A stretch of DNA of 64,000 nucleotides, taken from IMG/VR virus record IMGVR_UViG_3300032007_000002. One strand, written 5' to 3'. The position numbers and the translations under genes are program-made. Each line of letters begins with the position of its first letter. Positions within the stretch are counted from its first letter, which is position 1. Positions 1 through 64,000 of this stretch are shown one piece after another. This DNA comes from a virus (Duplodnaviria > Heunggongvirae > Uroviricota > Caudoviricetes). The notes under the pieces were generated by a model, which made no database searches, was not told the origin of the DNA, and saw only the letters and a program-made list of their open reading frames with translations.

Positions 1-9
1 GGTGAAGTA

Positions 10-753
10 ATGGCATACGTACCTAAGCCGACCCTCATTTTCTGCGTCGATACCGAAACCGGCGGGTTCAATCCCAGCGTCAACGCGCTCCTTACGGTAG
101 GCTGCGCGTGGCTCCCGGCAACCGAACTGGGCAACCCGAACCCGGACGTGAAGTCCGTGGAATACAAGGTCATGCAGAAGCCGTATAACCTGGTTGACAA
201 CGAAGATGTCAAGGCCCCGAAGGCCACAACGGACGTGTTCCGCGATATTGCCGTCCCGAACGTCGTCACCAAGGGCGCCCTGGACACCAACAAGATCAAC
301 ATGAACGACCACCTGGCTGCAGAACCTGCGCCTATCGTCGATTACAGGATTTCCGAACATCTGCGCGTTCTCGCTTCGCAGTACAACATCCAGCTTCTCG
401 GCCAGAACCTGAAGTTTGACATGCGCTTCTTGCAGCGCAACCTTCCGCACACCTTTGAAAGGTTGCAGCGTCTCAACGTGCATCACGAACTGCGCACTCT
501 CATCACGGCGTACAATGTGGCCAGGAGCCTGAATGTCGCGGACGGTTACGGCAAGCCGACGGGTCTTGACAAACTCCGCGCATCGCTCAACTGGGTCAGC
601 GAAGGCCAGACGCATTCCGCCGCTGTCGACGCGGTCGATACGATTAAGTTCTATGGCCGTATCATGAAGGAACTGTCTGCCAAGCTCGCCATGCAGGAAG
701 AACCGGCTCCCGCCGCTACACAGGCTCCCGCGGCCCAACAAGTAACCCCGTAG
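10..753 (+). CDS. DEDDh 3'-5' exonuclease (DnaQ/RNase T-like)
   Basis: ExoI VDTETGG, ExoII GQNLKFDMRFL and ExoIII HSAAVDAVD motifs. Confidence 0.8.
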   Translation: MAYVPKPTLIFCVDTETGGFNPSVNALLTVGCAWLPATELGNPNPDVKSVEYKVMQKPYNLVDNEDVKAPKATTDVFRDIAVPNVVTKGALDTNKINMNDHLAAEPAPIVDYRISEHLRVLASQYNIQLLGQNLKFDMRFLQRNLPHTFERLQRLNVHHELRTLITAYNVARSLNVADGYGKPTGLDKLRASLNWVSEGQTHSAAVDAVDTIKFYGRIMKELSAKLAMQEEPAPAATQAPAAQQVTP

Positions 754-759
754 GTAGTC

Positions 760-1380
760 ATGCCATACGTTTCCATCGAAGAGTTCCTGAAGGAACACCC
801 AATCTGTGACGATTCCTGCTGGTACACCATCCGGGACGTGGACCGTTTCATCGAAACGCTCCCGGAAGGGTTCACCCAGTTCGACATCGACAACTTCCGC
901 TCCCGCATGATAGGGCGTGTTCGTGAACGGGCGGCATTGATGTCGTCCTTGCTTAACAAGCGCAGGCCTAAAATGAACGACTGGATCCTGATGCGGACGC
1001 CTATCGCATACCAGGAATTTGTCCGGCATGAACGCCTGTGGAATAGGGAAGTCAAGGAACCCTTCGACTGGAACCGTATCGACGTGATGCTCAATGTCCT
1101 TCGCGGGCTGAAGGTCAACACCAAGATATGGCCAATCAGGGACGTGCAGGTCGAGTATGAACGGACTGGCGTGAAGTTTACCGTCACTTTCGGCAAGTGC
1201 TGGGCCCGCACGCTGGTATTCAACTACCATTACGACACAAACGTAGTGTATCTTCACTGTGACAATACCGTCCTGGCGGTCGGTCTCCGGCATGACGGGA
1301 CTCCCTACATGATTGATTACATGTGGATGCCGACAATGAACAGCGTATTGCTGAAATGGTTTACGACGGGGCAGCTATGA
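760..1380 (+). CDS. hypothetical protein
   Basis: 206-aa ORF packed in a + strand operon. Confidence 0.7.
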   Translation: MPYVSIEEFLKEHPICDDSCWYTIRDVDRFIETLPEGFTQFDIDNFRSRMIGRVRERAALMSSLLNKRRPKMNDWILMRTPIAYQEFVRHERLWNREVKEPFDWNRIDVMLNVLRGLKVNTKIWPIRDVQVEYERTGVKFTVTFGKCWARTLVFNYHYDTNVVYLHCDNTVLAVGLRHDGTPYMIDYMWMPTMNSVLLKWFTTGQL

Positions 1381-1679
1381 GTTTTTCTGCGTTCAACCGG
1401 AACGGCCGCAAGGAGATGACCGAGCAGGACATCGAGGACATGAAGAACGTGTATTCATACGCGATCAAGACACTCGTGTCCCGCAGGAACATGCTCCAGA
1501 AGAAGTCCGAAAACGGAACCGGGAGCGCATGGTTCGACAACATCGGGTCAAACATCCGTGTCCTGGATGCGGCAATAGCATTGCTGCGCAAGGAGGGAAA
1601 ATATGGCAAGGAAACCAATCAACACGTATCAGGCGCATGTGGAGGAGACTGTGCCGGAACGTGTGACACTGTACAATGA
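1377..1679 (+). CDS. hypothetical protein
   Basis: ATG at 1377 overlaps the upstream stop (ATGA). Confidence 0.55.
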   Translation: MSFSAFNRNGRKEMTEQDIEDMKNVYSYAIKTLVSRRNMLQKKSENGTGSAWFDNIGSNIRVLDAAIALLRKEGKYGKETNQHVSGACGGDCAGTCDTVQ

Positions 1680-2193
1680 ACCGGTAGAAATGGTCGTGGC
1701 GAATAGTCGTCAGGACCTTCTTGTATATCCGCCGAAACAGACGGAGCCTGTATATGGCTACATACCGGGCCGTAAACGCCCCGTAATAGGCGCTCGGAAG
1801 TCCTGGAAGTTCTGCGGGAAGGTAGTTACCCGGTGGAACATGGAACGCTTCAATGCCTACCTGCTGAAACGGTATGCGGCAAAGTTCGGCGAGACAGCTT
1901 CGCACCGGGCCACCCATCTGTCGCCGGACGGCAAGAAGCTCTTCTACACCGGATATGGCATGCCAACCATCGCCTGGTGGGGCACCATTGCGGCATCCAC
2001 CGGATTGCAGGTTCTGGCACGGACGAACTCGATGGTGATCACCAAGCAGGAGGAATGGTACTGGGACGAGGTTGACGATGGCATCGTCAAGAAATGCGTC
2101 GACAAGATACTTCGGATAGCCCAGAAGGACTGGGTATGCAAGTCAGTCCAGGGACACATGCCGCGTCCACGCTTTTTACCCGTAAAACGATAA
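1603..2193 (+). CDS. hypothetical protein
   Basis: 196-aa ORF, AGGAGG upstream, ends at terminator. Confidence 0.7.
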   Translation: MARKPINTYQAHVEETVPERVTLYNEPVEMVVANSRQDLLVYPPKQTEPVYGYIPGRKRPVIGARKSWKFCGKVVTRWNMERFNAYLLKRYAAKFGETASHRATHLSPDGKKLFYTGYGMPTIAWWGTIAASTGLQVLARTNSMVITKQEEWYWDEVDDGIVKKCVDKILRIAQKDWVCKSVQGHMPRPRFLPVKR

Positions 2194-2224
2194 AAGACCC
2201 GCCGAATGGCGGGCCTTTTGTTTT
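2192..2224. terminator. bidirectional intrinsic terminator
   Basis: AAAAGACCCGCC-gaat-GGCGGGCCTTTT between convergent genes. Confidence 0.75.
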
Positions 2225-2235
2225 ACAGTCTATAT

Positions 2236-2634
2236 CTATCCCCTGATTTCGCTGGACAGGATGACCACCGCGTCGATGTTTTCCGGCATCGGCTTAGTGT
2301 AGATACCGATTTCCTCGATTTCGGTAATGGTCTGGTCCGTCCAGTGGATAGTAAATTCCCTGCATCCGTTCACGCGGTTTACCCGGGAGACCGGGTTTGC
2401 CGGATCGTTGTACCGGCCATAGTCGAACTCGAACGAGTGGAGGAGCTTTTCCAGGGTTTCCCTGTCGCGGCACGCGATGACGGCGCCGTCGGATTCATCC
2501 CAGTTGGGTGCATCGAGCGTCACCCTGAACAGCTTGATTTCGCCGGATAGAGCAGCACGCATCATGGCTGCCTGTTCGCAGGCCTTGTTGGTAAGTTCGG
2601 TGTTCCTTTCGATTACTTTTCCAAGACTGTCCAT
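2236..2634 (-). CDS. hypothetical protein
   Basis: 132-aa ORF in - strand block. Confidence 0.65.
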   Translation of the reverse strand: MDSLGKVIERNTELTNKACEQAAMMRAALSGEIKLFRVTLDAPNWDESDGAVIACRDRETLEKLLHSFEFDYGRYNDPANPVSRVNRVNGCREFTIHWTDQTITEIEEIGIYTKPMPENIDAVVILSSEIRG

Positions 2635-2640
2635 ACATCC

Positions 2641-3006
2641 TCACGCAAATTTGGCCCGTTCGGCCTGTTTCTTCTTTGCCCGCTCGACTGCCCTGGTGTC
2701 GCTGTCCAGGACCGCGAACGCGATCATGCGTGGCTCGTTGCAGAACGTGGTGCTCCATGCGTAGAGGGAGCACGGCTGGTCGATGCCGACTACCTTGACT
2801 GGTACGGTCGCGTTGTCGACGCAGGTCTTCTTCGCGTCGGCTGCGCCGAGAAGGATGGCCATGATGTCGTTGGAAAGCCTGTCATCCAGCTCGCCGTCGG
2901 CGTAGATGCGCACGTAGTCGAACGGATTGTCGGACACGCAACCCTGGACCTTGATGCTGTCCGGGACGGTGTCATAGGGGGCTACGAGAATTTTGATTTC
3001 TTCCAT
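2641..3006 (-). CDS. hypothetical protein (possibly leaderless mRNA)
   Basis: ATG lies 5 nt after the TTTGCTATATTT motif with no SD. Confidence 0.65.
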   Translation of the reverse strand: MEEIKILVAPYDTVPDSIKVQGCVSDNPFDYVRIYADGELDDRLSNDIMAILLGAADAKKTCVDNATVPVKVVGIDQPCSLYAWSTTFCNEPRMIAFAVLDSDTRAVERAKKKQAERAKFA

Positions 3007-3024
3007 GCCCGAAATATAGCAAAA

Positions 3025-3411
3025 TTACGGGTGTATGAGCTGGACCAGGGACAGCAGACGCTTGACGTCGTTCTCGTCATGGCCGTCGAACGGCTTCGCC
3101 TGCTGGATTTCCTCGCACTTGAACAGGTCCCAGTCCTTCATCGGGTAGTGGTAGGAATACGGGCCGTCGGGGGTGTCTATGCAGACGAGGAACATGTGGC
3201 CGTCGCCGAAGCAGAGCTCGCCGTCGTCATGCCTGCGGGTCTTCCATGAAATGTCCGGGAAGATGTTCACCAGGGTGGCGAACAGGATGCAGCGCTGGTT
3301 GTAGAGGGAGTTGTAGGTGTGGTTGCCGTCGGAAAGTTCTCCGATGTCGTCCACGCCGGCCTCCTTGGCGGCCCGCTCCATAATCTTCTGCATCTCGTCG
3401 GCTGATACCAT
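3025..3411 (-). CDS. conserved phage hypothetical protein (DGxHTxNxLY-type motif)
   Basis: LSDGNHTYNSLY...SWKTRRHDDG...SYHYP...FDGH; AAGGAGA SD before ATG 3411. Confidence 0.7.
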   Translation of the reverse strand: MVSADEMQKIMERAAKEAGVDDIGELSDGNHTYNSLYNQRCILFATLVNIFPDISWKTRRHDDGELCFGDGHMFLVCIDTPDGPYSYHYPMKDWDLFKCEEIQQAKPFDGHDENDVKRLLSLVQLIHP

Positions 3412-3509
3412 GTTCGTCTCCTTGTGTATATGCAGTTTATAACGCGGGGGATAAAAAGAACCGGCGGTCATAAGACCACCGGTTCTCGGTTTCTCGCAAG
3501 ATCGTCGGA

Positions 3510-3767
3510 TTACTTCTTGGCCTTGGCAGCAGCAAGAGCGTTCTTCAACTTGGCGGACTTGGCCTGTTCCTTGGCGAGCTTGTCAGCTGCGGACTTGGCG
3601 GCCTTGTCAGCCTTTGCCTTCACCTGTTCGAGCTGCTTCTGGAGCTTCGTGTTGTCGGCGGTGAGCTTCTTGATCTTGGCGTTGAGTTCCTTTTCGCAGG
3701 AGCATGCGCCGCAGGAGGCAGTGGACTTCTTGGTGGACTTGGCGGAAGACTTGATTTCGTTCTTCAT
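3510..3767 (-). CDS. small Lys/Ala-rich basic protein (histone-like/coiled coil)
   Basis: K/A-rich composition, CGACSC motif, own TTTGCTATATTT motif. Confidence 0.6.
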   Translation of the reverse strand: MKNEIKSSAKSTKKSTASCGACSCEKELNAKIKKLTADNTKLQKQLEQVKAKADKAAKSAADKLAKEQAKSAKLKNALAAAKAKK

Positions 3768-3852
3768 TAGTTTACCTTTTGTTGATTGTTTGTTGTTTCG
3801 GTGTGAGAAATATAGCAAAATTCATTGCCGTTGTGATCGAAATTGGCGATTT

Positions 3853-4350
3853 TTATTTAAAATCCTCAACTTTCATGTTGATAAGCTGTTGATTTCTTCG
3901 CTCGATTTCGTTGAATACGTGCGGCTGCATGTTCTTGAAGAACGCGCGGGCGTCGCGCACGAGGATGAAGCTGTCCGTCTCGGGCTTGCGGTTGCCGAAG
4001 GAATCCGTGAAGAACGAGTTGCACTTCATCTTCTTCACCGCTTCGTCGAGACCGGGGACTACCGCGGAGAAGAGCCAGAGGGACTTGTTCGTCTGGTAGG
4101 GGACCTTCCCGATCTCGTAAATTTCCACCCCTTCGGGAATGGAGAACCCGGTCTCCTCGAACAGTTCGCGCTTGGCTGCCTGGATTGCGGTCTCGCCTTC
4201 CTCGATGTGGCCCTTGGGGATGTCGTAGGACGTCATGTGGCCGCCACCGGCCAGCCTCATGCCGAGGGGGCGCCCGGTCGGGTGGGTGGCGAGGATGGTG
4301 CCGGATTCCGGCTCGAACAGGATGAACCCTGCGGAAATCTGCTTAGGCAT
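3853..4350 (-). CDS. Nudix hydrolase
   Basis: Nudix box GHIEEGETAIQAAKRELFEETG preceded by DIPK. Confidence 0.9.
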   Translation of the reverse strand: MPKQISAGFILFEPESGTILATHPTGRPLGMRLAGGGHMTSYDIPKGHIEEGETAIQAAKRELFEETGFSIPEGVEIYEIGKVPYQTNKSLWLFSAVVPGLDEAVKKMKCNSFFTDSFGNRKPETDSFILVRDARAFFKNMQPHVFNEIERRNQQLINMKVEDFK

Positions 4351-5245
4351 TGTCTGCCTCCTTCAGCACCGGCCTGTGCTTGTGGATGAGGACGTCGGTG
4401 AGGTTGGCGATCTGGTTGAGCGGCGGGAGTTCCGCATACTTGGTGTAGTTGCGGATGACCTTGCCGCCCTGCTTTTCGATGTTCCTGATGGCCTTTTCCG
4501 GGAGTTCGTGGGTCGCGAGCAGTTCTTCCACGGTGAACTCGCGGATCGCGCGGTATGCGAGGAAGCCGTACTTGAGGCCGTGCGGGAGGTCGTCCCACCT
4601 GACGTTGAAGTGCTGTTCCATCATTTCCTTGCGCTCCTCGCTCTTCTTGCCTTCGAGACGGCTCTGCGGCATCAGGGAGCGGGCGAGGGTGGAGATGGAG
4701 TTCTTTACGCAGTCGTTGTGGCGCCAGAGGATGGTCAACGCGGCTTCCTCATACGTAGCTTCGTAGGAACGGGCGTCGAAGATGGCGTGGGACGGGTAGC
4801 GGGCTTCCGGCACGGTGCTGCGGTCGGCCTTGGTGTTGATGTATTCGTTGAACGCCGCGGTCGCGATGCTCGCCGCGATGGAGTTGAGCTTGTGGCACTT
4901 GCGGCCGAACGGGACCTTGTCTTCGCCGATCACGACGGTGATTTCGTCGGACTGCGTGTAGGCGACGATTGGATTGAACTCGGCGATGAGCGCTTCCATC
5001 GCATATTTCATTGCGCCGGTAATCGCCGGGTGGAACGCTGTGCGTGCCGGTACCGGACGGCCGATGTCGATTTTCTGCTTCGCGAACGGGCGGGTGTAGG
5101 TGTGGAAGGCGCGGCCGTCCACGCGGATGATGCAGCACTTGTGCTCGTCGATGACTACCTGGCCGGAGCCGTATGCTTCGCCTTTCGTGAACCTGAGTTC
5201 GAGCGCCTTCATGCGCTCGCCGAGGGTATCGTAGATTTCTGCCAT
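4343..5245 (-). CDS. Thg1-like tRNA(His) guanylyltransferase / 3'-5' polymerase
   Basis: IIRVDGRAFH, YTQSDEI, GRKxxKLNSIAAS, FDAR, WRxxDCxKNSI motifs; start inferred at MAEIYD. Confidence 0.9.
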   Translation of the reverse strand: MAEIYDTLGERMKALELRFTKGEAYGSGQVVIDEHKCCIIRVDGRAFHTYTRPFAKQKIDIGRPVPARTAFHPAITGAMKYAMEALIAEFNPIVAYTQSDEITVVIGEDKVPFGRKCHKLNSIAASIATAAFNEYINTKADRSTVPEARYPSHAIFDARSYEATYEEAALTILWRHNDCVKNSISTLARSLMPQSRLEGKKSEERKEMMEQHFNVRWDDLPHGLKYGFLAYRAIREFTVEELLATHELPEKAIRNIEKQGGKVIRNYTKYAELPPLNQIANLTDVLIHKHRPVLKEADNA

Positions 5246-5288
5246 TTGACTTTCCTTGTCTTTGGTGATTTTCAATCTTTCGTGCCGG

Positions 5289-5333
5289 AAATATAGCAAT
5301 TTTTCATGCGGCCATTTGTTTTTGCTATATTTT
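5289..5333. promoter_or_regulatory. divergent pair of TTGCTATATTT promoter motifs
   Basis: AAATATAGCAA (5289, - strand) and TTTGCTATATTTT (5321, + strand) between divergent gene blocks. Confidence 0.75.
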
Positions 5334-5352
5334 GAGCAAACTGAGGTAAACC

Positions 5353-5658
5353 ATGAACGAAGAAGCAAAATGTGATCCGACCGCAAAGGTCTCTGCCAGG
5401 GTTGCCACCGACCAGGTGGTTGACGAATATCTTAAGGAAATCATGCCTGAAATCAACCGCGCCATCGCGGAAAAACGGTTCAGTACGTCATTTGGCTATG
5501 CGGATGCGCTTGTCGCGTATTCGATGTCCAGTACCCTGTATGACCTGGGCTACCAGACGATGGTGTCCGCAAAGGTTGGTCCGGGCGGCAACATCGAATA
5601 TACGCTGACCGTGAGCTGGGCGCCCACTGCCTTCCATACCGTTATCGCAGGAAAGTAA
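5353..5658 (+). CDS. hypothetical protein
   Basis: 101 aa, GAGGT SD, follows promoter motif. Confidence 0.7.
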   Translation: MNEEAKCDPTAKVSARVATDQVVDEYLKEIMPEINRAIAEKRFSTSFGYADALVAYSMSSTLYDLGYQTMVSAKVGPGGNIEYTLTVSWAPTAFHTVIAGK

Positions 5659-6513
5659 ATGATCCACTGGTTGAAAATAACCGACGGCTACCCGCTCAAC
5701 ATCAGGGCTACCCACAATTCCCGCAGGAAGGTGTTCCCCGGGAAGATAGAGTTCAAGCCCGGCATGAATATCCTGTTCGGGCCGAACGGGTGCGGGAAGA
5801 GCAGCATCATCAACGCCATAGGCGCCAACGGCATGACTGTCCGCGGTTGGTCCAACATGAACTTCAGCCCGCTCCGCCTGTTCCGCGACGGGAAGGCGGA
5901 CATCAGGGGGTTCGTGAAACGGACGCTGGGGTTCGGGTCCGAGATGGACTTTGACGGGCCGGTCTATTTTCACAATGATTACGAAATCCGCCGGTTCGCC
6001 GGATGGAGCACCGCCGGTACCGGCATCGGTTCCGGGACGGCCTGCGCCGAGTCCTATCTGTCCGAACACATGGACAACCGCCTCCGGTCCGCCGGCGAGA
6101 GCGAGATGGCGATACAGGGCGCGACGCTGTCGAATATCCTGAGCGGACGCTGGGCGTTCAACCGGGAACTGATCGAGGCTGACGCCGAGCAGAAGCTCAA
6201 CGCGACGACGGACCTCGAAACCGCCGTCTGCATCAAGGGGCAGCTGGATTATGCCCGCGAAAGCTGGCTGAAGGGAGGCTCCCCCACGTTGCTCCTCGAC
6301 GAGCCGGAGCTTCACTTGGACTTCGAGATAATGGACGGCCTGTTCACCCGGCTGCTGCCGCAGTTCCTGTCGCAGGGCTACCAGATTATCATGGCGACAC
6401 ACTATCCGTTCGCCCCGTTCCTGTTCAAGGACGCGAACATCATCGGGATTGACCGGGATGTGGAGAAATTCAAGAAATACGTAACGGAGCTCGTTACGGG
6501 AAAGGAGAAGTAA
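5659..6513 (+). CDS. ABC/AAA-type ATPase
   Basis: Walker A GPNGCGKS, SAGE signature, Walker B LLLDEPE, H-loop ATH. Confidence 0.85.
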   Translation: MIHWLKITDGYPLNIRATHNSRRKVFPGKIEFKPGMNILFGPNGCGKSSIINAIGANGMTVRGWSNMNFSPLRLFRDGKADIRGFVKRTLGFGSEMDFDGPVYFHNDYEIRRFAGWSTAGTGIGSGTACAESYLSEHMDNRLRSAGESEMAIQGATLSNILSGRWAFNRELIEADAEQKLNATTDLETAVCIKGQLDYARESWLKGGSPTLLLDEPELHLDFEIMDGLFTRLLPQFLSQGYQIIMATHYPFAPFLFKDANIIGIDRDVEKFKKYVTELVTGKEK

Positions 6514-6517
6514 AATT

Positions 6518-6775
6518 ATGAATTCATTTTGGAAAGGTTGCATCGGGGCGGCCATCGGCATGGCGCTTTTCATGTGGATGGGATGGGGCATCCGCGGGTC
6601 GCATACAGTAACTGCGGAAACATGCCGCGAAGTCGTCAACTCGAAGGGAGGCACAAATAACCTGTGCACTTCCTATACGGTGAAGTTTACCAACGTGAGC
6701 GGCAAGTTGGAGGACATGGACGCGATGGCCGACAAGATTATTTCTGCAATGCAGGCGATGCCGGAGACAAAATGA
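6518..6775 (+). CDS. small membrane-anchored hypothetical protein
   Basis: N-terminal hydrophobic helix. Confidence 0.6.
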   Translation: MNSFWKGCIGAAIGMALFMWMGWGIRGSHTVTAETCREVVNSKGGTNNLCTSYTVKFTNVSGKLEDMDAMADKIISAMQAMPETK

Positions 6776-7092
6776 CACCACAGCAGAGCGTAATGTTTTT
6801 CTGGAAGGTGAACTCCGAGCTGGCCCATAGCGGCAAGGAGTTCCGCGAGGCGGGCATCTCCATGGTGGACCGCGGTTTCGTGTTGCCCGCGTTCGGGACG
6901 GGGGCTGACGGCTACCGGTGCCGGTTCAATATACGAGGGACTGCCGCGACGGTCAAGGTGACGTTCGGCAAGGACAACAAGCCGACCTATACCGCCACCA
7001 CCGCGGACGGCAAGTTCACCGTGACCGGGGACGAGAATACCCGCCCGTCCGACGTGGTGATAAAGCTGTCCAACGCCATGCGCGGAAAGTAG
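6772..7092 (+). CDS. hypothetical protein
   Basis: ATGA overlap with upstream stop, GGAGA SD. Confidence 0.6.
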   Translation: MTPQQSVMFFWKVNSELAHSGKEFREAGISMVDRGFVLPAFGTGADGYRCRFNIRGTAATVKVTFGKDNKPTYTATTADGKFTVTGDENTRPSDVVIKLSNAMRGK

Positions 7093-7137
7093 GCATCCTC
7101 CTTTTGCTATATTTCAGATATAGAAAAGGAGGCTACC

Positions 7138-7692
7138 ATGCCGAAGAAAGAGATTGAAGCGCCGCAAGTTGAGCCGGTGGGCAAGGAACTTCTCGACAAG
7201 CTGGAAGAGTTCAACCGGGAAATCGAAAGCCATAGGAAGGCCATCGAGGACGTCAGGCTCAAGGCACGCGAAATGCTTAAGGAAGCGGGATTCCCGTGGA
7301 GTTTTGCAAAATGCCGTAGCCTCCGTTGCAAATATACGAAGGGCCAGCGGGTCACCTGTTGGGGAGGCTGCGTGCGAAGCGAAGATGGAGGTATAGGTGA
7401 AGCCCTTTCCGGCCGCTTGCATACCACGGACTCGTATGAATTCGACCCGACCATCAAACTGCCTAAGCAGCTGCCTACTCTTGGCTGGAAACGTGTTACG
7501 TTCAAGTCAAGTTGCTTCGGCGAAGTGAGGGTTGACGACGTCATCAGGGAAAACAGCCGATACCTGATTTGCAAGCACTGCACCGTCGACAAGAAGGACA
7601 TGACCGCGTTCGACAATTCCGGCGGTTATACGTCGGCGGCATTTGAAAAAGTAACTGAATACATCGAAGAAAAGGAGACCAAGGGTGAGTAA
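7138..7692 (+). CDS. hypothetical protein
   Basis: AGGAGG SD, promoter motif at 7103. Confidence 0.7.
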   Translation: MPKKEIEAPQVEPVGKELLDKLEEFNREIESHRKAIEDVRLKAREMLKEAGFPWSFAKCRSLRCKYTKGQRVTCWGGCVRSEDGGIGEALSGRLHTTDSYEFDPTIKLPKQLPTLGWKRVTFKSSCFGEVRVDDVIRENSRYLICKHCTVDKKDMTAFDNSGGYTSAAFEKVTEYIEEKETKGE

Positions 7693-8455
7693 GAAGACCC
7701 CGCTTTCACGCCATCACGCCCGCCGCAAGGCCAAGCGCGTGTTCTTTACAGTAGAAACCCTGGTCCTCGTGGCCCTGCTGTGCGTAGTGTGCTTCTTTGC
7801 CGGGGAGGCAAGCCAGAAGTTCGAGCTCATCACCGACACGGTCACCCGTGGCAGGATGCACTCCGACTCCATTGCAGCCCGCATGGACAGCCTGGATGCG
7901 CATGTCCTTGCCCTCCACGAGATTACCGAGACCAACCGTTCCCGCTCCCACCAGATTGCCGTGGGCGCCAAGATCGTGCAGCACGCCCGCAGGGGCATGG
8001 ACGCGAGGGAAGCGGCCAGGCTCGCCCGTATAATCTTCGACGAGGCCGAGTTCAACTCCACCGTGGAATACCCGTTCCTTCTTGCCATTATCGAGTCCGA
8101 ATCCAAGTTCAACGACCATGCAGTCTCCCCCGCGGGCGCGGTAGGCCTCGGCCAGCTCATGCCCAAGACCGCCGAGAGCATGGCCCGGCATGCCGGAATG
8201 AAGTTCGACCCCAACCTGCTTACCGACCCTAAATACAACGTGAAGCTGTCCGTGCAGTACCTGTCCAAGCTGGGAAAGCAGTTCCAGAACTATGTGCTGG
8301 TTGCCGCTGCGTACAACGGCGGTCCGGGAGGCGCCATCAAGTACCAGCAGTGGATCGAGGGCGAGGCCGGAAAGGACAGCGTCCACCCGGAAACGGTAGA
8401 TTACGTGGAAAAGGTCATGCAGCGCTACTATGCCTACCGCGGCATGCTTCAATAG
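7685..8455 (+). CDS. membrane-anchored lytic transglycosylase (SLT family)
   Basis: IIESESKF (catalytic E), AVSPAGAVGLGQLMP, AAYNGG, ETVDYV; N-terminal TM helix. Confidence 0.9.
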   Translation: MSKKTPLSRHHARRKAKRVFFTVETLVLVALLCVVCFFAGEASQKFELITDTVTRGRMHSDSIAARMDSLDAHVLALHEITETNRSRSHQIAVGAKIVQHARRGMDAREAARLARIIFDEAEFNSTVEYPFLLAIIESESKFNDHAVSPAGAVGLGQLMPKTAESMARHAGMKFDPNLLTDPKYNVKLSVQYLSKLGKQFQNYVLVAAAYNGGPGGAIKYQQWIEGEAGKDSVHPETVDYVEKVMQRYYAYRGMLQ

Positions 8456-8485
8456 GCATTTGCTATATTTCAGGCAGAGGAATAT

Positions 8486-9106
8486 ATGGATATTAAAGAA
8501 AGCAGACTATACAAAGATTTCGAAAGGAGTTATTGCCGTGCGGCCGACAAGGAAACCCACATGGCCCTTGCGCTCCCGCTAATCGAAGCCCACCATGAGG
8601 AATATGAAAAGGCCTGCGCACAGAAGGAAGCCATGGAAAAGGAACTCAGGGCTGCCGAGCGCAAGGTGTCCAGCATCAAGTCCAAGATGAAGCAGTTCGA
8701 TAATGTCGGCACCGACATTTTCAACGTGCACTATATGGAATATGCCAAGCAGCTTCTGGTGGGGAAGAATTTGCTTCTTGTCCCCCGTGACATGTTCAGC
8801 GGTTGCTGCCTCGGCGACAAGGATATGGCGCGTTCCGGCGAACGTTTCATGGTCATCATCGTCAACGAAGTCGAGGGCGCAACCAGCATCTGTGCAACGT
8901 GCAGGGTGGACATGTTCGTGTATGACCCGAAACGGACGGGTTCCAGGGTGTGCATCAACACCTCCAACACGATCCATTTTGACGAAATTGTCGAGTTCCT
9001 TGACAACGACAAGGCTACCACTTACATCAACAAGGCATACAAGGACCTGGAAGGCGTAATGCAGTCGATGCTCACCACGTTCGGCGGAGGGAATGAAAAT
9101 GCCTGA
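8486..9106 (+). CDS. hypothetical protein
   Basis: 206 aa, promoter motif at 8459. Confidence 0.7.
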   Translation: MDIKESRLYKDFERSYCRAADKETHMALALPLIEAHHEEYEKACAQKEAMEKELRAAERKVSSIKSKMKQFDNVGTDIFNVHYMEYAKQLLVGKNLLLVPRDMFSGCCLGDKDMARSGERFMVIIVNEVEGATSICATCRVDMFVYDPKRTGSRVCINTSNTIHFDEIVEFLDNDKATTYINKAYKDLEGVMQSMLTTFGGGNENA

Positions 9107-9353
9107 GTATCACGTCGGATGCGGCATGGCCGGGATTTATGCCGGAACGATTTCCAAGCCCGGAATATGGAAGAGCAAGAGCCCGGTGACCGACGAGGCC
9201 CTCCGTGCGGCTGCCGAATACATGATGGGGCAGATCAAGCCCGGCCACGAGGCCTATGAGATTACCTGGACCAACAGGACCACGGGAAAGAAAATCGTGC
9301 TCACCTGCAAGGTCGTCGAACCGCCCCCGAAGGAGGAACCATGTGCGAAGTAG
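9093..9353 (+). CDS. hypothetical phage protein
   Basis: 86 aa, overlapping neighbours. Confidence 0.65.
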   Translation: MKMPEYHVGCGMAGIYAGTISKPGIWKSKSPVTDEALRAAAEYMMGQIKPGHEAYEITWTNRTTGKKIVLTCKVVEPPPKEEPCAK

Positions 9354-9838
9354 TCAATAACGCCTATGAGCAGAAGGAACTCAGGATTGTCGTCGGGGAG
9401 CCGAACCCGCCGTCCGAGATGAATTTCAAGCAGACCCCGCTTTCCGTGCAGGAAGTGGAGTTCGCCGGTACACTCGGGCTCAACAACCCGAAGATTTCGC
9501 CCGACGGCATTTCCTTCGACCTGGAAGCGTTCAGCATGCACCGCCCGGCCGGCGTGGAAATGAAGACCGAGGAAGGCGAGGTCGATGAGGTCAACGAGGA
9601 CGGTTCCATCACCACGCGCGTGATGCACCGCCTTACCATTACCGCCGAGACGAACGACATGTGCAAGCGCGTGTTCCGTATCCATATCGACACCCATGCC
9701 ACCGACCGCATCGGCCCGAAGGTCATCGACTGCCGCTATGCCGGCTGCACCCTGTCCGACCTGTTCGGGCTAATCAACCGTACCTACGAAAACAACCGTA
9801 GCCAACCGGGCTACCCGGCGGGTGTATGGCGGGGTTAG
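9341..9838 (+). CDS. hypothetical protein
   Basis: 165 aa, AGGAGG SD. Confidence 0.65.
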   Translation: MCEVVNNAYEQKELRIVVGEPNPPSEMNFKQTPLSVQEVEFAGTLGLNNPKISPDGISFDLEAFSMHRPAGVEMKTEEGEVDEVNEDGSITTRVMHRLTITAETNDMCKRVFRIHIDTHATDRIGPKVIDCRYAGCTLSDLFGLINRTYENNRSQPGYPAGVWRG

Positions 9839-9839
9839 C

Positions 9840-10877
9840 ATGGATAACGCTGACGTATGGAAAGCCGATTGCAAGAACTGCAATCTTACATTAGATTTTT
9901 CGACGCTCATGCGGATCCACCGCGTGAATGCCCATGACATGATAACGCTGTATGGCGATACGTTCAGGAAAACGTTCAAGGACATGGTCGTCGGCAAGGA
10001 CGAACTTCGCCGGGCGCTGAAACAGCATGCAATCTGGCTCAGAAGCACCGGGCACCGTGGCAAGCGGCTGGACCTGTCCAAACGTTTCTTGGAAAAGCTG
10101 GACCTTTCCAATGCCGACATGCGGTGCGCCATCCTGCGCGATGCCCAGTTCAACGATGTGAACATGGCCGGCGCCAACCTGGCCGGTGCGGACCTGGCCG
10201 CTGCCCTTATATGCGGCTCAGACATGCGCGGTGCCAACCTGACCCACGCAAACCTTGGCGGTGCCGCGCTGAACGCCGACCTGTCCGGGGCGCAGTTCGT
10301 GTTCTCGAACTGCAGCTTTACCGGTTTCGACGGAAGCAAACTTAATGGCACGGTGTTTAACCGGGTGAACATGACCGACGCCTCGCTAACCGGGACCAAC
10401 TTCGGTAAGAACGGAGAAATCCTTATCGGCATGAAGCCGCTGCTTCAGATGGCCTGCCCGGAGACCGGGCGATACATCGGCTACAAGGCGGCTGTGCTGA
10501 AATACAACCCGGCCAGGTACAGGGCGCACCACACGGAAATGGAAGTGTTGGAACACCTGAGCAAGCACAAGCCCAGGCATGTCATCATCGAGCTGGAAAT
10601 CCCGGCGGACGCGCGGCGTTCGTCTGCACTGTCTAACCGGTGCCGGTGCTCATGCGCCAAGGTTCTGTCCATCACGAGCTTGGACGGAGCAAAGCATTAC
10701 CGGACGGCTATCTCGATGCACGACAACGGTTTCACCTACCGTGTAGGGAAGGTCGCCGTCGTGGAGAATTTCGACCCGGACCGGTGGGCCGAGGCGAGAC
10801 CGGGCATCCACCATTTTACCCAGAGGGAATGTGCGGTAAATTATGCGGGATCTTACATGCCGGTCAAGGCCAAGTAA
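9840..10877 (+). CDS. pentapeptide-repeat protein with C-terminal DUF5758-like domain
   Basis: A(D/N)Lxx repeats; C-terminal RSSALSNRCRCSCAKV...FDPDRW...GIHHF. Confidence 0.85.
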   Translation: MDNADVWKADCKNCNLTLDFSTLMRIHRVNAHDMITLYGDTFRKTFKDMVVGKDELRRALKQHAIWLRSTGHRGKRLDLSKRFLEKLDLSNADMRCAILRDAQFNDVNMAGANLAGADLAAALICGSDMRGANLTHANLGGAALNADLSGAQFVFSNCSFTGFDGSKLNGTVFNRVNMTDASLTGTNFGKNGEILIGMKPLLQMACPETGRYIGYKAAVLKYNPARYRAHHTEMEVLEHLSKHKPRHVIIELEIPADARRSSALSNRCRCSCAKVLSITSLDGAKHYRTAISMHDNGFTYRVGKVAVVENFDPDRWAEARPGIHHFTQRECAVNYAGSYMPVKAK

Positions 10878-10896
10878 TTTTTGCTATATTTCAAGC

Positions 10897-10979
10897 GTTC
10901 GCGTAGCTCCAACTAATTAGAGCCACCGGAGTTTTGGCAGACGACCGGGAACCAACTGGTGAGAGCCCAGTCGCGAACA
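10897..10979 (+). ncRNA. tRNA-like RNA with expanded anticodon arm
   Basis: acceptor GTTCGCG/CGCGAAC, D stem GCTC/GAGC, T stem ACTGG/CCAGT; 15-nt anticodon-position loop; non-canonical T loop. Confidence 0.6.
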
Positions 10980-10983
10980 TTAC

Positions 10984-11056
10984 GCCCTCATAGCTCAGCT
11001 GGATAGAGCCGTGGTTTCCTAAACCGCAGACCTGCGTTCGAGTCGCGGTGGGGGTA
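10984..11056 (+). tRNA. tRNA-Arg(CCT)
   Basis: cloverleaf; anticodon loop TT-CCT-AA; TTCGAGT T loop; no encoded CCA. Confidence 0.9.
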
Positions 11057-11058
11057 CT

Positions 11059-11283
11059 ATGAATACGAACAGTTTCTTGCAGACCGAACAGCCGGTGGAC
11101 CCGTTTGAACGGCGTTGCCGGCGCAAGACCGATTCCGGGTTGATCCGGGAACTGGAGAAAATCCGCAAGCAGCGGAAAGAACTGGACCGTCGCGAAAAGA
11201 TTATACAGAACGTGCGGTCCATGCGGTATAGCGTGAACAACTGGTTCAGTGAAGAAATCAATTCAACGGAGTTGCATCTATGA
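11059..11283 (+). CDS. hypothetical protein
   Basis: 74 aa directly after the tRNA. Confidence 0.5.
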   Translation: MNTNSFLQTEQPVDPFERRCRRKTDSGLIRELEKIRKQRKELDRREKIIQNVRSMRYSVNNWFSEEINSTELHL

Positions 11284-11645
11284 CAAGACTTAACGGGGCC
11301 ACGGTAGATCCGAACGCGGAACTTCGCCGCGACATGCTGCTCAGGCAGTATGACTTGCTGGGGAAGCGCGGGGAGGCTTTGCTGCGCATCGCCGAGGAAG
11401 GCGACGCGTTGCGCAAGAACATGCAGACGCTTGCCACCTATGTCACCGTCGGTGCAGTCACTCCGCAGGAAGCCAAGGCGACCATCGCTGACGGCATGTT
11501 CGATGGCATCCAGAAGGCGTGGGACGATTACCGCCGGGTCGATGCGATGTATCGGGCCACCCAGCTGGCCAACAACTCGAGCTACGGGTTCCATACGTTG
11601 CAGTCCGCACGTGAAATCCTGTTCGAAGCGGAGGTGACAGCATGA
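11280..11645 (+). CDS. hypothetical protein
   Basis: ATGA-coupled ORF. Confidence 0.65.
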   Translation: MTRLNGATVDPNAELRRDMLLRQYDLLGKRGEALLRIAEEGDALRKNMQTLATYVTVGAVTPQEAKATIADGMFDGIQKAWDDYRRVDAMYRATQLANNSSYGFHTLQSAREILFEAEVTA

Positions 11646-11878
11646 AGTTACCGCAGGCAAACAAGGAACTCACCGTCGGCGCGATGAAGGAGATGACCGA
11701 GGAAATCGACAAACAGCAGCATCTCCCGTTCACCAAGCGCATGAGCACAATCGACGGCGCTTTGCGCTATACCAGGCTCGCCTTCATGGCCTACAAGGAT
11801 GTGCGGGCGACTATCGAGCCCATCGACGAAGGCATTTGGAAATTCATGATTACCGTATCGGCAAAGGAGACAAAATGA
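11642..11878 (+). CDS. hypothetical protein
   Basis: GGAGG SD, ATGA-coupled. Confidence 0.65.
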   Translation: MKLPQANKELTVGAMKEMTEEIDKQQHLPFTKRMSTIDGALRYTRLAFMAYKDVRATIEPIDEGIWKFMITVSAKETK

Positions 11879-12345
11879 CTCCAAAACGTTCTCGTATGAC
11901 ATCCGACCAGATTGTTGACGGCCAGATAAACGGGACCGAGATTTGCGTGACCGAGAATTTCATGGCCTACGACAACGGCAGGCCGACCGGGGCCACCATA
12001 TTTGACCTACTCCCTTCATGCACCTACGTTGACAAGACGACCGGGGAGGAACACAAGATGGTGTCCGCGATCCGCGTGAAGTTCAACAACGAACTTGTGG
12101 GAGTGGTGAACAATATCCACCTTGATGACGATGGCGACGTCTGCGGGACGCTCGACCTGTTCCGCCCGCTCCCGCTACAGGAAATGGGCCAGCGCATGTT
12201 TGGCCTCGTCTGGGAGTTCCGTGGCCGTTATGATGAACTTGAAATGCGGTTCGTGTATGACTATGACGCCAGGTACAGGCATGATACCGGAAAAGACAGC
12301 TACACAGCAACAATTAAACCCCGCGTTGGACTTGGAGGATGGTAA
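11875..12345 (+). CDS. hypothetical protein
   Basis: AAGGAGA SD, ATGA-coupled. Confidence 0.65.
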   Translation: MTPKRSRMTSDQIVDGQINGTEICVTENFMAYDNGRPTGATIFDLLPSCTYVDKTTGEEHKMVSAIRVKFNNELVGVVNNIHLDDDGDVCGTLDLFRPLPLQEMGQRMFGLVWEFRGRYDELEMRFVYDYDARYRHDTGKDSYTATIKPRVGLGGW

Positions 12346-12346
12346 T

Positions 12347-12670
12347 ATGAAGTTTGCAGATTTTATCGAGACGGTCAAGGGTGTATACCCGGAGGCGCGT
12401 TTTCCAAAAATGGACACTGACGGGTTTTCCGTAAATGTTCATGTTGACTTGTGCAAGCCGGGGTTTGATGTCGAACATCCCGTCGGCAACATGGTCTGGT
12501 TGGATTATATGGGTTCCAATGAACTCATCAACGAGACCGTCCCGGCAACCGACACGGTGGCCCATTGTGAAAACATTTCGTTGTGCGATTTGTCACAGCT
12601 GCTCCAAAATCGCAAGGATGATGGATTTACCCACACGCGGACAACAATTACACTGGTCGAAAAACAGTAA
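12347..12670 (+). CDS. hypothetical protein
   Basis: GGAGG SD before ATG 12347. Confidence 0.6.
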   Translation: MKFADFIETVKGVYPEARFPKMDTDGFSVNVHVDLCKPGFDVEHPVGNMVWLDYMGSNELINETVPATDTVAHCENISLCDLSQLLQNRKDDGFTHTRTTITLVEKQ

Positions 12671-12723
12671 CCGTCTCCCTTTTGCTATATTTCAGTCAAG
12701 AGATAAGGCAAAAGGAGGTCCCC

Positions 12724-13029
12724 ATGACCAGAACAGAATTTAACAAGTTGCTTGTCGAGCTGCAGACCCATGCTGAAGCTGCAAAGGAAATCGTCAAGAA
12801 GCTCCTCGACGTGGTCGAAATCGACCATGTGTTCAAGAAGAAGGGCACCGGCTACAACGTGGCCGAGGGCGACCTTGTACCGAAATGGGAAGTCCGTTCG
12901 GTCATGTGCCTCTGGGCTGACGCATGCAACCTCGATAACGCAGTCGCCAACCATATCCGATGCGCGAAGGATGAAAAGGACACCCTCGCAGACGTAGACC
13001 CAGACAAGAAGCCCGACCATGATAAGTAA
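12724..13029 (+). CDS. hypothetical protein
   Basis: AAGGAGG SD, promoter motif at 12681. Confidence 0.7.
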   Translation: MTRTEFNKLLVELQTHAEAAKEIVKKLLDVVEIDHVFKKKGTGYNVAEGDLVPKWEVRSVMCLWADACNLDNAVANHIRCAKDEKDTLADVDPDKKPDHDK

Positions 13030-13876
13030 CGCGAGCATACAGGAAGTTTTCGAAAAACTTGACGTATTCAACAACGTCAAGTTCTATCCGGGACCGCACC
13101 AGTATTACATCGACGAGCGCCCGGCCATATCGGTGACGAGCGTGGTCGAGAAGCTGATTCCCAAGTTCAAGGAAAAGGAGCAGGCTGCCGAAAAGTCTCT
13201 CGAACTCGGCATCCCCGCGGAACAGATCCTTCTCGACTGGGCGAAGACCAACTGCGTCAGCACCGCGAAGGGCTCCGCTGTCCACGAGTATATCGAGCAC
13301 GGTCTCGCCGGGAAGCATTTCGACTACCCGGAAGCTGCCGTGCGCAAGGAACTCGCCCGGAAGCTGTGCCCGAATGACGACCCGGACGGGGTGGAAGTCA
13401 TCGGCAGGTTCTTCGGCGGGGTCGATCCGGTATATCCGCTTTACCAGAAGTGCATTGCCCATGCCGACAGGTTTCTTTCTGACCTACGCGGGCGCCTGAT
13501 ACCGATCAAGTCGGAATTCGTGATGGGGCACCCGGAGTTCCTCGTGACCGGCATGTGCGACCAGATTTTTTTCAACAAGAAGAGCGGCCAGGTCGAGATC
13601 TGGGACTGGAAAACCAACACGAAGTTCTCCATGAAGTCCAAGTTCCAGCTCAACGCCCCGTGTGCGCACCTGACCCAGTGCAAGCTGGACGAATATTCCC
13701 TGCAGCTGTCCTGCTACAAGGAAATATTCCAGGACATGACGGGCATCCGGGTGGGCGCCTGCACCATCTGCTGGTTCAGCGAAGCCCAGGATAGATACTA
13801 TCCGATACAGTGCTACAACCTGTCGCGTGAGGCGCGTCTCATCATGGAGGCGTTCGGGGGTTGTTCCATGCAGTGA
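13019..13876 (+). CDS. PD-(D/E)XK exonuclease (RecB/Cas4-like phage nuclease)
   Basis: SVTSV, KGSAVHEYIE, SEF, GMCDQIF, IWDWKT, YSLQLSCY motifs. Confidence 0.85.
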   Translation: MISNASIQEVFEKLDVFNNVKFYPGPHQYYIDERPAISVTSVVEKLIPKFKEKEQAAEKSLELGIPAEQILLDWAKTNCVSTAKGSAVHEYIEHGLAGKHFDYPEAAVRKELARKLCPNDDPDGVEVIGRFFGGVDPVYPLYQKCIAHADRFLSDLRGRLIPIKSEFVMGHPEFLVTGMCDQIFFNKKSGQVEIWDWKTNTKFSMKSKFQLNAPCAHLTQCKLDEYSLQLSCYKEIFQDMTGIRVGACTICWFSEAQDRYYPIQCYNLSREARLIMEAFGGCSMQ

Positions 13877-13894
13877 TTTTGCTATATTTTCTGC

Positions 13895-14785
13895 ATGGAA
13901 ACAAAAGTCAGCAAATTTACCGTTACCGGCCTCGTCAAAAAGCGCCGTATATTCAATACGTCCATGGACTATTCCGTGGACGTTTTTCACTATCCCTGCC
14001 TTACCGGCGATAACGGAACCGGCAAGTCGCTCACGATCCACCTTCTCCACGCAATGACTGAACTGATTACGACCAGCATACCCACCAGGCTGTTTTCCTA
14101 CCTGCGGACCCGGGATGAGGACGGGTGGGGCCAGTGGTACTGGCGGTGGCACAGGATTTTCCAGAAGCTCGAACTCGAGATGGCCGACGGCCGCAAGCTG
14201 ACGGTATCTGCAATCAACCCGGACGACGGCAAGTATATGATGAACATGAACGGCCACATATACGACCTGACCGATGTTGCCGTGTTGGATATGCCGGACA
14301 GCGTCCCGTTCCTGCCCGAGAAACGCCACGAGAACATGGCCGGCACGGTAGCATCCCTGGTATTCATGAACGGTGGCAAGTTCGACCCGGACAAGTATTT
14401 CAAGCTATGCCAGGCCATCCTGGGACTGGACAACGGCCCGCGCCTTTTCAGCCCGATGCCGATGGGCGTTGATTTCTCGTCCAGGACAAAGTGGGAAAGG
14501 GCGCTCGATACTTGGCTCGGCACATTCTCTCACGGGGAAGTCGAAGTCCTGATGCTGTCGCTCGCCATCGAGGCTGCCGGTCTCAGGAAATGCCCCATCT
14601 TCATCGAGGGCGCGGAGGCAGGTCTCCATGTACTTTCCCAGAAGCAGTTCGCCAAGATGGTACCGATGTTCGACGAACGCGGCATCCAGATTGTATATAC
14701 TACTCGCAGTCCGTTCAACTTCATTCCCGGGCAAACATACGACCTTGGCGAGAAGGCACCGGTAAAGGAGTTCGTCGATGGATAG
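13895..14785 (+). CDS. degenerate ABC/AAA-type ATPase
   Basis: GDNGTGKS Walker A; SHGE; IFIEGAEAGLH in place of DEPExxLH; ATG 5 nt after promoter motif. Confidence 0.65.
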   Translation: METKVSKFTVTGLVKKRRIFNTSMDYSVDVFHYPCLTGDNGTGKSLTIHLLHAMTELITTSIPTRLFSYLRTRDEDGWGQWYWRWHRIFQKLELEMADGRKLTVSAINPDDGKYMMNMNGHIYDLTDVAVLDMPDSVPFLPEKRHENMAGTVASLVFMNGGKFDPDKYFKLCQAILGLDNGPRLFSPMPMGVDFSSRTKWERALDTWLGTFSHGEVEVLMLSLAIEAAGLRKCPIFIEGAEAGLHVLSQKQFAKMVPMFDERGIQIVYTTRSPFNFIPGQTYDLGEKAPVKEFVDG

Positions 14786-15305
14786 CAAGAATTTCCGCGA
14801 TTACATGCCGCTGCAGGAAAATGACCCCGGCGTGATATGCAAGCCGTTTTATGAGTTCCCGGGCATGGATTCCTTGCAGGGTTTCGATACGATGAGCAAG
14901 GCGGTTCTCGCGATGAAATGCGCCATCATCGACATCGTATGCAAGGGATGCGGGGTCGATCCCGCGCCGTATCTTAACGAAGCGTCCTCCATCCGGTTCA
15001 AGGACGGGTATTGCCAGGTGTCCTTGGCGAAGGCGATGGGGGAGAGGTGGCGCAATGCGCCGCACGGGATGGGCATTTGTCCGGCAGTGGACTTGCGCAG
15101 GCGCATGGACGGGAACTCTCCGCAGGTCGTGATGATGGAGGATTTTATCGTCAGCGTCCCGGTGGAACATGTGATGCCCGTCATGGTATACCCGTACCGG
15201 GCCTGGTTCAAGGCACCAAATCCGGCCGACTTTGAGCCGCATCACACAGTTGTTGCGGACACCGCTACTAAACCAATAGATAAAGCGGAGGACGGAAAAT
15301 GCTGA
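14778..15305 (+). CDS. hypothetical protein
   Basis: 175 aa, AAGGAG SD. Confidence 0.65.
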   Translation: MDSKNFRDYMPLQENDPGVICKPFYEFPGMDSLQGFDTMSKAVLAMKCAIIDIVCKGCGVDPAPYLNEASSIRFKDGYCQVSLAKAMGERWRNAPHGMGICPAVDLRRRMDGNSPQVVMMEDFIVSVPVEHVMPVMVYPYRAWFKAPNPADFEPHHTVVADTATKPIDKAEDGKC

Positions 15306-15493
15306 AAGAAGACTTGCAGACAATGTGGACGATAATGGCAGCGCAGAACGCCGGCAGCAACGGCAGTTTCATCTATTCCTCAGCCGCACCGGGACTGGTC
15401 GCCGCGGGCTTCGTCGTTGGCTGTATTGTCCTGTTTGCCATCGTATGCGGCATCGTGGCCCACTTTACCGACAAGTCCGATTCCGGTTACTGA
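15299..15493 (+). CDS. small membrane protein
   Basis: hydrophobic C-terminal helix, GGAGG SD. Confidence 0.6.
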   Translation: MLKEDLQTMWTIMAAQNAGSNGSFIYSSAAPGLVAAGFVVGCIVLFAIVCGIVAHFTDKSDSGY

Positions 15494-15527
15494 TTTTTGC
15501 TATATTTCCGGCAAAAAGAGGTAACCC

Positions 15528-16328
15528 ATGAAATGCGACCCCCGCGAGATTATGGATCTGCTCAGTGTGCCGGATCCGCTGGAAAACATCAAGGCACGCC
15601 CCGACATCTTCGGCGAAGTGATAGCCCTCATGGACGGGGTCCAGCATCCGCGTTTTCATGCCGAAGGCGACGTGTGGCAGCACACGCAGCTCGTAATCAA
15701 GAACATCGTACAGAACAAGTTCCATGACTGGGTGGACGTCCTCGCTGCGCTGTTCCACGATGCCGGCAAGAAGAAGGCACTGGAAGAGAACGAGGGCAAG
15801 CACATGGGCGGTCACGAGAACCACAGCGTCGAGATTTTCCGGGACTGGGCGTTCTTCAACGGAATGGATTCGATGTTCCCGGAAGCCGTAGAGGCTATTG
15901 TCTGGGCTATACAGAACCACATGAAGGCGCACCGCCTCGCGGAGTTTCACGGCACCTATGACATCATGGTTATCGTGACCAACAGGTGGTTCCCGCGTCT
16001 CAGCCGTCTCGCCTCCGCCGATTCCATGTCCGATCTCGATGATAACGGCAATCCGACATCGTCATTCGCCGACGTGCTCGCATGCCCGTCGGTAGCCCGC
16101 TGGGTTGGCGAGAGCGCCCCGTGGCCTATCGTGAGCCGTCTCGACCTCAACGAGGCAGGCATCCCGCCGTACTTGCGCGACAAGGGCGTGGAAGTCGCCT
16201 ACAAGATGCAGGTGAACAGCGGGAAGCTCAAGCGCGAACACCTGGTCAACGCCGTGGTCGGGGACAAGCTGTTCCGAAAGGCTCGCATCGAGTATCTGGC
16301 CCAGCGCAAGAAAGAAACCGGGGCATAG
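15528..16328 (+). CDS. HD-domain phosphohydrolase (resembles the HD module of CCA-adding enzymes)
   Basis: QHPRFHAEGDVWQHT, ALFHDAGK, GHE, NHM, ADS motifs. Confidence 0.8.
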   Translation: MKCDPREIMDLLSVPDPLENIKARPDIFGEVIALMDGVQHPRFHAEGDVWQHTQLVIKNIVQNKFHDWVDVLAALFHDAGKKKALEENEGKHMGGHENHSVEIFRDWAFFNGMDSMFPEAVEAIVWAIQNHMKAHRLAEFHGTYDIMVIVTNRWFPRLSRLASADSMSDLDDNGNPTSSFADVLACPSVARWVGESAPWPIVSRLDLNEAGIPPYLRDKGVEVAYKMQVNSGKLKREHLVNAVVGDKLFRKARIEYLAQRKKETGA

Positions 16329-16384
16329 CCCGGTTTGCTATATTTCAACATATCACAGATGGCAAAATGCCGTAAAGGACATAT

Positions 16385-17215
16385 ATGGAACTCATAATCA
16401 CATTGCCCGATGAATTCATCGAAGACTATTCCAAGGACCGTTTCCGCGATTCGCTCCTGCGCATCCTTGGCGACGCGAAACGCGCAGGAACCGTATTGAC
16501 CGGCAACTCGGACCGTGAAGTGATTGACGTCCTGCTTCCCGGGATTGTCGATGCTGTCGCCAAGTCCAGGGCAACCGCGAACGGCAAGGAAATCCAGGTC
16601 GTGGGCAACCCGGGCGGCATCAGGGATCTTGACGACTACGAGGCCCGCAGGTCCGCGAAGGAAATGCTGGACAATGAAATTATGCGTGAGATGACTGATC
16701 CGCTCGTAATCTCGCAGCAGCGCGGCCCGGCGCCGTTCGTAATGGTGCGGGGCGGCAACGGTTACAAGATGAGTGACCCGAGGCCGGCAAGGGCCTGCGA
16801 AGGGCACGACTGGCGCCACGAGTTTCCCGGCCCGTACACCTTTGACGAAACAGTCGCCGACCTCGTATGGGACCGTGACTGCAACACTGTCCTCACCGCG
16901 ATTACTGACGGATATGACGATATTCCCGATACAGTCATGCAGTCCCTCGTCAATGCGATGAACGGTAACGAAGAGCTCGGCAAATTCCATCTCGGCGCAC
17001 CGAAACTGGTTGCGTCGGAAAGCGACTGCTACATCGAATTTTGCGTGGATGGGGTGGTCAAGCGCCTGGATGTCCGCGGATGGGGGCAGCTTACCGGCCC
17101 CAAGAAGTTCGAGCCGGCTGTCGCTGCCCAGTTGCAGGAGGACTTCGGCCAGTACGTCCTTATCTGCCTGAAGCAAATCAACCTCGACGAACCTGAAACC
17201 AAGAAGGAAGCCTAA
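16385..17215 (+). CDS. hypothetical protein
   Basis: 276 aa, promoter motif at 16334. Confidence 0.7.
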   Translation: MELIITLPDEFIEDYSKDRFRDSLLRILGDAKRAGTVLTGNSDREVIDVLLPGIVDAVAKSRATANGKEIQVVGNPGGIRDLDDYEARRSAKEMLDNEIMREMTDPLVISQQRGPAPFVMVRGGNGYKMSDPRPARACEGHDWRHEFPGPYTFDETVADLVWDRDCNTVLTAITDGYDDIPDTVMQSLVNAMNGNEELGKFHLGAPKLVASESDCYIEFCVDGVVKRLDVRGWGQLTGPKKFEPAVAAQLQEDFGQYVLICLKQINLDEPETKKEA

Positions 17216-17216
17216 C

Positions 17217-17615
17217 ATGAAAAAATATATCATATTTGCTATTGCCCTGCTTGCCGTGGTCCTGTTCGCATGCTGCCCGGAACCGGAAACGGGGGACACT
17301 GTCTCCGGCTCGTATGTGGTAATCACTGACAAGACTGATACGCTGTTCGTGTCTCCGTGCGGGAGGGTGTGGATTGAGAACCCTGTCGCCGCGGAAAACG
17401 GCGGTGGCGTGCTTTCCGGCGCCGCAGTGGATTCCCACCCGTTCGTTACGGTGATCTGGGCGAACAACTACAGGGAAACGTATATGCGCGACCATTGGTA
17501 TTATGGCCAGTTTGCGCAATACCATGAAATCGTGAAGAATATCCAGATGGACAAGCACATCACGATTGAACGGTTGCCGTGCATGGGCACAGTTACCCGT
17601 AAGCCGGGCAGGTAG
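17217..17615 (+). CDS. putative lipoprotein
   Basis: signal peptide MKKYIIFAIALLAVVLFAC with lipobox-like LFAC. Confidence 0.65.
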   Translation: MKKYIIFAIALLAVVLFACCPEPETGDTVSGSYVVITDKTDTLFVSPCGRVWIENPVAAENGGGVLSGAAVDSHPFVTVIWANNYRETYMRDHWYYGQFAQYHEIVKNIQMDKHITIERLPCMGTVTRKPGR

Positions 17616-17618
17616 TCC

Positions 17619-17951
17619 ATGCAGCACAAGATTAAACCGCACTGGAAGTTCATTGAACACGCGAACCTGGAAACGCTCCAGAAGAAAGTGAACGACTTTT
17701 CCGACGATTCCGAAGTCCAGGAAGTTCTCCTTACTACCCGCCAGGGTGGTACAGAGACCATCTTTGTCGCGAGCATCCGACATCTCGTCGATATTACCGA
17801 TCTCGAAATCAAGCGTATGATGGCCAAGACTGCGGGTTTTACGGATTACATGAAGGATCCTGACCGATGGCCCAGCGAGAAGAAACAGAAATACGAAGAG
17901 CTGTATCACAAGTACGAGCGGGAACTGCTTGGCACCCCGGCTCCGTTCTAG
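17619..17951 (+). CDS. hypothetical protein
   Basis: 110 aa, last gene of + block. Confidence 0.65.
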   Translation: MQHKIKPHWKFIEHANLETLQKKVNDFSDDSEVQEVLLTTRQGGTETIFVASIRHLVDITDLEIKRMMAKTAGFTDYMKDPDRWPSEKKQKYEELYHKYERELLGTPAPF

Positions 17952-17981
17952 GATGCTGTTCCCTGATATAATTGTATAAAC

Positions 17982-18008
17982 GAAAAGGCTCCCATTCGGG
18001 AGCCTTTC
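17982..18008. terminator. bidirectional intrinsic terminator
   Basis: GAAAAGGCTCCC-attc-GGGAGCCTTTC between convergent blocks. Confidence 0.8.
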
Positions 18009-18009
18009 C

Positions 18010-18342
18010 TTATTGTTCTTCGGTCACGATTGCAAGCAGCTGGTCCAGCGCATTTTCGTATTGGACTGCGCATGCAGGCACCCCGGGATTTTCGAAAAGG
18101 AAGGTCCAGGTAGTCTTGATGCCTTTCATTTCGGTATGCAGCAGCATTTCGTATTCGCTGAAGACACCGACTTCCTTGCGCTCGCCGGTTTCGTGGTCGT
18201 CGGCGAAGATGTTGTGGATGCCGGAATATTTCAGGCGTCCCGGTTCGAGCAAGAGGCCGTATTTTTCCAGGAGCTTCTTGGCGGTCTCCCTGGTGAGGGG
18301 TCGGCTCGCGGCCAACATCTGTGAGTTCAGTAGTCCGTTCAT
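18010..18342 (-). CDS. hypothetical protein
   Basis: AAGGAGA SD. Confidence 0.65.
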   Translation of the reverse strand: MNGLLNSQMLAASRPLTRETAKKLLEKYGLLLEPGRLKYSGIHNIFADDHETGERKEVGVFSEYEMLLHTEMKGIKTTWTFLFENPGVPACAVQYENALDQLLAIVTEEQ

Positions 18343-18354
18343 GTGTGGGTCTCC

Positions 18355-19332
18355 TTAGCAGTAATACGCTTTGATTTCGATGATAAGGGTAACGAGGGCA
18401 GCAATTATCAACAGCCCCCACCCGATTTCTTTCATGGCCGTTTTTGTAAGCCACTTGAGTTTTGGCTTTTCCCATGGGTTCATCGGAAGCGACTGGACGA
18501 ACTCCTCGTAGGTCTGTTCGCGCTTTCGATTATTTTCCCGTGCCGTTTTCTCCGCATCGAGAATCGCGGCAAGACGTTCCTGCCAGCGGGTAATCCAGCC
18601 GTCCGGGGAGTTCGCCCCATACATGCGGTTTCTGGCATAGTTCAGCATGTGGTCGACTGCGGCCGCAATGCCGTGGAATATGATGATTGACGAGGAGTAT
18701 TCTGCACCTTGTCCAGTAAGCCGGCGGAACTGGTAGTCGAGCGCATACTTGTCGTCGAACGGGACCGGCAGGTGGTAGCACGTAATATCGCTCATCGCCT
18801 CTTCGGATTTATAACGGTTCGGATGGACATGGCCGCTTGTGACTGTCATGTCTACCGGGATAGGGATGTCGACGCCATCCTTGCACACCGGTGCCGCATA
18901 CATGTATAGACGGCTCCTGGCATGGTACACGACATAGACATAGTGCTTGTCGAGAACTCGGCCATTTATTGCCCGATTGAATATGTCTTGCAGTTTGCCA
19001 GGTTCGGCAATGGATACACATTCCGTCGTGCCCATCATGCAGCCGTCACGGTCGGGGATTGATGCAACGTGTACGGTAGTGTCAATCAAACGGAAATCGT
19101 TGTTCCAGCAGCCCGGCTTGATCTGGTGGCATAGCACGAGCTCGGCGACAGGATATTGTATGAATTGGAACGGATCGTCTGTTGGGCGCTTCGCGTCGAA
19201 TACGTCGGGATGATACCTGAACGCTTCCATGTCGTAACGGGTAAATGAGCTGTCTATTAGCGATGCCTGGCTCTTACTGAAATGATGTAGCGCGGCGAGC
19301 GTGCCAGTCTTGAAACCTAGATGGTAAGTCAT
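18355..19332 (-). CDS. hypothetical protein with C-terminal TM helix
   Basis: 325 aa, promoter motif at 19365. Confidence 0.7.
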   Translation of the reverse strand: MTYHLGFKTGTLAALHHFSKSQASLIDSSFTRYDMEAFRYHPDVFDAKRPTDDPFQFIQYPVAELVLCHQIKPGCWNNDFRLIDTTVHVASIPDRDGCMMGTTECVSIAEPGKLQDIFNRAINGRVLDKHYVYVVYHARSRLYMYAAPVCKDGVDIPIPVDMTVTSGHVHPNRYKSEEAMSDITCYHLPVPFDDKYALDYQFRRLTGQGAEYSSSIIIFHGIAAAVDHMLNYARNRMYGANSPDGWITRWQERLAAILDAEKTARENNRKREQTYEEFVQSLPMNPWEKPKLKWLTKTAMKEIGWGLLIIAALVTLIIEIKAYYC

Positions 19333-19414
19333 TTTAAATTCCTATTATATTGGTTATATGTCTGAAATATAGCAAAAGGCGGGCATGCGCCCGTCTTTCG
19401 ATACGTGGCAAAGG

Positions 19415-20077
19415 TTACCCGTGATTGCGGGCGTGTTCCTGTCTTTCACGGATCTTGCGTTCCGCGGTTTCCTTCGCGACACGCTCTTCGTATTTCTTCT
19501 TTGCTTCGAGCCGTTCGGCAAGCGCCCGTTCCAGCTTTTCCTGGTAGAGCGCGGGCAGCTTCTTGGAGTCCATAGTGGCGCCGAGACCTTCCTGGACCTG
19601 TGACCACACGGGATATTCGTCCGGGTTGCCCACGCATGCGGTCAGCCAGATGCTGGGGGCGTCGCTCGCCGTGTTGTAGATGTCCGCCGAACAGTGAAGC
19701 GCGAGGACGCCCGCGACCGGGACCTTGCCTGCCGCCATGTGCTTGAACGGGAGATACATTTCGAGCTTCGGGACGACGCGTTCGGCTTCCTGCTTTACGA
19801 CCATTTTCTCGACAGACACTCCCGGGATTTCGGGAATGCGGCGGGCGTAGTCCAGGAATTTTCGGATATACTTGGTTGCGGTATGCTTGGTCGCCGACAC
19901 GCGCTGGTCGAACAGCTCGTTGAACTTGGCGATGCTGTCGTCACGGATCGCGCCGTATTCGCTCTTGCCGTCTTCGGTAAGCAGCTCCAGCTTTTCCCGC
20001 TTCATCTTGGCGGTGACCTTCTTCATCTGGGCCAGCTGTTCCTTGAACTCGACCATGTAGGGTTTATTGTTGCTCAT
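19415..20077 (-). CDS. hypothetical protein
   Basis: 220 aa, GGAGG SD. Confidence 0.7.
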   Translation of the reverse strand: MSNNKPYMVEFKEQLAQMKKVTAKMKREKLELLTEDGKSEYGAIRDDSIAKFNELFDQRVSATKHTATKYIRKFLDYARRIPEIPGVSVEKMVVKQEAERVVPKLEMYLPFKHMAAGKVPVAGVLALHCSADIYNTASDAPSIWLTACVGNPDEYPVWSQVQEGLGATMDSKKLPALYQEKLERALAERLEAKKKYEERVAKETAERKIRERQEHARNHG

Positions 20078-20279
20078 GATTGACCTCCGCCATTGCCCGC
20101 TCGGTCATCAGCTTGATTTCGAGCACGGGCTCCTTGGTAATGATTACGCTGCCGGCAGCGTCGAACGTCCTGATGACCGAGGGCGCGTCGGCATTGTCGG
20201 ACGCGTTTTTGAGTTTCGGTTTCTGGCCGAAGCGGCGCTTGATGAGTTTCCAGTTTAACATGCGGTCCCAGAGGCTCAT
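20064..20279 (-). CDS. hypothetical protein
   Basis: start MSLWD overlaps upstream stop (TAATG). Confidence 0.55.
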   Translation of the reverse strand: MSLWDRMLNWKLIKRRFGQKPKLKNASDNADAPSVIRTFDAAGSVIITKEPVLEIKLMTERAMAEVNHEQQ

Positions 20280-20902
20280 TAGTTGCCCCCCTTGGAATAT
20301 TCCTTCCACGCGCATTTGAGCGATTTGTTTTGCAGTACCAGCTGGCGGGCAAACCTGATAAGGTCGTTCATAACGAGACTGTCGTGGTTTGCGGGATGCT
20401 CGAAAATCCACTTGCTCAGCTGTTCAAATCGTTCGGCGGGAAGGAGGGTTTCGATGTCCTTCTTGAGGAGTTCTTCCGGGGACAGCTGGACTGCCTCGTG
20501 ATGGCCCTTCTTGCCCATTTCGACGATGCCGGTCTCGCGGAGGATGATGCTGCCTTCCGGGGTCACCACGCATCCGCCATCATTGACAGTCGCGATTGCG
20601 ATGTCATAGGGCTTGCCCTTGGCGGGGACGGTAAATTCCACGTTTCCGTCGAGAGAGGCCGGATCCAGGCTTCCGATGTACTCGCGGAGGGTCTTGCGGG
20701 TAATCTGTGCGGGAGCTTTCACGCTCGTGTCCGTGTGGGTGCGAAGGACAAGCAGTTTCACCGATCCGCCTTCATACGGGATGACGTAGTGGACGGGATA
20801 TGTCATGCCGGTGCGGGCCCTTACGTAAATGGGCATGTCCTGGTTGCCGTTCACATCGAAGAGTTCCGGGTCAACAATTTTGTAAAGTTCGCTGGTTTGC
20901 AT
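20279..20902 (-). CDS. hypothetical protein
   Basis: AAGGAG SD, promoter motif at 20925. Confidence 0.7.
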   Translation of the reverse strand: MQTSELYKIVDPELFDVNGNQDMPIYVRARTGMTYPVHYVIPYEGGSVKLLVLRTHTDTSVKAPAQITRKTLREYIGSLDPASLDGNVEFTVPAKGKPYDIAIATVNDGGCVVTPEGSIILRETGIVEMGKKGHHEAVQLSPEELLKKDIETLLPAERFEQLSKWIFEHPANHDSLVMNDLIRFARQLVLQNKSLKCAWKEYSKGGN

Positions 20903-21051
20903 ACTTTGACTCCTTTGTTGTCTGAAATATAGCAAAAACGGTGGACACGCTTATCCACCGTTCAGTAAAAATGAAAGTATCGCCCAATGGTGCCCGGAAT
21001 GGAGTTCACGAATACACCAAAGGGGCGGTGTATAGGGGAGACCTACCGGGA

Positions 21052-21438
21052 CTACCGGGACGGCTTCTCGGCCTTGACCTTGCCGACAATGTACTTGGAC
21101 CGGAACTCCGCTGCATCGCTGTAGCGCTTGACGGCATTGTAGAAGTAGAAGACCTGCATGATGGGGTCGGTTACCTTCACGTCCAGCGTATTGCCGAAAA
21201 TTGCCCCATGCGACTCGGAGTCGTTGCTCACGATCTCTGTCCTGAACAGTCGCGGGTGCTGCGGTTCGTCCATGTCCCTGTAGTTGTACAGGTGGCCGAC
21301 TAATCTGTCGGTCGTGATGGTGATTTCGTCCCCGTTGACGATTTCGACGCCCTTCATCGCGCCGCAGTTGATGAGGTCGGTGATGCGGTTGCGTTCCGTC
21401 GGTGTGAACTTGATATATCTCAGATTGCGTTTTGCCAT
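21052..21438 (-). CDS. hypothetical protein
   Basis: 128 aa in operon. Confidence 0.65.
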   Translation of the reverse strand: MAKRNLRYIKFTPTERNRITDLINCGAMKGVEIVNGDEITITTDRLVGHLYNYRDMDEPQHPRLFRTEIVSNDSESHGAIFGNTLDVKVTDPIMQVFYFYNAVKRYSDAAEFRSKYIVGKVKAEKPSR

Positions 21439-21439
21439 G

Positions 21440-21982
21440 TTATTCCTTTTTATCGAGGCTGATTATGGCGCAAACAAGGTTCTTGCCATTGTTGGTGGTT
21501 TTGTGGGTGATCTTGAATTTCACGTCCGTGCCGATTGCGTCGAGCGTTTCCTGGTCCTGGACAACCACGCGTTCGAGCTGGTTCGGGCAGGATTCCTGGA
21601 CCAGCTTGCGCAGCTTCGGCATGCCGGGGATGATACAGTCGCGCCACAGCATGAGCAGGGTATTTGCAGTGACCGGCTTGGCGATGGGAGCCTTCGGAAT
21701 TCCGTCGAACTGGCTGAACATGACTAGGCTGTCGTCGTAAAGGAAAGCAGTGCGCGGTTCCGTGGTCGCTTTCTTCCGTGCCTCCATGAACTTATCCTGG
21801 GCACGTTTCTTGCATAGCTCGGGGTTGTGGCTGTCCTGGACTTTGATTAGGTTGCGAAACTCTTTTGCATACGTCGTGCACTTGGCAGTCTGGTCTCTGG
21901 CGACGGCGTCTACAACGCCGTAGAGGGCGTCGAGCAGTTCGCTGTCAACTATGAGGACGGTATCGCGATGCTTGTATTCCAT
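21440..21982 (-). CDS. hypothetical protein
   Basis: 180 aa in operon. Confidence 0.65.
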   Translation of the reverse strand: MEYKHRDTVLIVDSELLDALYGVVDAVARDQTAKCTTYAKEFRNLIKVQDSHNPELCKKRAQDKFMEARKKATTEPRTAFLYDDSLVMFSQFDGIPKAPIAKPVTANTLLMLWRDCIIPGMPKLRKLVQESCPNQLERVVVQDQETLDAIGTDVKFKITHKTTNNGKNLVCAIISLDKKE

Positions 21983-21983
21983 G

Positions 21984-22304
21984 CTATACCACCATGATGC
22001 GCAGTACGTAGGTCGTCTGCTTTTCCTTGACGCGGTCGCCCACGCGGAAGGTGGTCTCGCCTTCGGCCAGGGCCGCGCAGACGTTCGCGACGGTGACTTC
22101 GTCGCCGGAGAGGACCTTGCCCAGCTTCAGGCAGCGGACGGTGGTCACGTTTCTCGGGTTGCCGTCCTCGCGGACGCCGGACTGGAACGATGCGAACGTG
22201 TCGGACACGGCTTCCACGATGCCGAGTTCGTCTTCCGCGTCGCCTTCCCAAATCTTTTCGACCGGCTTGTCTCCTTCGAGGATCAATACTGTCTTGTTTG
22301 CCAT
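21984..22304 (-). CDS. hypothetical protein
   Basis: AAGGAGG SD, promoter motif at 22325. Confidence 0.7.
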   Translation of the reverse strand: MANKTVLILEGDKPVEKIWEGDAEDELGIVEAVSDTFASFQSGVREDGNPRNVTTVRCLKLGKVLSGDEVTVANVCAALAEGETTFRVGDRVKEKQTTYVLRIMVV

Positions 22305-22324
22305 GTGGCCTCCTTTGATGTTTG

Positions 22325-22361
22325 AAATATAGCAAAAACGGCGGACGCCTGTCCGCCGTTT
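22325..22361 (-). terminator. terminator hairpin fused to the TTTGCTATATTT motif
   Basis: AAACGGCGGACA-ggcg-TCCGCCGTTTTTGCTATATTT; same arrangement at ~19365-19398 and ~20925-20962. Confidence 0.7.
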
Positions 22362-22364
22362 AGC

Positions 22365-23789
22365 TTACTCCCGTAGTCCCTTGTACTGGACGAAGTCCGA
22401 AAGCGCCTTTATCTTGCCGGGAAGCGCCTTGATCCCGGCGATGACTTCGTGTGCCGACGATAGCCACCTCTGCGTGTTGTTGTCCTTGTACCAGTAGCTG
22501 TGGCGGGATGACGCCGGCTTGATCATCATGTCGCGGGTGGCGTCGTTCTCCCTGGCCGTCTGGAAGTCGTCGTATACGCCCCGCATTGTCTGGTATTTGG
22601 CAATCCTCGGGACATATATCGTGTATGACTCTTTCTCGATGCCGGGACACCCGGAGAAATCGACCTGCACGGTAGCCTCTGCCTTCCTCCACTTCACGCG
22701 CCCGCCGTCAACCTTCGGAAAGCGGTAGCTGAACTTGCAGTTGAGCATGCCGTTCTCGTAGGAGATTGTCGCGCCGGGGAGCATGGCTTCCAGGTCGATT
22801 TCCCTTGCCTTCAGGCGTTCGAGGATGTAGGCCTTGCGTTCGGCGTTGTGCTTGGTTTGCTTTGCATAGCGGTCTCGCTCCAGGCTTTCCTGTTCGGGGG
22901 AAAGCGGAAGATAGACCGGCCCTTCATCGGTCCACTTTACGGCCTTGTGCCAGTCTCTCGGCGCGTCGTTCTCCTTGGCGACCTCGTCGTAGTAGTCGTC
23001 CAGCCGTCGTGTCGCTGCCTCGATTTCCCTGGCGACCATTTCCGGGCTGTCGCACTCGACCACCAGGGCGGTGTTGTCGCGCCCGAACTTGCTGAACATT
23101 TCCGGCGCGGTTACCGCATCGGGGAACATCCGTTTGAGTATCTCGTATTCGTTGTACGAGTTGCGGAAGTCCGGCCCGATTACGATCCAGAGTTTCTTCG
23201 TGTCGTATGATGTCACCAGCGACACGTAGAAATAGGTGAGGTTGCTCGGGAGGCGGAAGTCCCGGAGTTCCTTGTCGTAGATGCGGAGTTTCCAGTGGTG
23301 GCGTTCCAGGCTGTAGGGATTCTGGTCCCACGGCCACGCGACCGTATGGCGGACAATCTCCGGCTTGTGAATGAACATCGGGATGGTCTTCAGGCAGTGC
23401 TTGATGAAGTCCGCGTGGACGGTGTCCCATTCCTCCGGCCGCATGACGAGACGGCCGTCCCTGGCCTCCTCCGTGTCCAGCTTGCAGACGGAATGGAGCC
23501 AGGTGACCATGGCTGTGAGCGGGTCCAGGTAGCCGCTGTTCGTTTCCGAGTCGTAAATCTTGCCGTCCATCGTGGCGAGGTAGCGGTTATGGTAGGACTT
23601 GGCCTTGAATACCGTCACCTGGACGGTTGCAAGGCGCCCGTCGATTTCGCCGTCGAGGAATACGTCGCAGCTGCGGTCGCCCACTTCCGCCCGGGTGACT
23701 TTCAGTTCGGGAAGGCGGTCGATTTCCGCCTGCATCTGCTGGAGAAACGGTCCCGCCTTTACGAGCTCGCTTCCGGTATAGACTTTCAT
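22365..23789 (-). CDS. hypothetical protein
   Basis: 474-aa ORF. Confidence 0.75.
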   Translation of the reverse strand: MKVYTGSELVKAGPFLQQMQAEIDRLPELKVTRAEVGDRSCDVFLDGEIDGRLATVQVTVFKAKSYHNRYLATMDGKIYDSETNSGYLDPLTAMVTWLHSVCKLDTEEARDGRLVMRPEEWDTVHADFIKHCLKTIPMFIHKPEIVRHTVAWPWDQNPYSLERHHWKLRIYDKELRDFRLPSNLTYFYVSLVTSYDTKKLWIVIGPDFRNSYNEYEILKRMFPDAVTAPEMFSKFGRDNTALVVECDSPEMVAREIEAATRRLDDYYDEVAKENDAPRDWHKAVKWTDEGPVYLPLSPEQESLERDRYAKQTKHNAERKAYILERLKAREIDLEAMLPGATISYENGMLNCKFSYRFPKVDGGRVKWRKAEATVQVDFSGCPGIEKESYTIYVPRIAKYQTMRGVYDDFQTARENDATRDMMIKPASSRHSYWYKDNNTQRWLSSAHEVIAGIKALPGKIKALSDFVQYKGLRE

Positions 23790-23793
23790 TCGC

Positions 23794-24135
23794 TTATTCC
23801 TTGATGAGGAGGCTCTCCGCGATCGTGCTCGGGATGAGGAACTTGTCGTCGATGAAGCTGCCGATGCCGCGCACGATCTTGTCCGTGATTACGAGCCTTA
23901 CCGGCTTGCCCTTGATATCGGACCACCTGCTCACGCCGATTGTCTCCATGAGGGGGATGACGAACTCGGCGGGGAGGCCGAATTGGCTTCCTCCGCGGTC
24001 CGCGATCTTGAACGTGAAACGGACCTGCGGGCCGTCCTCGAGGTCGATGTCGGCCTCGGTGATGAGCGCGTTGGGGAAGGTTGCCCCGCGCTTGAAGGCG
24101 CACTGGCGGGCCGATGTTACGATGTCTGGTTTCAT
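23794..24135 (-). CDS. hypothetical protein, paralogous to the C-terminus of 25267-25881
   Basis: AAGGAGA SD; shared MExxGxxxWxD...GIG...DKFLxPS. Confidence 0.7.
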   Translation of the reverse strand: MKPDIVTSARQCAFKRGATFPNALITEADIDLEDGPQVRFTFKIADRGGSQFGLPAEFVIPLMETIGVSRWSDIKGKPVRLVITDKIVRGIGSFIDDKFLIPSTIAESLLIKE

Positions 24136-24146
24136 GTGTGTTCTCC

Positions 24147-25001
24147 TTATTTTCCTTCGATGTATTTCTTGAGCGCCTGCGCTTCCGGGTGCTTCTGTTC
24201 TGCCTTTTTCAGGTAGTTCATCGTGTGCAGGGCGAGGCACTTGCAGAACCTGGCCGATACCCCGTGGTGCGACTGGAGACTTTCGGACTGTTCCTCGAAT
24301 GCCCTGCCGGTGATGCCGTGGCACGACTGTCTCTTCTGCTCGAAGCCGCGCCATAAGCGGTCGTACATGTTGCAGCACTCGATGTTCGTTTCGGAGCGGC
24401 CGATAATCATGCCGTCCTTTTCCAGGTTGCCGCCATAGATGTCCTTCGGCTCCGACCATCCGCAGGGGATGACGACACAGGAGTGCGCCTTGCCTTCCGT
24501 GTCGAACGCGAGGCCGTTCACTTCGGAGAAGCGGATCGATTCCGGCTTGATGCGGTAGGCGTTGTCGTCGTCCCAGTCCGCCTTTTCCAGCGTCTTCGCC
24601 TTGAAGCGGACGGAGAAGTTCTCGCCCCACCCGTCCGAAATCTGGCCGTCCAGGTCCCTGATAAGGTTGTCGATGTAGGGTTTCAGCTCGGCGAACGTGC
24701 GGATATCCTCGTTGATTGTCGCCGTGAAGCAGACATACAGGTCCCCGTAGCGCATGGTGACGTGCTGGGTGATTTCGATAATCTTTTCCTGGAGTTCCTT
24801 TGGCGTGTGGTGGAGGCAGGTCGCCAGGGAGAGCTGCGTGTCGAAGTCGAAGTTTGCCATCTTCGTTTCGAGGAGCTCGATAAGTTTCAGTTTCTTCTCG
24901 GCGGTGACGTCGATGTATTCCAGGTCGGCCACCCTGTTGATGAAGAGCGGGGAAAAGAAACGGATTTGCGTCTGGTAGAAAGATCTTCCAATTCTTCCCA
25001 T
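24147..25001 (-). CDS. hypothetical protein
   Basis: 284 aa, GQISDGWGENF motif. Confidence 0.7.
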   Translation of the reverse strand: MGRIGRSFYQTQIRFFSPLFINRVADLEYIDVTAEKKLKLIELLETKMANFDFDTQLSLATCLHHTPKELQEKIIEITQHVTMRYGDLYVCFTATINEDIRTFAELKPYIDNLIRDLDGQISDGWGENFSVRFKAKTLEKADWDDDNAYRIKPESIRFSEVNGLAFDTEGKAHSCVVIPCGWSEPKDIYGGNLEKDGMIIGRSETNIECCNMYDRLWRGFEQKRQSCHGITGRAFEEQSESLQSHHGVSARFCKCLALHTMNYLKKAEQKHPEAQALKKYIEGK

Positions 25002-25029
25002 TTGGTCATGTCCTCATAAAAATGTTTCG

Positions 25030-25248
25030 TTACTTGACTTCCACGCACTGGTAGTTGAAAAACACTGACCGTTCACGGCTGTTGCCGTTTGCCTTTGTAA
25101 GAAAAATTTCCGTTCCGGCATCCTTGATGTACTGTTCGCCGGCCCTTATGCACGTCGCCTTGGAGCTGAACCCGGGCACGGTTACCGAAGTGGCTGCATC
25201 GCTGGATTGCGGCATCCACCAAAATGCTAAAATGACTAAAGTCCACAT
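25030..25248 (-). CDS. small secreted/membrane hypothetical protein
   Basis: hydrophobic N-terminus, FSSKATC motif, GGAGG SD. Confidence 0.6.
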   Translation of the reverse strand: MWTLVILAFWWMPQSSDAATSVTVPGFSSKATCIRAGEQYIKDAGTEIFLTKANGNSRERSVFFNYQCVEVK

Positions 25249-25266
25249 ATACGGATTGCCTCCCTG

Positions 25267-25881
25267 TTATGCCTTCTTCATGCTGCTGGGGACGAGGAAC
25301 TTGTCTTCCGTGGCGTGGCCGATTCCGTAGACGAAGCCGTCCACGGACACCGCGCGGATGCGGACGCGGCCCATGTCGGTCCAGTGTTCGGCGCCCACGG
25401 CTTCCATTACCGGGAACAGCATGTCCGACCAGAGACGGTAGACCACGTCGCGGTGGGTGTCGAGGGTGAGTTTGAGGTTGACGGTCTTCTCGCTGAAGTC
25501 GAACGCCGAGATGGATCCGTCGATGAGCTCGAACCCCTCCGCGATGTCCGCCAGCTTGCAGACGGGGGAGCTGGCCTTGCCCTGGAGGTCCACGAGCATG
25601 TACTCGACCGGGGTGTTGTCGTCAAGGTTGTCGAAGGCCTCGACGGACGACGAGTTCAGCTTGAACGCGTCCACGATGTCCTTCGCCGTCGGGTGTTCGC
25701 CCGTGCCGAGGCCGCGGTCTTCCGAGCCGTTGGCGCCCCAGGCCCACATGCCGGTGAAGTAGGCACGCTTGCATTCCCCGGCGTAGTCCTTTTCCACCGC
25801 GTCGATGAAGTCCTGGTTGATGGCGTAGCCGGTCCAGAGGACTTCCGGCTTGCCCGTGCTTTTCTTGATGAGTGCCTTCAT
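25267..25881 (-). CDS. hypothetical protein
   Basis: AAGGA SD before MKALIKK; promoter motif at 25928. Confidence 0.7.
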   Translation of the reverse strand: MKALIKKSTGKPEVLWTGYAINQDFIDAVEKDYAGECKRAYFTGMWAWGANGSEDRGLGTGEHPTAKDIVDAFKLNSSSVEAFDNLDDNTPVEYMLVDLQGKASSPVCKLADIAEGFELIDGSISAFDFSEKTVNLKLTLDTHRDVVYRLWSDMLFPVMEAVGAEHWTDMGRVRIRAVSVDGFVYGIGHATEDKFLVPSSMKKA

Positions 25882-25941
25882 GTTAAAATTCCTTTTCTCC
25901 GGGAGGACCACTCCTCCCTTTGGTTTGAAATATAGCAAAAA

Positions 25942-26523
25942 CTATTTGACGGCCTCGATGGACACGATCGCCTCCTTGACGAACCGGTCCGCGTTCTTGT
26001 TTTCCAGGTAGTCCTTCACCATCGGCCGGAGGAGGTCCGGGTTGAAGTCGACGAGCCGGAGGATGAACGTGTTGAACTCCTGCTCGCTCATCTTCCCCCT
26101 CCGCCGCTTCTTGGTCGCCTCGTCCATGATGCGCCGGACCGCGTAGGACGGGTCCTTGACGTTCCCCGTCCACCGGGAGACGTCCCCGAGCTTGATCGTC
26201 CCGAAGCGTCCCGTGTGGAACGCCTTCAGCTCCCCGAGCACGACCATGTCCCCGCCGATTAAGTATGTGCCGCCGGTGCCCGGCCCCATCGGCCGCAGGG
26301 CCGCGTTGAAGCAGAGGGCGGTACCGGTGCTCAGCACCTTCCCCTTGAGGTCCTTCCCGAACTGCTCCATGTCGGCCTCGTGGATCCGGTCAATTATGGC
26401 GTCGCGCTGTTCGTCCAGCTTCCGCATTTCGTCTTCCAGCAGGTTGGCCTCGCCGAGCATTTCGGCCCTGGCCTTCCTGTATTCCTCGTCGCCCGATACG
26501 GCGTAGTCAATCTCTTTCAGCAT
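25942..26523 (-). CDS. hypothetical protein
   Basis: 193 aa. Confidence 0.7.
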   Translation of the reverse strand: MLKEIDYAVSGDEEYRKARAEMLGEANLLEDEMRKLDEQRDAIIDRIHEADMEQFGKDLKGKVLSTGTALCFNAALRPMGPGTGGTYLIGGDMVVLGELKAFHTGRFGTIKLGDVSRWTGNVKDPSYAVRRIMDEATKKRRRGKMSEQEFNTFILRLVDFNPDLLRPMVKDYLENKNADRFVKEAIVSIEAVK

Positions 26524-26524
26524 G

Positions 26525-26767
26525 TCACAGCTCCCTTGTAGATGCGATACCGAACAGCTTCTTGTACAGATGCTGCCAGTCCAGACGCCCGGCGATGCCC
26601 GTCACCGGGTCCCCGTAGGTTATCCAGTCCACCTCGGACTTGTATATGGTCGTCCCGCCGAGCGTGATGTGGCTGTCCGTGTGCAGGACGGCGTCCGGGT
26701 TGACGAAGCGGGCCATCCGCCCGTCCCCCTTCCCGTCCTTGAACTTGATGAGTATGGTCTCGTTCAT
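26525..26767 (-). CDS. hypothetical protein
   Basis: MNETIL start overlapping upstream stop. Confidence 0.55.
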   Translation of the reverse strand: MNETILIKFKDGKGDGRMARFVNPDAVLHTDSHITLGGTTIYKSEVDWITYGDPVTGIAGRLDWQHLYKKLFGIASTREL

Positions 26768-27633
26768 CACTTCCCGCCCTTCCATCCCGGGAACCCGGCC
26801 ATGTCGAATACGCGGGCCGTCGAGAAGTACGCCACCTCGTTGGCGCATGCCTTCCCCGTCTCCGGGTTCATCCATGAGTCGTTCCCGCGGTAGATGGACT
26901 CGCACGCCTTGGACGCGTTTCTGAACACCGTGAGGTAGGTCTCCCCTTCCGAGAGGTTCCTGCGGCTCTCCTCCGTGTTCGGGATGAAGAACGTGCTGAA
27001 GCTGCCCGGGTAGACTTCCCCTGTGGCTTCCGCGATGATGCCGTCCGCGCCCTTCTCCGCGAAGTGCTCCGCGAGCCTCTCCCCGTCCGCCCGGCATATA
27101 CTCGCCGCGATCGCCTCGGAGAGGAGGGACTTCACCCCGTCCATCATCTCCTCCGCCGTCTTCCCGGCAGCGGCCAGACCCGAGAGCCGTGCGCAGATTG
27201 TCCCGGCGAACTCCCTGATGGCTTCCTTCGCCTTCTCCGGCTTGTCTATCCTGACGCTCCCGTCCGTGAGGCCCTTGAAGAAGTCCGACGCGAATGCGAG
27301 GATCTCCGGGGTCTCCTTCCCCTCGCTCGTCAGCCGCCTGTACTGGTCGAACATGTCCTTCGCGAAGTCCCGGACGGTGTCCTCCTTCGGCGTCTGCCCG
27401 TCCAGGTCCTCCAGCGCCCCGAGGAGGACTTCCCTGATGCAGTCCGGGCAGAGGTCCGGGTCCGGGGTGCTGCCCCCGTGCCAGATGTCCAGCGTGAACC
27501 TCACCTCGCAGTAGTTCGCCCTGCCCATCGCGTAGGGGAGTATCTTCGGCCACGAGTGCCTCACCTTGATGCGCTTCTCGAAGACCTTGCCGCACTTGTC
27601 GCAGCTGTATGTGGGATGGTTGATTGTCGCCAT
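26767..27633 (-). CDS. hypothetical protein with N-terminal Zn-ribbon
   Basis: CDKCG...DLCPDC. Confidence 0.7.
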   Translation of the reverse strand: MATINHPTYSCDKCGKVFEKRIKVRHSWPKILPYAMGRANYCEVRFTLDIWHGGSTPDPDLCPDCIREVLLGALEDLDGQTPKEDTVRDFAKDMFDQYRRLTSEGKETPEILAFASDFFKGLTDGSVRIDKPEKAKEAIREFAGTICARLSGLAAAGKTAEEMMDGVKSLLSEAIAASICRADGERLAEHFAEKGADGIIAEATGEVYPGSFSTFFIPNTEESRRNLSEGETYLTVFRNASKACESIYRGNDSWMNPETGKACANEVAYFSTARVFDMAGFPGWKGGK

Positions 27634-27663
27634 TGTACGTTTCCTTTTGTAAAAAATTTTTAA

Positions 27664-28401
27664 CTATGTCTCTTTGGTTGTCAGTTCGTTCCACCGCGTG
27701 ACCAGCAGCTCGGGATAGCAGGCCTCCATGCCCTCGTACATCCCCACGCTGAACGCGTCGTTCACTTCAACCAGGGCGGTCTCCCCGGTCTCCAGCACCC
27801 CCACGTCCAGGCAGTATGCGCCCGGCGCCCCGGCCTCCCCGTAGTCCCTGGCCATCTGCCCGACTACGCCCATGTCCACTTTGGCTCCCCGGTCCCCGTC
27901 ATACCAGCAGCAGCCCCGGGCTTCCCCACGGATCACCGGGACCCGGTATTCCGACACCCAGCGCACCGGCTCCGAGCAGTAGATTTCCACGCTCCCGCCC
28001 ACGGTCCCCAGCGGGGCCAGGTCGTCCATGGTGCCCACCATCCGCCCGGTGAAGCGCTTCACCCTGCGGAGGGGCTTGATGAACACCGGGGCTATCTCCC
28101 CGTCCTCCTCCACCTTCTCCCGGATGCGCTTCAGGCTGGACTGCCACACGTTCCGGTAGAGGTACTTGGAGAGGCTCGCCGGGTAGTCGTCGTGCCGGTA
28201 GTCGTACACCCCTAACTGTTTCAGCGCCGGTAGCGTCACCTGCAGTCCGCCCGCAACGAAGTCCCCGGGGAAAAGGATTATCCTCCGCTGCCGGATCTCC
28301 TTCGCGTGGAACGGGACGTAGTTCCCCTCGCCGAAGAACTCGGCAAGGCGGGCCTCCTCCCTGGCGAACGTCGAGTTGTCATTCACCTGGAGGTAGTTCA
28401 C
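27664..28401 (-). CDS. ATP-grasp protein (DUF4343/R2K-like)
   Basis: VFIKP..KRFTG, SEYRV, YCLDVG, LVEVNDAFSVG; GTG start inferred. Confidence 0.8.
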   Translation of the reverse strand: MNYLQVNDNSTFAREEARLAEFFGEGNYVPFHAKEIRQRRIILFPGDFVAGGLQVTLPALKQLGVYDYRHDDYPASLSKYLYRNVWQSSLKRIREKVEEDGEIAPVFIKPLRRVKRFTGRMVGTMDDLAPLGTVGGSVEIYCSEPVRWVSEYRVPVIRGEARGCCWYDGDRGAKVDMGVVGQMARDYGEAGAPGAYCLDVGVLETGETALVEVNDAFSVGMYEGMEACYPELLVTRWNELTTKET

Positions 28402-28703
28402 AGCATCCTCCTCTTGCCTTCCGCGACGCCCTTCATCCGTTCCACCTCCCGGTCCAGGTATTCCGACAGCCCGTTGATGGACCCGAACGCCGCCAGCGCC
28501 AGGACGCCCCCGAGGAGGTCCACCGACGCCATCATGTAGCCGACGCCCGCTCCCCCGCACATGTAGTACATCCCCGTCAGCCACGCCGACAGCTTCCTCC
28601 ACCCACGCTTCCTCGCCCGCCTTCCCGGGGCGTAGAGCGCGAGCAGCGCACAGGTGTAGATGAACTCCGACAAAAGCATCGCCCCTATTCCAGGATCCCT
28701 CAT
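28398..28703 (-). CDS. membrane protein
   Basis: several hydrophobic segments, AAGGAGG SD. Confidence 0.55.
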   Translation of the reverse strand: MRDPGIGAMLLSEFIYTCALLALYAPGRRARKRGWRKLSAWLTGMYYMCGGAGVGYMMASVDLLGGVLALAAFGSINGLSEYLDREVERMKGVAEGKRRML

Positions 28704-29062
28704 TCCAGTACCTCCTTCATTGCGCCGAAACCGGCATATACCCCGTATGGCCACGCCAGGGCCGCGCCGAGTGCCGGCCACAGGCCCCCCGCGTCGTACA
28801 TGGACCCTATCCACGCCCCCTCCGCGCAGAAACCCGCGCAGATTGCAAGCAGCCCGGCCCAACCGTGTCCCCGGAAAGGACGCCTGCACAGCCACATCCC
28901 CCAGGAATACCAGAGGAACAGCAGGAGGACCGTGACCAGCACCGTGAGCCCGTTCACCCCGGAACAGTACGCCGGGGAAAGCGCCAGCACGTCCCCGATG
29001 CCGCAGGGGCACGACTCCACCGCCGACCCCGAACTGTATGCTACCGACTGTACCGACATCAT
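28700..29062 (-). CDS. membrane protein
   Basis: several hydrophobic segments. Confidence 0.55.
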   Translation of the reverse strand: MMSVQSVAYSSGSAVESCPCGIGDVLALSPAYCSGVNGLTVLVTVLLLFLWYSWGMWLCRRPFRGHGWAGLLAICAGFCAEGAWIGSMYDAGGLWPALGAALAWPYGVYAGFGAMKEVLE

Positions 29063-29493
29063 AACTCCCTCACGGGGACGGCGCCCTTCCACCCGTCCGC
29101 CTTCAGCTTGCCGAGGGTGGCACAGAGGCCCTTCTCCCCCAGGTCGTCCACGTCGTTACTATTTGTCCCTATCCCCGGGACGAGGCTGACCGGCATGCGG
29201 AGACCGTGCGCGTATGTGCTCACCTTCCCAGACCCGCAGTCGAGCCGGACGGTGAAGCTGTGGGGGAACAGGTTGCCGTGGATGACTGTCGCGTGGCGGT
29301 ATTCCCTGCCGTCCTTGACGACGCTGGCTATCTGTATATCCGGGTAGTAGGCCCGGACGCATGTGGCAAACTGCTCTCCGTTCATATATTCACCTCCGTT
29401 CATATATCCATCCTTCTTCACCGCGGGATGGTTGCCGAGTCTCTCCCTCACCGCCCCTACCATGCGCTTGCTGTATTCCATCAGGTCCTTCAT
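29059..29493 (-). CDS. hypothetical protein
   Basis: coupled ORF with short internal YMNG repeat. Confidence 0.6.
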   Translation of the reverse strand: MKDLMEYSKRMVGAVRERLGNHPAVKKDGYMNGGEYMNGEQFATCVRAYYPDIQIASVVKDGREYRHATVIHGNLFPHSFTVRLDCGSGKVSTYAHGLRMPVSLVPGIGTNSNDVDDLGEKGLCATLGKLKADGWKGAVPVREL

Positions 29494-29885
29494 CCCTTCG
29501 CCTCCTCGTCGGAAAACCACGTGAAGCCCTCCCCGCGGAGGAACTGCTTCAAGTTCCATATAGTAGCCGAACACTTCCCCAGGCTGTCACGGGGGACCTG
29601 CCCCATGTACCTGTTGTACAGGGCCACCGCCTCCGAACCGCACGTATAGGTCCCGTCCTTCACCGCGACGATCCCGCACTCCGTATTCTCCAGCTTCACC
29701 GCCGTCCACGGCTTCCTGACCCCCATGTCCGAACCGGCGGACGATACCACGGAGAGCATGGCAGTCCCCCATCCACAGAAGTCAGTGCCCGCGTTCATCT
29801 CGGGGTCGAGACCCACGTCTATCCCGCTGAGGTAGGCGGTACCCTCCCGGGAGAAACGGTCGTACCAGTATGCTTGTGTGGCCAT
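29490..29885 (-). CDS. hypothetical protein
   Basis: AGGAG upstream, promoter motif at 29973. Confidence 0.6.
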   Translation of the reverse strand: MATQAYWYDRFSREGTAYLSGIDVGLDPEMNAGTDFCGWGTAMLSVVSSAGSDMGVRKPWTAVKLENTECGIVAVKDGTYTCGSEAVALYNRYMGQVPRDSLGKCSATIWNLKQFLRGEGFTWFSDEEAKG

Positions 29886-29899
29886 ATAGTATGCAGCTC

Positions 29900-30815
29900 C
29901 TGTTGCGTAGTGTAAGCGGAATTTCAAAAAATTTCCCACGGCACCGGCAGGACGCCGACACCGGGCAGCACGAAATATAGCAAATATCTCCCCCGCAGGG
30001 ACGGACAGCTTGCCGGGTACTTGCAGGGTGCTTGTCGGGTGGCTGCCGGGTGCGCGGGGAGGAAAATTGAAAAATTTCCGGCCGCCCGGCCCGCCAGGGC
30101 CGCGGCGGCCACCAAGTTCGGTCGCTGGCTCGGGACTCGGAAGATCGATCCCTGGCTCGGGACTCGCCTTGGACCCCTCCAGATGGCGATTTTGAAGCGT
30201 AAAGGGCATGTTTGCCGGAGGCAAGGGGCGTTTTGAAGTCGGAAAAAGGCCGTTCTAGGATGGAAATAAAAACGGAAAGTTAAATGTGCGCGTGTCCGTA
30301 TGAGCACTTGTGCACTTCTGGACCACTGCACCCCCGTGCACCGGCACCCCGCTCCGCGGGACTGGCACTGCACAACTGGGCACCCTCCGGGCCACGACTT
30401 CGCCAGCCCTCCGGGGGACGCCTTCGGGAGGTCTTCCCACGGTGTTGATAGGGCGTTGACAGTGTTGATACGGCTTCGGGGGTGTTGATAAGTCGTCGAG
30501 AAGGCGTTGAGAGGTCCGTGAGACGGATGTGAGACGGCCGTTGTACGGAGTTGACAGAGCAGTCTCGCGGAGCGCCGGTTGAGAAGGGTGTCCCGGAGGG
30601 GTGGGGCGGAGCCCTATGTGACGTGGGGAGGGTGTGGGGAGGTTTCCCGTGATTCCGGCGGAGCCGGGAAGACGTGGGAAGGGGTCCCCCATGTGACGGG
30701 GGATCGGTCGGGAGGGAGTTCCCGTGATTCCGACGGGGTTGTTGGGGTCGGATTTGGGGGAGGTTTACATGTGACGGGGGGAGGGTCGGGAAGGAGTTCC
30801 CGTGATTCCCCTGCC
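29900..30815. other. non-coding repeat-rich region (candidate origin or genome-end junction)
   Basis: no credible ORF; 15-bp direct repeat, GCAC and GTTGA arrays, three empty copies of the bipartite element; strand bias flips. Confidence 0.55.
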
Positions 30816-30816
30816 C

Positions 30817-31041
30817 CTACTTCTTCTTGGACGGGGGGAGTTTGCAGAGGATGTCCATGACACCCTTGTAAGTCCGGTCGAGCTCCCTGGTCTTGAGGTC
30901 CAGGTTACGGCGGAGCCGGACGATGTATTCGGCGAGGTCCCTGGGTGTCTGTGTCTCGAGCTGGGCGAGGGACATGGAGTCCATGTCGGGGCCGGTGAAC
31001 TTCTGGGCGAGCCAGTTTCCTAGTTTCGTGAATCCTTCCAT
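30817..31041 (-). CDS. hypothetical protein
   Basis: 74 aa, AAGGA SD. Confidence 0.6.
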   Translation of the reverse strand: MEGFTKLGNWLAQKFTGPDMDSMSLAQLETQTPRDLAEYIVRLRRNLDLKTRELDRTYKGVMDILCKLPPSKKK

Positions 31042-31102
31042 AGGGTTCCTTTCATTTGAAAAGGGGCCCGGCGATGCCGGGCCCCGATAATGTAGAAACA
31101 GT

Positions 31103-31531
31103 TTAGGGATCTGTCAACAGCGGGGGTTCCTTGTGGAACTGCTTTATCGTGATCGGGGAGAAGCGTTCCCCCAGTCTGAGGGCTGCGCACTCCGTACAGA
31201 AGGGGAGGCGCCATCCGCCCCTGGTTTCGAGTTCGGGGGTCTTTCCGCATGAGCAGCAGTGGTCCCAGGAGTCCCTCCACGCTGCGAGGGCGAGTTCGGA
31301 GATTTCCGGTCGGAGGTGATCGGGGACGTTTCGGAGGTCGGGAACGAGAAGAAGCCGTCCGAGGTATTCACGGACGGCTGCGATCTTGGTTTCCGGGGAG
31401 ATTTCCGCTGCCCTGGCGCAGAAGGAGTCGAACAGTTCCTTCCAGCCGTCGGGGACGTCGTCCCGGAACGATTTCCCGTCGGGGCGGGCGGCTATCTCGG
31501 GATACGGAGTTTTGTTCCGCATTTGGGGCAC
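31103..31531 (-). CDS. hypothetical phage protein with C-terminal Zn finger
   Basis: VPDGW...VREYLGRL...CCSCG...GW...CTEC. Confidence 0.65.
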   Translation of the reverse strand: MPQMRNKTPYPEIAARPDGKSFRDDVPDGWKELFDSFCARAAEISPETKIAAVREYLGRLLLVPDLRNVPDHLRPEISELALAAWRDSWDHCCSCGKTPELETRGGWRLPFCTECAALRLGERFSPITIKQFHKEPPLLTDP

Positions 31532-31701
31532 CGGAGGATGGTTTCCTTCAGTCGGGCGATTTCCTCGTCCTTGGCCTTCAGCTGTTCCTTGAGGGCCTGG
31601 ACCTGCTGCTCTTTGGCGATGTCGGCGATGGTCGGCTTCTTGGGGCCGCCGAAGATGCCGTTGCCGCCGAAGATGTCGTTGAAGTTGAACTGGTCTGGCA
31701 T
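31492..31701 (-). CDS. small coiled-coil/Zn-ribbon protein
   Basis: MPDQF start, CPKCG. Confidence 0.55.
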   Translation of the reverse strand: MPDQFNFNDIFGGNGIFGGPKKPTIADIAKEQQVQALKEQLKAKDEEIARLKETILRCPKCGTKLRIPR

Positions 31702-31702
31702 T

Positions 31703-32164
31703 TTACTTCTTCCTGATGATTGCGACGCCGAGGATGGGGCCGTACTTTTCGAAGACGCCGGGAAACTGGGCGCGGAGGCGGTCGTATTCGGACGGCTGCT
31801 GCTGACGGGATTTCCAGCTGCGGATGAACTCTTCGATGGCGGGGATGAAGTCGCCGCAGTCGATGGCGGCCTTGGCACGTTCGGTGTTGAGGTCGAGGCC
31901 GAACATGCGCTTGAAGTTGCCTGCGAAGTCGCGGGAGAGTTCTTCTTCGGCCTTCTTGGGATCGGGCTGGGCCTGTTCGGGCTGTGCCTGTTCCTTGTGG
32001 TCGAGGTTCATCTGGTGGACCGCGGTGCGGAGGGTGTTGACTTCGGTTTCGAGGGCTTCGATCTGTTTAGCCTGCGCTGCGTTGGCGAGCTTGAGCGTCT
32101 CGTTCTCGCGGACGAGGGCGTCAATCTTGTCGAGCATCTGTTTCGTGATTTCGTTGTTTTCCAT
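31703..32164 (-). CDS. coiled-coil hypothetical protein
   Basis: 153 aa, GAGGTG SD. Confidence 0.65.
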   Translation of the reverse strand: MENNEITKQMLDKIDALVRENETLKLANAAQAKQIEALETEVNTLRTAVHQMNLDHKEQAQPEQAQPDPKKAEEELSRDFAGNFKRMFGLDLNTERAKAAIDCGDFIPAIEEFIRSWKSRQQQPSEYDRLRAQFPGVFEKYGPILGVAIIRKK

Positions 32165-32397
32165 AGGTACACCTCAAAAGTTAAAAATTGTTTACGACAT
32201 ACCATGCGGTCTTGTAGCAGACGTAGATCCAGTTGAGCGCCGTGTGGACGATCGCCCAGGGCCACGAGTGGTTGAACACCCACGACATCGAGAAGGCTGC
32301 GAGGGCGCCTACCATCCCGGTGAAGAGGCATCCGCATGGGAACCGGATTGTAAATCCGGGTTTACGTTCCTGCTGTGAAATATAGCAATTTCGGGGG

Positions 32398-32598
32398 TCA
32401 GTCGGCTGGGTAGCCGTGTTCCCGGCAGATTCTCTGGACTGCATCCTTGATCTCCTGCGCCGTAGCGACGTCCATGTTGTGGATAGTGTTTAGGAAGCCG
32501 ATCCCGATGTGGTCGACGGTGGTGAGTTCCACGCAGTCGTCACCGTCGCCGTATTTTTCGTTAGCGCGTTCGCGGAGTTCGCTTGCTGTATCGCACAT
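32398..32598 (-). CDS. hypothetical protein
   Basis: 66 aa, AGGAGA SD. Confidence 0.55.
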   Translation of the reverse strand: MCDTASELRERANEKYGDGDDCVELTTVDHIGIGFLNTIHNMDVATAQEIKDAVQRICREHGYPAD

Positions 32599-32640
32599 TG
32601 TAAAATTCTCCTGGTTTTTTTGGAAAAATTGAAAAAAAAT

Positions 32641-32838
32641 CTAGCGCCGGATTTCGGGTGGCGCCTTAAAACTAGGTTTCTCGACCGTCACGCCGTCCTT
32701 CGGCGCCTTGAAATCTAGCAAAATTTCGTGGGAGGGCGCCTCGATGGCGGATTCCGCCACCATGGCGACGCCGAGGGTGAACAGGAAGATCAGCGCCGCT
32801 GCCATGGCGATGATGCTGATGGCTCTGGCTCCGCTCAT
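32641..32838 (-). CDS. small membrane protein
   Basis: N-terminal TM helix, ATGA-coupled. Confidence 0.5.
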   Translation of the reverse strand: MSGARAISIIAMAAALIFLFTLGVAMVAESAIEAPSHEILLDFKAPKDGVTVEKPSFKAPPEIRR

Positions 32839-33359
32839 TTTCCGTTCACCAGCTTGTAGGCGATGTCGTTCGCCACCCTCGTGAGGATGTTGCCGAGTTC
32901 GTTCTTGCCCTTCCACTTCGCCGGGTCGCCGATGTCGGGGTCGTCGAGGTTCATTCCGATTCCCCAGTAGGTGTCGGTCAGGGACGCTTCGACGAGGGTA
33001 ATCCCGTCGGAGACGAGCATGACCAGCTTGTTGGCGAGGAAGACGTTGCCTTCGTACTTTTCCCGGACGGCGAGGCGCATCGTGGGGCTCTTGACCTTGT
33101 CCCAGGACTTCGCGTCGAAGTTCCTCACCCGGTTGCCGAGGAGGAGGCACGTCTGTGGGTCCTTGGTATGGAGGATGAGGTCGGCCATTTCCATGTCGCG
33201 GAAGTACCGGGCCTTGTCCAGCTGGTATGCCTGCTCGGATGTGTAGCATACCACGTCTTCCGGGGACGGGCCGAACGGGGTGTGGTGGACGAACTCGGAC
33301 TGGTGGAAGTTGGCGACCCAGTCCTTGTAGAAGAAGGTGTACTTGCCGAGTGTTTTCAT
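32835..33359 (-). CDS. NADAR family protein (YbiA / T4 gp30.3-like)
   Basis: TSEQAYQxxKA, LGxxVRNFD..W, LVEAS..DxxWGIG, WKGKNELG. Confidence 0.9.
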   Translation of the reverse strand: MKTLGKYTFFYKDWVANFHQSEFVHHTPFGPSPEDVVCYTSEQAYQLDKARYFRDMEMADLILHTKDPQTCLLLGNRVRNFDAKSWDKVKSPTMRLAVREKYEGNVFLANKLVMLVSDGITLVEASLTDTYWGIGMNLDDPDIGDPAKWKGKNELGNILTRVANDIAYKLVNGK

Positions 33360-33850
33360 TTCTTGCATCCTTCCCTGATTTCTGTCCAGGGGAACTTGAG
33401 GCGGTAGTCTAGCTGCCGGAGGTAGTTGGGGAGCTGTCTGAGGGATTCCCCGGAGTGCTTGAGCGTCTGGTCGATGATGTGGCAGGGGGAGCCGTAGAAG
33501 TCCCTCATGTCGTGCCCGTCGTGGAAGTAGATGCCGCCGAGGACCTGGCCGCCGTAGACGAAGAGGACGTCCTTGCACTCGCGCATGTTGCCGAGGTCGA
33601 TGGCGGGTTCCCCGTTGCGCTTGCGCTCGTACTGGCAGTGGAGGTAGGAATACTTCCCTGCGGAGAGGACGGGCTCGGCCTGGGATAGGCGCCACGTGGT
33701 GACGGAGGGGCAGTTGCCCTGGGCGTCGGCCGTGATTCCGATGTCGGTCCCGGCGTAGAGGCAGGCGGGGCCGTCGGGTACCCCGGGGAGGGATCCGGCG
33801 GCGAAGGCGATGGCCGCGAGGGCGAGGGCTAGGCATGTGACAGTGCGCAT
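33356..33850 (-). CDS. secreted hypothetical protein
   Basis: signal peptide MRTVTCLALALAAIAFA. Confidence 0.65.
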   Translation of the reverse strand: MRTVTCLALALAAIAFAAGSLPGVPDGPACLYAGTDIGITADAQGNCPSVTTWRLSQAEPVLSAGKYSYLHCQYERKRNGEPAIDLGNMRECKDVLFVYGGQVLGGIYFHDGHDMRDFYGSPCHIIDQTLKHSGESLRQLPNYLRQLDYRLKFPWTEIREGCKK

Positions 33851-34098
33851 CTGTACTTGTTCCTTATGTTGGAGATTGTCTTTTCCGGGGTGGCGCCTAT
33901 GCAGTCCAGGTCGTCGGGGAGGATGTTGCGGTCGAGGAAGGAGACCATCTCCCTGGGGTTGGCGCACCGGATCTCCGGTTCGAGCGTGACGAGGCCCTGC
34001 TGTACGGCGCTGTTGAGAAGCTGTGAATATCTTGTGGAATCGTCGTGGTTCCATTTGTCCAGGGATGCCTGGACGAGGTCTGTGTAGGAAGTTGCCAT
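33829..34098 (-). CDS. hypothetical protein
   Basis: 89 aa; TTTTGTTATAT variant abuts the ATG. Confidence 0.55.
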   Translation of the reverse strand: MATSYTDLVQASLDKWNHDDSTRYSQLLNSAVQQGLVTLEPEIRCANPREMVSFLDRNILPDDLDCIGATPEKTISNIRNKYRCALSHA

Positions 34099-34173
34099 AT
34101 ATAACAAAATTTAAAAAATTGGCCGGACCGGCGGTGCCGGTCCGGTGCCGAGTTTGGAGCAAAATTGGGAAAA

Positions 34174-34914
34174 TTAAAGAATTTCTTCGGCGGTTTCCAT
34201 GAGGACGGTGCGGTTGCGCATCTTGGTGACCACCGTCTTGGTGACCCTGCGGATGTAGGCGGTGGAGTTCCCGGTGCGGGATGCGTAGTCCGCGGCGGAG
34301 TTCCAGTCCGGGGAGAGCATGGCGTCGAAGAGCTGGCGTTCCGCGTCGTTTTCGAGGGCTGCGTCTGCCTGTTCCTTGAGGATGCTGCGGACGCGGTGGA
34401 GGTCGATGTCGTCGGCGATGTCGGACGCGTCGTCGTGGTTGAGGAGGATGTCCATGACCGGGGCGTTCGGGCGCTTTTCCTGTTCGGATCCGGGTGCGGC
34501 GAAGGCGACGGCGGTGACGGTCTCCCCTGCGCGGAGGCGGTTTTCCGGCCAGTGCACGAGGTTGTCGGCGAAGATGGCCTTGTTCAGCGCGTTGAAGATG
34601 CGGGCGTTGAAGAAGGTGATGAAGCGGGTGCCCTCTTTGAGGTCGAAGTCCTGGATTGCTGCCGGGAGGTGGAGCATGACTTCGGAGACGAGTTCGCCGT
34701 AGTCGCCCTTGAAGCGGCGGTAGCGCGGGTTGCTCGTCGCCACGCGGACGATGGTCGGGTAGCAGAGGCCGGCGATGAGGCGGAGGGCCTCGGAGGAACC
34801 CTGGCGGGCGAGGAGGATGTACTGGACTTCGGTGTCGCGGTTGGGGATGGCGGCCTTCGCGGCCTTGTATTCGCGGTCCATGTCTGCGAAGAATTTTGTG
34901 CTGAACAGTGACAT
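34174..34914 (-). CDS. divergent sigma70-family RNA polymerase sigma factor-like protein
   Basis: region-2-like ARQGSSEA..L...ELVSEVMLHLPAAIQDFDLKEGTRFITF...RI; possible C-terminal HTH (AADYASRTGNSTAYIRRV). Confidence 0.7.
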   Translation of the reverse strand: MSLFSTKFFADMDREYKAAKAAIPNRDTEVQYILLARQGSSEALRLIAGLCYPTIVRVATSNPRYRRFKGDYGELVSEVMLHLPAAIQDFDLKEGTRFITFFNARIFNALNKAIFADNLVHWPENRLRAGETVTAVAFAAPGSEQEKRPNAPVMDILLNHDDASDIADDIDLHRVRSILKEQADAALENDAERQLFDAMLSPDWNSAADYASRTGNSTAYIRRVTKTVVTKMRNRTVLMETAEEIL

Positions 34915-34973
34915 AGTTTTTTGCTCCGTGGCTACGATGTTGTCTTGGTTCGTATGGAAAAATAAAAAATTTT

Positions 34974-36434
34974 TTATGCGATGAGTTTGAGCGCCCTCGC
35001 CGCGGCCATGATTTCGGCCTCGTTACGGGTGTCCGCGAGGAGTTTCCCCGCGAGGCCGAGGTTCACCATGGCGGGGGCGTCCTTCGCCCAGGACGGGATG
35101 CCGTTGATGGTCGGCGCGAACGGCTCGGCGAAGTTCACGTCGAGGAAGTTCCCCGCGTCCTCGTAGTCCATGCGGTCGGCCTTCGCGGCCAGGGCGAGGA
35201 TCGCTTCGAGTTCCCGGTCGGTGAGGAGGCACCCGTGGAGGCGGCGGAGGGACCCGTCGTTCCCCACGATCATGTCGCCGTAGCCGAGGAGCTTCTCCGC
35301 CCCGCCGTAGCCGAGGATGGTCATGGAGTCCGTGGCCGATGCGACCTTGAACGCGATGCGGGTGGGGATGTTGCACTTGAGGTCGCCCGTCACCACCTTG
35401 GTCGAGGGGCGCTGGGTGGCGAGGACGAGGTGGATGCCGACGGCGCGGGCCTTCTGCGCGATGCGCATGACGAACGCGGTCAGCTCGGCGGAGGCGGTCA
35501 TCATGAGGTCGGCGAACTCGTCAACCACCGCGACCACGTAGGGCATCTTCCTGCGCTGTCCTGCCGGAATTGTAAAAATTTTTTCACAGTTCTCGACGGC
35601 GGCGTTGAAGTCCTTGATGTTTCGGAAGCCGAGTTCCGCGAGGACGGAATAGCGGTATTCCATGAGGGAGACGAGCCACCCGATCGAGAGCACGGCCTCC
35701 ATGGGGTCCGTGATGGCCCTGCCGTTGATTACGTTGGGGAGGGCCTCGTAGGGTTTCAGTTCCACCTGCTTCGGGTCGATGAGGAGGAAGCGCACCATGT
35801 CCGTCGGCATGGAGAGATAGACCGAGGAAATGATGGAGTTGATGCAGACGGACTTGCCGGAGCCGGTCTGTCCCGCGACGAGCATGTGCGGCGCCTTGGC
35901 GAGGTCGATGCGGACGGGGTTGCCCACCGGGTCCACGCCGACGACCGCGGGGATTGCCATGTCTGCGCAGGGGGAGTTGAAGATGTTTCCGAACGGGACC
36001 ACCTTGCGGTCCTTGACCGGGATGCTGATGGAGCAGCAGCGGGTCTTTTGGAGTCCGGTGTAGGGGTCGGTGGACGGGAAGTAGTCGTTGCCGTTCACCT
36101 CGATGGATGCGCAGTCGAGGTCCCTGGCGAGGTCCTTGGCGATCGCTTCGAGGGCGGAAGCCTTCGTGCCCGGCTTCAAGTGCATGAAGATCTTGGAGAT
36201 GACCGGGCCGGACTGGGAACCCGCGACGGTGCAGGCCACTCCGTATGCGGAGCACACCTTTTCCACGCCACTCGCACGGGCATCCTGGCCCACGGTGAAC
36301 GCGGTGGACGTGAAGGCGGGGGCCTTCGGCTTGCGTTCGGCGCGGCCGCGGTAGGAGAAGTAGTCAGCGAACGGGGCCGCGACCGGGTTGGTTGCCACGC
36401 GGAGGAGTTCGACTGTCTTTTTGGAAATTGCCAT
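34974..36434 (-). CDS. FtsK/SpoIIIE-like DNA translocase motor (no TM or gamma domain recognised)
   Basis: alpha domain GPVIS..PGTK; PHMLVAGQTGSGKS, LIDPK, VVDEFADL, ARAVGIHLVLATQRP, AEKLLGYGDM. Confidence 0.9.
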   Translation of the reverse strand: MAISKKTVELLRVATNPVAAPFADYFSYRGRAERKPKAPAFTSTAFTVGQDARASGVEKVCSAYGVACTVAGSQSGPVISKIFMHLKPGTKASALEAIAKDLARDLDCASIEVNGNDYFPSTDPYTGLQKTRCCSISIPVKDRKVVPFGNIFNSPCADMAIPAVVGVDPVGNPVRIDLAKAPHMLVAGQTGSGKSVCINSIISSVYLSMPTDMVRFLLIDPKQVELKPYEALPNVINGRAITDPMEAVLSIGWLVSLMEYRYSVLAELGFRNIKDFNAAVENCEKIFTIPAGQRRKMPYVVAVVDEFADLMMTASAELTAFVMRIAQKARAVGIHLVLATQRPSTKVVTGDLKCNIPTRIAFKVASATDSMTILGYGGAEKLLGYGDMIVGNDGSLRRLHGCLLTDRELEAILALAAKADRMDYEDAGNFLDVNFAEPFAPTINGIPSWAKDAPAMVNLGLAGKLLADTRNEAEIMAAARALKLIA

Positions 36435-36464
36435 TGTTTCTTCCTTTTGGATGTTCGTGCTATG

Positions 36465-37106
36465 TTACTTGGAGGCGGCTTCCGCCATCTGTTCCCGTGA
36501 TTCCGCCTGGTTGATCTTCTCGAACACGGAGGCGTATTCACCGCGGGAGACCACGACAGAGTCGCGGAGGCGGAACCCTACCAGGCGCCCGGCCTGGTCC
36601 ATGTACTTCGCGACCTGGATGTCGGTGTCGGACGGGGTGGCGATGCCCTGCGGGTGGTTGTGGACGATGTAGAAGGACGAGGCGTCCACGGAGGAGAGGA
36701 AGCTCCATACTGTGTGGACGGGGACCCCGGTGCCGGAGGCGGTGCCGAGGGACACTTCGCGGATGGCGAGGATCCTGCGGGCGCCGTCGAGGGCGATGAT
36801 GTACTGCGACTCGATGTTGCGGTACTTGAGGCGGGCCATCACCGCGGCGACTTCCCTGGCTCCCGTGAGGCGGAGGCCGACCGGGTCCAGGAGGAAGGTG
36901 CCGGACATCCTGATGAGCGCACGCACGACTTCGAGCTCGGAACCGGAGAACACTTCGTCCGGCGGGACCGGGTTGCTGCCACGGAGGTAGCCGACTACGC
37001 GCGAGTAGAACGCGATGCCGTAGGGACGGCATAGCACTTCCACGGCGGAGAGGTCCGCGGCGTTGTCTTCTTCGAGGTTTCCCATGTACTGTGCGAGGTA
37101 GCTCAT
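36465..37106 (-). CDS. RadC-like JAB-domain protein
   Basis: VSLGT...HNHPQGIATPSDTD...RDSVVV. Confidence 0.85.
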   Translation of the reverse strand: MSYLAQYMGNLEEDNAADLSAVEVLCRPYGIAFYSRVVGYLRGSNPVPPDEVFSGSELEVVRALIRMSGTFLLDPVGLRLTGAREVAAVMARLKYRNIESQYIIALDGARRILAIREVSLGTASGTGVPVHTVWSFLSSVDASSFYIVHNHPQGIATPSDTDIQVAKYMDQAGRLVGFRLRDSVVVSRGEYASVFEKINQAESREQMAEAASK

Positions 37107-37215
37107 TTTCTTGTCTCCTTTGTAGCCCTGCTATGTGATCGCCGGGGAGGGCGCCCGGGTGTCTCCCGTGATTCCGTCGGGTATAAACTGTAGCCGTATC
37201 TCCCCAGGGAACGAC

Positions 37216-37656
37216 ATGGAAGAAGAACAGATCGACTTCGAGAACATCGAGGAACTCGACGGCCTCACGGAGGCTATATGCCGGGGGAGCGACGACCCTG
37301 CGCTGAACGACGCAGTCGGGCAGGCGATGGGTGCCATATTCCAGGAAGGGGTGATGGACAAGGCCGGGAAGGTCCTCGCTGGTGTCGCCCTGGCTGCCGG
37401 GCTTGCGCACGGGGCCATAAACCACAAGGCCGCACATAACGTGCAGCCCAGGAACACGAAGACGTGCTCTGCGGTAGTGAAGAACGCGTGGAACAATCCT
37501 AAATACCAGGAACTAGAGGAAAAATACTTGCAGGAGGAGTTGCAGCGGCAGCAGGACCTCGTAAAGCAGGGGAAGCGCAAGTCCGTTGACGAGCAGGGCG
37601 CCTACGAGAAGGCACAGAGCAGGGCGATGTACGAACTCGCCTGCGGGTCTAAATAA
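37216..37656 (+). CDS. hypothetical protein (only credible + strand gene in the right half)
   Basis: acidic N-terminus, hydrophobic segment, TATAAACT upstream. Confidence 0.65.
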   Translation: MEEEQIDFENIEELDGLTEAICRGSDDPALNDAVGQAMGAIFQEGVMDKAGKVLAGVALAAGLAHGAINHKAAHNVQPRNTKTCSAVVKNAWNNPKYQELEEKYLQEELQRQQDLVKQGKRKSVDEQGAYEKAQSRAMYELACGSK

Positions 37657-38344
37657 ATTTGTCGATTACGGACTGAATGTCGCCCGCCGAGCCTGGAACG
37701 CTTTCCAGGCCCGTTTCGTATGCGGGGTCCGGGATGAGGAAGCCGACGGCCTGGGCGCGGGTGTTCGGGTCGAGCCAGAGCGTGAACGGGCAGATGTGCG
37801 GCTTGGTGGACGGGCTGACCTGGTTGTCGAACACCATCCAGGGGCCGACGAGCTCCCCGTGCTTCTCGATGAACTTCTTCACGGGGATTTCGCGGTCCGC
37901 CGGGAAGTTGACGAAGCGCTCGGCCTTGACCGGGCGGCTGCCGTTGTGCGGGCGGAGCATGAGCGCCATGCACGGGTAGGACTTGTCGGAGCGGTAGTGG
38001 CCGTTTACGAGGCTGACCGTCATGTGGCCCATCACCCGGAGCATGTCCATCGCGTTGGTCGCGTATTCCGGGGAGGTGTCCTTGCTGAACATGAGGACCT
38101 GGGTCTTCGCCATGGTCGCCATGAACGCGTCGGTGTTCGGTCCGGGCGGGAGGGAGACTATCACGCCCTTCTTTCCGTCGGTGGAGCAGACCGTGTAGTT
38201 GCGCTTGTCGTAGGAGATGCAGTGGATTGCATCTTCGAGGCGCGGGTCCGCGTCGGTGGAGAGTGTGGCGAGGTCCTTGATGAAGTCCTTGAGGCGGGAG
38301 ACGCCTTTCGGGGAGCACCAGGGATCGTTAGTCTTCTTTATCAT
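37649..38344 (-). CDS. hypothetical protein
   Basis: 231 aa, AGGAG SD. Confidence 0.7.
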   Translation of the reverse strand: MIKKTNDPWCSPKGVSRLKDFIKDLATLSTDADPRLEDAIHCISYDKRNYTVCSTDGKKGVIVSLPPGPNTDAFMATMAKTQVLMFSKDTSPEYATNAMDMLRVMGHMTVSLVNGHYRSDKSYPCMALMLRPHNGSRPVKAERFVNFPADREIPVKKFIEKHGELVGPWMVFDNQVSPSTKPHICPFTLWLDPNTRAQAVGFLIPDPAYETGLESVPGSAGDIQSVIDKFI

Positions 38345-38532
38345 CTTTAACTCCTGCCGGGACGGGTTCCCAGAGAACTGTCAGTTCGGCCTTGACCCCT
38401 TCCGGCGTGATGTCGAAAGCGTCCTTGAAGCTGTCGACAATCCCGGCGGGAACGAGGCCGAGCACGGGGTCGTAGTGCTCGACCAGGAACTTGCAGCGTC
38501 TCATGGGGCGCCTCCGTGAAATTTAGCAAAAA

Positions 38533-38688
38533 TTACTTGGATCTGTCCCGGGCGCACTTGATTACTTGCAGTCCGGGGTGTGTCTGTTTCGCGTCTTCCT
38601 TTGCGGACGCGGGGTCCGTCGCGGTGACGCGGACTGTCTCGCCCCCTTCCAGGGTGACGATGAACGGGAAAGTCCTTCCTTCCTTCAT
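38533..38688 (-). CDS. small hypothetical protein (51 aa)
   Basis: AAGGAGG SD directly after the bipartite element at 38715-38757. Confidence 0.55.
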   Translation of the reverse strand: MKEGRTFPFIVTLEGGETVRVTATDPASAKEDAKQTHPGLQVIKCARDRSK

Positions 38689-38910
38689 GGTGCCTCCTTT
38701 TGGCTGTCCCGGCTATGTGACGGCCGGGGGTGTCTGCAGGGGGTTCCCCGTGATTCCGGTCAGCGGTGGCCGAAGAAGAACCCGGCGACCATGCCGAGGC
38801 CGATCAGCATCAGCACGATCTTGAATATGAGGTCGTCGAGGGAGAAGTCTTTGTTATGTTTCCGCATATAGGGAAATATAACAAATTTTCTCCTCAACCT
38901 TACGAAAAAC

Positions 38911-39093
38911 TTACGAATCATACTCCCGCCCCATGCAGCGGCAGGAATACTCCACCTTCTCGCAGATTTCGCGGGTGGCCACGCCGTCGCGGTAGAGCCG
39001 CTGGGTGAAGCGCTTGTCCTCCTCGTCGAGGAAGTAGAAGCCGCGCTCGCGGCAGTGGTCGCATACGATGTCCCAAACTTTCTCGAAGTCCAT
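38911..39093 (-). CDS. hypothetical protein
   Basis: 60 aa. Confidence 0.55.
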   Translation of the reverse strand: MDFEKVWDIVCDHCRERGFYFLDEEDKRFTQRLYRDGVATREICEKVEYSCRCMGREYDS

Positions 39094-39102
39094 GGTCGCA
39101 TC

Positions 39103-39417
39103 CTATTCCTTGAGGACCTTCTTTCCTGCGAGGCGGTTGTATGCCTGCCAGGCGAGAAGCTCGTTGTTGACTCGTTCCTGGCTGTCCTCCTTGCCGAAGA
39201 CGTCGAGGCTCGTCGGCCAGGGCTTGCCCTTCGTGTCGTTCCACACGAACGCGCAGTCGCGGTAGAAGAACGGCGGCTCGAAGAGGAGCCATGCGCGTTT
39301 GTCGGACTTGCGGACTACGCGCACGCCTTCCAGGGGCCAGTCCTTGTGGATCTTGCTGACTTTGAACATGCCGGAAACTTTGATGTAGTTGAGAAGTGTC
39401 TTGAATTGCGTTGCCAT
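39103..39417 (-). CDS. hypothetical protein
   Basis: element plus AAGGAGA leader. Confidence 0.75.
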   Translation of the reverse strand: MATQFKTLLNYIKVSGMFKVSKIHKDWPLEGVRVVRKSDKRAWLLFEPPFFYRDCAFVWNDTKGKPWPTSLDVFGKEDSQERVNNELLAWQAYNRLAGKKVLKE

Positions 39418-39501
39418 GTTAGGTCTCCTTGTTGCTGGTCCCTGTATGTTACGGAGGGGGCGCCTGGGGTGGCGCCTCCCGTGATTCCGGCGGATAGCCC
39501 G

Positions 39502-39834
39502 CTACGGGACGTGTTTTTTGCCGTTCGTAGCGCCGTTTCGGTATTTTTTATTACGTTTCGGGCGTTGACCGGGGTATTTCTGCCGGATTTCCCTCGCGAT
39601 GGTCGAAATTGGCTTGTGGCGCTCGTCGTGCATCTCCTTGACCCAGGCATAGGTCTTGACGATGAAGTAGAGGGCGTGGCCCACGACCGCGGAGAGGACG
39701 AGGTAGGCGATGGTCCCCTTGAGGGTCGGGCCCTGCTGCGGTGGGTAGATCCAAAGGAGGGGTCCCACGATGAAGCAGCCCGCGCAGAGGATTGCGATGA
39801 AGTTGGAAGCGATGGTCATGATTTTTGCGAGCAT
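39502..39834 (-). CDS. membrane protein
   Basis: two TM helices, basic tail. Confidence 0.65.
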   Translation of the reverse strand: MLAKIMTIASNFIAILCAGCFIVGPLLWIYPPQQGPTLKGTIAYLVLSAVVGHALYFIVKTYAWVKEMHDERHKPISTIAREIRQKYPGQRPKRNKKYRNGATNGKKHVP

Positions 39835-39844
39835 GAAAAATCCT

Positions 39845-40648
39845 TTACTTTTGGGAGTTGCTGATTGCTTCGATGATTGCGGCGACGGTCTCGCGCTTTC
39901 CGCCGGAGTAGTTCTGTTCCTGGTAGCCGCCGGGGAGGGGCATGATGCCCGCTATCATCCTGGCGCCGTTTTCCGGGCAGAACATGATTTCGCCGACGGT
40001 CACGTTGCAGATGCTCGGGGTGCGGGGGTCTTCTGCATCGGGGGTGATGGTGTAGAAGTAGCCCATGTCCTGCGTACCGAACCACCTGGAAATGAAGTCG
40101 GTGATGCGGTAGAGCGCAGTCGGGTCGAAGCGGGCGCCGGATGCGGGTTGCAGGCTGAACTTTTCCGGGGTCATGTCCTTGAAGAGCACTTCGAACGCGT
40201 CCGGGTAGTGGACGGTGTAGCCGCCGCGGACCTTGTAGAAGTCCGTAAGCATCGCGCTGTTCATCGGGCGGTTGTCGAGGGCGCCCTTGAACGGGACGGT
40301 GACTTCGCCTTCCTCGAACTTGGAGAGGGCGTAGGTGATGAGGTCGGGAGAACCTACGCAGAATTCGCGCACCTGGCGATCGATGAGGGCGCGGACGATG
40401 TTGTGGGCATACGGGCCGAAGAACTGCAAGGCGAGGACCTTGGTGCCGTCGGAGCACTGCATAGTCATGAGGTCGCCCTTGCGGGTGTAGTGGACGGCGT
40501 AGAGGTGCTGGCGGTCATCCTTGCCCTGCGCGTTGGTGCAGAAGCCGTGCACGGAGTAGAGGAAGCTGCGGAGCTTCTTGTGCTGTGCCTGGCCGGCGAG
40601 GTCGGGGATGTTGCCTTTTTCGTTGAGGATGTAAACGGACTTTGACAT
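39845..40648 (-). CDS. hypothetical protein
   Basis: element plus AAGGAGA leader before MSKSVY. Confidence 0.75.
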   Translation of the reverse strand: MSKSVYILNEKGNIPDLAGQAQHKKLRSFLYSVHGFCTNAQGKDDRQHLYAVHYTRKGDLMTMQCSDGTKVLALQFFGPYAHNIVRALIDRQVREFCVGSPDLITYALSKFEEGEVTVPFKGALDNRPMNSAMLTDFYKVRGGYTVHYPDAFEVLFKDMTPEKFSLQPASGARFDPTALYRITDFISRWFGTQDMGYFYTITPDAEDPRTPSICNVTVGEIMFCPENGARMIAGIMPLPGGYQEQNYSGGKRETVAAIIEAISNSQK

Positions 40649-40726
40649 GGTGTCTCCTTTTCTGATATTCCCCGTATATGACGGAGGGGACCCGTGAGGA
40701 TCCCCTTCCCGTGATTCCGTTGATAG

Positions 40727-40798
40727 TACACCCGTCCGGACTCGAACCGGAATTATCGGCTTCGGGGGCCGATGTGCTATCCATTGCACTACGGATGC
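40727..40798 (-). tRNA. tRNA-Arg(CCG)
   Basis: GCATCCG...TCGGC-CCCCGAA-GCCGA...TTCGAGT...CGGGTGT-A; C at position 33. Confidence 0.88.
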
Positions 40799-40805
40799 GT
40801 CAACC

Positions 40806-41078
40806 TTATTTGTCCCTGGACGGGCAGTATGCCGGGTGGACGGTGAGCCATTCGTACTCCGGGACCCTCTTCGCGAGAAGTGCCGGGTGGGCGACTGCGG
40901 CCTCCTTTCCGTCCTTGCTGCAGATTGAGGCGATTTTCACGTTCTTCAACTTGCGCAGCTGCATGAGTTCTGTGGCCTTGGCCTTGGCGCCTTCGACGGC
41001 GGACGCTTCCACCTGCCCGGCGCAGAGTCGGAGTTCCTTTCCTCCGATTACCGTAGTATAGTTCACGGTGAAGATCAT
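40806..41078 (-). CDS. hypothetical protein
   Basis: AAGGAGA SD before MIFTVN. Confidence 0.6.
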   Translation of the reverse strand: MIFTVNYTTVIGGKELRLCAGQVEASAVEGAKAKATELMQLRKLKNVKIASICSKDGKEAAVAHPALLAKRVPEYEWLTVHPAYCPSRDK

Positions 41079-41359
41079 AGGGGTCTCCTTAGTTTTTCGA
41101 TTGATGTCTCGACCTGGGAGGCGACGCGTTCCAGCACGTCGGAGAGCTGGTTGTACTCGTCCGTGACGATGTACCAGGTCTTGAAGGGGGTTTTCTCGTT
41201 TTCCCGGTAGAGTTCGATGGCGGGGAGTTCCACCTTGCCGTCGTTGCGATACCCTGCGATGAGTTTCACTCCGGGGCGGTAGAAGTCCATGTCCTCGTGG
41301 CCTTCGCGGAGGTCGGCGAGTGCTACCTTGATGTCTCGATAAAGGGTGTTGTCTGCCAT
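41075..41359 (-). CDS. hypothetical protein
   Basis: 94 aa after tRNA-Glu. Confidence 0.65.
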   Translation of the reverse strand: MADNTLYRDIKVALADLREGHEDMDFYRPGVKLIAGYRNDGKVELPAIELYRENEKTPFKTWYIVTDEYNQLSDVLERVASQVETSIEKLRRPL

Positions 41360-41374
41360 ATATGTTGGGGGTAG

Positions 41375-41448
41375 TAGCGCATACCGGGGTCGAACCGGTG
41401 ATTTTCGGAATGAGAATCCGCTGTCCTGGGCCTCTAGACGAATGCGCC
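41375..41448 (-). tRNA. tRNA-Glu(CTC)
   Basis: GGCGCAT...GCGGA-TTCTCAT-TCCGA...TTCGACC...ATGCGCT-A. Confidence 0.88.
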
Positions 41449-42423
41449 GTGTTCAATAAAAGTTAAGAGTTTGTTAAATTCTGTTTGAACCTTTGTTTTG
41501 CTGGCCTTGCCCATGTCTTTAATGACGTATGGTGTGAAACCAGCTTTGGTGATTTCTGCGATTTTAATTCTGTCGCGGTTTTGGATGCAAGCCAATGAAG
41601 ATTGTGTTGATATTTGCTTGTAGTGCCATGCGCCGTTCCATAATATAGCAATTTTCTGATCTAATAGGATGATATCGGCATCCCAACCGTTAAAAAGTTG
41701 TAAATTGTTCTTTACATTGTTGAACCGGGTTTTGCATAACTCACAGAATGCGATTTCATTTTTGCTTCGGCGGTTGGTTGACTGTTGGGCAACACTTTTA
41801 AGGGCGGCAATGCGTAGCTTTTCCCTGGTTTGCTGGCTGAGGTTTGCGGCAACAATGGAATGAACGCAGGTTTTGCAGTAGCCAAGTTTTGAGCGTGGGT
41901 GTATTGGCTTTCCGCAATTTTTACATTGCCTCGTTGGACGAGGTAATTGTTTGCGTTTGTAGTGTTTTCTACACAGCCCGGTTTTATTGTCCTTACATAA
42001 TGTCGCCCCGCATATATAGCAGTGTTTCAGTGGTTTGGGTGATTGAAAATTGTTCTTTCTTGCAAGTGTGCGGTATAAAGTGCTTGCTCGTTTTTTGTTA
42101 GACTCTTCTGTTGGTGTTCTGCGATTTGCACATGTCCTGGAACAGAAAAACTTTTCCTTTTTAGAAAACTCGCGCTCGGTACATGTTATGGTAAATGTTT
42201 TGCCGCAGTTTGCACAAGATACGATATACTCATGCCTGGGCAATGTGTTATTTTTGTTATACAGTGTGCATTTGCGCGAACCGCCCTTTTTAAGCGATTG
42301 GATAATTTCATCGTGCTTTGGGTTTTGGGGGCAAAGGCGGCAATGCGCATTGAACTTACCGCGGGTGGTAGTAAATACTTCTCCGCAATATTTACAGCTA
42401 TATGTAGAAATTTGATTATTCAT
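41434..42423 (-). CDS. free-standing Zn-finger + Vsr/DUF559-like endonuclease (putative homing endonuclease)
   Basis: multiple CxxC fingers; SKNE...WDADI...IAILWNGAWH...RDxxK...GFTPYVI; AT-rich island between tRNAs. Confidence 0.75.
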   Translation of the reverse strand: MNNQISTYSCKYCGEVFTTTRGKFNAHCRLCPQNPKHDEIIQSLKKGGSRKCTLYNKNNTLPRHEYIVSCANCGKTFTITCTEREFSKKEKFFCSRTCANRRTPTEESNKKRASTLYRTLARKNNFQSPKPLKHCYICGATLCKDNKTGLCRKHYKRKQLPRPTRQCKNCGKPIHPRSKLGYCKTCVHSIVAANLSQQTREKLRIAALKSVAQQSTNRRSKNEIAFCELCKTRFNNVKNNLQLFNGWDADIILLDQKIAILWNGAWHYKQISTQSSLACIQNRDRIKIAEITKAGFTPYVIKDMGKASKTKVQTEFNKLLTFIEHGAFV

Positions 42424-42435
42424 ACATATAGTTTA

Positions 42436-42511
42436 TAGCGGGAGCGGGACTCGAACCCGCAACAACTCACGGGTTATGGGCCCGGCGAGCTACCAGTTGC
42501 TCCATCCCGCG
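42436..42511 (-). tRNA. tRNA-Met(CAT), initiator type
   Basis: C1:T72 mismatch, GGG/CCC anticodon stem, loop CC-CAT-AA. Confidence 0.88.
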
Positions 42512-42555
42512 ATAAACTACATGGCGAACTATCGCTAACTGAAATATAGCAAAGT

Positions 42556-42891
42556 TTAGAAATTCTGTACAGTCGTGATGCCGTGTTTTTTCAATTTTTC
42601 CTCGTCGAACATGTCCTCGGGTTTGAGGCCGTGCCTGTCCATGACCATCTTGTTGTGCTGGGCCTTCGCCATTTCCTTCGCGAAGAAGGCTTCGGTCTCC
42701 TTGGTGGCCGGGATCTTGATTCCGCTGTCCGGGCCGCCGAAGGAGTGGGGCCTGGTGTGGTGGAAGGACGGGTCCCCGACGAAGCGGATCGTGACGGACA
42801 TGCCGTCCGGCTTGAACATCTTCATGGTGTCGTGCAGGAACGTTTCCCGGCGTTTCATCTTTTCCTGCATCTTTTCTTCCGTCGTGCTCAT
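42556..42891 (-). CDS. hypothetical protein
   Basis: AAGGAGG SD, TAATG coupling. Confidence 0.65.
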   Translation of the reverse strand: MSTTEEKMQEKMKRRETFLHDTMKMFKPDGMSVTIRFVGDPSFHHTRPHSFGGPDSGIKIPATKETEAFFAKEMAKAQHNKMVMDRHGLKPEDMFDEEKLKKHGITTVQNF

Positions 42892-43301
42892 TAGATGCCC
42901 TCCTTCGCGAGGCGTTCGGCGATGGTGCCTTTCTTTTTGAGGTTCTTGTCGCGCTTGGCAACCCAGCGTGCATAGTATTGGTTCAGCTTGTCGGCGAACT
43001 CCTGGCACTTTTCCTTCTTGGCGAAGTAGGCGTCGATGAGGATGTGGGCCGGGCCGTTGTGGGACACGTAGGCATGGCAGAAGGCGCCGGGCTCGATCTC
43101 TTCGAGCATCTCCACCACCTTGACCTGGCGGCTGTGGAGCGTACCGCTGATGCGGAGCTCGTCGGCGATGCCTTCGAGGGACATGCCTTCGGCGTAGGTG
43201 CCGGGTCCCGCGATTTCGTAGAGTTTCTTGTTGAGGCCGGGGAAGTTCGCCTTGACGACTTCCTGGGGCGCCTCGATTACGCAGAAATACTTGTCGTTCA
43301 T
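42891..43301 (-). CDS. hypothetical protein
   Basis: element plus AAGGAGA leader. Confidence 0.75.
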   Translation of the reverse strand: MNDKYFCVIEAPQEVVKANFPGLNKKLYEIAGPGTYAEGMSLEGIADELRISGTLHSRQVKVVEMLEEIEPGAFCHAYVSHNGPAHILIDAYFAKKEKCQEFADKLNQYYARWVAKRDKNLKKKGTIAERLAKEGI

Positions 43302-43391
43302 CTGATGTCTCCTTTTGATAACCCGTGTATGTTACGGGCGGGGTGCCCGGGGAGGCGCCTCCCGTGATTCCGTTGGCCCGGAATTTGAAAA

Positions 43392-43467
43392 TTTTATGTG
43401 CCCAAATATGGGCACTTAACCGTCATAAAAGCAACGGTTAGCCCATATTTGGGCACTTAACCGTTGC
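43392..43467. repeat. tandem palindromes with inverted central spacer
   Basis: GCCCA-AATA-TGGGCACTTAACCGT followed by GCCCA-TATT-TGGGCACTTAACCGT. Confidence 0.75.
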
Positions 43468-43478
43468 ATTTGCGAGGG

Positions 43479-43880
43479 TTAGAAGCAGGGGTCCCGGTAT
43501 TCCTCCGCCTTGCCCAGGAACCATTCGGAACTTTCGAGTTTCCTGGTGAGGCGGTTTTCCCACTTTTGGTTCCCGAGATACACTTCCTCCACCTTGCGGG
43601 AACGCCAGCGCCCGTTTCGGAAGACGAGGTGCTTGACTTCGCCGTCGGGGTTGGAGGTGTACTTGTAGGACTGCGATTCGGAGATTCCGTTGCTGTCGGT
43701 CCTCTCGTACTTCAACGCGCGGATCTTGCAGTGGGTCTTGTCCTGGACCTCGATGACCTCGTAGGCGTGGCGGTCGCTCCAAAGGAGTTCGGTGACCCCC
43801 ATGCCGACTGTCGGCTCGGGCATCTTGGAAGCGGCCATCAGCCTGCTTTGGACACATCCGTACCATTTCATCTTGGCCAT
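43479..43880 (-). CDS. hypothetical phage protein
   Basis: PTVGMGVT..WSDRHAYEVI...YRDPCF. Confidence 0.7.
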   Translation of the reverse strand: MAKMKWYGCVQSRLMAASKMPEPTVGMGVTELLWSDRHAYEVIEVQDKTHCKIRALKYERTDSNGISESQSYKYTSNPDGEVKHLVFRNGRWRSRKVEEVYLGNQKWENRLTRKLESSEWFLGKAEEYRDPCF

Positions 43881-43882
43881 GG

Positions 43883-44164
43883 TTACATCCCCTTCCAATC
43901 GTAGTTGTCGTGTTCGATCTTGGTGTCCTTCTTCGCGGCGAGGAGCTGGTCGTAGGTGCCGGTCTGCTTGGCGAACTCGACCACGTGGCGGTAGGTGGTC
44001 GGGGAGGAGTTCCACGCCGGGAGCAGGGTGAGCTTGTTGCCGGAGAACTTGGCGACTTCGGTCGTGTAGGAGATGAGGGTCTTGGTCGTGCCGTCATCTT
44101 CGACGATGGCCTTGTGGCAGAAGCTCTTGCGGGGATCATATTTTGTAGCGAGTTCGTAACGCAT
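43883..44164 (-). CDS. hypothetical phage protein
   Basis: element plus RBS; KSFxxKA...LISYTT...TTYRHV. Confidence 0.75.
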   Translation of the reverse strand: MRYELATKYDPRKSFCHKAIVEDDGTTKTLISYTTEVAKFSGNKLTLLPAWNSSPTTYRHVVEFAKQTGTYDQLLAAKKDTKIEHDNYDWKGM

Positions 44165-44239
44165 TGCTGTCTCCTTTTGTTTTGATGCTCCCCTTATGTG
44201 ATGGCAGGGCGCCTGGGGGAGGCGCCTCCCGTGATTCCG

Positions 44240-44668
44240 TCAGTCCTTGTCTTCGACGCGCTTGACGATCTTGTTGGCCTCGTCAATCCACTTTTTCGTG
44301 TCGCTGGCATAGCGGAAGATGTGCTCGGCGCGGTCGATGAGGAGGTCCAGGTCGGTGAAGTGATCCGGCAGGTTCCACTTGCGGAGGCTGATGCACTTCG
44401 TATAGATGTTGGTCCACCCTTCGCACACGGAAATCGTGAGGATGTTGTCGAACTTGCGGATTTGAAAGCTGACGTTGTGCTCGTCCTCGATCTTGAAGTC
44501 CGTGGTGTCCGCGAGGACTACGCGGAAGCGGTAGGAGTTGTTGCGGAGGTTGCTGCACACGCTTCGGACGCAGCTTCGGAGGCTTTCGTCCCCGAGGATG
44601 TTTTCCATGCTCGTTTCGAGCGCGGTGCTTTCCTTGCGGTATTGGTCGAACTGTTCATCGGTCCACAT
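44240..44668 (-). CDS. hypothetical protein
   Basis: GGAGG SD; stop abuts the element. Confidence 0.7.
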   Translation of the reverse strand: MWTDEQFDQYRKESTALETSMENILGDESLRSCVRSVCSNLRNNSYRFRVVLADTTDFKIEDEHNVSFQIRKFDNILTISVCEGWTNIYTKCISLRKWNLPDHFTDLDLLIDRAEHIFRYASDTKKWIDEANKIVKRVEDKD

Positions 44669-44670
44669 TG

Positions 44671-45102
44671 TTATGCCTCCATTGCTTCGGCAAAAGCGCT
44701 GATGACGTTGGTGATGTCCTTGAAGTGGTCCAGGGCCACCTTGGCGTATTCGGGGAATACCTTGATTGTGTCGCTGTCGGGCACGGGTGTCCATCCGGCG
44801 ATGGCCGTCTTGAGGACATCGAGCGCGGCGATTTCCGGCTGTTCCGGGTTGCTCACGGAGAAGCACATCGTCCCCTGGCCTTTCCCGAAGGCGAGTTCGA
44901 GGACGGCCACGAAGCGGTGGGTCTTCTTGACGAGGTGGGAGTAGCCGTTCACCTGGGCCCAGGTCTTCCAGAACTTGTCCTTCTTGAGGACCTCGAACTT
45001 CCTGACGAAGGGGAACTTGCCGCGCACCTTCTCGCAGGCCGCGTTGGTCTTTGTGAACTGCTGTTCTCTGAAAGCGATTTGATCCTGTTCTGCTTTGGTC
45101 AT
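44671..45102 (-). CDS. hypothetical protein
   Basis: element plus RBS. Confidence 0.75.
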   Translation of the reverse strand: MTKAEQDQIAFREQQFTKTNAACEKVRGKFPFVRKFEVLKKDKFWKTWAQVNGYSHLVKKTHRFVAVLELAFGKGQGTMCFSVSNPEQPEIAALDVLKTAIAGWTPVPDSDTIKVFPEYAKVALDHFKDITNVISAFAEAMEA

Positions 45103-45174
45103 GCCGTTGTCTCCTTTTGATGTTCCCTCTATGTGATCGGCTGGCGCCTGGGGGAGGTGCCTCCCGTGATTCCG

Positions 45175-45510
45175 TCACTTCAACCCGAAGATTGCGTCCA
45201 TGCACTCGCGGATGGTGAGCTTGAACTCCTGCGGTTTTTCCTGGTTCTTGTTGAGGAAGGTGACGGTGGAACCCTCGACGGACTTGACCTCGACTTCCTC
45301 CCCGTCGCAGCAGGCGTATTCGGTCGCGCCGTTGTTGAGGTCGTAGTATTCGGATCCGTCGTCCTCCGTCGAACGGCGGATTTCGTGGCCGACATCCGTC
45401 TTGTGGATGTCCCCGTTGTGCAGGGTCTCGAAGAGGGTCTTCAGCGAGATGCACACCTTGTTGCCGGGAGTGAGCATTTTAAATTTTTTCATAGGGTCCT
45501 CGAAATTCAA
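45175..45510 (-). CDS. hypothetical protein
   Basis: stop abuts the element; start may be 45492. Confidence 0.65.
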   Translation of the reverse strand: MNFEDPMKKFKMLTPGNKVCISLKTLFETLHNGDIHKTDVGHEIRRSTEDDGSEYYDLNNGATEYACCDGEEVEVKSVEGSTVTFLNKNQEKPQEFKLTIRECMDAIFGLK

Positions 45511-45516
45511 AAATTT

Positions 45517-46176
45517 TTAACGGAACATGAGGTTGCGGGCTTCGCGTTCGGCGACATCGCCGTCCCACACGATGCGTTCGTTTTCCTCGTCGGAGTGCCA
45601 TGTGCGTACAGCCAGGCGGCTTTCGTCATGCGGTTCGCGGGGAGCGGCCATGATGCGCATGTCCTCGGAGCACTCGTACCCGAAGCGCTTCGCGTCCTCG
45701 CTGATGAGCGGATATTCGAAGCAGATGCTTCCGTGGTAGCGGAAGATGAGGTTGCGGTCCACGTCGAGCACCCAGGTAACCGAGAAGTCGTTCTCGTATT
45801 GGAAGTCGCGCTTGCGGGCCATGAGCCACAACTGCGTGAGGAGGTCGGATTCCGCTCTCGGGACGAACGGCATCGGGATCTCGAAGCAGCTCACGGTCGA
45901 GCCGCGGGTTTCCACCTCGAACGGGGGGAAGTCGTAGCCGCGCTTCTTGTTTTCCTCGGTGTCGGCCTCGCTGTGGAAGGAATGGAGCCAGGCGCGGCTC
46001 ATCTTGAAGCCGTACTCGTCCGGGGGGCAGAGCTGGCCGAGGAGGTCCCAAAACTTTTTGATTTCGCCGTCGGACATGCTGCGGAGCTTGTCCCCGATGT
46101 CGTAGGCGTCGTCCAGGACGAATGTGCCGCGGGCGGTGTCGCCCTTCTTCAAGAATATGTAACCGCGTGTTCCCAT
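45517..46176 (-). CDS. hypothetical protein
   Basis: element plus RBS before MGTRGY. Confidence 0.75.
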   Translation of the reverse strand: MGTRGYIFLKKGDTARGTFVLDDAYDIGDKLRSMSDGEIKKFWDLLGQLCPPDEYGFKMSRAWLHSFHSEADTEENKKRGYDFPPFEVETRGSTVSCFEIPMPFVPRAESDLLTQLWLMARKRDFQYENDFSVTWVLDVDRNLIFRYHGSICFEYPLISEDAKRFGYECSEDMRIMAAPREPHDESRLAVRTWHSDEENERIVWDGDVAEREARNLMFR

Positions 46177-46249
46177 GATGTTGTCTCCTTTTGATGGTCC
46201 CTCTATGTGACCTGGGTGGCGCCTGGGGTAGGCGCCTCCCGTGATTCCG

Positions 46250-46582
46250 TTACGCCTTCGACGCTTTCCAGCAAGTTTCCTCGTTGCCGTAACGGAGCAG
46301 ATAGATCGGGTCGCCGCTGACCAGGTCGGGAAGCGTTTCGACAAACTCGGCCATGTTCATTGCGTCGGTCTTGTTTTCCCCGATTTCGTGACAGCAGGCG
46401 TTGCTGCAGTCGAAACCTTTCGGGAGGAGGACAAGACGACAGTCGTTGTTGACATCGAGCCCTATATGATAACCTTTCTTGGAAAGTTTTTCCTGCAGGG
46501 CCTTGACGTCGGTGAGAATTTCTGCAAAATCCTGGTCATAGTTGGGGCCCTTGATTGTGCTGGCAATGCTAGACTGTTCCAT
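46250..46582 (-). CDS. hypothetical protein
   Basis: flanked by elements on both sides. Confidence 0.75.
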   Translation of the reverse strand: MEQSSIASTIKGPNYDQDFAEILTDVKALQEKLSKKGYHIGLDVNNDCRLVLLPKGFDCSNACCHEIGENKTDAMNMAEFVETLPDLVSGDPIYLLRYGNEETCWKASKA

Positions 46583-46656
46583 GCTGTTGTCTCCTTTTCG
46601 TTGTTCCCTCTATGTGACGGAGGGAGGCGCCCGCCTCCCCCGTTCCCGTGATTCCG

Positions 46657-46986
46657 TTATGCCTTCGCCAGGGCGATCATCTTCATTGTCAAGTCCATAG
46701 CCTCGGCGAGGTTGTCGAAGTATGCGTAGGTTCCCCGTCCATTGAACGAGTAATAGACCTCGAAGCAGTCCCGGAGTACCTTTTCCCCGATGTTCTGTGC
46801 GGCCGTGGAGAACCTTATGCCGTCCTTGTAGAGGGCCGTGAGCCGGATGGTTGCGCCGAGTCCGGCCTTGGTTTCAAACTCTTTCATGAGCCAGGGGAAG
46901 AGCAGCTGATCGGAGCACCTCTCGAAGGTTTTGTCGGAAATCTTTTCTGACTTCTTGGAATAACATTCGGTCCATTGAAGTTCCAT
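46657..46986 (-). CDS. hypothetical protein
   Basis: AAGGAGG SD; stop abuts the element. Confidence 0.7.
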   Translation of the reverse strand: MELQWTECYSKKSEKISDKTFERCSDQLLFPWLMKEFETKAGLGATIRLTALYKDGIRFSTAAQNIGEKVLRDCFEVYYSFNGRGTYAYFDNLAEAMDLTMKMIALAKA

Positions 46987-46998
46987 TGGGGCGCCTCC

Positions 46999-47427
46999 TT
47001 ACTTGGTGTAGAATGTTTGGTTCATGAGGTCGGCGACGAGGGTGTCGGCGATACGGGCCTCTTCCTGGTTCTTGCGTTCCTTGCAGGCGTCGCGCAGCTT
47101 CTTGACCGCGTTGATGGCGCAGCACTCCGGCACGTCGCCGTAGAAGTAGTCCCAAATCGTGCCCGTGCCGAGCTTCTCGGCGAGTTCGGGTTCGCACTTG
47201 ATGCGGACCGCGCCGACGAACCGGGAGTTGGCGACCTTTTCGCGTTCGCCGAACCAGGGGTAGGTGTACCCTGCGGTCTCGACCATGCGGCTGTCGGTGT
47301 CCTTTACGAACTGCGCCCCCGTGGTGACGGTCAGTTCGACGACCCGGTCGTGTCTCGCCTTGACCCGGTCGAGGACGGCCTGGACGCGGTCGATTGCGGA
47401 CTTGGAGTTTTCTTTCTTGATAGCCAT
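46999..47427 (-). CDS. hypothetical protein
   Basis: element plus GGGAGA RBS. Confidence 0.75.
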   Translation of the reverse strand: MAIKKENSKSAIDRVQAVLDRVKARHDRVVELTVTTGAQFVKDTDSRMVETAGYTYPWFGEREKVANSRFVGAVRIKCEPELAEKLGTGTIWDYFYGDVPECCAINAVKKLRDACKERKNQEEARIADTLVADLMNQTFYTK

Positions 47428-47570
47428 TTGCTGTCTCCCTATTAACGTTGACGCCCCCTCTATGTTACTGAGGGGGCGGGCTGTTTAGGTGGTCCCGTGA
47501 TTCCGGGCGAGGCGCTGGGTGTTTGGGTGTTATATTTCGAGAATACGCCGCCCGGCCTGTCGCGGGTGTA

Positions 47571-47852
47571 TTAGTCTTTCTTGTGCACGGGTGCGTAGTT
47601 CTCGCACTTCTTGTTGCGGCAGTGGCCGTCGTTGCGCAGGAGGTGGTTCCTGCACTTGGGGCAGATGTCGCTCCACTTGCCGTCGTGCGTGAGGATTTGT
47701 TCGGAAATCAGCTTCCCGTTGTCCTCCGGGTCCATGGGGATGTCGGTGAGTATCAGCCCGCGCTCGTCATCGACGAACACTTCCGCCTGGATTTCGACGC
47801 CGTTTTCCCACTTGGACTTGTAGATTGCCTTGAAAGTCGTTTTTCTGCTCAT
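47571..47852 (-). CDS. hypothetical protein with Zn ribbon
   Basis: CPKC...CRNKKC. Confidence 0.65.
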   Translation of the reverse strand: MSRKTTFKAIYKSKWENGVEIQAEVFVDDERGLILTDIPMDPEDNGKLISEQILTHDGKWSDICPKCRNHLLRNDGHCRNKKCENYAPVHKKD

Positions 47853-47864
47853 GTGTGCACCTCC

Positions 47865-48377
47865 TTAATTTTTCTTTTCCGGGACACCCCATTCGCCACT
47901 GTTGTCCTCGTTCCCTTCCTGGTCGAGGTAGATGGGAAGGATTCGGGTCTGGAACGCGTCTTTCCAATACGGGAGCGGGGCGTGCTTGAAGATGGGGAGC
48001 TTGTTCCTGCGCTTCGTGTCGTTGCGTGCCTTGACGAGGGCGATTGCCAGGCGGGCGAACCCGGCGAGGTCCATGTTGGCGATTTCGCCGTTCGAGAGCT
48101 TGACGGAGTCGGACTTGCAGATGTCGTCGACCAGGTCGTAGGGGGTCTTGTGGACATCTTCGAGGCGCCCGTAGTTGCCGTTGCCGTGGTTGGCCAGGTA
48201 AACGTTGCAGCAGATGTAGTTGGTGTCCTCGCCGTCGATGCAGAGCTCGATGCGGGCATTGCCGAACACGATCGCCCCGAAGTAGTTGTTGCTCGGGAAC
48301 TTGCCGTCGGCGACGGCCTTCTTGTAGCGGTTGAATTCCTTTTCCGAAACTGTGGTGAATACGGGCTGTGTCTGCAT
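47865..48377 (-). CDS. hypothetical protein
   Basis: element plus RBS. Confidence 0.75.
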   Translation of the reverse strand: MQTQPVFTTVSEKEFNRYKKAVADGKFPSNNYFGAIVFGNARIELCIDGEDTNYICCNVYLANHGNGNYGRLEDVHKTPYDLVDDICKSDSVKLSNGEIANMDLAGFARLAIALVKARNDTKRRNKLPIFKHAPLPYWKDAFQTRILPIYLDQEGNEDNSGEWGVPEKKN

Positions 48378-48407
48378 TGTCTGTCTCCTTTCGATGTCCC
48401 TTATATG

Positions 48408-48689
48408 TTACGTGAGAGGCGCCCCCGGAAGCGTCACCCGTGATTCCGCCGGGGCTGCCGCTGTCGCGCGGGGGATCTTGTCCAGGGGGACCACCTTCGT
48501 GTCGGGGTCGTACCAGGGTGTTTCCGGGAACTTCTCGAACTCGTCCTGGGTGTAGATGAACCCGTAGTCCCTCCCCCTGCGTTCCCGGACCATGCGTTCG
48601 GCCTCGGTGAAGGAAGGCGCCTCCACCCTGGCGAGGGTTGACATGGGGATTTGCGGGTCGTTCGCGGCGAAGGATACGTAGAAGTTCAT
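48408..48689 (-). CDS. hypothetical protein (reads through the element)
   Basis: stop TAA lies within the GTAACAT box. Confidence 0.6.
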   Translation of the reverse strand: MNFYVSFAANDPQIPMSTLARVEAPSFTEAERMVRERRGRDYGFIYTQDEFEKFPETPWYDPDTKVVPLDKIPRATAAAPAESRVTLPGAPLT

Positions 48690-48761
48690 GATGGTTCCTT
48701 TTGTAAAATTTTAAAAATAAAAGCGGTCCCGGCGGCTACCGGGACCGTGATGGGAGACATT

Positions 48762-49724
48762 TTAAGGTTTTTTAATCGTTTCGATATAGCGGTTGCAGAT
48801 TTCGTCGAGGTCCTTCTTGGCCTTGTCGAAGATTGCCTCCATTTCGGCCCTGGCCTGCACGAACGGGTCCTTTTCCGTTTCGGCGTTGGTCGGCTTGGCG
48901 GAGGAACTCTTCATCCAGGTTTCCCATCCGGGTTCGACGTAGGTGAGCATGTCCGCCGGGGCTTCGCCCTTGGCAATCGCGTCTTCGACCGTTTTCAGCA
49001 CTTCCGCGTTGTCCAGGACCCATTCTTCCATGCGGTCCTTGAAGACCGGGAAGGTGAGCTTGGAGATGTCTTCCGGGCAATCGCCGATTTCGTAGAGGCC
49101 GCGCATCCATTCTTCAAAATTTTGGAATACGAGGTCGGTCAGCGAGGTGTAGCGGACTCCGTTGTCGAGTTCCCCGCAGAAGGCTTTGCCGTTGGGGATG
49201 CCCGCGAGGTAGAGGGTGCCGATACGGTGGTTTTCCGGGCCGTACCCGTTGAGTTCGCGGTCGCGGCGGCTTTCCATGTTGAAGAGGAAGAGGAAGCGGC
49301 CAACCTGGACTGCGCCGAAGTCGCCGATGGTGTCGGGACAGTCGAGCTTGCGGACATGGTCCTGGAAGGACTTGTACTGTTCCGGGGTCATGAACCACTT
49401 GACGTTCTTTCGGTCCGTGTGCTTCTTGATGAGGTCCGGGAGCAGGTCGCGGCGGTGTTCGTAGGTGAAGTAGGTCTTGACATCCTTGTCGCGTTCGACG
49501 CGGATGCCGCACATGTACTTGATGTCGCCTTCCGGGAAGAAGGATTCAAATACCTGGATTTCCTGGTCGTTGCGGCGGAGGGTGAGTTCGGTGTCGATCC
49601 TCTCGCTCTTCACCGTGGTGACCGGCGTGACGGTGACCGCGACCTTGGGAACCTTGCAGACGAGGTTGTAGAGGGCAAGTTGCGAATTGCGGATGTCTTT
49701 GTAAGAGTTGTCAAGATTAGCCAT
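48762..49724 (-). CDS. hypothetical protein
   Basis: element plus RBS before MANLDN; terminator-like hairpin at ~48718-48750. Confidence 0.75.
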   Translation of the reverse strand: MANLDNSYKDIRNSQLALYNLVCKVPKVAVTVTPVTTVKSERIDTELTLRRNDQEIQVFESFFPEGDIKYMCGIRVERDKDVKTYFTYEHRRDLLPDLIKKHTDRKNVKWFMTPEQYKSFQDHVRKLDCPDTIGDFGAVQVGRFLFLFNMESRRDRELNGYGPENHRIGTLYLAGIPNGKAFCGELDNGVRYTSLTDLVFQNFEEWMRGLYEIGDCPEDISKLTFPVFKDRMEEWVLDNAEVLKTVEDAIAKGEAPADMLTYVEPGWETWMKSSSAKPTNAETEKDPFVQARAEMEAIFDKAKKDLDEICNRYIETIKKP

Positions 49725-49824
49725 GTTGTCTCCTTTTCTTGGTGCTCCCTCTATGTGACCGGGGAGGGATAAAAGGGGGCGCCTCCCGTGATTCCGCAGG
49801 CGCCCCCGGATTTTCAAAAATTTT

Positions 49825-50436
49825 CTAGCGGTCGTAGAGGGAGTCGAGCTGCTTCTGCACCGTGTAGAGGAACGAGCCGAGGTCGCGGTCCCTATACTTT
49901 TCTTGGAGCTTGTGGAACTCGTTGGCGACCGCGATCGCTTCCTGCATGAAGGTGTCGAGGTTCGCCAAGTCCTCTTCGAGGTCCGCGAGGTCCTTTTCCA
50001 TTGCGGGGATGAGTTCCGCGTGGATGAGGTTCACGATGGCGAGCGTCCCGGCCTTTTCTTCGAGGACCTTGGTTTTCGGGGCGTAGCGGTTCAGCCCGAA
50101 GCGCCAGTCGACATACTTGGTCGGCCCGGGGAGTCCGGCCTTCGCGGCCTGCTCCTCGTCCATGCTGTCCACCTTGATGTCGATGTAGTCGGTCTTGCCG
50201 TCGTTGAAGTGCGGAATGACCGTCACCCACGGGTAGGTGTCCCCGAAACGGGTGGTGTAGCGTTCGCCGAGGCCCTTGAGGGCGAAGTTCGCCTCGAAAC
50301 GGCTGCGGTCGGTGCCGTCCTTCTTCGGGTTGTGGACGATGCAGCCGAGGGCCGCGATGATGTTCTTGCGCTCGGCGATACGGGATTCGAGCTTTTCCTT
50401 GAAGTTCTTTTTGATGTCAGATTGCCACATGTTCAT
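49825..50436 (-). CDS. hypothetical protein
   Basis: element plus RBS. Confidence 0.75.
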   Translation of the reverse strand: MNMWQSDIKKNFKEKLESRIAERKNIIAALGCIVHNPKKDGTDRSRFEANFALKGLGERYTTRFGDTYPWVTVIPHFNDGKTDYIDIKVDSMDEEQAAKAGLPGPTKYVDWRFGLNRYAPKTKVLEEKAGTLAIVNLIHAELIPAMEKDLADLEEDLANLDTFMQEAIAVANEFHKLQEKYRDRDLGSFLYTVQKQLDSLYDR

Positions 50437-50514
50437 GGTGTTGTCTCCTTTTGATGCTCTCTGTATGTGATCGGCGGGGGCGCCTCCGGGGAGGCTCCCC
50501 GTGATTCCGTCGGC

Positions 50515-51216
50515 CTAGAAGTTCTTCGCCATGTCGGTCCAGGTCTTGACGAGGGAGTTTTCCGGGGCCTTGCAGGGGGCGACCTTGACCCAGTTTTCGC
50601 CGATTTGCGGGTCGGCCGGGTCGTAACGCTTCGGCATGATGACGAGGGCGGCTTCGAGCGCCCCCTTCTTCGCGTAGTGGATGAGGGGACAGTCGGGGCG
50701 GTTCTTCGACGTGTGGAGCGTCACCGGGACACCCGTGAAACTTTCAAAGGACTTAACCACCTTGCCCATCAGTTCGCCGTCGTAGTATGCGGTGACTTCA
50801 TCCAGGTCGCTGTGCATCCCGAACGGGATTGTGCTGAAGATGGACGGGTACGGGTAGGGGAAGTATTTCCAACCGCCGTCCTTCTTGCCCGCGTTGGTGA
50901 TGACCACGCAGTCCGGGAGGCCGTCGTTGTAGGTGTTCACGTTCGGGACCCACTTGCCCTTGACTTCTTCGTGCATGGTGCGGAAGTAGCCGCTCGCGAC
51001 TTCCATGGACGGTTTCGGGAGGCCCTTTGCCTCGGCGAGGATTTCGGCGTAGTGGAACGGGTCGTCGCACTTGACGAAGATGGCGCGGAAGGCGTCGGTC
51101 GCGATGATTACGCCCCTGGCGCGGTCGAACATGACGCCGCAGAGCGACAGCTGGGAAGTGTCCTTGCCGACGAACTTGAGGACGGTGGTGAGAAGGCGGG
51201 GAAGTGTCTTAGCCAT
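50515..51216 (-). CDS. hypothetical protein (weak resemblance to sliding-clamp-like phage proteins)
   Basis: LCGVMF...IIATDAFRA...FPYP...ALVIMP; element plus RBS. Confidence 0.7.
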   Translation of the reverse strand: MAKTLPRLLTTVLKFVGKDTSQLSLCGVMFDRARGVIIATDAFRAIFVKCDDPFHYAEILAEAKGLPKPSMEVASGYFRTMHEEVKGKWVPNVNTYNDGLPDCVVITNAGKKDGGWKYFPYPYPSIFSTIPFGMHSDLDEVTAYYDGELMGKVVKSFESFTGVPVTLHTSKNRPDCPLIHYAKKGALEAALVIMPKRYDPADPQIGENWVKVAPCKAPENSLVKTWTDMAKNF

Positions 51217-51353
51217 GTTGTTATCTCCTTTTGATACTCTCTGTATGTGATCGGCGGGGCGCCTCCGGGGGCGTTCCCCGTGATTCCGCCGCGCCCGGAT
51301 CCGAAAAAACTCCCCGGCGGGGGTTACCCGCCAGGGAGGGGAGACATTAGATT

Positions 51354-52778
51354 TTAGAGGGGCTTGTTGCAGAGGGGGCAAGCGTGGATGGTGAACTTGG
51401 CCTGGGCCACGCCGTCCGGGCGGTAGATGACCATGGTCTTCCCGTCGCCCTTCTGCATGTAGCTGTCGCCGAAGTCCTCCTTGACGCGTTCGCCTTCGCA
51501 GAAGGGGCACGGCTTCGGCTTGTAGAGGGCGTCGAAGAGCTTGTCCGCTTCCTCCTGGACATCAGTGAGCTTCTCGCCCTGGATGTTGGTTTTCCAGGTT
51601 TCGTATGCGTCGGCCCCGTAGAAGGAGACATAGTAGCCGACAATCTCGTAGGACTTGCAGGTTTCCTGGAAGATGCTGTTCCAATCGTCCGCGTCGCCTT
51701 CGCGTCTTGCACGGTTGATGCAGTCGGCCTCCTTGGCGCGGTACACGGCGAGGTAGTCTTCGGGCGTGGTGTCCTTGCCCGGGAAGTCCACCATCGTCAT
51801 GCGGGTGAGGAAGGTGCCGAGGTCGAGGAGGGAGCCGAGGACATGGGGCTGATGGTACTCCTTGCCGTAGGTGCCGCTCTTCGCGATGATACAGCTTTCA
51901 TGGTCCCCGGCATAGCGCTTGAACTTGATTACGTAGCGGCGACCGTTGTACTGTATGCCGAGCTTGACGATATCGGCGCCGTTGCCGTCGAACTCGTCGA
52001 AGTAGTGGCCCTTCTCGATGAGTTGGGCGCCCGGGATGAAGCGGCCGAGGAACGCCTTGGCGACTTCGGTCACGGCGCGGTCGCGGTCCTCGCCCGGAAA
52101 TTCAAAAATTTTCTTGCAGACGTTTTCGGCGTATTCCCTCGGGTCCGGGCCGATTTCGTCAACCTTGTCGTTCACCCATTCGACAAAGCCCTTCATGCCG
52201 TCCGGGGAGAAGATGTTGAAGTAGCCGTTGGTGTCCGCGAGTTCCTCGCCGCGCTTGCCGAAAAGCTGTGCGCTGACGGTGGCGCAGGTCTTGCCGTCCT
52301 GGTCCACCCCGGTGTCATAGGTGCGGACCGTGACGGCGACGATGTACTCGTCTTGGTCCACGGTGTAGGAACCCTTGATTTCAAACTCCTGGCTACCCAT
52401 GTCGTGCACGGCGTATTGGAGGAACTTGAACGGGGAGCCGAGGGCGAGTTCGACGCGCTTGCGGTACTTGCTGAAGTAGTTTTCGATGACGAAGTCGATG
52501 AGGCCGTGTTCGCGGCGGTTCAGCGGGACATCCACGCAGTTGCCGTCGTGCATGATTTCCACGATTTCCTGGTTCGAGGTGGACGGGACGAAGAAGCGGA
52601 GGGTGAACGTTTCGCCGAGGAAGTCGAACTCGCAGTCATACCACGGGGAGGACTTGTCGAAGGAAGCCTCGCAGTGCGTAATCTTGGCGCCCGGACAGTC
52701 AATCATCTGCAACGCGACTGCTTCGGCGACGCTGTCGATGGTCTTGACGGATTTGAGAAAGCTGAAAATTCGGTTCAT
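51354..52778 (-). CDS. hypothetical protein with C-terminal CPFC...CPLC Zn motif
   Basis: 474 aa, element plus RBS. Confidence 0.75.
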   Translation of the reverse strand: MNRIFSFLKSVKTIDSVAEAVALQMIDCPGAKITHCEASFDKSSPWYDCEFDFLGETFTLRFFVPSTSNQEIVEIMHDGNCVDVPLNRREHGLIDFVIENYFSKYRKRVELALGSPFKFLQYAVHDMGSQEFEIKGSYTVDQDEYIVAVTVRTYDTGVDQDGKTCATVSAQLFGKRGEELADTNGYFNIFSPDGMKGFVEWVNDKVDEIGPDPREYAENVCKKIFEFPGEDRDRAVTEVAKAFLGRFIPGAQLIEKGHYFDEFDGNGADIVKLGIQYNGRRYVIKFKRYAGDHESCIIAKSGTYGKEYHQPHVLGSLLDLGTFLTRMTMVDFPGKDTTPEDYLAVYRAKEADCINRARREGDADDWNSIFQETCKSYEIVGYYVSFYGADAYETWKTNIQGEKLTDVQEEADKLFDALYKPKPCPFCEGERVKEDFGDSYMQKGDGKTMVIYRPDGVAQAKFTIHACPLCNKPL

Positions 52779-52952
52779 TGTGTGTCTCCTTTTGATATGC
52801 CGTCTATGTGACGGCGGGTGGCGCCTGGGTCACCCTCTCCCGTGATTCCGTAAGGGGAAAGACCCCCGCCCGTCCCCCGTTCAGTGTGTGTTGTGGTAAA
52901 CTGTGTCGGGGGGATTGGAACGCGGAGGGAGGCCGCGTGGGCGGGGGAAATA

Positions 52953-53465
52953 TTATGCGTCGTCCGGGTCCATGCCTTCCGCGATGTGCTTGTCGTATTC
53001 GGCCTTTCGGGCGTCGTACTTCTCGCGGACCTTGTTGAGCATGGCGGTGACGGGGAACTGTTCGGCCTCGACTTGCTTGGAGGTGAACTCTACTGTACCC
53101 CAGTCCTCGATTTCGCCGTCGTTGCAGTCCACGACCATCATCATGTACCAGGAGCCGGGATTTTCGAGGTCGATGGAGAGCTGTGTCTTGACCTGGTGGT
53201 CATCCTTCGACCACTTGCACCATTCGGGCTTGAGGGCCACGCGGATGTCGATGTAGGTAATGTTGTTTTCACCCCAGGAGGTAATCACCGCGTCCTTGAT
53301 GTCCGGGTGTTCCTGGGCAAAGAGCGCCTGGACCAGGTTGGTGATGTTGTCCAGGTCTTCTGTATGCTTCTTGCGGAAGCCGACTGCATCAACGTTGCCG
53401 AGCGCGACCTTGTAGTTTTCGTCGAGGTGGGCAAGTACGTTTGCAAATGTGGCGAGATTGTTCAT
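52953..53465 (-). CDS. hypothetical protein
   Basis: element plus RBS. Confidence 0.75.
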   Translation of the reverse strand: MNNLATFANVLAHLDENYKVALGNVDAVGFRKKHTEDLDNITNLVQALFAQEHPDIKDAVITSWGENNITYIDIRVALKPEWCKWSKDDHQVKTQLSIDLENPGSWYMMMVVDCNDGEIEDWGTVEFTSKQVEAEQFPVTAMLNKVREKYDARKAEYDKHIAEGMDPDDA

Positions 53466-53536
53466 CGTGTCTCCTTTTGATACCCGGACTATGTGATCGG
53501 GGTGGCGCCTGGGGTGGCGCCTCCCGTGATTCCGCC

Positions 53537-53947
53537 CTACGCCTTGTCGTATTCGTTGGTGATGATGCTGATGTCGTAGCACATCGCGAGGAAGCCGTGG
53601 CGGAGGCTGATGTAGCGCGGCATGTCGTAGAATACCATCTTCCAATTAGCGCCGAGTGCGTTCGCGGCGGTCTTGAAGCCTTTTTCGCCGGGATGTACTG
53701 TGAGGTCATCCATGCCGTTTTCGGCGACGGACGTCGCGTAGGATTCGGGTTCCTCGGAAATCCATGCCTTGACAGCGGAGCGGACAGCCTTTTTGAAGGT
53801 CGCGTCCGTCTTGTACTTCGTGTGGAACGGGAGGACTTCGCGGTTCGGGGCGTCCATTTCGTCCCCGTTGGGGTCGATTTTCAAGGTGATGAACGCGCAG
53901 TAGGGAAGGTCGTTGAGGTTGACATTTACGGTGTCTTTCTTTGCCAT
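53537..53947 (-). CDS. hypothetical protein
   Basis: AAGGAAG SD; stop just before the element. Confidence 0.7.
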   Translation of the reverse strand: MAKKDTVNVNLNDLPYCAFITLKIDPNGDEMDAPNREVLPFHTKYKTDATFKKAVRSAVKAWISEEPESYATSVAENGMDDLTVHPGEKGFKTAANALGANWKMVFYDMPRYISLRHGFLAMCYDISIITNEYDKA

Positions 53948-53970
53948 TTGTAAACTTCCTTTTTCAAAAA

Positions 53971-54573
53971 TTAAATATTTTTCATCATCGGCTTGAACCA
54001 ATCCGGGACCTTGACCGCGATACGGTCGCCGTCGGCATAGACGGGAACGAGGGTGAGGACTTCGGGTGTCCTGGCGATGAACGACCCGGCTTCTTCCCCG
54101 CAGTCCCATTTGGTGAAACGGTCATCCTCGAAGTCCACATCTTCCGGGATGGCGTGGACGGCGGTGGCGTCGCCGCAGGTGTCGAATACGAGCTTGAAGC
54201 CGCCTTCCTTGAGGAGTTCCTCGGCTTCCTTCATCTTGGCGCGGGCCATCTTGATGAAGCCTTCCTTAGTGGACGGGGTGCTTTCGTCCTCGACGAGGTT
54301 CCAATCGTCCTTCGTGTCCTGGAAGCGCTTGTAGTTCCCGAAGCAGACGTCCTTCACGACGGAGAGGATGGCTTCCGGGTTCAGCAGGTCGTCGGAGTGG
54401 CAGTTGAAGTGGCGGAAGAAGGTGTCGTCGGTCTCTTCCGCTGTGACGGCCGTGTAGGTGTCGCTTTCGCCCGCTTCGTAGAGGATGCGCATGGTGTCCG
54501 CGCCGTCCGGGATGATGACTGTGAGGGTCGCGGTGGTGTCCGACACGTTGCGGTAAACATATTCTTTTTTCAT
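53971..54573 (-). CDS. hypothetical acidic protein
   Basis: element plus RBS. Confidence 0.75.
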   Translation of the reverse strand: MKKEYVYRNVSDTTATLTVIIPDGADTMRILYEAGESDTYTAVTAEETDDTFFRHFNCHSDDLLNPEAILSVVKDVCFGNYKRFQDTKDDWNLVEDESTPSTKEGFIKMARAKMKEAEELLKEGGFKLVFDTCGDATAVHAIPEDVDFEDDRFTKWDCGEEAGSFIARTPEVLTLVPVYADGDRIAVKVPDWFKPMMKNI

Positions 54574-54597
54574 TCTTGTCTCCTTTTGATGCGCACC

Positions 54598-55068
54598 TTA
54601 TGTGAAGTCCACGGTGTCGTGGACCTCCGGGTCCGTGATTCCCTTGGGCATCTTGACCTTGATGAGGTCGTATTCGCGGCGGGAGGTGTAGTTCTCCCAT
54701 CCGTTGTTCGGGGTCTCGATATACGGGTAGCCGAGGGACTTCAGGCGCTTGACATCTTCGTGCAGGTCTTTCAGCTGTTCGTGGTCGAGGTGGTGGAGGT
54801 GCTTGGGGTTCCACTTCTTGTAGAAGCCCACGAAGGAACATCCGCGACCGTTGGCCTTGGCCTCGTCGTTGGCGATGGCGAGCGCGGTTTCCTGGCACTG
54901 GCCTCCGTGGGAGGTCCCGCGGTGGTTCGGCCAGAACACATGGGCCGCGGTGGAGAAATACGGCTTATCGTTGTCGCCGCAGCGGTAGTAGTCGATCGTG
55001 AGGGTCGCATCCTTGGAAATCTTGAAGCAGATGCAAAATTCTTTTTTCTTGTAGCAGATGTTTGCCAT
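54598..55068 (-). CDS. hypothetical phage protein (reads through the element)
   Basis: YFST...GGQCQE...WNPKHLH; stop at the ACATAA box. Confidence 0.75.
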   Translation of the reverse strand: MANICYKKKEFCICFKISKDATLTIDYYRCGDNDKPYFSTAAHVFWPNHRGTSHGGQCQETALAIANDEAKANGRGCSFVGFYKKWNPKHLHHLDHEQLKDLHEDVKRLKSLGYPYIETPNNGWENYTSRREYDLIKVKMPKGITDPEVHDTVDFT

Positions 55069-55140
55069 GTCGGTATCTCCTTTTGATGGTCTCTCTATGT
55101 TATCGCCCCGTGGGCGGGTTTTGTAAACCCCGTGATTCCG

Positions 55141-55581
55141 CTACCACACGATCTTGCGGTAGCTGAACCCGTCCTCGTCGGTCACCCCGGCGGGAACGAC
55201 CTTCGCGGACAGCATGCGGTGGCGCTGTGCCTCGAAGATGGCATCCAGTTCCTCGATGGTGAGGGCGTGGGCCTGGCGCTGTATGTCCGAGGGGTTGAAG
55301 CGCGGTTCCTTGCTGTTGTAGCAGTTGTTGGGGAGGAGGAAGGTCGTGCTGTATGTCGGCCAGGAACCGCCGAGGCGGTCGTAGCAGAGGCAGGTGTTGG
55401 CGGTCTCCATCGCCGAGAGGATGCGCAGGCGGTGGATTTCTTCCGGCGTCTCCAGGTAGGTGTAGGCGATGTTGTTCGCCTTGGCCTCCGGGTCGCGTTC
55501 CATGACGGCCGCCTGGATGGATGCCTTTTCCGCTTCAATTTCCGGGGTGGACAGCCCGAGCTTTCCCATGACGTATGCCAT
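55141..55581 (-). CDS. hypothetical protein
   Basis: flanked by elements. Confidence 0.75.
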   Translation of the reverse strand: MAYVMGKLGLSTPEIEAEKASIQAAVMERDPEAKANNIAYTYLETPEEIHRLRILSAMETANTCLCYDRLGGSWPTYSTTFLLPNNCYNSKEPRFNPSDIQRQAHALTIEELDAIFEAQRHRMLSAKVVPAGVTDEDGFSYRKIVW

Positions 55582-55664
55582 AATCGAATCTCCTTTTGAT
55601 ATGCCGTATATGTGAAGAGGGGGACCCGATTGGATCCCCCTCCCGTGATTCCGTCACGTTGTCC

Positions 55665-56462
55665 CTAGCGGCGTACCGCGACCGGGATTTCGTCCCAAAG
55701 GGCGAAGATTTCGCCGTCGGCGCCCCTTCTGCGCATTTCGCCCATGGTGCAGGGCGGCGGGTTCACGAAGAGGTTCACCGCGTCGGTCATCGCCTGCGGT
55801 TCAGTTCCGGGGGTGAACGAGAAACGCTTGAGGCGGTCGGGGTTCTGCTCGTCGTAGTGCTTTGACTTGATGAGGGACGAGAAGTATTCCTGGCCGAGGT
55901 CGTTCTTGACCACGGGGCCGCCGAGGTCGAACACGTTGGTCCCGTTCTTGTCGATGTAGCGCGGGCCTTCGCCTGGGGGTTGGATGAGCACGGAGTCCTG
56001 GTCGTACTTCCCGCACATTTCCTTCGCGAACTGTTCCATCTTGGACCATTCCACGGGCTTGCCGTCGCGGTAATGCGCGGGGATGACGAAGGAGGTTTCG
56101 CCGTTCGCAGTCTTCGGCGGGTTGGTCTGCATGTCGCGGTAGCCGCCATAGACCACGATGTAGGAAAGCCCCTGGGCCTTGATGTCGGCGAGAAGCTCAT
56201 GGCGCTTTTGGTAGTTTTCCGCTTCCGAGCGTTCGACTCGGTCCGCAGAGAGGATAATCATGCCGTCCTTGCCGTGTTGGATGATGCGGTCGACGGTCGC
56301 TTCGGTGAGCGGTTGGAGCCTTGAATGGTTGGATTCGTAACCGTACATGGCCATCGGTTCGCGGTCGCGCACACTTTCGATATACGCGGAAAGTTCCTGG
56401 CCCATGTCGGGGTGGGCGCCCATCATGCGCACCCTTGCGTTAAGTTCGTTTGCTGTGGACAT
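55665..56462 (-). CDS. conserved phage protein
   Basis: LTEATVDRIIQH...ILSADR...VYGGY...ETSFVI...KYDQDSVL; three motif types upstream. Confidence 0.75.
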   Translation of the reverse strand: MSTANELNARVRMMGAHPDMGQELSAYIESVRDREPMAMYGYESNHSRLQPLTEATVDRIIQHGKDGMIILSADRVERSEAENYQKRHELLADIKAQGLSYIVVYGGYRDMQTNPPKTANGETSFVIPAHYRDGKPVEWSKMEQFAKEMCGKYDQDSVLIQPPGEGPRYIDKNGTNVFDLGGPVVKNDLGQEYFSSLIKSKHYDEQNPDRLKRFSFTPGTEPQAMTDAVNLFVNPPPCTMGEMRRRGADGEIFALWDEIPVAVRR

Positions 56463-56585
56463 ATATGTTAATCCTCTGATTTCAATAGTTTATATCGTCC
56501 GGCACTGAAATATAGCAACTTCCGGTAGCCACCGTATGTGACCGGGGTGGCGCCTCGGGTGGCGCCTCCCGTGATTCCGACGGGC

Positions 56586-57008
56586 CTAGATGCCCTTCAT
56601 CGCCCTTTCGAGGAGCCGGGCGTAGTCGAGGGCGAGCTTGTGGAGGCGGTCCAGGGTGTCGTGGGAGATATGCCCGTTCACGCCGGGGACGACGCTAGTG
56701 AGGACGGTCCCGCTGAACACGGTCTTCTTGCCTTCAGTGAGCTTCCAGTCGACGCAACCTTCCCCGCCCTGGGTGAGCTTCATCTCAATGACGGAGGGGG
56801 AAAGGTAGTTGATGCAGGGGGACACGGTGAACCCGGCCACGCGGAACGACACGATGCGGGTAATGCCGTCCTTCTTGGCCACGCGGCCGTAGACCGGGTA
56901 ATACTCGCTGAAGCAGGTTTCCCTGATGGGCGGGGTCTTCTCGCGCTTCTTGACCCACTGGTCGATGGAGTAGACGTTTTCTTCTGCGAGGGTAAGCTGT
57001 TTCTTCAT
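56586..57008 (-). CDS. hypothetical protein
   Basis: flanked by elements. Confidence 0.75.
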   Translation of the reverse strand: MKKQLTLAEENVYSIDQWVKKREKTPPIRETCFSEYYPVYGRVAKKDGITRIVSFRVAGFTVSPCINYLSPSVIEMKLTQGGEGCVDWKLTEGKKTVFSGTVLTSVVPGVNGHISHDTLDRLHKLALDYARLLERAMKGI

Positions 57009-57155
57009 GGGGTATCTCCTTTTTACATCCGCCCTATGTGACCGGGGAGGGCGCCCGGATCCCCTTCCCCGTGATTCCGTCACGGATCACGAAAAAACTG
57101 TCACGAAAAGCGTACACTTTCCGTGACAGAGAAGGAGATACGAAAATCAAAAAAT

Positions 57156-57740
57156 TTAATATTCCTGGACAAGTTCGCACTTCATGGCGAAACGGAGCGG
57201 GACATTTGCCGGGACGGGGAGCTTTCCGTCCGGGGCGACGATGCAGTTGTAGCCGTCCGTTGCGGTTTCCTTCGCTACATCGGAAATGAAGACCACGTAT
57301 TCGCCATCGCGGCGGTTGTAGCACCGGGTCCCGCGCTTGATTTTCTGCTTGTCGAGGTCAGCGTCGTATTCCGCGCCGAACTTGGAGACGAGGAGGTTTT
57401 CTTCTTCCTTGAAGAGGAAGTCGAAGAGGGTCTCGTCCTCGGACGGGGTGTTCTCGGTGTGCTGCTTGACGAGCTGGTCGATGTTGGCGTACTTTTCGAG
57501 TTCCGCCTTGACGAGCTGTGCCAGGAGTTCCATCGCGGAGTCGGAGAGAATACTCGTGCACATGGACACGTCGGCATATTCGAAATCGGCGCGTTCCACG
57601 TCAAGCGTCACGCCCTTGATCGTGAACGGGAACTTTTTGTGACAGTGTGCTTCTTCCTGCTTGGTGTGCGGGATGTTCGGCGCGGCGCCGATGACCTGCT
57701 GAAGTTCGTTGAACGGGATGCAATATTCTTTCTTTGCCAT
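57156..57740 (-). CDS. hypothetical protein
   Basis: element plus RBS. Confidence 0.75.
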   Translation of the reverse strand: MAKKEYCIPFNELQQVIGAAPNIPHTKQEEAHCHKKFPFTIKGVTLDVERADFEYADVSMCTSILSDSAMELLAQLVKAELEKYANIDQLVKQHTENTPSEDETLFDFLFKEEENLLVSKFGAEYDADLDKQKIKRGTRCYNRRDGEYVVFISDVAKETATDGYNCIVAPDGKLPVPANVPLRFAMKCELVQEY

Positions 57741-57832
57741 TGGGATGTCTCCTTTCGATATGCCTCTTATGTTACCCCCGGAGGGGAGGGGCGGGAGGCG
57801 CCCCGTGATTCCGTCAGCCCTGGGGTCCGCCC

Positions 57833-58105
57833 CTAGATAAAGCGTTCGTATGCCCTGGTGAACACGTCGTAGAACGCGGCGGGGACGGAGTCCGAGGCTA
57901 CGTTCACGGTGATGAGGTCATCGTTGGCGAATTCGTGCTCGGTGCCCTTGTTGTGGACGATGCCGACCTTGATTTCGCCCTTGGCGTAGTCCACCTTCGA
58001 GACGAAGGCGTTGGGTTCGACGACCTGGATGGCCTTTTCGAGGGTGTCGAGCTGTTCCTTGCTGAACTCGGTGAACGCTTTCTTTTCTGCTTCGATAATC
58101 TGCAT
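57833..58105 (-). CDS. hypothetical protein
   Basis: flanked by elements. Confidence 0.75.
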   Translation of the reverse strand: MQIIEAEKKAFTEFSKEQLDTLEKAIQVVEPNAFVSKVDYAKGEIKVGIVHNKGTEHEFANDDLITVNVASDSVPAAFYDVFTRAYERFI

Positions 58106-58191
58106 TGGGTGTCTCCTTTTCTTGATGTGCCCTCTATGTTATCGCCGGGATCGGGGGATTTGTAAACCCCCGTGATTCCGTAGGCGCCACC

Positions 58192-59007
58192 TTATTTGTG
58201 GATGTGCTCCTGGATGACCACGTTCACGTTGTGGTTCGTCACGGAGAAGTGAAAGCCGGTATCGCAACAATCGTCCACGGTGATGAGGGGCTGTTCGTTT
58301 TCGAGGTGGTTTTCCTTGATGATGTCGTTCACGATTTCAACGACCGCCGGGTAGGCTTCCTGGGGGGTGTCGTAGGAGGCGTTGGAAAGGATGGGGTCGG
58401 TATCGTCGAACACTCTGTCATGAAAACCGCAAATTGTAAAATATTTTACGGGTTCCGGGTCCACGACCGCGCCATAGCGTTTTGCAAACTTTTTCACCAC
58501 ATCGTACACCTTGGCGAAGCAGTTGGCCGTATCGGAGGAGTCTTCGAGCGTTTCGGTATAGTGGCGGAGTTCCTTGATGCCATCGTCGGTAATCTTGTTC
58601 ACCTGCTCGAGGAGCTTCTTGACGGCTTCCGTCGGTTCCGGCTTTTTCCTGGGCTTGGATTCCTGGATGCGGTAGTCGGTCTGGTCAGACATGTAGCCGG
58701 ACCACTCGTCGTTGTAGTAGCCCATGCTCGTAATCTTCTCGATGCCGTGTTCCTTCTTGAAGGCTTCCATGCCTTCCTTGCGCAGTTCGGCGACGGCCTC
58801 GTCGTTGCCGACAATATCATAGTAGTCATCGTTCACGAACAGACGCTGTTCGTAGCCGGCGGAAATCTCGCCGAGAACCTTGTCCCACAGTTCCTGTTCC
58901 GGGTTATCGCCCTTCACCATGATTTTGCCGCACTTGGTTTCCTTGCCGGACTCTTCGTCCTGGCCACCGCGGATGCAGTATTCCTGGATGTAAACATTCT
59001 TTTTCAT
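58192..59007 (-). CDS. hypothetical protein
   Basis: flanked by elements. Confidence 0.75.
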   Translation of the reverse strand: MKKNVYIQEYCIRGGQDEESGKETKCGKIMVKGDNPEQELWDKVLGEISAGYEQRLFVNDDYYDIVGNDEAVAELRKEGMEAFKKEHGIEKITSMGYYNDEWSGYMSDQTDYRIQESKPRKKPEPTEAVKKLLEQVNKITDDGIKELRHYTETLEDSSDTANCFAKVYDVVKKFAKRYGAVVDPEPVKYFTICGFHDRVFDDTDPILSNASYDTPQEAYPAVVEIVNDIIKENHLENEQPLITVDDCCDTGFHFSVTNHNVNVVIQEHIHK

Positions 59008-59092
59008 TTCGTGTCTCCTTTCGATATGCCCTCTATGTTACGGGGAGGGCGCCTCCAGGGAGGCTACCCGTGATTCCGTTGGGGCTTTAACA

Positions 59093-59563
59093 TCAAATGT
59101 TTTTCTTACCTGCGAGTTCGGTAATCGTTTTGATGTAATGTTGCATATCCATCGTTGATTTGAACAAGGAAACGTAATAACGGATTATTTGCATCAGTTT
59201 GCGTGTGCTTTCCCCGTCCTTGGTATAATTGGCGATGTTAAGGACATGCCCGCAGACTACTTTACTTCCTTGCATGACCCCGATGGAGAGGGAACCTTGG
59301 TAATACTCCATTGCAAAGAAAGACACCTTATTGTAGTCTGTGAGGAGGAACTCTGTCGCACACGGCATGTGTTCAATAGGCTTGATTTCCAACTGCACGA
59401 AGTAATGGTCGCGAACGACGGCCCCACACGCGTCCTTGAGTTCCGCGGTGATGTTATTGTTCCCGAACAGGATCTTATCGGAGGATTTGCGGAACTCGGC
59501 GATTTTAGGTTTGAACTCGGTTTCAAACTTGATGTCCCATTCAGATTTTGTCATCTTTTTCAT
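59093..59563 (-). CDS. hypothetical protein (visibly lower GC)
   Basis: flanked by near-identical elements. Confidence 0.75.
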   Translation of the reverse strand: MKKMTKSEWDIKFETEFKPKIAEFRKSSDKILFGNNNITAELKDACGAVVRDHYFVQLEIKPIEHMPCATEFLLTDYNKVSFFAMEYYQGSLSIGVMQGSKVVCGHVLNIANYTKDGESTRKLMQIIRYYVSLFKSTMDMQHYIKTITELAGKKNI

Positions 59564-59639
59564 TTCGTGTCTCCTTTTCGATATTCCCCCTATGTTACGG
59601 GGAGGGCGCCTCCGGGGAGGCTACCCGTGATTCCGGGTG

Positions 59640-60344
59640 TTACGGGTTTATTCCGCGGTCATCGAGCTTCTTGACCTTGATGTTGAGCAGTCGGGTTCTT
59701 TCTTTGCCCGTCCATCCGCTTTCGCCGAAAATCTTGTTTCCGAGGGAGATTTCGAGCGGGTTGCCGTCTTTGTCCTTGGCGGTTTCCCACTTGTTGTATT
59801 CGGGAAGCGTTTCGGGTTCCGGGTATTCGCCCTTGAACGGGTCGATGGCAATTTTCAACTTTTTGCCGTCGGTGACAAGGGCGAAGAACTTCGTGACATT
59901 CTCGGACACATAGTATGTGGTCCACGTTTCCACATATACCGGGATGCGTTTGCTGTCATTAAACACTTCACTGTGGTTGCGCTTGGCGAGTTCGCGGTTC
60001 ACGCTGAATGTGCAGAGCAGGTTGTTGACTTCCCACGGGCGGAAAAAGTCCGGGATGCGTTTGCTGTCATGATAGTTTCGCTGGTACATGTCCTCGTGGT
60101 GGTAACGGAAGATTGCGCCGAGAACATCGCGTTCGGACAGGTAGCGGTCGTTGCACTCGCAGTCGCGGACCCAGTAATGAGGGAGACCGCACGGGGCTAC
60201 ATTCGCGAGGAGGAACACGCCCTCGCCGAGGTCGATTTCTTCGGTCTTGTCGTTGTATGCTTCCACCGTCGGGTTCTTGTAGCCGAGGGCCTTGAGCAGG
60301 CTGATGTCGCGCTGTGTGAAGAACTTGCTTTCCTTGATGTCCAT
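59640..60344 (-). CDS. hypothetical protein
   Basis: flanked by elements; internal DSKRIP duplication. Confidence 0.75.
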   Translation of the reverse strand: MDIKESKFFTQRDISLLKALGYKNPTVEAYNDKTEEIDLGEGVFLLANVAPCGLPHYWVRDCECNDRYLSERDVLGAIFRYHHEDMYQRNYHDSKRIPDFFRPWEVNNLLCTFSVNRELAKRNHSEVFNDSKRIPVYVETWTTYYVSENVTKFFALVTDGKKLKIAIDPFKGEYPEPETLPEYNKWETAKDKDGNPLEISLGNKIFGESGWTGKERTRLLNIKVKKLDDRGINP

Positions 60345-60420
60345 GTCGTATCTCCTTTCGATATGCCCTCTATGTGAAGAGGGAGGCGCCTTTACACGCC
60401 TCCCCCGTGATTCCGGCGGC

Positions 60421-60480
60421 TTACCCGAACACCAGGACGGCGAACGCGATAAGGGCCAGTATCAGTTGCAGGGTTGCCAT
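60421..60480 (-). CDS. 19-aa hydrophobic micropeptide MATLQLILALIAFAVLVFG
   Basis: AAGGAGG SD 5 nt upstream of the ATG; fills the gap before the next element. Confidence 0.6.
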   Translation of the reverse strand: MATLQLILALIAFAVLVFG

Positions 60481-60497
60481 TTGGCCTCCTTACGGGC

Positions 60498-60992
60498 CTA
60501 CTTGGACCCGTCCCATGCGGCGAGCTTGAGTCTGTAGTTCGAGGCATCGTCGCAGTCGAAGTCCGTCATGTTCCCGGCCTCATCGCGGTAGTGGACATGG
60601 GTTTCCACATAGACAAAGGGGTCCGTGATGGTGGAACCGTCTTCGTCGATGGTGCAGACGGTGGCGTAAAGGCCGCAGTTCTTGTCATCCGGCCCGTACA
60701 GATAGAGGTCGAAGATGTTGAGGTCGAAGTCCAGGCCGTCCGCCTTGAAGCCAACCCAGGTGTCCTCGAAGTCCGGGGTCTCGTTGGCCTTGTATCTGTA
60801 ATCCGCCTCGGTGTCCGTGTTGATTTCCGCCTTGATGCCCGTCTTGCGGTCGGAGAGTTCGAGGCGGTATTCGTCGCGTTTGCCCTTGCGGGTCTTGTAG
60901 ATATGCAGGACCGGGTCCTGGAAGATGCGCTTGAGGTCATCCACATCGCTCGGATGAATTTCGATGTTGTCAACCTTGGTAGTCTTTGCCAT
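60498..60992 (-). CDS. hypothetical acidic protein
   Basis: element plus RBS. Confidence 0.75.
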   Translation of the reverse strand: MAKTTKVDNIEIHPSDVDDLKRIFQDPVLHIYKTRKGKRDEYRLELSDRKTGIKAEINTDTEADYRYKANETPDFEDTWVGFKADGLDFDLNIFDLYLYGPDDKNCGLYATVCTIDEDGSTITDPFVYVETHVHYRDEAGNMTDFDCDDASNYRLKLAAWDGSK

Positions 60993-61063
60993 ATTAGTGT
61001 CTCCTTTTGATATGCCCTCTATGTGAAAAGGGAGGGCGCCTCCTACGCCTCCCCCGTGATTCC

Positions 61064-61543
61064 CTAGCCGATGCGCTTCGGCCATGCGTAGAGGATTTGG
61101 TAGCAGGCGGGCGCCTTCTTCATCTTCCAAAGGTTCGCGTTCACACCGAAAACGATGGGCTTGCCCGTGTTGCCGTCGATAAATGAAATATTTTTCTCGT
61201 CAACCCCGACGGACTCATTCGCGCCGTTCTCGTTAATCCAAAGGATTTCCATGTTGAAATGGTGGTCCTCGACGGTTTGGCAGCTTTCGTCGTTGTCGAA
61301 GTTGATTGCCAACGGGTAGCCGTCGTAGATGAAGTACACCCATGCGTCGAAAAGATCGACACTGCGGTCGGTGAACTGCGCGGAGACGCTGTCCCCGTTC
61401 TTCAACGTGATGGTCGCCACGTAGAACGCCTTGGTGACCTTGTCTCCCGTCTTGGTGTAGAACTTGCGGATGGCGACCTTCGCCCCCTTGAACTTCTCCA
61501 CCACCTTTTCCATGATTTCCGGTGTAATCTTTGTCTTTGCCAT
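61064..61543 (-). CDS. hypothetical protein
   Basis: retains only the RBS half of the leader; stop abuts the next element. Confidence 0.75.
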   Translation of the reverse strand: MAKTKITPEIMEKVVEKFKGAKVAIRKFYTKTGDKVTKAFYVATITLKNGDSVSAQFTDRSVDLFDAWVYFIYDGYPLAINFDNDESCQTVEDHHFNMEILWINENGANESVGVDEKNISFIDGNTGKPIVFGVNANLWKMKKAPACYQILYAWPKRIG

Positions 61544-61569
61544 GTTGGTATCTCCTTTTGATATGCCCT

Positions 61570-61676
61570 TGACGGTTATTGGCGTAAGTGTTATATTTAG
61601 ACTATGCTCGACCTAATTAGTTACTGATTAGTGACAGCGTGAGGTTCAGTTTTGCTCATACGGATGCCTTGTTCAT
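61570..61676 (-). pseudogene. truncated cassette remnant (MNKASV*)
   Basis: full element plus RBS leads to an ATG with a stop after 6 codons, then AT-rich filler and a half leader. Confidence 0.5.
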
Positions 61677-61762
61677 TTGTGTCTCCTTGTTGATATTCCC
61701 CCTATGTGAACGGGGGAGGCGCCTTTTACACCTCCCCCGTGATTCCAGGAGATACAAATTTT

Positions 61763-62131
61763 TTATCTGACGAAGCTCTCGGCACCCTCGAAGAGCGGGA
61801 TGCAGATGCTTTCGTGGTTGTCATCGTCCGGCAAATCGACAAAATCGACGATTTTCAAAGAAATCCTGCCCTTAATGTAGTAGAACATGCTGTCGAAGTT
61901 GTTCGGTTCGTGCGGCCACTTGGGATCGTCGACCTTCTTCATTACATCGTTCACGATGTCGAGGGCCGCCCAGAGCCGTGCGACGGGAACCTTCAGCAGT
62001 TCGAGGTCGGCTTCGGTCTTGGGGTAGTCGTAGATGTAGAACATGGCGGAAAGGGCCTTCGCAAGCGCTTCCGAGAAAGAAGTGAAGTCGTTGTCGCCGA
62101 TGCGGACGACGAGGTAGGGTGCCTTGGACAT
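61763..62131 (-). CDS. hypothetical protein
   Basis: TAATG-coupled to the upstream gene. Confidence 0.7.
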   Translation of the reverse strand: MSKAPYLVVRIGDNDFTSFSEALAKALSAMFYIYDYPKTEADLELLKVPVARLWAALDIVNDVMKKVDDPKWPHEPNNFDSMFYYIKGRISLKIVDFVDLPDDDNHESICIPLFEGAESFVR

Positions 62132-62337
62132 TATTCCACCTCCACGTTGAGGGTGAGGACCATCGTGGGTTCGGTCAGGTTGTCCACGGACTGGATTTCG
62201 AGGTCTTGGTAGTCGCCCGGGAGGTTATCGCGGGTGCCGCGGAAAACTTCCTTGTTGGTCTTGAGGTCGTAGAGCGCAAATTCCTGTGTGTCGGAGTCTG
62301 CGAAGATGTCGAAAAAATCGTAAACAGTTTGGTTCAT
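62131..62337 (-). CDS. small acidic hypothetical protein
   Basis: element plus RBS. Confidence 0.7.
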   Translation of the reverse strand: MNQTVYDFFDIFADSDTQEFALYDLKTNKEVFRGTRDNLPGDYQDLEIQSVDNLTEPTMVLTLNVEVE

Positions 62338-62452
62338 GTTGTGTCTCCTTTTTGATGTTCCCCCTATGTTACGGGGAGGGCGCCTCCGGGGAGGCTACCC
62401 GTGATTCCGTCGGGCTATCTTACCCTTGCCAAGGGTCGCCGGGCTGAAATAC

Positions 62453-62944
62453 TTATGCCGTCTCCGAGAGGAAGAAGCCAGGGACGATCGGTTCGCGGTT
62501 CGCGTCGCGCCTGCCCTTGAGGTAGTAGCGCTTGCGATTGAACAGCACATACTGGTTGCCGTCGTCGGTTTCCAGGTCCCCCTTCGTGAGGCACTCCTTG
62601 AGCTGGATGCTGTCTCCGACGAGGAGCTTGCCGTAGGGGATGGCGTGGCGGTTGCCGAACATGGGCTGCACCCAGTAGATGACCTTCATGACGGCGGGCT
62701 TGATGTCGAACGCCAGGCGCACCGCGTCGTGGTAGTTCACATCCTTGGCCCATTCCTGGCATTGTTGCAGGCAATACTGCCGGTAGGACTTGCGTTCGTC
62801 CTCGTCCTTGCACTTGGCGAGCTGCGAACGGATCCATTCGAGGTAGGCCTTGACCTTCGCCTTGTTGTGGGCGACGGTGTTCTTCCCGTTGGAAGGCTTC
62901 GCATTGGCGAAGGGCTTGGCGCCGATGTGGTGAAGTGTGCTCAT
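62453..62944 (-). CDS. hypothetical protein
   Basis: element plus RBS. Confidence 0.75.
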   Translation of the reverse strand: MSTLHHIGAKPFANAKPSNGKNTVAHNKAKVKAYLEWIRSQLAKCKDEDERKSYRQYCLQQCQEWAKDVNYHDAVRLAFDIKPAVMKVIYWVQPMFGNRHAIPYGKLLVGDSIQLKECLTKGDLETDDGNQYVLFNRKRYYLKGRRDANREPIVPGFFLSETA

Positions 62945-63021
62945 GTCGTGTCTCCTTTCGATATTCCCCCTATGTTACGGGGAGGGAGCCTCCGGGGAGG
63001 CCACCCGTGATTCCGTCGGCC

Positions 63022-63429
63022 CTATCGGATGAGGCCGAGGTGCCCTGCTTGTCCCTTGGAGTTGAAGCGCCATTCGATGCGGTAGCCCTTGCGCCTGACC
63101 TCTTCGAGGGCCGTGTCGATTTCGTTCTCCGTCGGGCTGAACCATTCGTCGATGTTCGGGTAGATTGCGGGGTTCCTGGCATGGGCCTCCCTGCAATAGT
63201 CCATGTTGCTCTTGCAACCGATTCCGCAGGTGTAGGTGGAGCAGAACCCGCGCAGTACGCCGTCCTTGTCCGGCGACGCCCCGCAACAGATATGGTTGAA
63301 GTGGCGGCTGTAGGTTTCCTCCTTCTTGGAGAGGACGAAGGAAGCGACGAGCATCTTCACGTGCTTGTCGAAGGTTGCCTTTTCGGCGGTTTCGTTGAAA
63401 TTGGGTACTTCGGGAACTTCGTATGCCAT
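63022..63429 (-). CDS. hypothetical protein
   Basis: flanked by elements. Confidence 0.75.
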   Translation of the reverse strand: MAYEVPEVPNFNETAEKATFDKHVKMLVASFVLSKKEETYSRHFNHICCGASPDKDGVLRGFCSTYTCGIGCKSNMDYCREAHARNPAIYPNIDEWFSPTENEIDTALEEVRRKGYRIEWRFNSKGQAGHLGLIR

Positions 63430-63504
63430 GTTGTATCTCCTTTTGATATGCCCTCTATGTTACGGGGAGGGCGCCTCCGGGGAGGCTTCCCGTGATTCCG
63501 GCGG

Positions 63505-64000
63505 TTAGGCAATTTTTGCTAATAGCTTGCCCCAAAACCCTAAACGTGGTTTGGTTTCGTTCACCTCGGACTTTGATGGTTGCTGATATATTGCCGGAGC
63601 ATCGGAGCATCGTTGGTCCACGTATTCATTATTAGGCGGGCGCGTTACCATTGATGCAGTATCATTAGGGTTAATATTAGTATTGGGGGTGGCATCAACT
63701 TTTACCGGGGTTATTTTCAATGGTTCAGTAAATGCTACGCCAAAATCTTTCATTTCGTTACGCCGTTTGGCCATACGGGAGGCAGCTTCTGCATCTCGTC
63801 GAGCAATGAAATCAAGTTCGGTTATTGCCGGATAGTTCCAATTACCCCACCCAACATAGTTTTCGAGACCAGTTGCCCAATATTCGGCAGAGCTAATTTT
63901 ATTGCCGTTTGGGTCAAAAAACTCAGTATTGTTGTGCCCAGGACGTTCAATTTTGCCAATTACCCCGGAAAGGTAAAAATGGGTCGATTTAATGAAAATG
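63505..64000 (-). CDS. AT-rich hypothetical protein, 5' end outside the window
   Basis: frame stays open from the window edge (IFIKSTHFYLSGV...) to the stop at 63505, next to the element. Confidence 0.65.
   Translation of the reverse strand, partial: IFIKSTHFYLSGVIGKIERPGHNNTEFFDPNGNKISSAEYWATGLENYVGWGNWNYPAITELDFIARRDAEAASRMAKRRNEMKDFGVAFTEPLKITPVKVDATPNTNINPNDTASMVTRPPNNEYVDQRCSDAPAIYQQPSKSEVNETKPRLGFWGKLLAKIA

Follow-up and report, generated by a model that had tools for sequence, protein, structure and literature searches.

The window analysed here was a stretch of 64,000 nucleotides from a large rumen phage, which is uncultivated and high in GC. A control element of approximately 72 bases preceded nearly every gene of a 33-kb block of this window, and the block was composed of small unknown genes and anti-defence genes. 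Thirty-five copies of the element were identified, all of which were co-oriented on the minus strand. Each copy contained two boxes, namely, box 1 (GGAATCACGGG) and box 2 (TMACATA), which were separated by 25 nt in 26 copies (N25), by 26 nt in six copies (N26) and by 23 nt in three copies (N23). These figures were identical to those of the initial annotation for copy number, orientation and spacing. The boxes were invariant across the 35 copies, and the spacer and flanks varied. With up to two mismatches allowed, the box 1 12-mer had 45 matches in the window versus 10.0 ± 3.2 in shuffled sequences, and the exact 12-mer was found on the minus strand in 29 of 29 matches, from 30646 to 63500. A 36th match to box 1, at 33740, was located inside an ORF without box 2; it probably arose by chance and was excluded. 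In 31 of the 35 copies, box 2 was followed by a Shine–Dalgarno (SD) sequence at ~58 nt and an ATG at 69–78 nt, both counted from the start of box 1. In the logo of the 31 aligned gene-heading copies, box 1 had 11 invariant positions and box 2 read T-M-ACATA. An invariant G followed 12 nt past the first base of box 2, and positions +16 to +18 were ATC. Of the 30 cases that could be scored, 18 had a box 1 that started no more than 19 nt past the upstream stop codon. The initial annotation had placed the element frequently right after this stop, which was correct for five copies (44239, 45174, 46249, 46656 and 55140), and box 1 of the copy at 61064 shared one base with the stop.

The units headed by the elements contained one gene in 19 cases, two genes in nine and 3, 3, 4 and 12 genes in the remaining four; all coordinates below refer to the minus strand. 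Single genes were headed by N25 elements at 63430..63500 (135 aa), 62945..63015 (163 aa), 60993..61064 (164 aa), 60345..60415 (234 aa), 59564..59635 (156 aa), 59008..59078 (271 aa), 57009..57079 (140 aa), 55582..55653 (146 aa), 55069..55140 (156 aa), 53466..53534 (170 aa), 51217..51288 (233 aa) and 37107..37176 (a RadC-like JAB gene, 213 aa) and by N26 elements at 58106..58180 (90 aa), 57741..57813 (194 aa), 52779..52850 (474 aa), 50437..50509 (203 aa) and 46583..46656 (110 aa). The ATG of the N25 element at 61677..61747 opened a mini-ORF of six codons; the long gene that follows it (159 aa) began at 61543. In the hybrid copy at 56535..56579, box 1, N25 and box 2 were present, and the usual leader was replaced by a second promoter-like motif of class II (extended −10-like, 56505..56516) ahead of a gene of the S-adenosylmethionine (SAM) lyase family, anti-restriction type (265 aa, 55665..56462). 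Pairs of genes followed the N25 elements at 62338..62409 (68 and 122 aa), 54574..54643 (200 and 136 aa), 49725..49796 (320 and 93 aa), 48378..48448 (170 and 93 aa), 47428..47505 (142 and 109 aa), 45103..45174 (143 and 142 aa), 44165..44239 (93 and 133 aa) and 40649..40719 (267 and 110 aa) and the N26 element at 46177..46249 (219 and 105 aa). The copy at 54574..54643 had two mismatches in the 12-mer and overlapped the upstream ORF at its 3′ end, with the stop of that ORF inside box 2, and the copy at 40649..40719 began 6 nt past a tRNA-Arg. Larger units were headed by the N25 elements at 43302..43372 (four genes), 39418..39489 (three small genes), 38689..38758 (three genes) and 36435..36505 (12 genes). 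The last of these units included an FtsK/SpoIIIE-family ATPase (486 aa, 34974..36434; PF01580, E 2e-50), a sigma70-family factor (246 aa, 34174..34914; profile matches to RpoS/SigA/RpoH, E down to 1.5e-29) and a NADAR-domain gene (174 aa, 32835..33359). The array ended in three tandem, degenerate N23 copies without genes at 30768..30810, 30690..30732 and 30615..30657, all with C-rich spacers, and the third pointed into an ORF-free region of ~630 nt.

Almost all genes behind the elements had been described as unrelated unknowns. No paralogues were found among the 59 array proteins at E ≤ 1e-4, and in the batch of 56 proteins from 30.8 to 63.4 kb, Pfam matches were limited to four. The content of the array (SAM lyase, NADAR, RadC and otherwise unknown genes) fits an early or anti-defence region.

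The element was further compared among related phages; it was present in nine related metagenome loci, and homology breaks between relatives often fell at the elements. In the window and these nine loci, all 134 occurrences of the 7-mer core of box 1 were on the coding strand, with none on the opposite strand. Among 80 distinct copies from the same set, box 2 lay 36 nt from the core of box 1 in 55 copies, 37 nt in 19, 35 nt in 5 and 34 nt in 1. This spacing of 36 ± 1 nt was kept whatever the spacer, the GC content of which ranged from 21 to 90%, with a hairpin or none. Methylase, GmrSD and HNH genes found only in the relatives also carried the element. The boxes and N25 were kept in one relative (L012, sigma 57% identical), and another (L014, sigma 33% identical) retained the box 1 core, a gap of 25 nt and a box 2 of the TCAC type, also before its own sigma gene. 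A distantly related 253-kb IMG/VR phage (G001) had the same architecture, but the leader of its co-oriented array was different. At least five homologues of window genes stood in G001 behind the G001 leader and in a different order, and they were headed by the window type in the window. Hence, leader type follows lineage and not gene. Moreover, two window-type cassettes were embedded in the G001 array.

Of 220 ends of pairwise homology breaks, 133 (60%) were located within an element ± 15 nt, a zone that made up 7–13% (~10%) of the sequence; selection against events that disrupt genes, and not a preference of recombination, could account for part of this approximately six-fold clustering in intergenic DNA. 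A break recurred at the ATG of the element at 47428..47505 in four relatives. At the level of sequence, these comparisons show that related phages gain, lose and swap genes exactly at the elements.

The element is most likely a phage-specific promoter and leader. The fixed and invariant boxes, their restriction to one strand, the lack of visible alternative promoters and the upstream terminators argue indirectly for the promoter proposed in the initial annotation; promoter activity, the place where transcription starts and the factor that reads the boxes are all inferred. Sigma70-like sites were not in excess (10 versus 6.6 ± 2.5 expected), only three weak ones were on the coding strand, and no candidate promoter was seen over the stretch of at least 7 kb from 63500 to 56516. 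Intrinsic terminators with a T-run were located immediately upstream of at least two elements: one with a 14-bp stem (57098..57129) ended 19 nt before the box 1 at 57079, and one with a 12-bp stem (51310..51338) lay 22 nt upstream of the box 1 at 51288. A strong hairpin followed by TTTT was also present in the 106-nt gap upstream of the element at 43372. The genes behind at least two copies therefore need a fresh transcription start. Box 2 (T-M-ACAT) may act as a −10-like element, and transcription is predicted to start 5–9 nt past it, on the invariant G or a neighbouring base, which would produce a conserved leader of ~22 nt with a strong SD sequence. Box 1 would then be located at about −49 to −38, approximately one helical turn upstream of a −35 hexamer. 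This position suggests a phage-specific factor as the reader of box 1 instead of sigma region 4 in its standard geometry. In the known geometry of core RNA polymerase (RNAP), sigma regions 2 and 4 cannot bridge a gap of 25–26 bp such as that between the boxes. An activator or an unusual sigma/RNAP contact may read box 1. The GC-rich, often palindromic spacer would be dispensable for recognition and may damp read-through from the upstream gene. The sigma70-family factor at the array end (34174–34914) is a candidate reader of one phage promoter class. Its own gene is behind an element, which rules it out as the only initial reader, and its putative recognition helices did not track box type in the four lineages compared.

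An RNA-level role would also explain the hairpin-prone spacer. Long polycistronic RNAs would come from few promoters, and the boxes and hairpin would form a processing, stability or translation-enhancer site. The resulting monocistronic mRNAs would be protected by a hairpin at the 3′ end and would begin with a defined leader. The irregular duplex of ~20 bp recognized by RNase III in the T7 early genes offers a precedent, as it also places conserved hairpin-containing elements between the genes of a co-oriented early block; the T7 sites are defined by the duplex, whereas the present boxes are invariant and single-stranded and several copies have no hairpin. The mean folding energy of the spacer was −15.1 kcal/mol versus −9.1 kcal/mol for shuffles (mean z −2.4; −1.8 for the G001-type leader), and the position directly past a stop and ~25 nt before the SD sequence is typical of an intercistronic site. 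Furthermore, assembled contigs of RNA libraries holding the array run across several elements, which fits read-through or contaminating DNA as well. Against this explanation, some copies folded weakly: 8 of the 80 were weaker than −6 kcal/mol and 5 had AT-rich spacers, and boxes and spacing were intact in them. Such AT-rich, non-folding spacers occurred in three relatives (L004, L006 and L008) before an EcoRI-like methylase, GmrSD and other genes. These copies bore out the earlier view that the hairpin in the spacer is optional, and they point to a protein of fixed span that reads duplex DNA. Little pairing was found in the C-rich spacers of the three gene-less copies, the sense and antisense strands folded equally well without G-U asymmetry, no convincing covariation was detected in the element alignment, and most of box 1 was unpaired in the folds. 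With strong terminators directly ahead of at least two copies, the genes downstream would be starved of transcripts, and the array lacked a visible promoter over the first 7 kb or more. An RNA-level role is considered unlikely.

The array also resembles an integron, in which a dedicated recombinase would move cassettes at the elements and expression would come from elsewhere. The mostly single-gene units were unrelated and co-oriented, the repeated element between them was partly palindromic, and the breaks fell at it. The analogy with attC drawn in the initial annotation was nevertheless unsupported, and this explanation is highly improbable. No integrase or recombinase was among the 31 Pfam families with matches (E ≤ 0.001) in the 112 proteins of the window, and the boxes were not an inverted pair of core and inverse core. 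An attC site is a 3′ recombination site for IntI in promoterless cassettes, whereas the present element is a 5′ leader that each cassette carries for itself and that includes the SD sequence at a fixed distance from the ATG. The break ends were scattered over the element, between −12 and +89, without a single crossover point, the exact position being beyond the resolution of BLAST. A polar guide motif (KOPS/SRS-like) for the FtsK/SpoIIIE-like translocase would account for the absolute polarity of the box 1 core, and the gene for this motor is part of the array, with synteny between the two extending to L012 and L014. Such a motif would direct genome pumping, for example, to finish DNA entry once the array is inside. 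A guide of this type does not need box 2, SD and ATG at locked distances, G001 retained the architecture although its left box differed, and no match to the motif-reading gamma domain of FtsK was found in the array ATPase; this role is scarcely credible.

The promoter–leader reading was compared with known phage promoters. The three hairpin early promoters of N4, which have a stem of 5–7 bp centred near −12 and are used by a giant virion RNAP, are likewise phage-specific with an inverted repeat in the recognition region. The present palindrome is larger and dispensable, its centre lies ~25 nt ahead of the predicted start, and no gene for such a polymerase was found in the window. T4 middle promoters combine a MotA box near −30 with a −10 element through sigma appropriation by MotA/AsiA. 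They share with the present element a −10-type element, a phage-specific upstream box in place of the −35 and tens of copies, but the sequences are unrelated and the MotA box is 11–13 bp from the −10, compared with 25–26 bp here. These promoters appear as PmSLs in PMC4122927. The closest known elements are the promoter-early stem-loops (PeSLs) of the T4-type phages RB49/phi1, T4/PST and KVP40/nt-1, in which a sigma70-like promoter (−35, N17, −10) has a stem-loop upstream of the −35 (PMC2839356; PMC4122927). Both are short composite cassettes with a stem-loop that end in SD and ATG, recur in plastic regions ahead of small genes of mostly unknown function, include degraded copies, have a lineage-specific consensus and bound the indels and replacements between close relatives. 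The PeSL analogy thus held for behaviour, with breaks between relatives falling at the elements. The present element differs in geometry and scale, with two invariant boxes 25–26 bp apart, no sigma70 consensus match and an optional hairpin between the boxes. Its conservation is far stricter (11 invariant positions in 31 of 31 aligned gene-heading copies), its array, with 35 copies over 33 kb, is much denser and longer, and its host is an uncultivated, high-GC rumen phage.

On balance, the element is probably a compact, lineage-specific promoter and translation leader, the copies of which also serve as homology tracts for recombination. The latter function follows from ~70 nt of near-identical sequence before dozens of unrelated, co-oriented genes. 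The idea of a recombination socket was well supported by the clustering of breaks, the foreign genes that carry the element in relatives and the two window-type cassettes in G001. Unequal and inter-phage recombination at these tracts would add, delete and replace whole, expression-ready cassettes.

The copies of the element were extracted from the whole window and aligned. A 12-mer of box 1 had 29 exact matches, all on the - strand between 30646 and 63500, and 45 matches when up to two mismatches were allowed, compared with 10.0 ± 3.2 in shuffled sequences. The copy count of the initial annotation was reproduced exactly (35 copies, of which 26 had a gap of 25 nt, six of 26 nt and three of 23 nt), and its observation of the array was fully confirmed. 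The full order of box 1, gap, box 2, conserved stretch, Shine–Dalgarno (SD) sequence and ATG was present in 31 of the 35 copies, and in these the ATG was located 69–78 nt from the first base of box 1, by which each element is named. The logo of box 1 had 11 invariant positions (GGAATCACGGG), box 2 read T-M-ACATA, and the gap between them was 25–26 bp in 32 of the 35 window copies. In the logo downstream of box 2, position +12 from the box 2 start was an invariant G and positions +16 to +18 were ATC; an A-run and GGAG came next. Three copies on the - strand, 30810, 30732 and 30657, were gene-less, with a spacing of 75–78 nt and C-rich gaps. Copy 56579 had both boxes and then a second promoter-like motif in place of the usual leader, ahead of the SAM-lyase gene. 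A match at 33740, which was within an ORF and without box 2, was probably due to chance and was rejected as a further copy.

The element had been described as often following the upstream stop codon directly, and this was the case: box 1 started no more than 19 nt past the stop in 18 of 30 scorable cases, six of them within one base. Element 54643 was embedded in the upstream gene at its 3′ end (54598–54643, - strand), with the stop codon of that gene inside box 2. The units headed by the elements contained one gene in 19 cases, two genes in nine and more in four. The genes had also been called mutually unrelated and mostly unknown. Indeed, no array protein matched another at E ≤ 1e-4, and Pfam matches were obtained for only 4 of the 56 proteins in the 30.8–63.4 kb batch, namely SAM lyase, NADAR, RadC-like JAB and FtsK/SpoIIIE ATPase. 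The ATG of element 61747 opened an ORF of only six codons (61656–61676), and the next long gene was 130 nt on, at 61543; the mini-ORF may encode a leader peptide or be what is left of a decayed cassette.

The box spacing was evaluated in a pooled set of 80 distinct box 1-to-box 2 sequences from the window and nine loci. Measured from the box 1 core, box 2 was 36 nt away in 55 of them, 37 nt in 19, 35 nt in five and 34 nt in one, so that 79 of the 80 fell within 36 ± 1 nt start to start. In six sequences, moreover, all 134 occurrences of the box 1 7-mer core were on the coding strand. The hairpin tendency of the window spacers was real, with a mean MFE of −15.1 kcal/mol versus −9.1 kcal/mol in shuffles, and it was equal on both strands. 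The hairpin was positioned between the boxes, had no T-run and was missing from some copies. Covariation was not convincing: for a hairpin supplied by hand, pairing was 63.9%, versus 60.4% in the shuffled controls and 60.8% after a shift of −3. The element also headed genes restricted to some of the relatives (an EcoRI-like methylase, a GmrSD-like nuclease, an HNH gene and others), and several of these elements had AT-rich, non-folding gaps with 21–46% GC. Hence, conservation of the two boxes as a unit does not depend on the hairpin.

Boxes that stay invariant, evenly spaced and confined to one strand, with any content in the spacer, form the pattern expected from selection by a DNA-bound protein of fixed span. 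A promoter is the best explanation for the element, with its start site and its activity being predictions. Hairpin and T-run terminators on the - strand were located just upstream of box 1 in element 57079 (57129–57098) and element 51288 (51338–51310), and a hairpin followed by TTTT preceded element 43372 on the same strand. Such upstream terminators occurred where box 1 did not abut a stop codon. Because strong terminators are placed just upstream of these elements, the genes behind them need a fresh transcription start. With T-M-ACAT as the presumed −10, transcription would probably start at the invariant G (+12) and box 1 would lie at about −49 to −38, which is beyond the reach of sigma region 4 in the known holoenzyme geometry. 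Such a position would suit an activator, or some other contact with the polymerase, with its centre at about −43. To our knowledge, this box geometry matches no described bacterial or phage promoter class.

Public RNA data containing the array were also collected. Of the runs listed, 12 were recorded as RNA, and two sheep-gut metatranscriptomes contained 0.35–0.42 of the sampled words. The data were assembled contigs with one depth figure per contig, which permits no inference on starts, strand or level, and contig ends at the elements are expected from repeat-induced graph breaks. The SAM-lyase contigs of two runs ended 10–12 nt past box 2 and were the deepest of all; both runs came from one study, and these ends were not counted as evidence. 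Short-sided joints between distant cassettes in the RNA contigs were set aside as repeat artefacts.

A sigma70-family factor was encoded at 34174–34914 on the - strand, in the unit headed by element 36505. A profile of 17 relatives of this protein matched RpoS, SigA and RpoH with E-values down to 1.5e-29 over residues 26–240, and every top Foldseek match of the product was a sigma factor. Judged by profile and predicted fold, the product belongs to the sigma70 family, with regions 2 and 4 recognisable. Residues 130–169 were modelled with low confidence and are possibly a linker in place of region 3. The phage sigma may be the reader of this element class or of another class. In four lineages, the helices of regions 2.4 and 4.2 showed no sorting by box type other than that due to phylogeny. 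An AT-rich stretch of the AATTTTTTATTTTT type was found just upstream of the sigma gene in the window (34915–34973) and in L012, a related 156-kb contig (about 9950–10000), and similar stretches were present at 29918–29936 and 30061–30079 of the window.

The element was compared with the known systems that could account for such an array. Promoter-early stem-loops (PeSLs) of T4-type phages are composite regulatory cassettes that end with an SD sequence and ATG before ORFans, have a lineage-specific consensus, and bound indels and replacements (PMC4122927; also PMC2839356). The analogy with PeSLs made in the initial annotation held for behaviour and failed for promoter type. As in PeSLs, a repeated composite unit ending with an SD sequence and ATG stands ahead of small ORFan-type genes in a plastic region (31 copies), and the indels and replacements of close relatives are bounded by the elements. 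However, the sigma70-like early promoter of PeSLs (−35, approximately 17 bp, −10) was absent from the element logo, and a consensus scan of 44–64 kb gave no excess of such sites (10 on both strands versus 6.6 ± 2.5 expected), with only three weak sites on the coding strand. For the stem-loop, which in PeSLs is just upstream of the promoter and acts as a terminator, the comparison was mixed: the hairpin tendency of the element is real, but the optional hairpin is inside the unit, has no T-run and is missing from some copies, and separate terminators precede at least two copies. Two hexamers 16–18 bp apart define a sigma70-type promoter, in contrast to the 25–26 bp between the boxes of the element. 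A T7-type RNase III site would explain a folding spacer, but every such site is an extended irregular duplex, whereas 8 of the 80 distinct copies of the element folded weaker than −6 kcal/mol. The other suggested analogy, with integron attC arrays, had to be abandoned. An attC site is an inverse-core/core palindrome at the 3′ end of a promoterless cassette, whereas the element has non-inverted boxes and is located 5′ of the gene, carrying its own SD sequence; moreover, an integron has an IntI tyrosine recombinase with attI and Pc beside its array, whereas no integrase family was among the 31 Pfam families matched by 112 window proteins (E ≤ 0.001). The element was therefore classed as PeSL-like, with a non-canonical two-box architecture and exceptional density.

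The initial annotation had not recognised the sequence as a described element, and the database searches gave no match to a known repeat family. No Rfam family other than four tRNAs reached the gathering score in the window, and at a relaxed threshold only a chance-level t44 match was obtained in 29850–30900. A blastn search with 7.9 kb of the array gave no match in 50,697 phage records (INPHARED), the motif strings in the literature text were found only in unrelated primers or sequences, and no description of the motif was found in Rfam, INPHARED or the literature searched. In IMG/VR, the strict element pattern gave three single matches, which were probably due to chance. With the relaxed pattern, 88 stretches were retrieved, almost all of which had just one match and were regarded as chance, and the distant phage G001 was found in addition. 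A 474-aa cassette protein had no match in IMG/VR.

This protein had 13 relatives at 82–95% identity on metagenome contigs of up to 105 kb, and loci L004–L011 from those contigs had the same element ahead of orthologous genes. DNA nearly identical to the window was found in sheep and bovine gut runs. In L012, whose sigma was 57% identical to that of the window, both boxes were kept at a gap of 25 nt, and their flanks were relaxed. L014, with a sigma 33% identical, retained the core of box 1, a gap of 25 nt and a box 2 of the TCAC type, also ahead of its own sigma gene. Homology breaks were explored in all pairs among the window array, L004, L006, L008 and L010. The break ends were within an element ± 15 nt in 133 of 220 cases (28 of 44 for the window alone), and these stretches made up 7–13% of each sequence, or approximately 10%. 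The earlier proposal of gene shuffling at the elements is thus well supported. The "start" ends were at the first base of box 1 and the "end" ends at the ATG, indicating that the element is the tract common to unlike genes. In L004, element 62409 was joined to the gene of element 59078, and five cassettes were gone. All four relatives became different from the window at 47428, where the ATG behind element 47505 is located, and in L004, L008 and L010 a gene of 229–232 aa with its own element followed. The SAM-lyase cassette was absent from another related contig, P0012. The preference of breaks for the elements is a direct observation; recombination is what we infer as its cause, because selection against gene-breaking events would also drive breaks into intergenic DNA, which here is nearly all element. 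The L006 array contained an IS1595 transposase and TnpB/Cas12f-like genes at 1522–1998, 4432–5487 and 19820–21229, some on the opposite strand, beside the methylase and GmrSD cassettes.

The relaxed IMG/VR scan yielded G001, a 253-kb, 99%-complete record with a sigma of the same family as that of the window (21% identity). From about 10 to 57 kb, G001 had a co-oriented array of small genes, whose leaders were similar to the window element in length and layout and different in sequence. There were 27 candidate leaders, 17 by a strict pattern, and about two dozen were aligned. Their order was a left CCGTG box, a conserved GGTGG..CCCGG centre, a right CACANCGTA box, an A-rich stretch, an SD sequence and ATG; RNAalifold gave no consensus structure for them. 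At least five proteins behind G001 leaders were homologous to window proteins behind the window-type element (23–38% identity, with a different gene order). The presence of homologous genes behind different leaders indicates that the leader type tracks the phage lineage and not the gene. Two G001 cassettes, at 48.6 and 49.3 kb, had the window-type element instead of the G001 leader. Hence, cassettes with their leader can cross between lineages. No homologues of the genes in these two cassettes were found among the related loci compared, and neither the window nor its close relatives contained leaders of the G001 type. A search of G001 with PF00940 (T7-type RNAP) and PF07230 (T4 portal) gave no match, but the control families were equally silent, which makes this result uninformative. 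Within its cassette array, G001 had nine copies of a 36-nt repeat with a 65–66-nt period at 27846–28400 (about 8846–9400 of locus L107), in a CRISPR-like layout with spacers of about 30 nt.

The surroundings of the array were of phage type. The genes in the window included a DNA polymerase exonuclease subunit, an exonuclease, Thg1, a Nudix hydrolase, an SLT lysin and a weak scaffold match. Three of the four tRNA genes were interleaved with the cassette array, namely tRNA-Arg-CCG (40726–40798), tRNA-Glu-CTC (41374–41448) and tRNA-Met-CAT (42435–42512), and the fourth was tRNA-Arg-CCT (10984–11057). A second motif class, TTTTGCTATATTT(CAG), was extended −10-like without a −35 and is probably another promoter class of the phage. 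Its approximately 17 copies were on both strands ahead of genes with an SD sequence, one of them ahead of tRNA-Met, and were located mainly at 1–30 kb; within the array, it occurred only at 56516, 42550, 38527, 32719 and 32386. This motif was also present in L012 and L014. A further motif, AAACCTAGTTT, was found just before a gene start in the window (32660–32680) and in L012 (about 11755–11767). Directly downstream of the three gene-less tandem copies, an ORF-free region of about 630 nt (29990–30614, - strand) contained three iteron-like repeats with 20-nt spacing (30441–30499), several other short direct repeats and long-range inverted repeats (30350–30364 with 30560–30574), and a matching gene-free gap was seen in the gene table of a relative. 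This region could encode a non-coding RNA or act as an origin activated by transcription. At the boundary of the array and the region of the second motif class, 26000–30000 had 63% GC and a GC skew of −0.14 to −0.17, opposite in sign to the rest of the window.

A broader reading, which we put forward tentatively and regard as rather unlikely in full, is that a clade of large rumen and gut phages has its own promoter architecture for an early/anti-defence block. The two boxes, 25–26 bp apart and approximately one helical turn beyond the sigma70 geometry, would be read by a phage-supplied protein, possibly together with the array sigma, and the cassettes would be a mobile pool exchanged within and between lineages with different leaders. 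If this were true, the array would amount to an integron counterpart for phage counter-defence genes, one that carries promoters and works without a recombinase. The element itself is a precise, searchable flag for the starts of dozens of expression units in an uncultivated phage. Almost all array genes are unknown, and their neighbours SAM lyase, NADAR and RadC are of known anti-restriction or anti-defence types, which makes the array a catalogue of candidate counter-defence genes. Moreover, the evidence for shuffling is unusually clear, with breaks at the elements, newly acquired genes carrying their leader and cross-lineage cassettes, and it takes the PeSL idea, that regulatory repeats drive modular shuffling, far outside the T4-type isolates from enterobacteria and vibrios for which PeSLs were described. 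The reader of the two-box geometry, once identified, could reveal a new mode of RNA polymerase recruitment.
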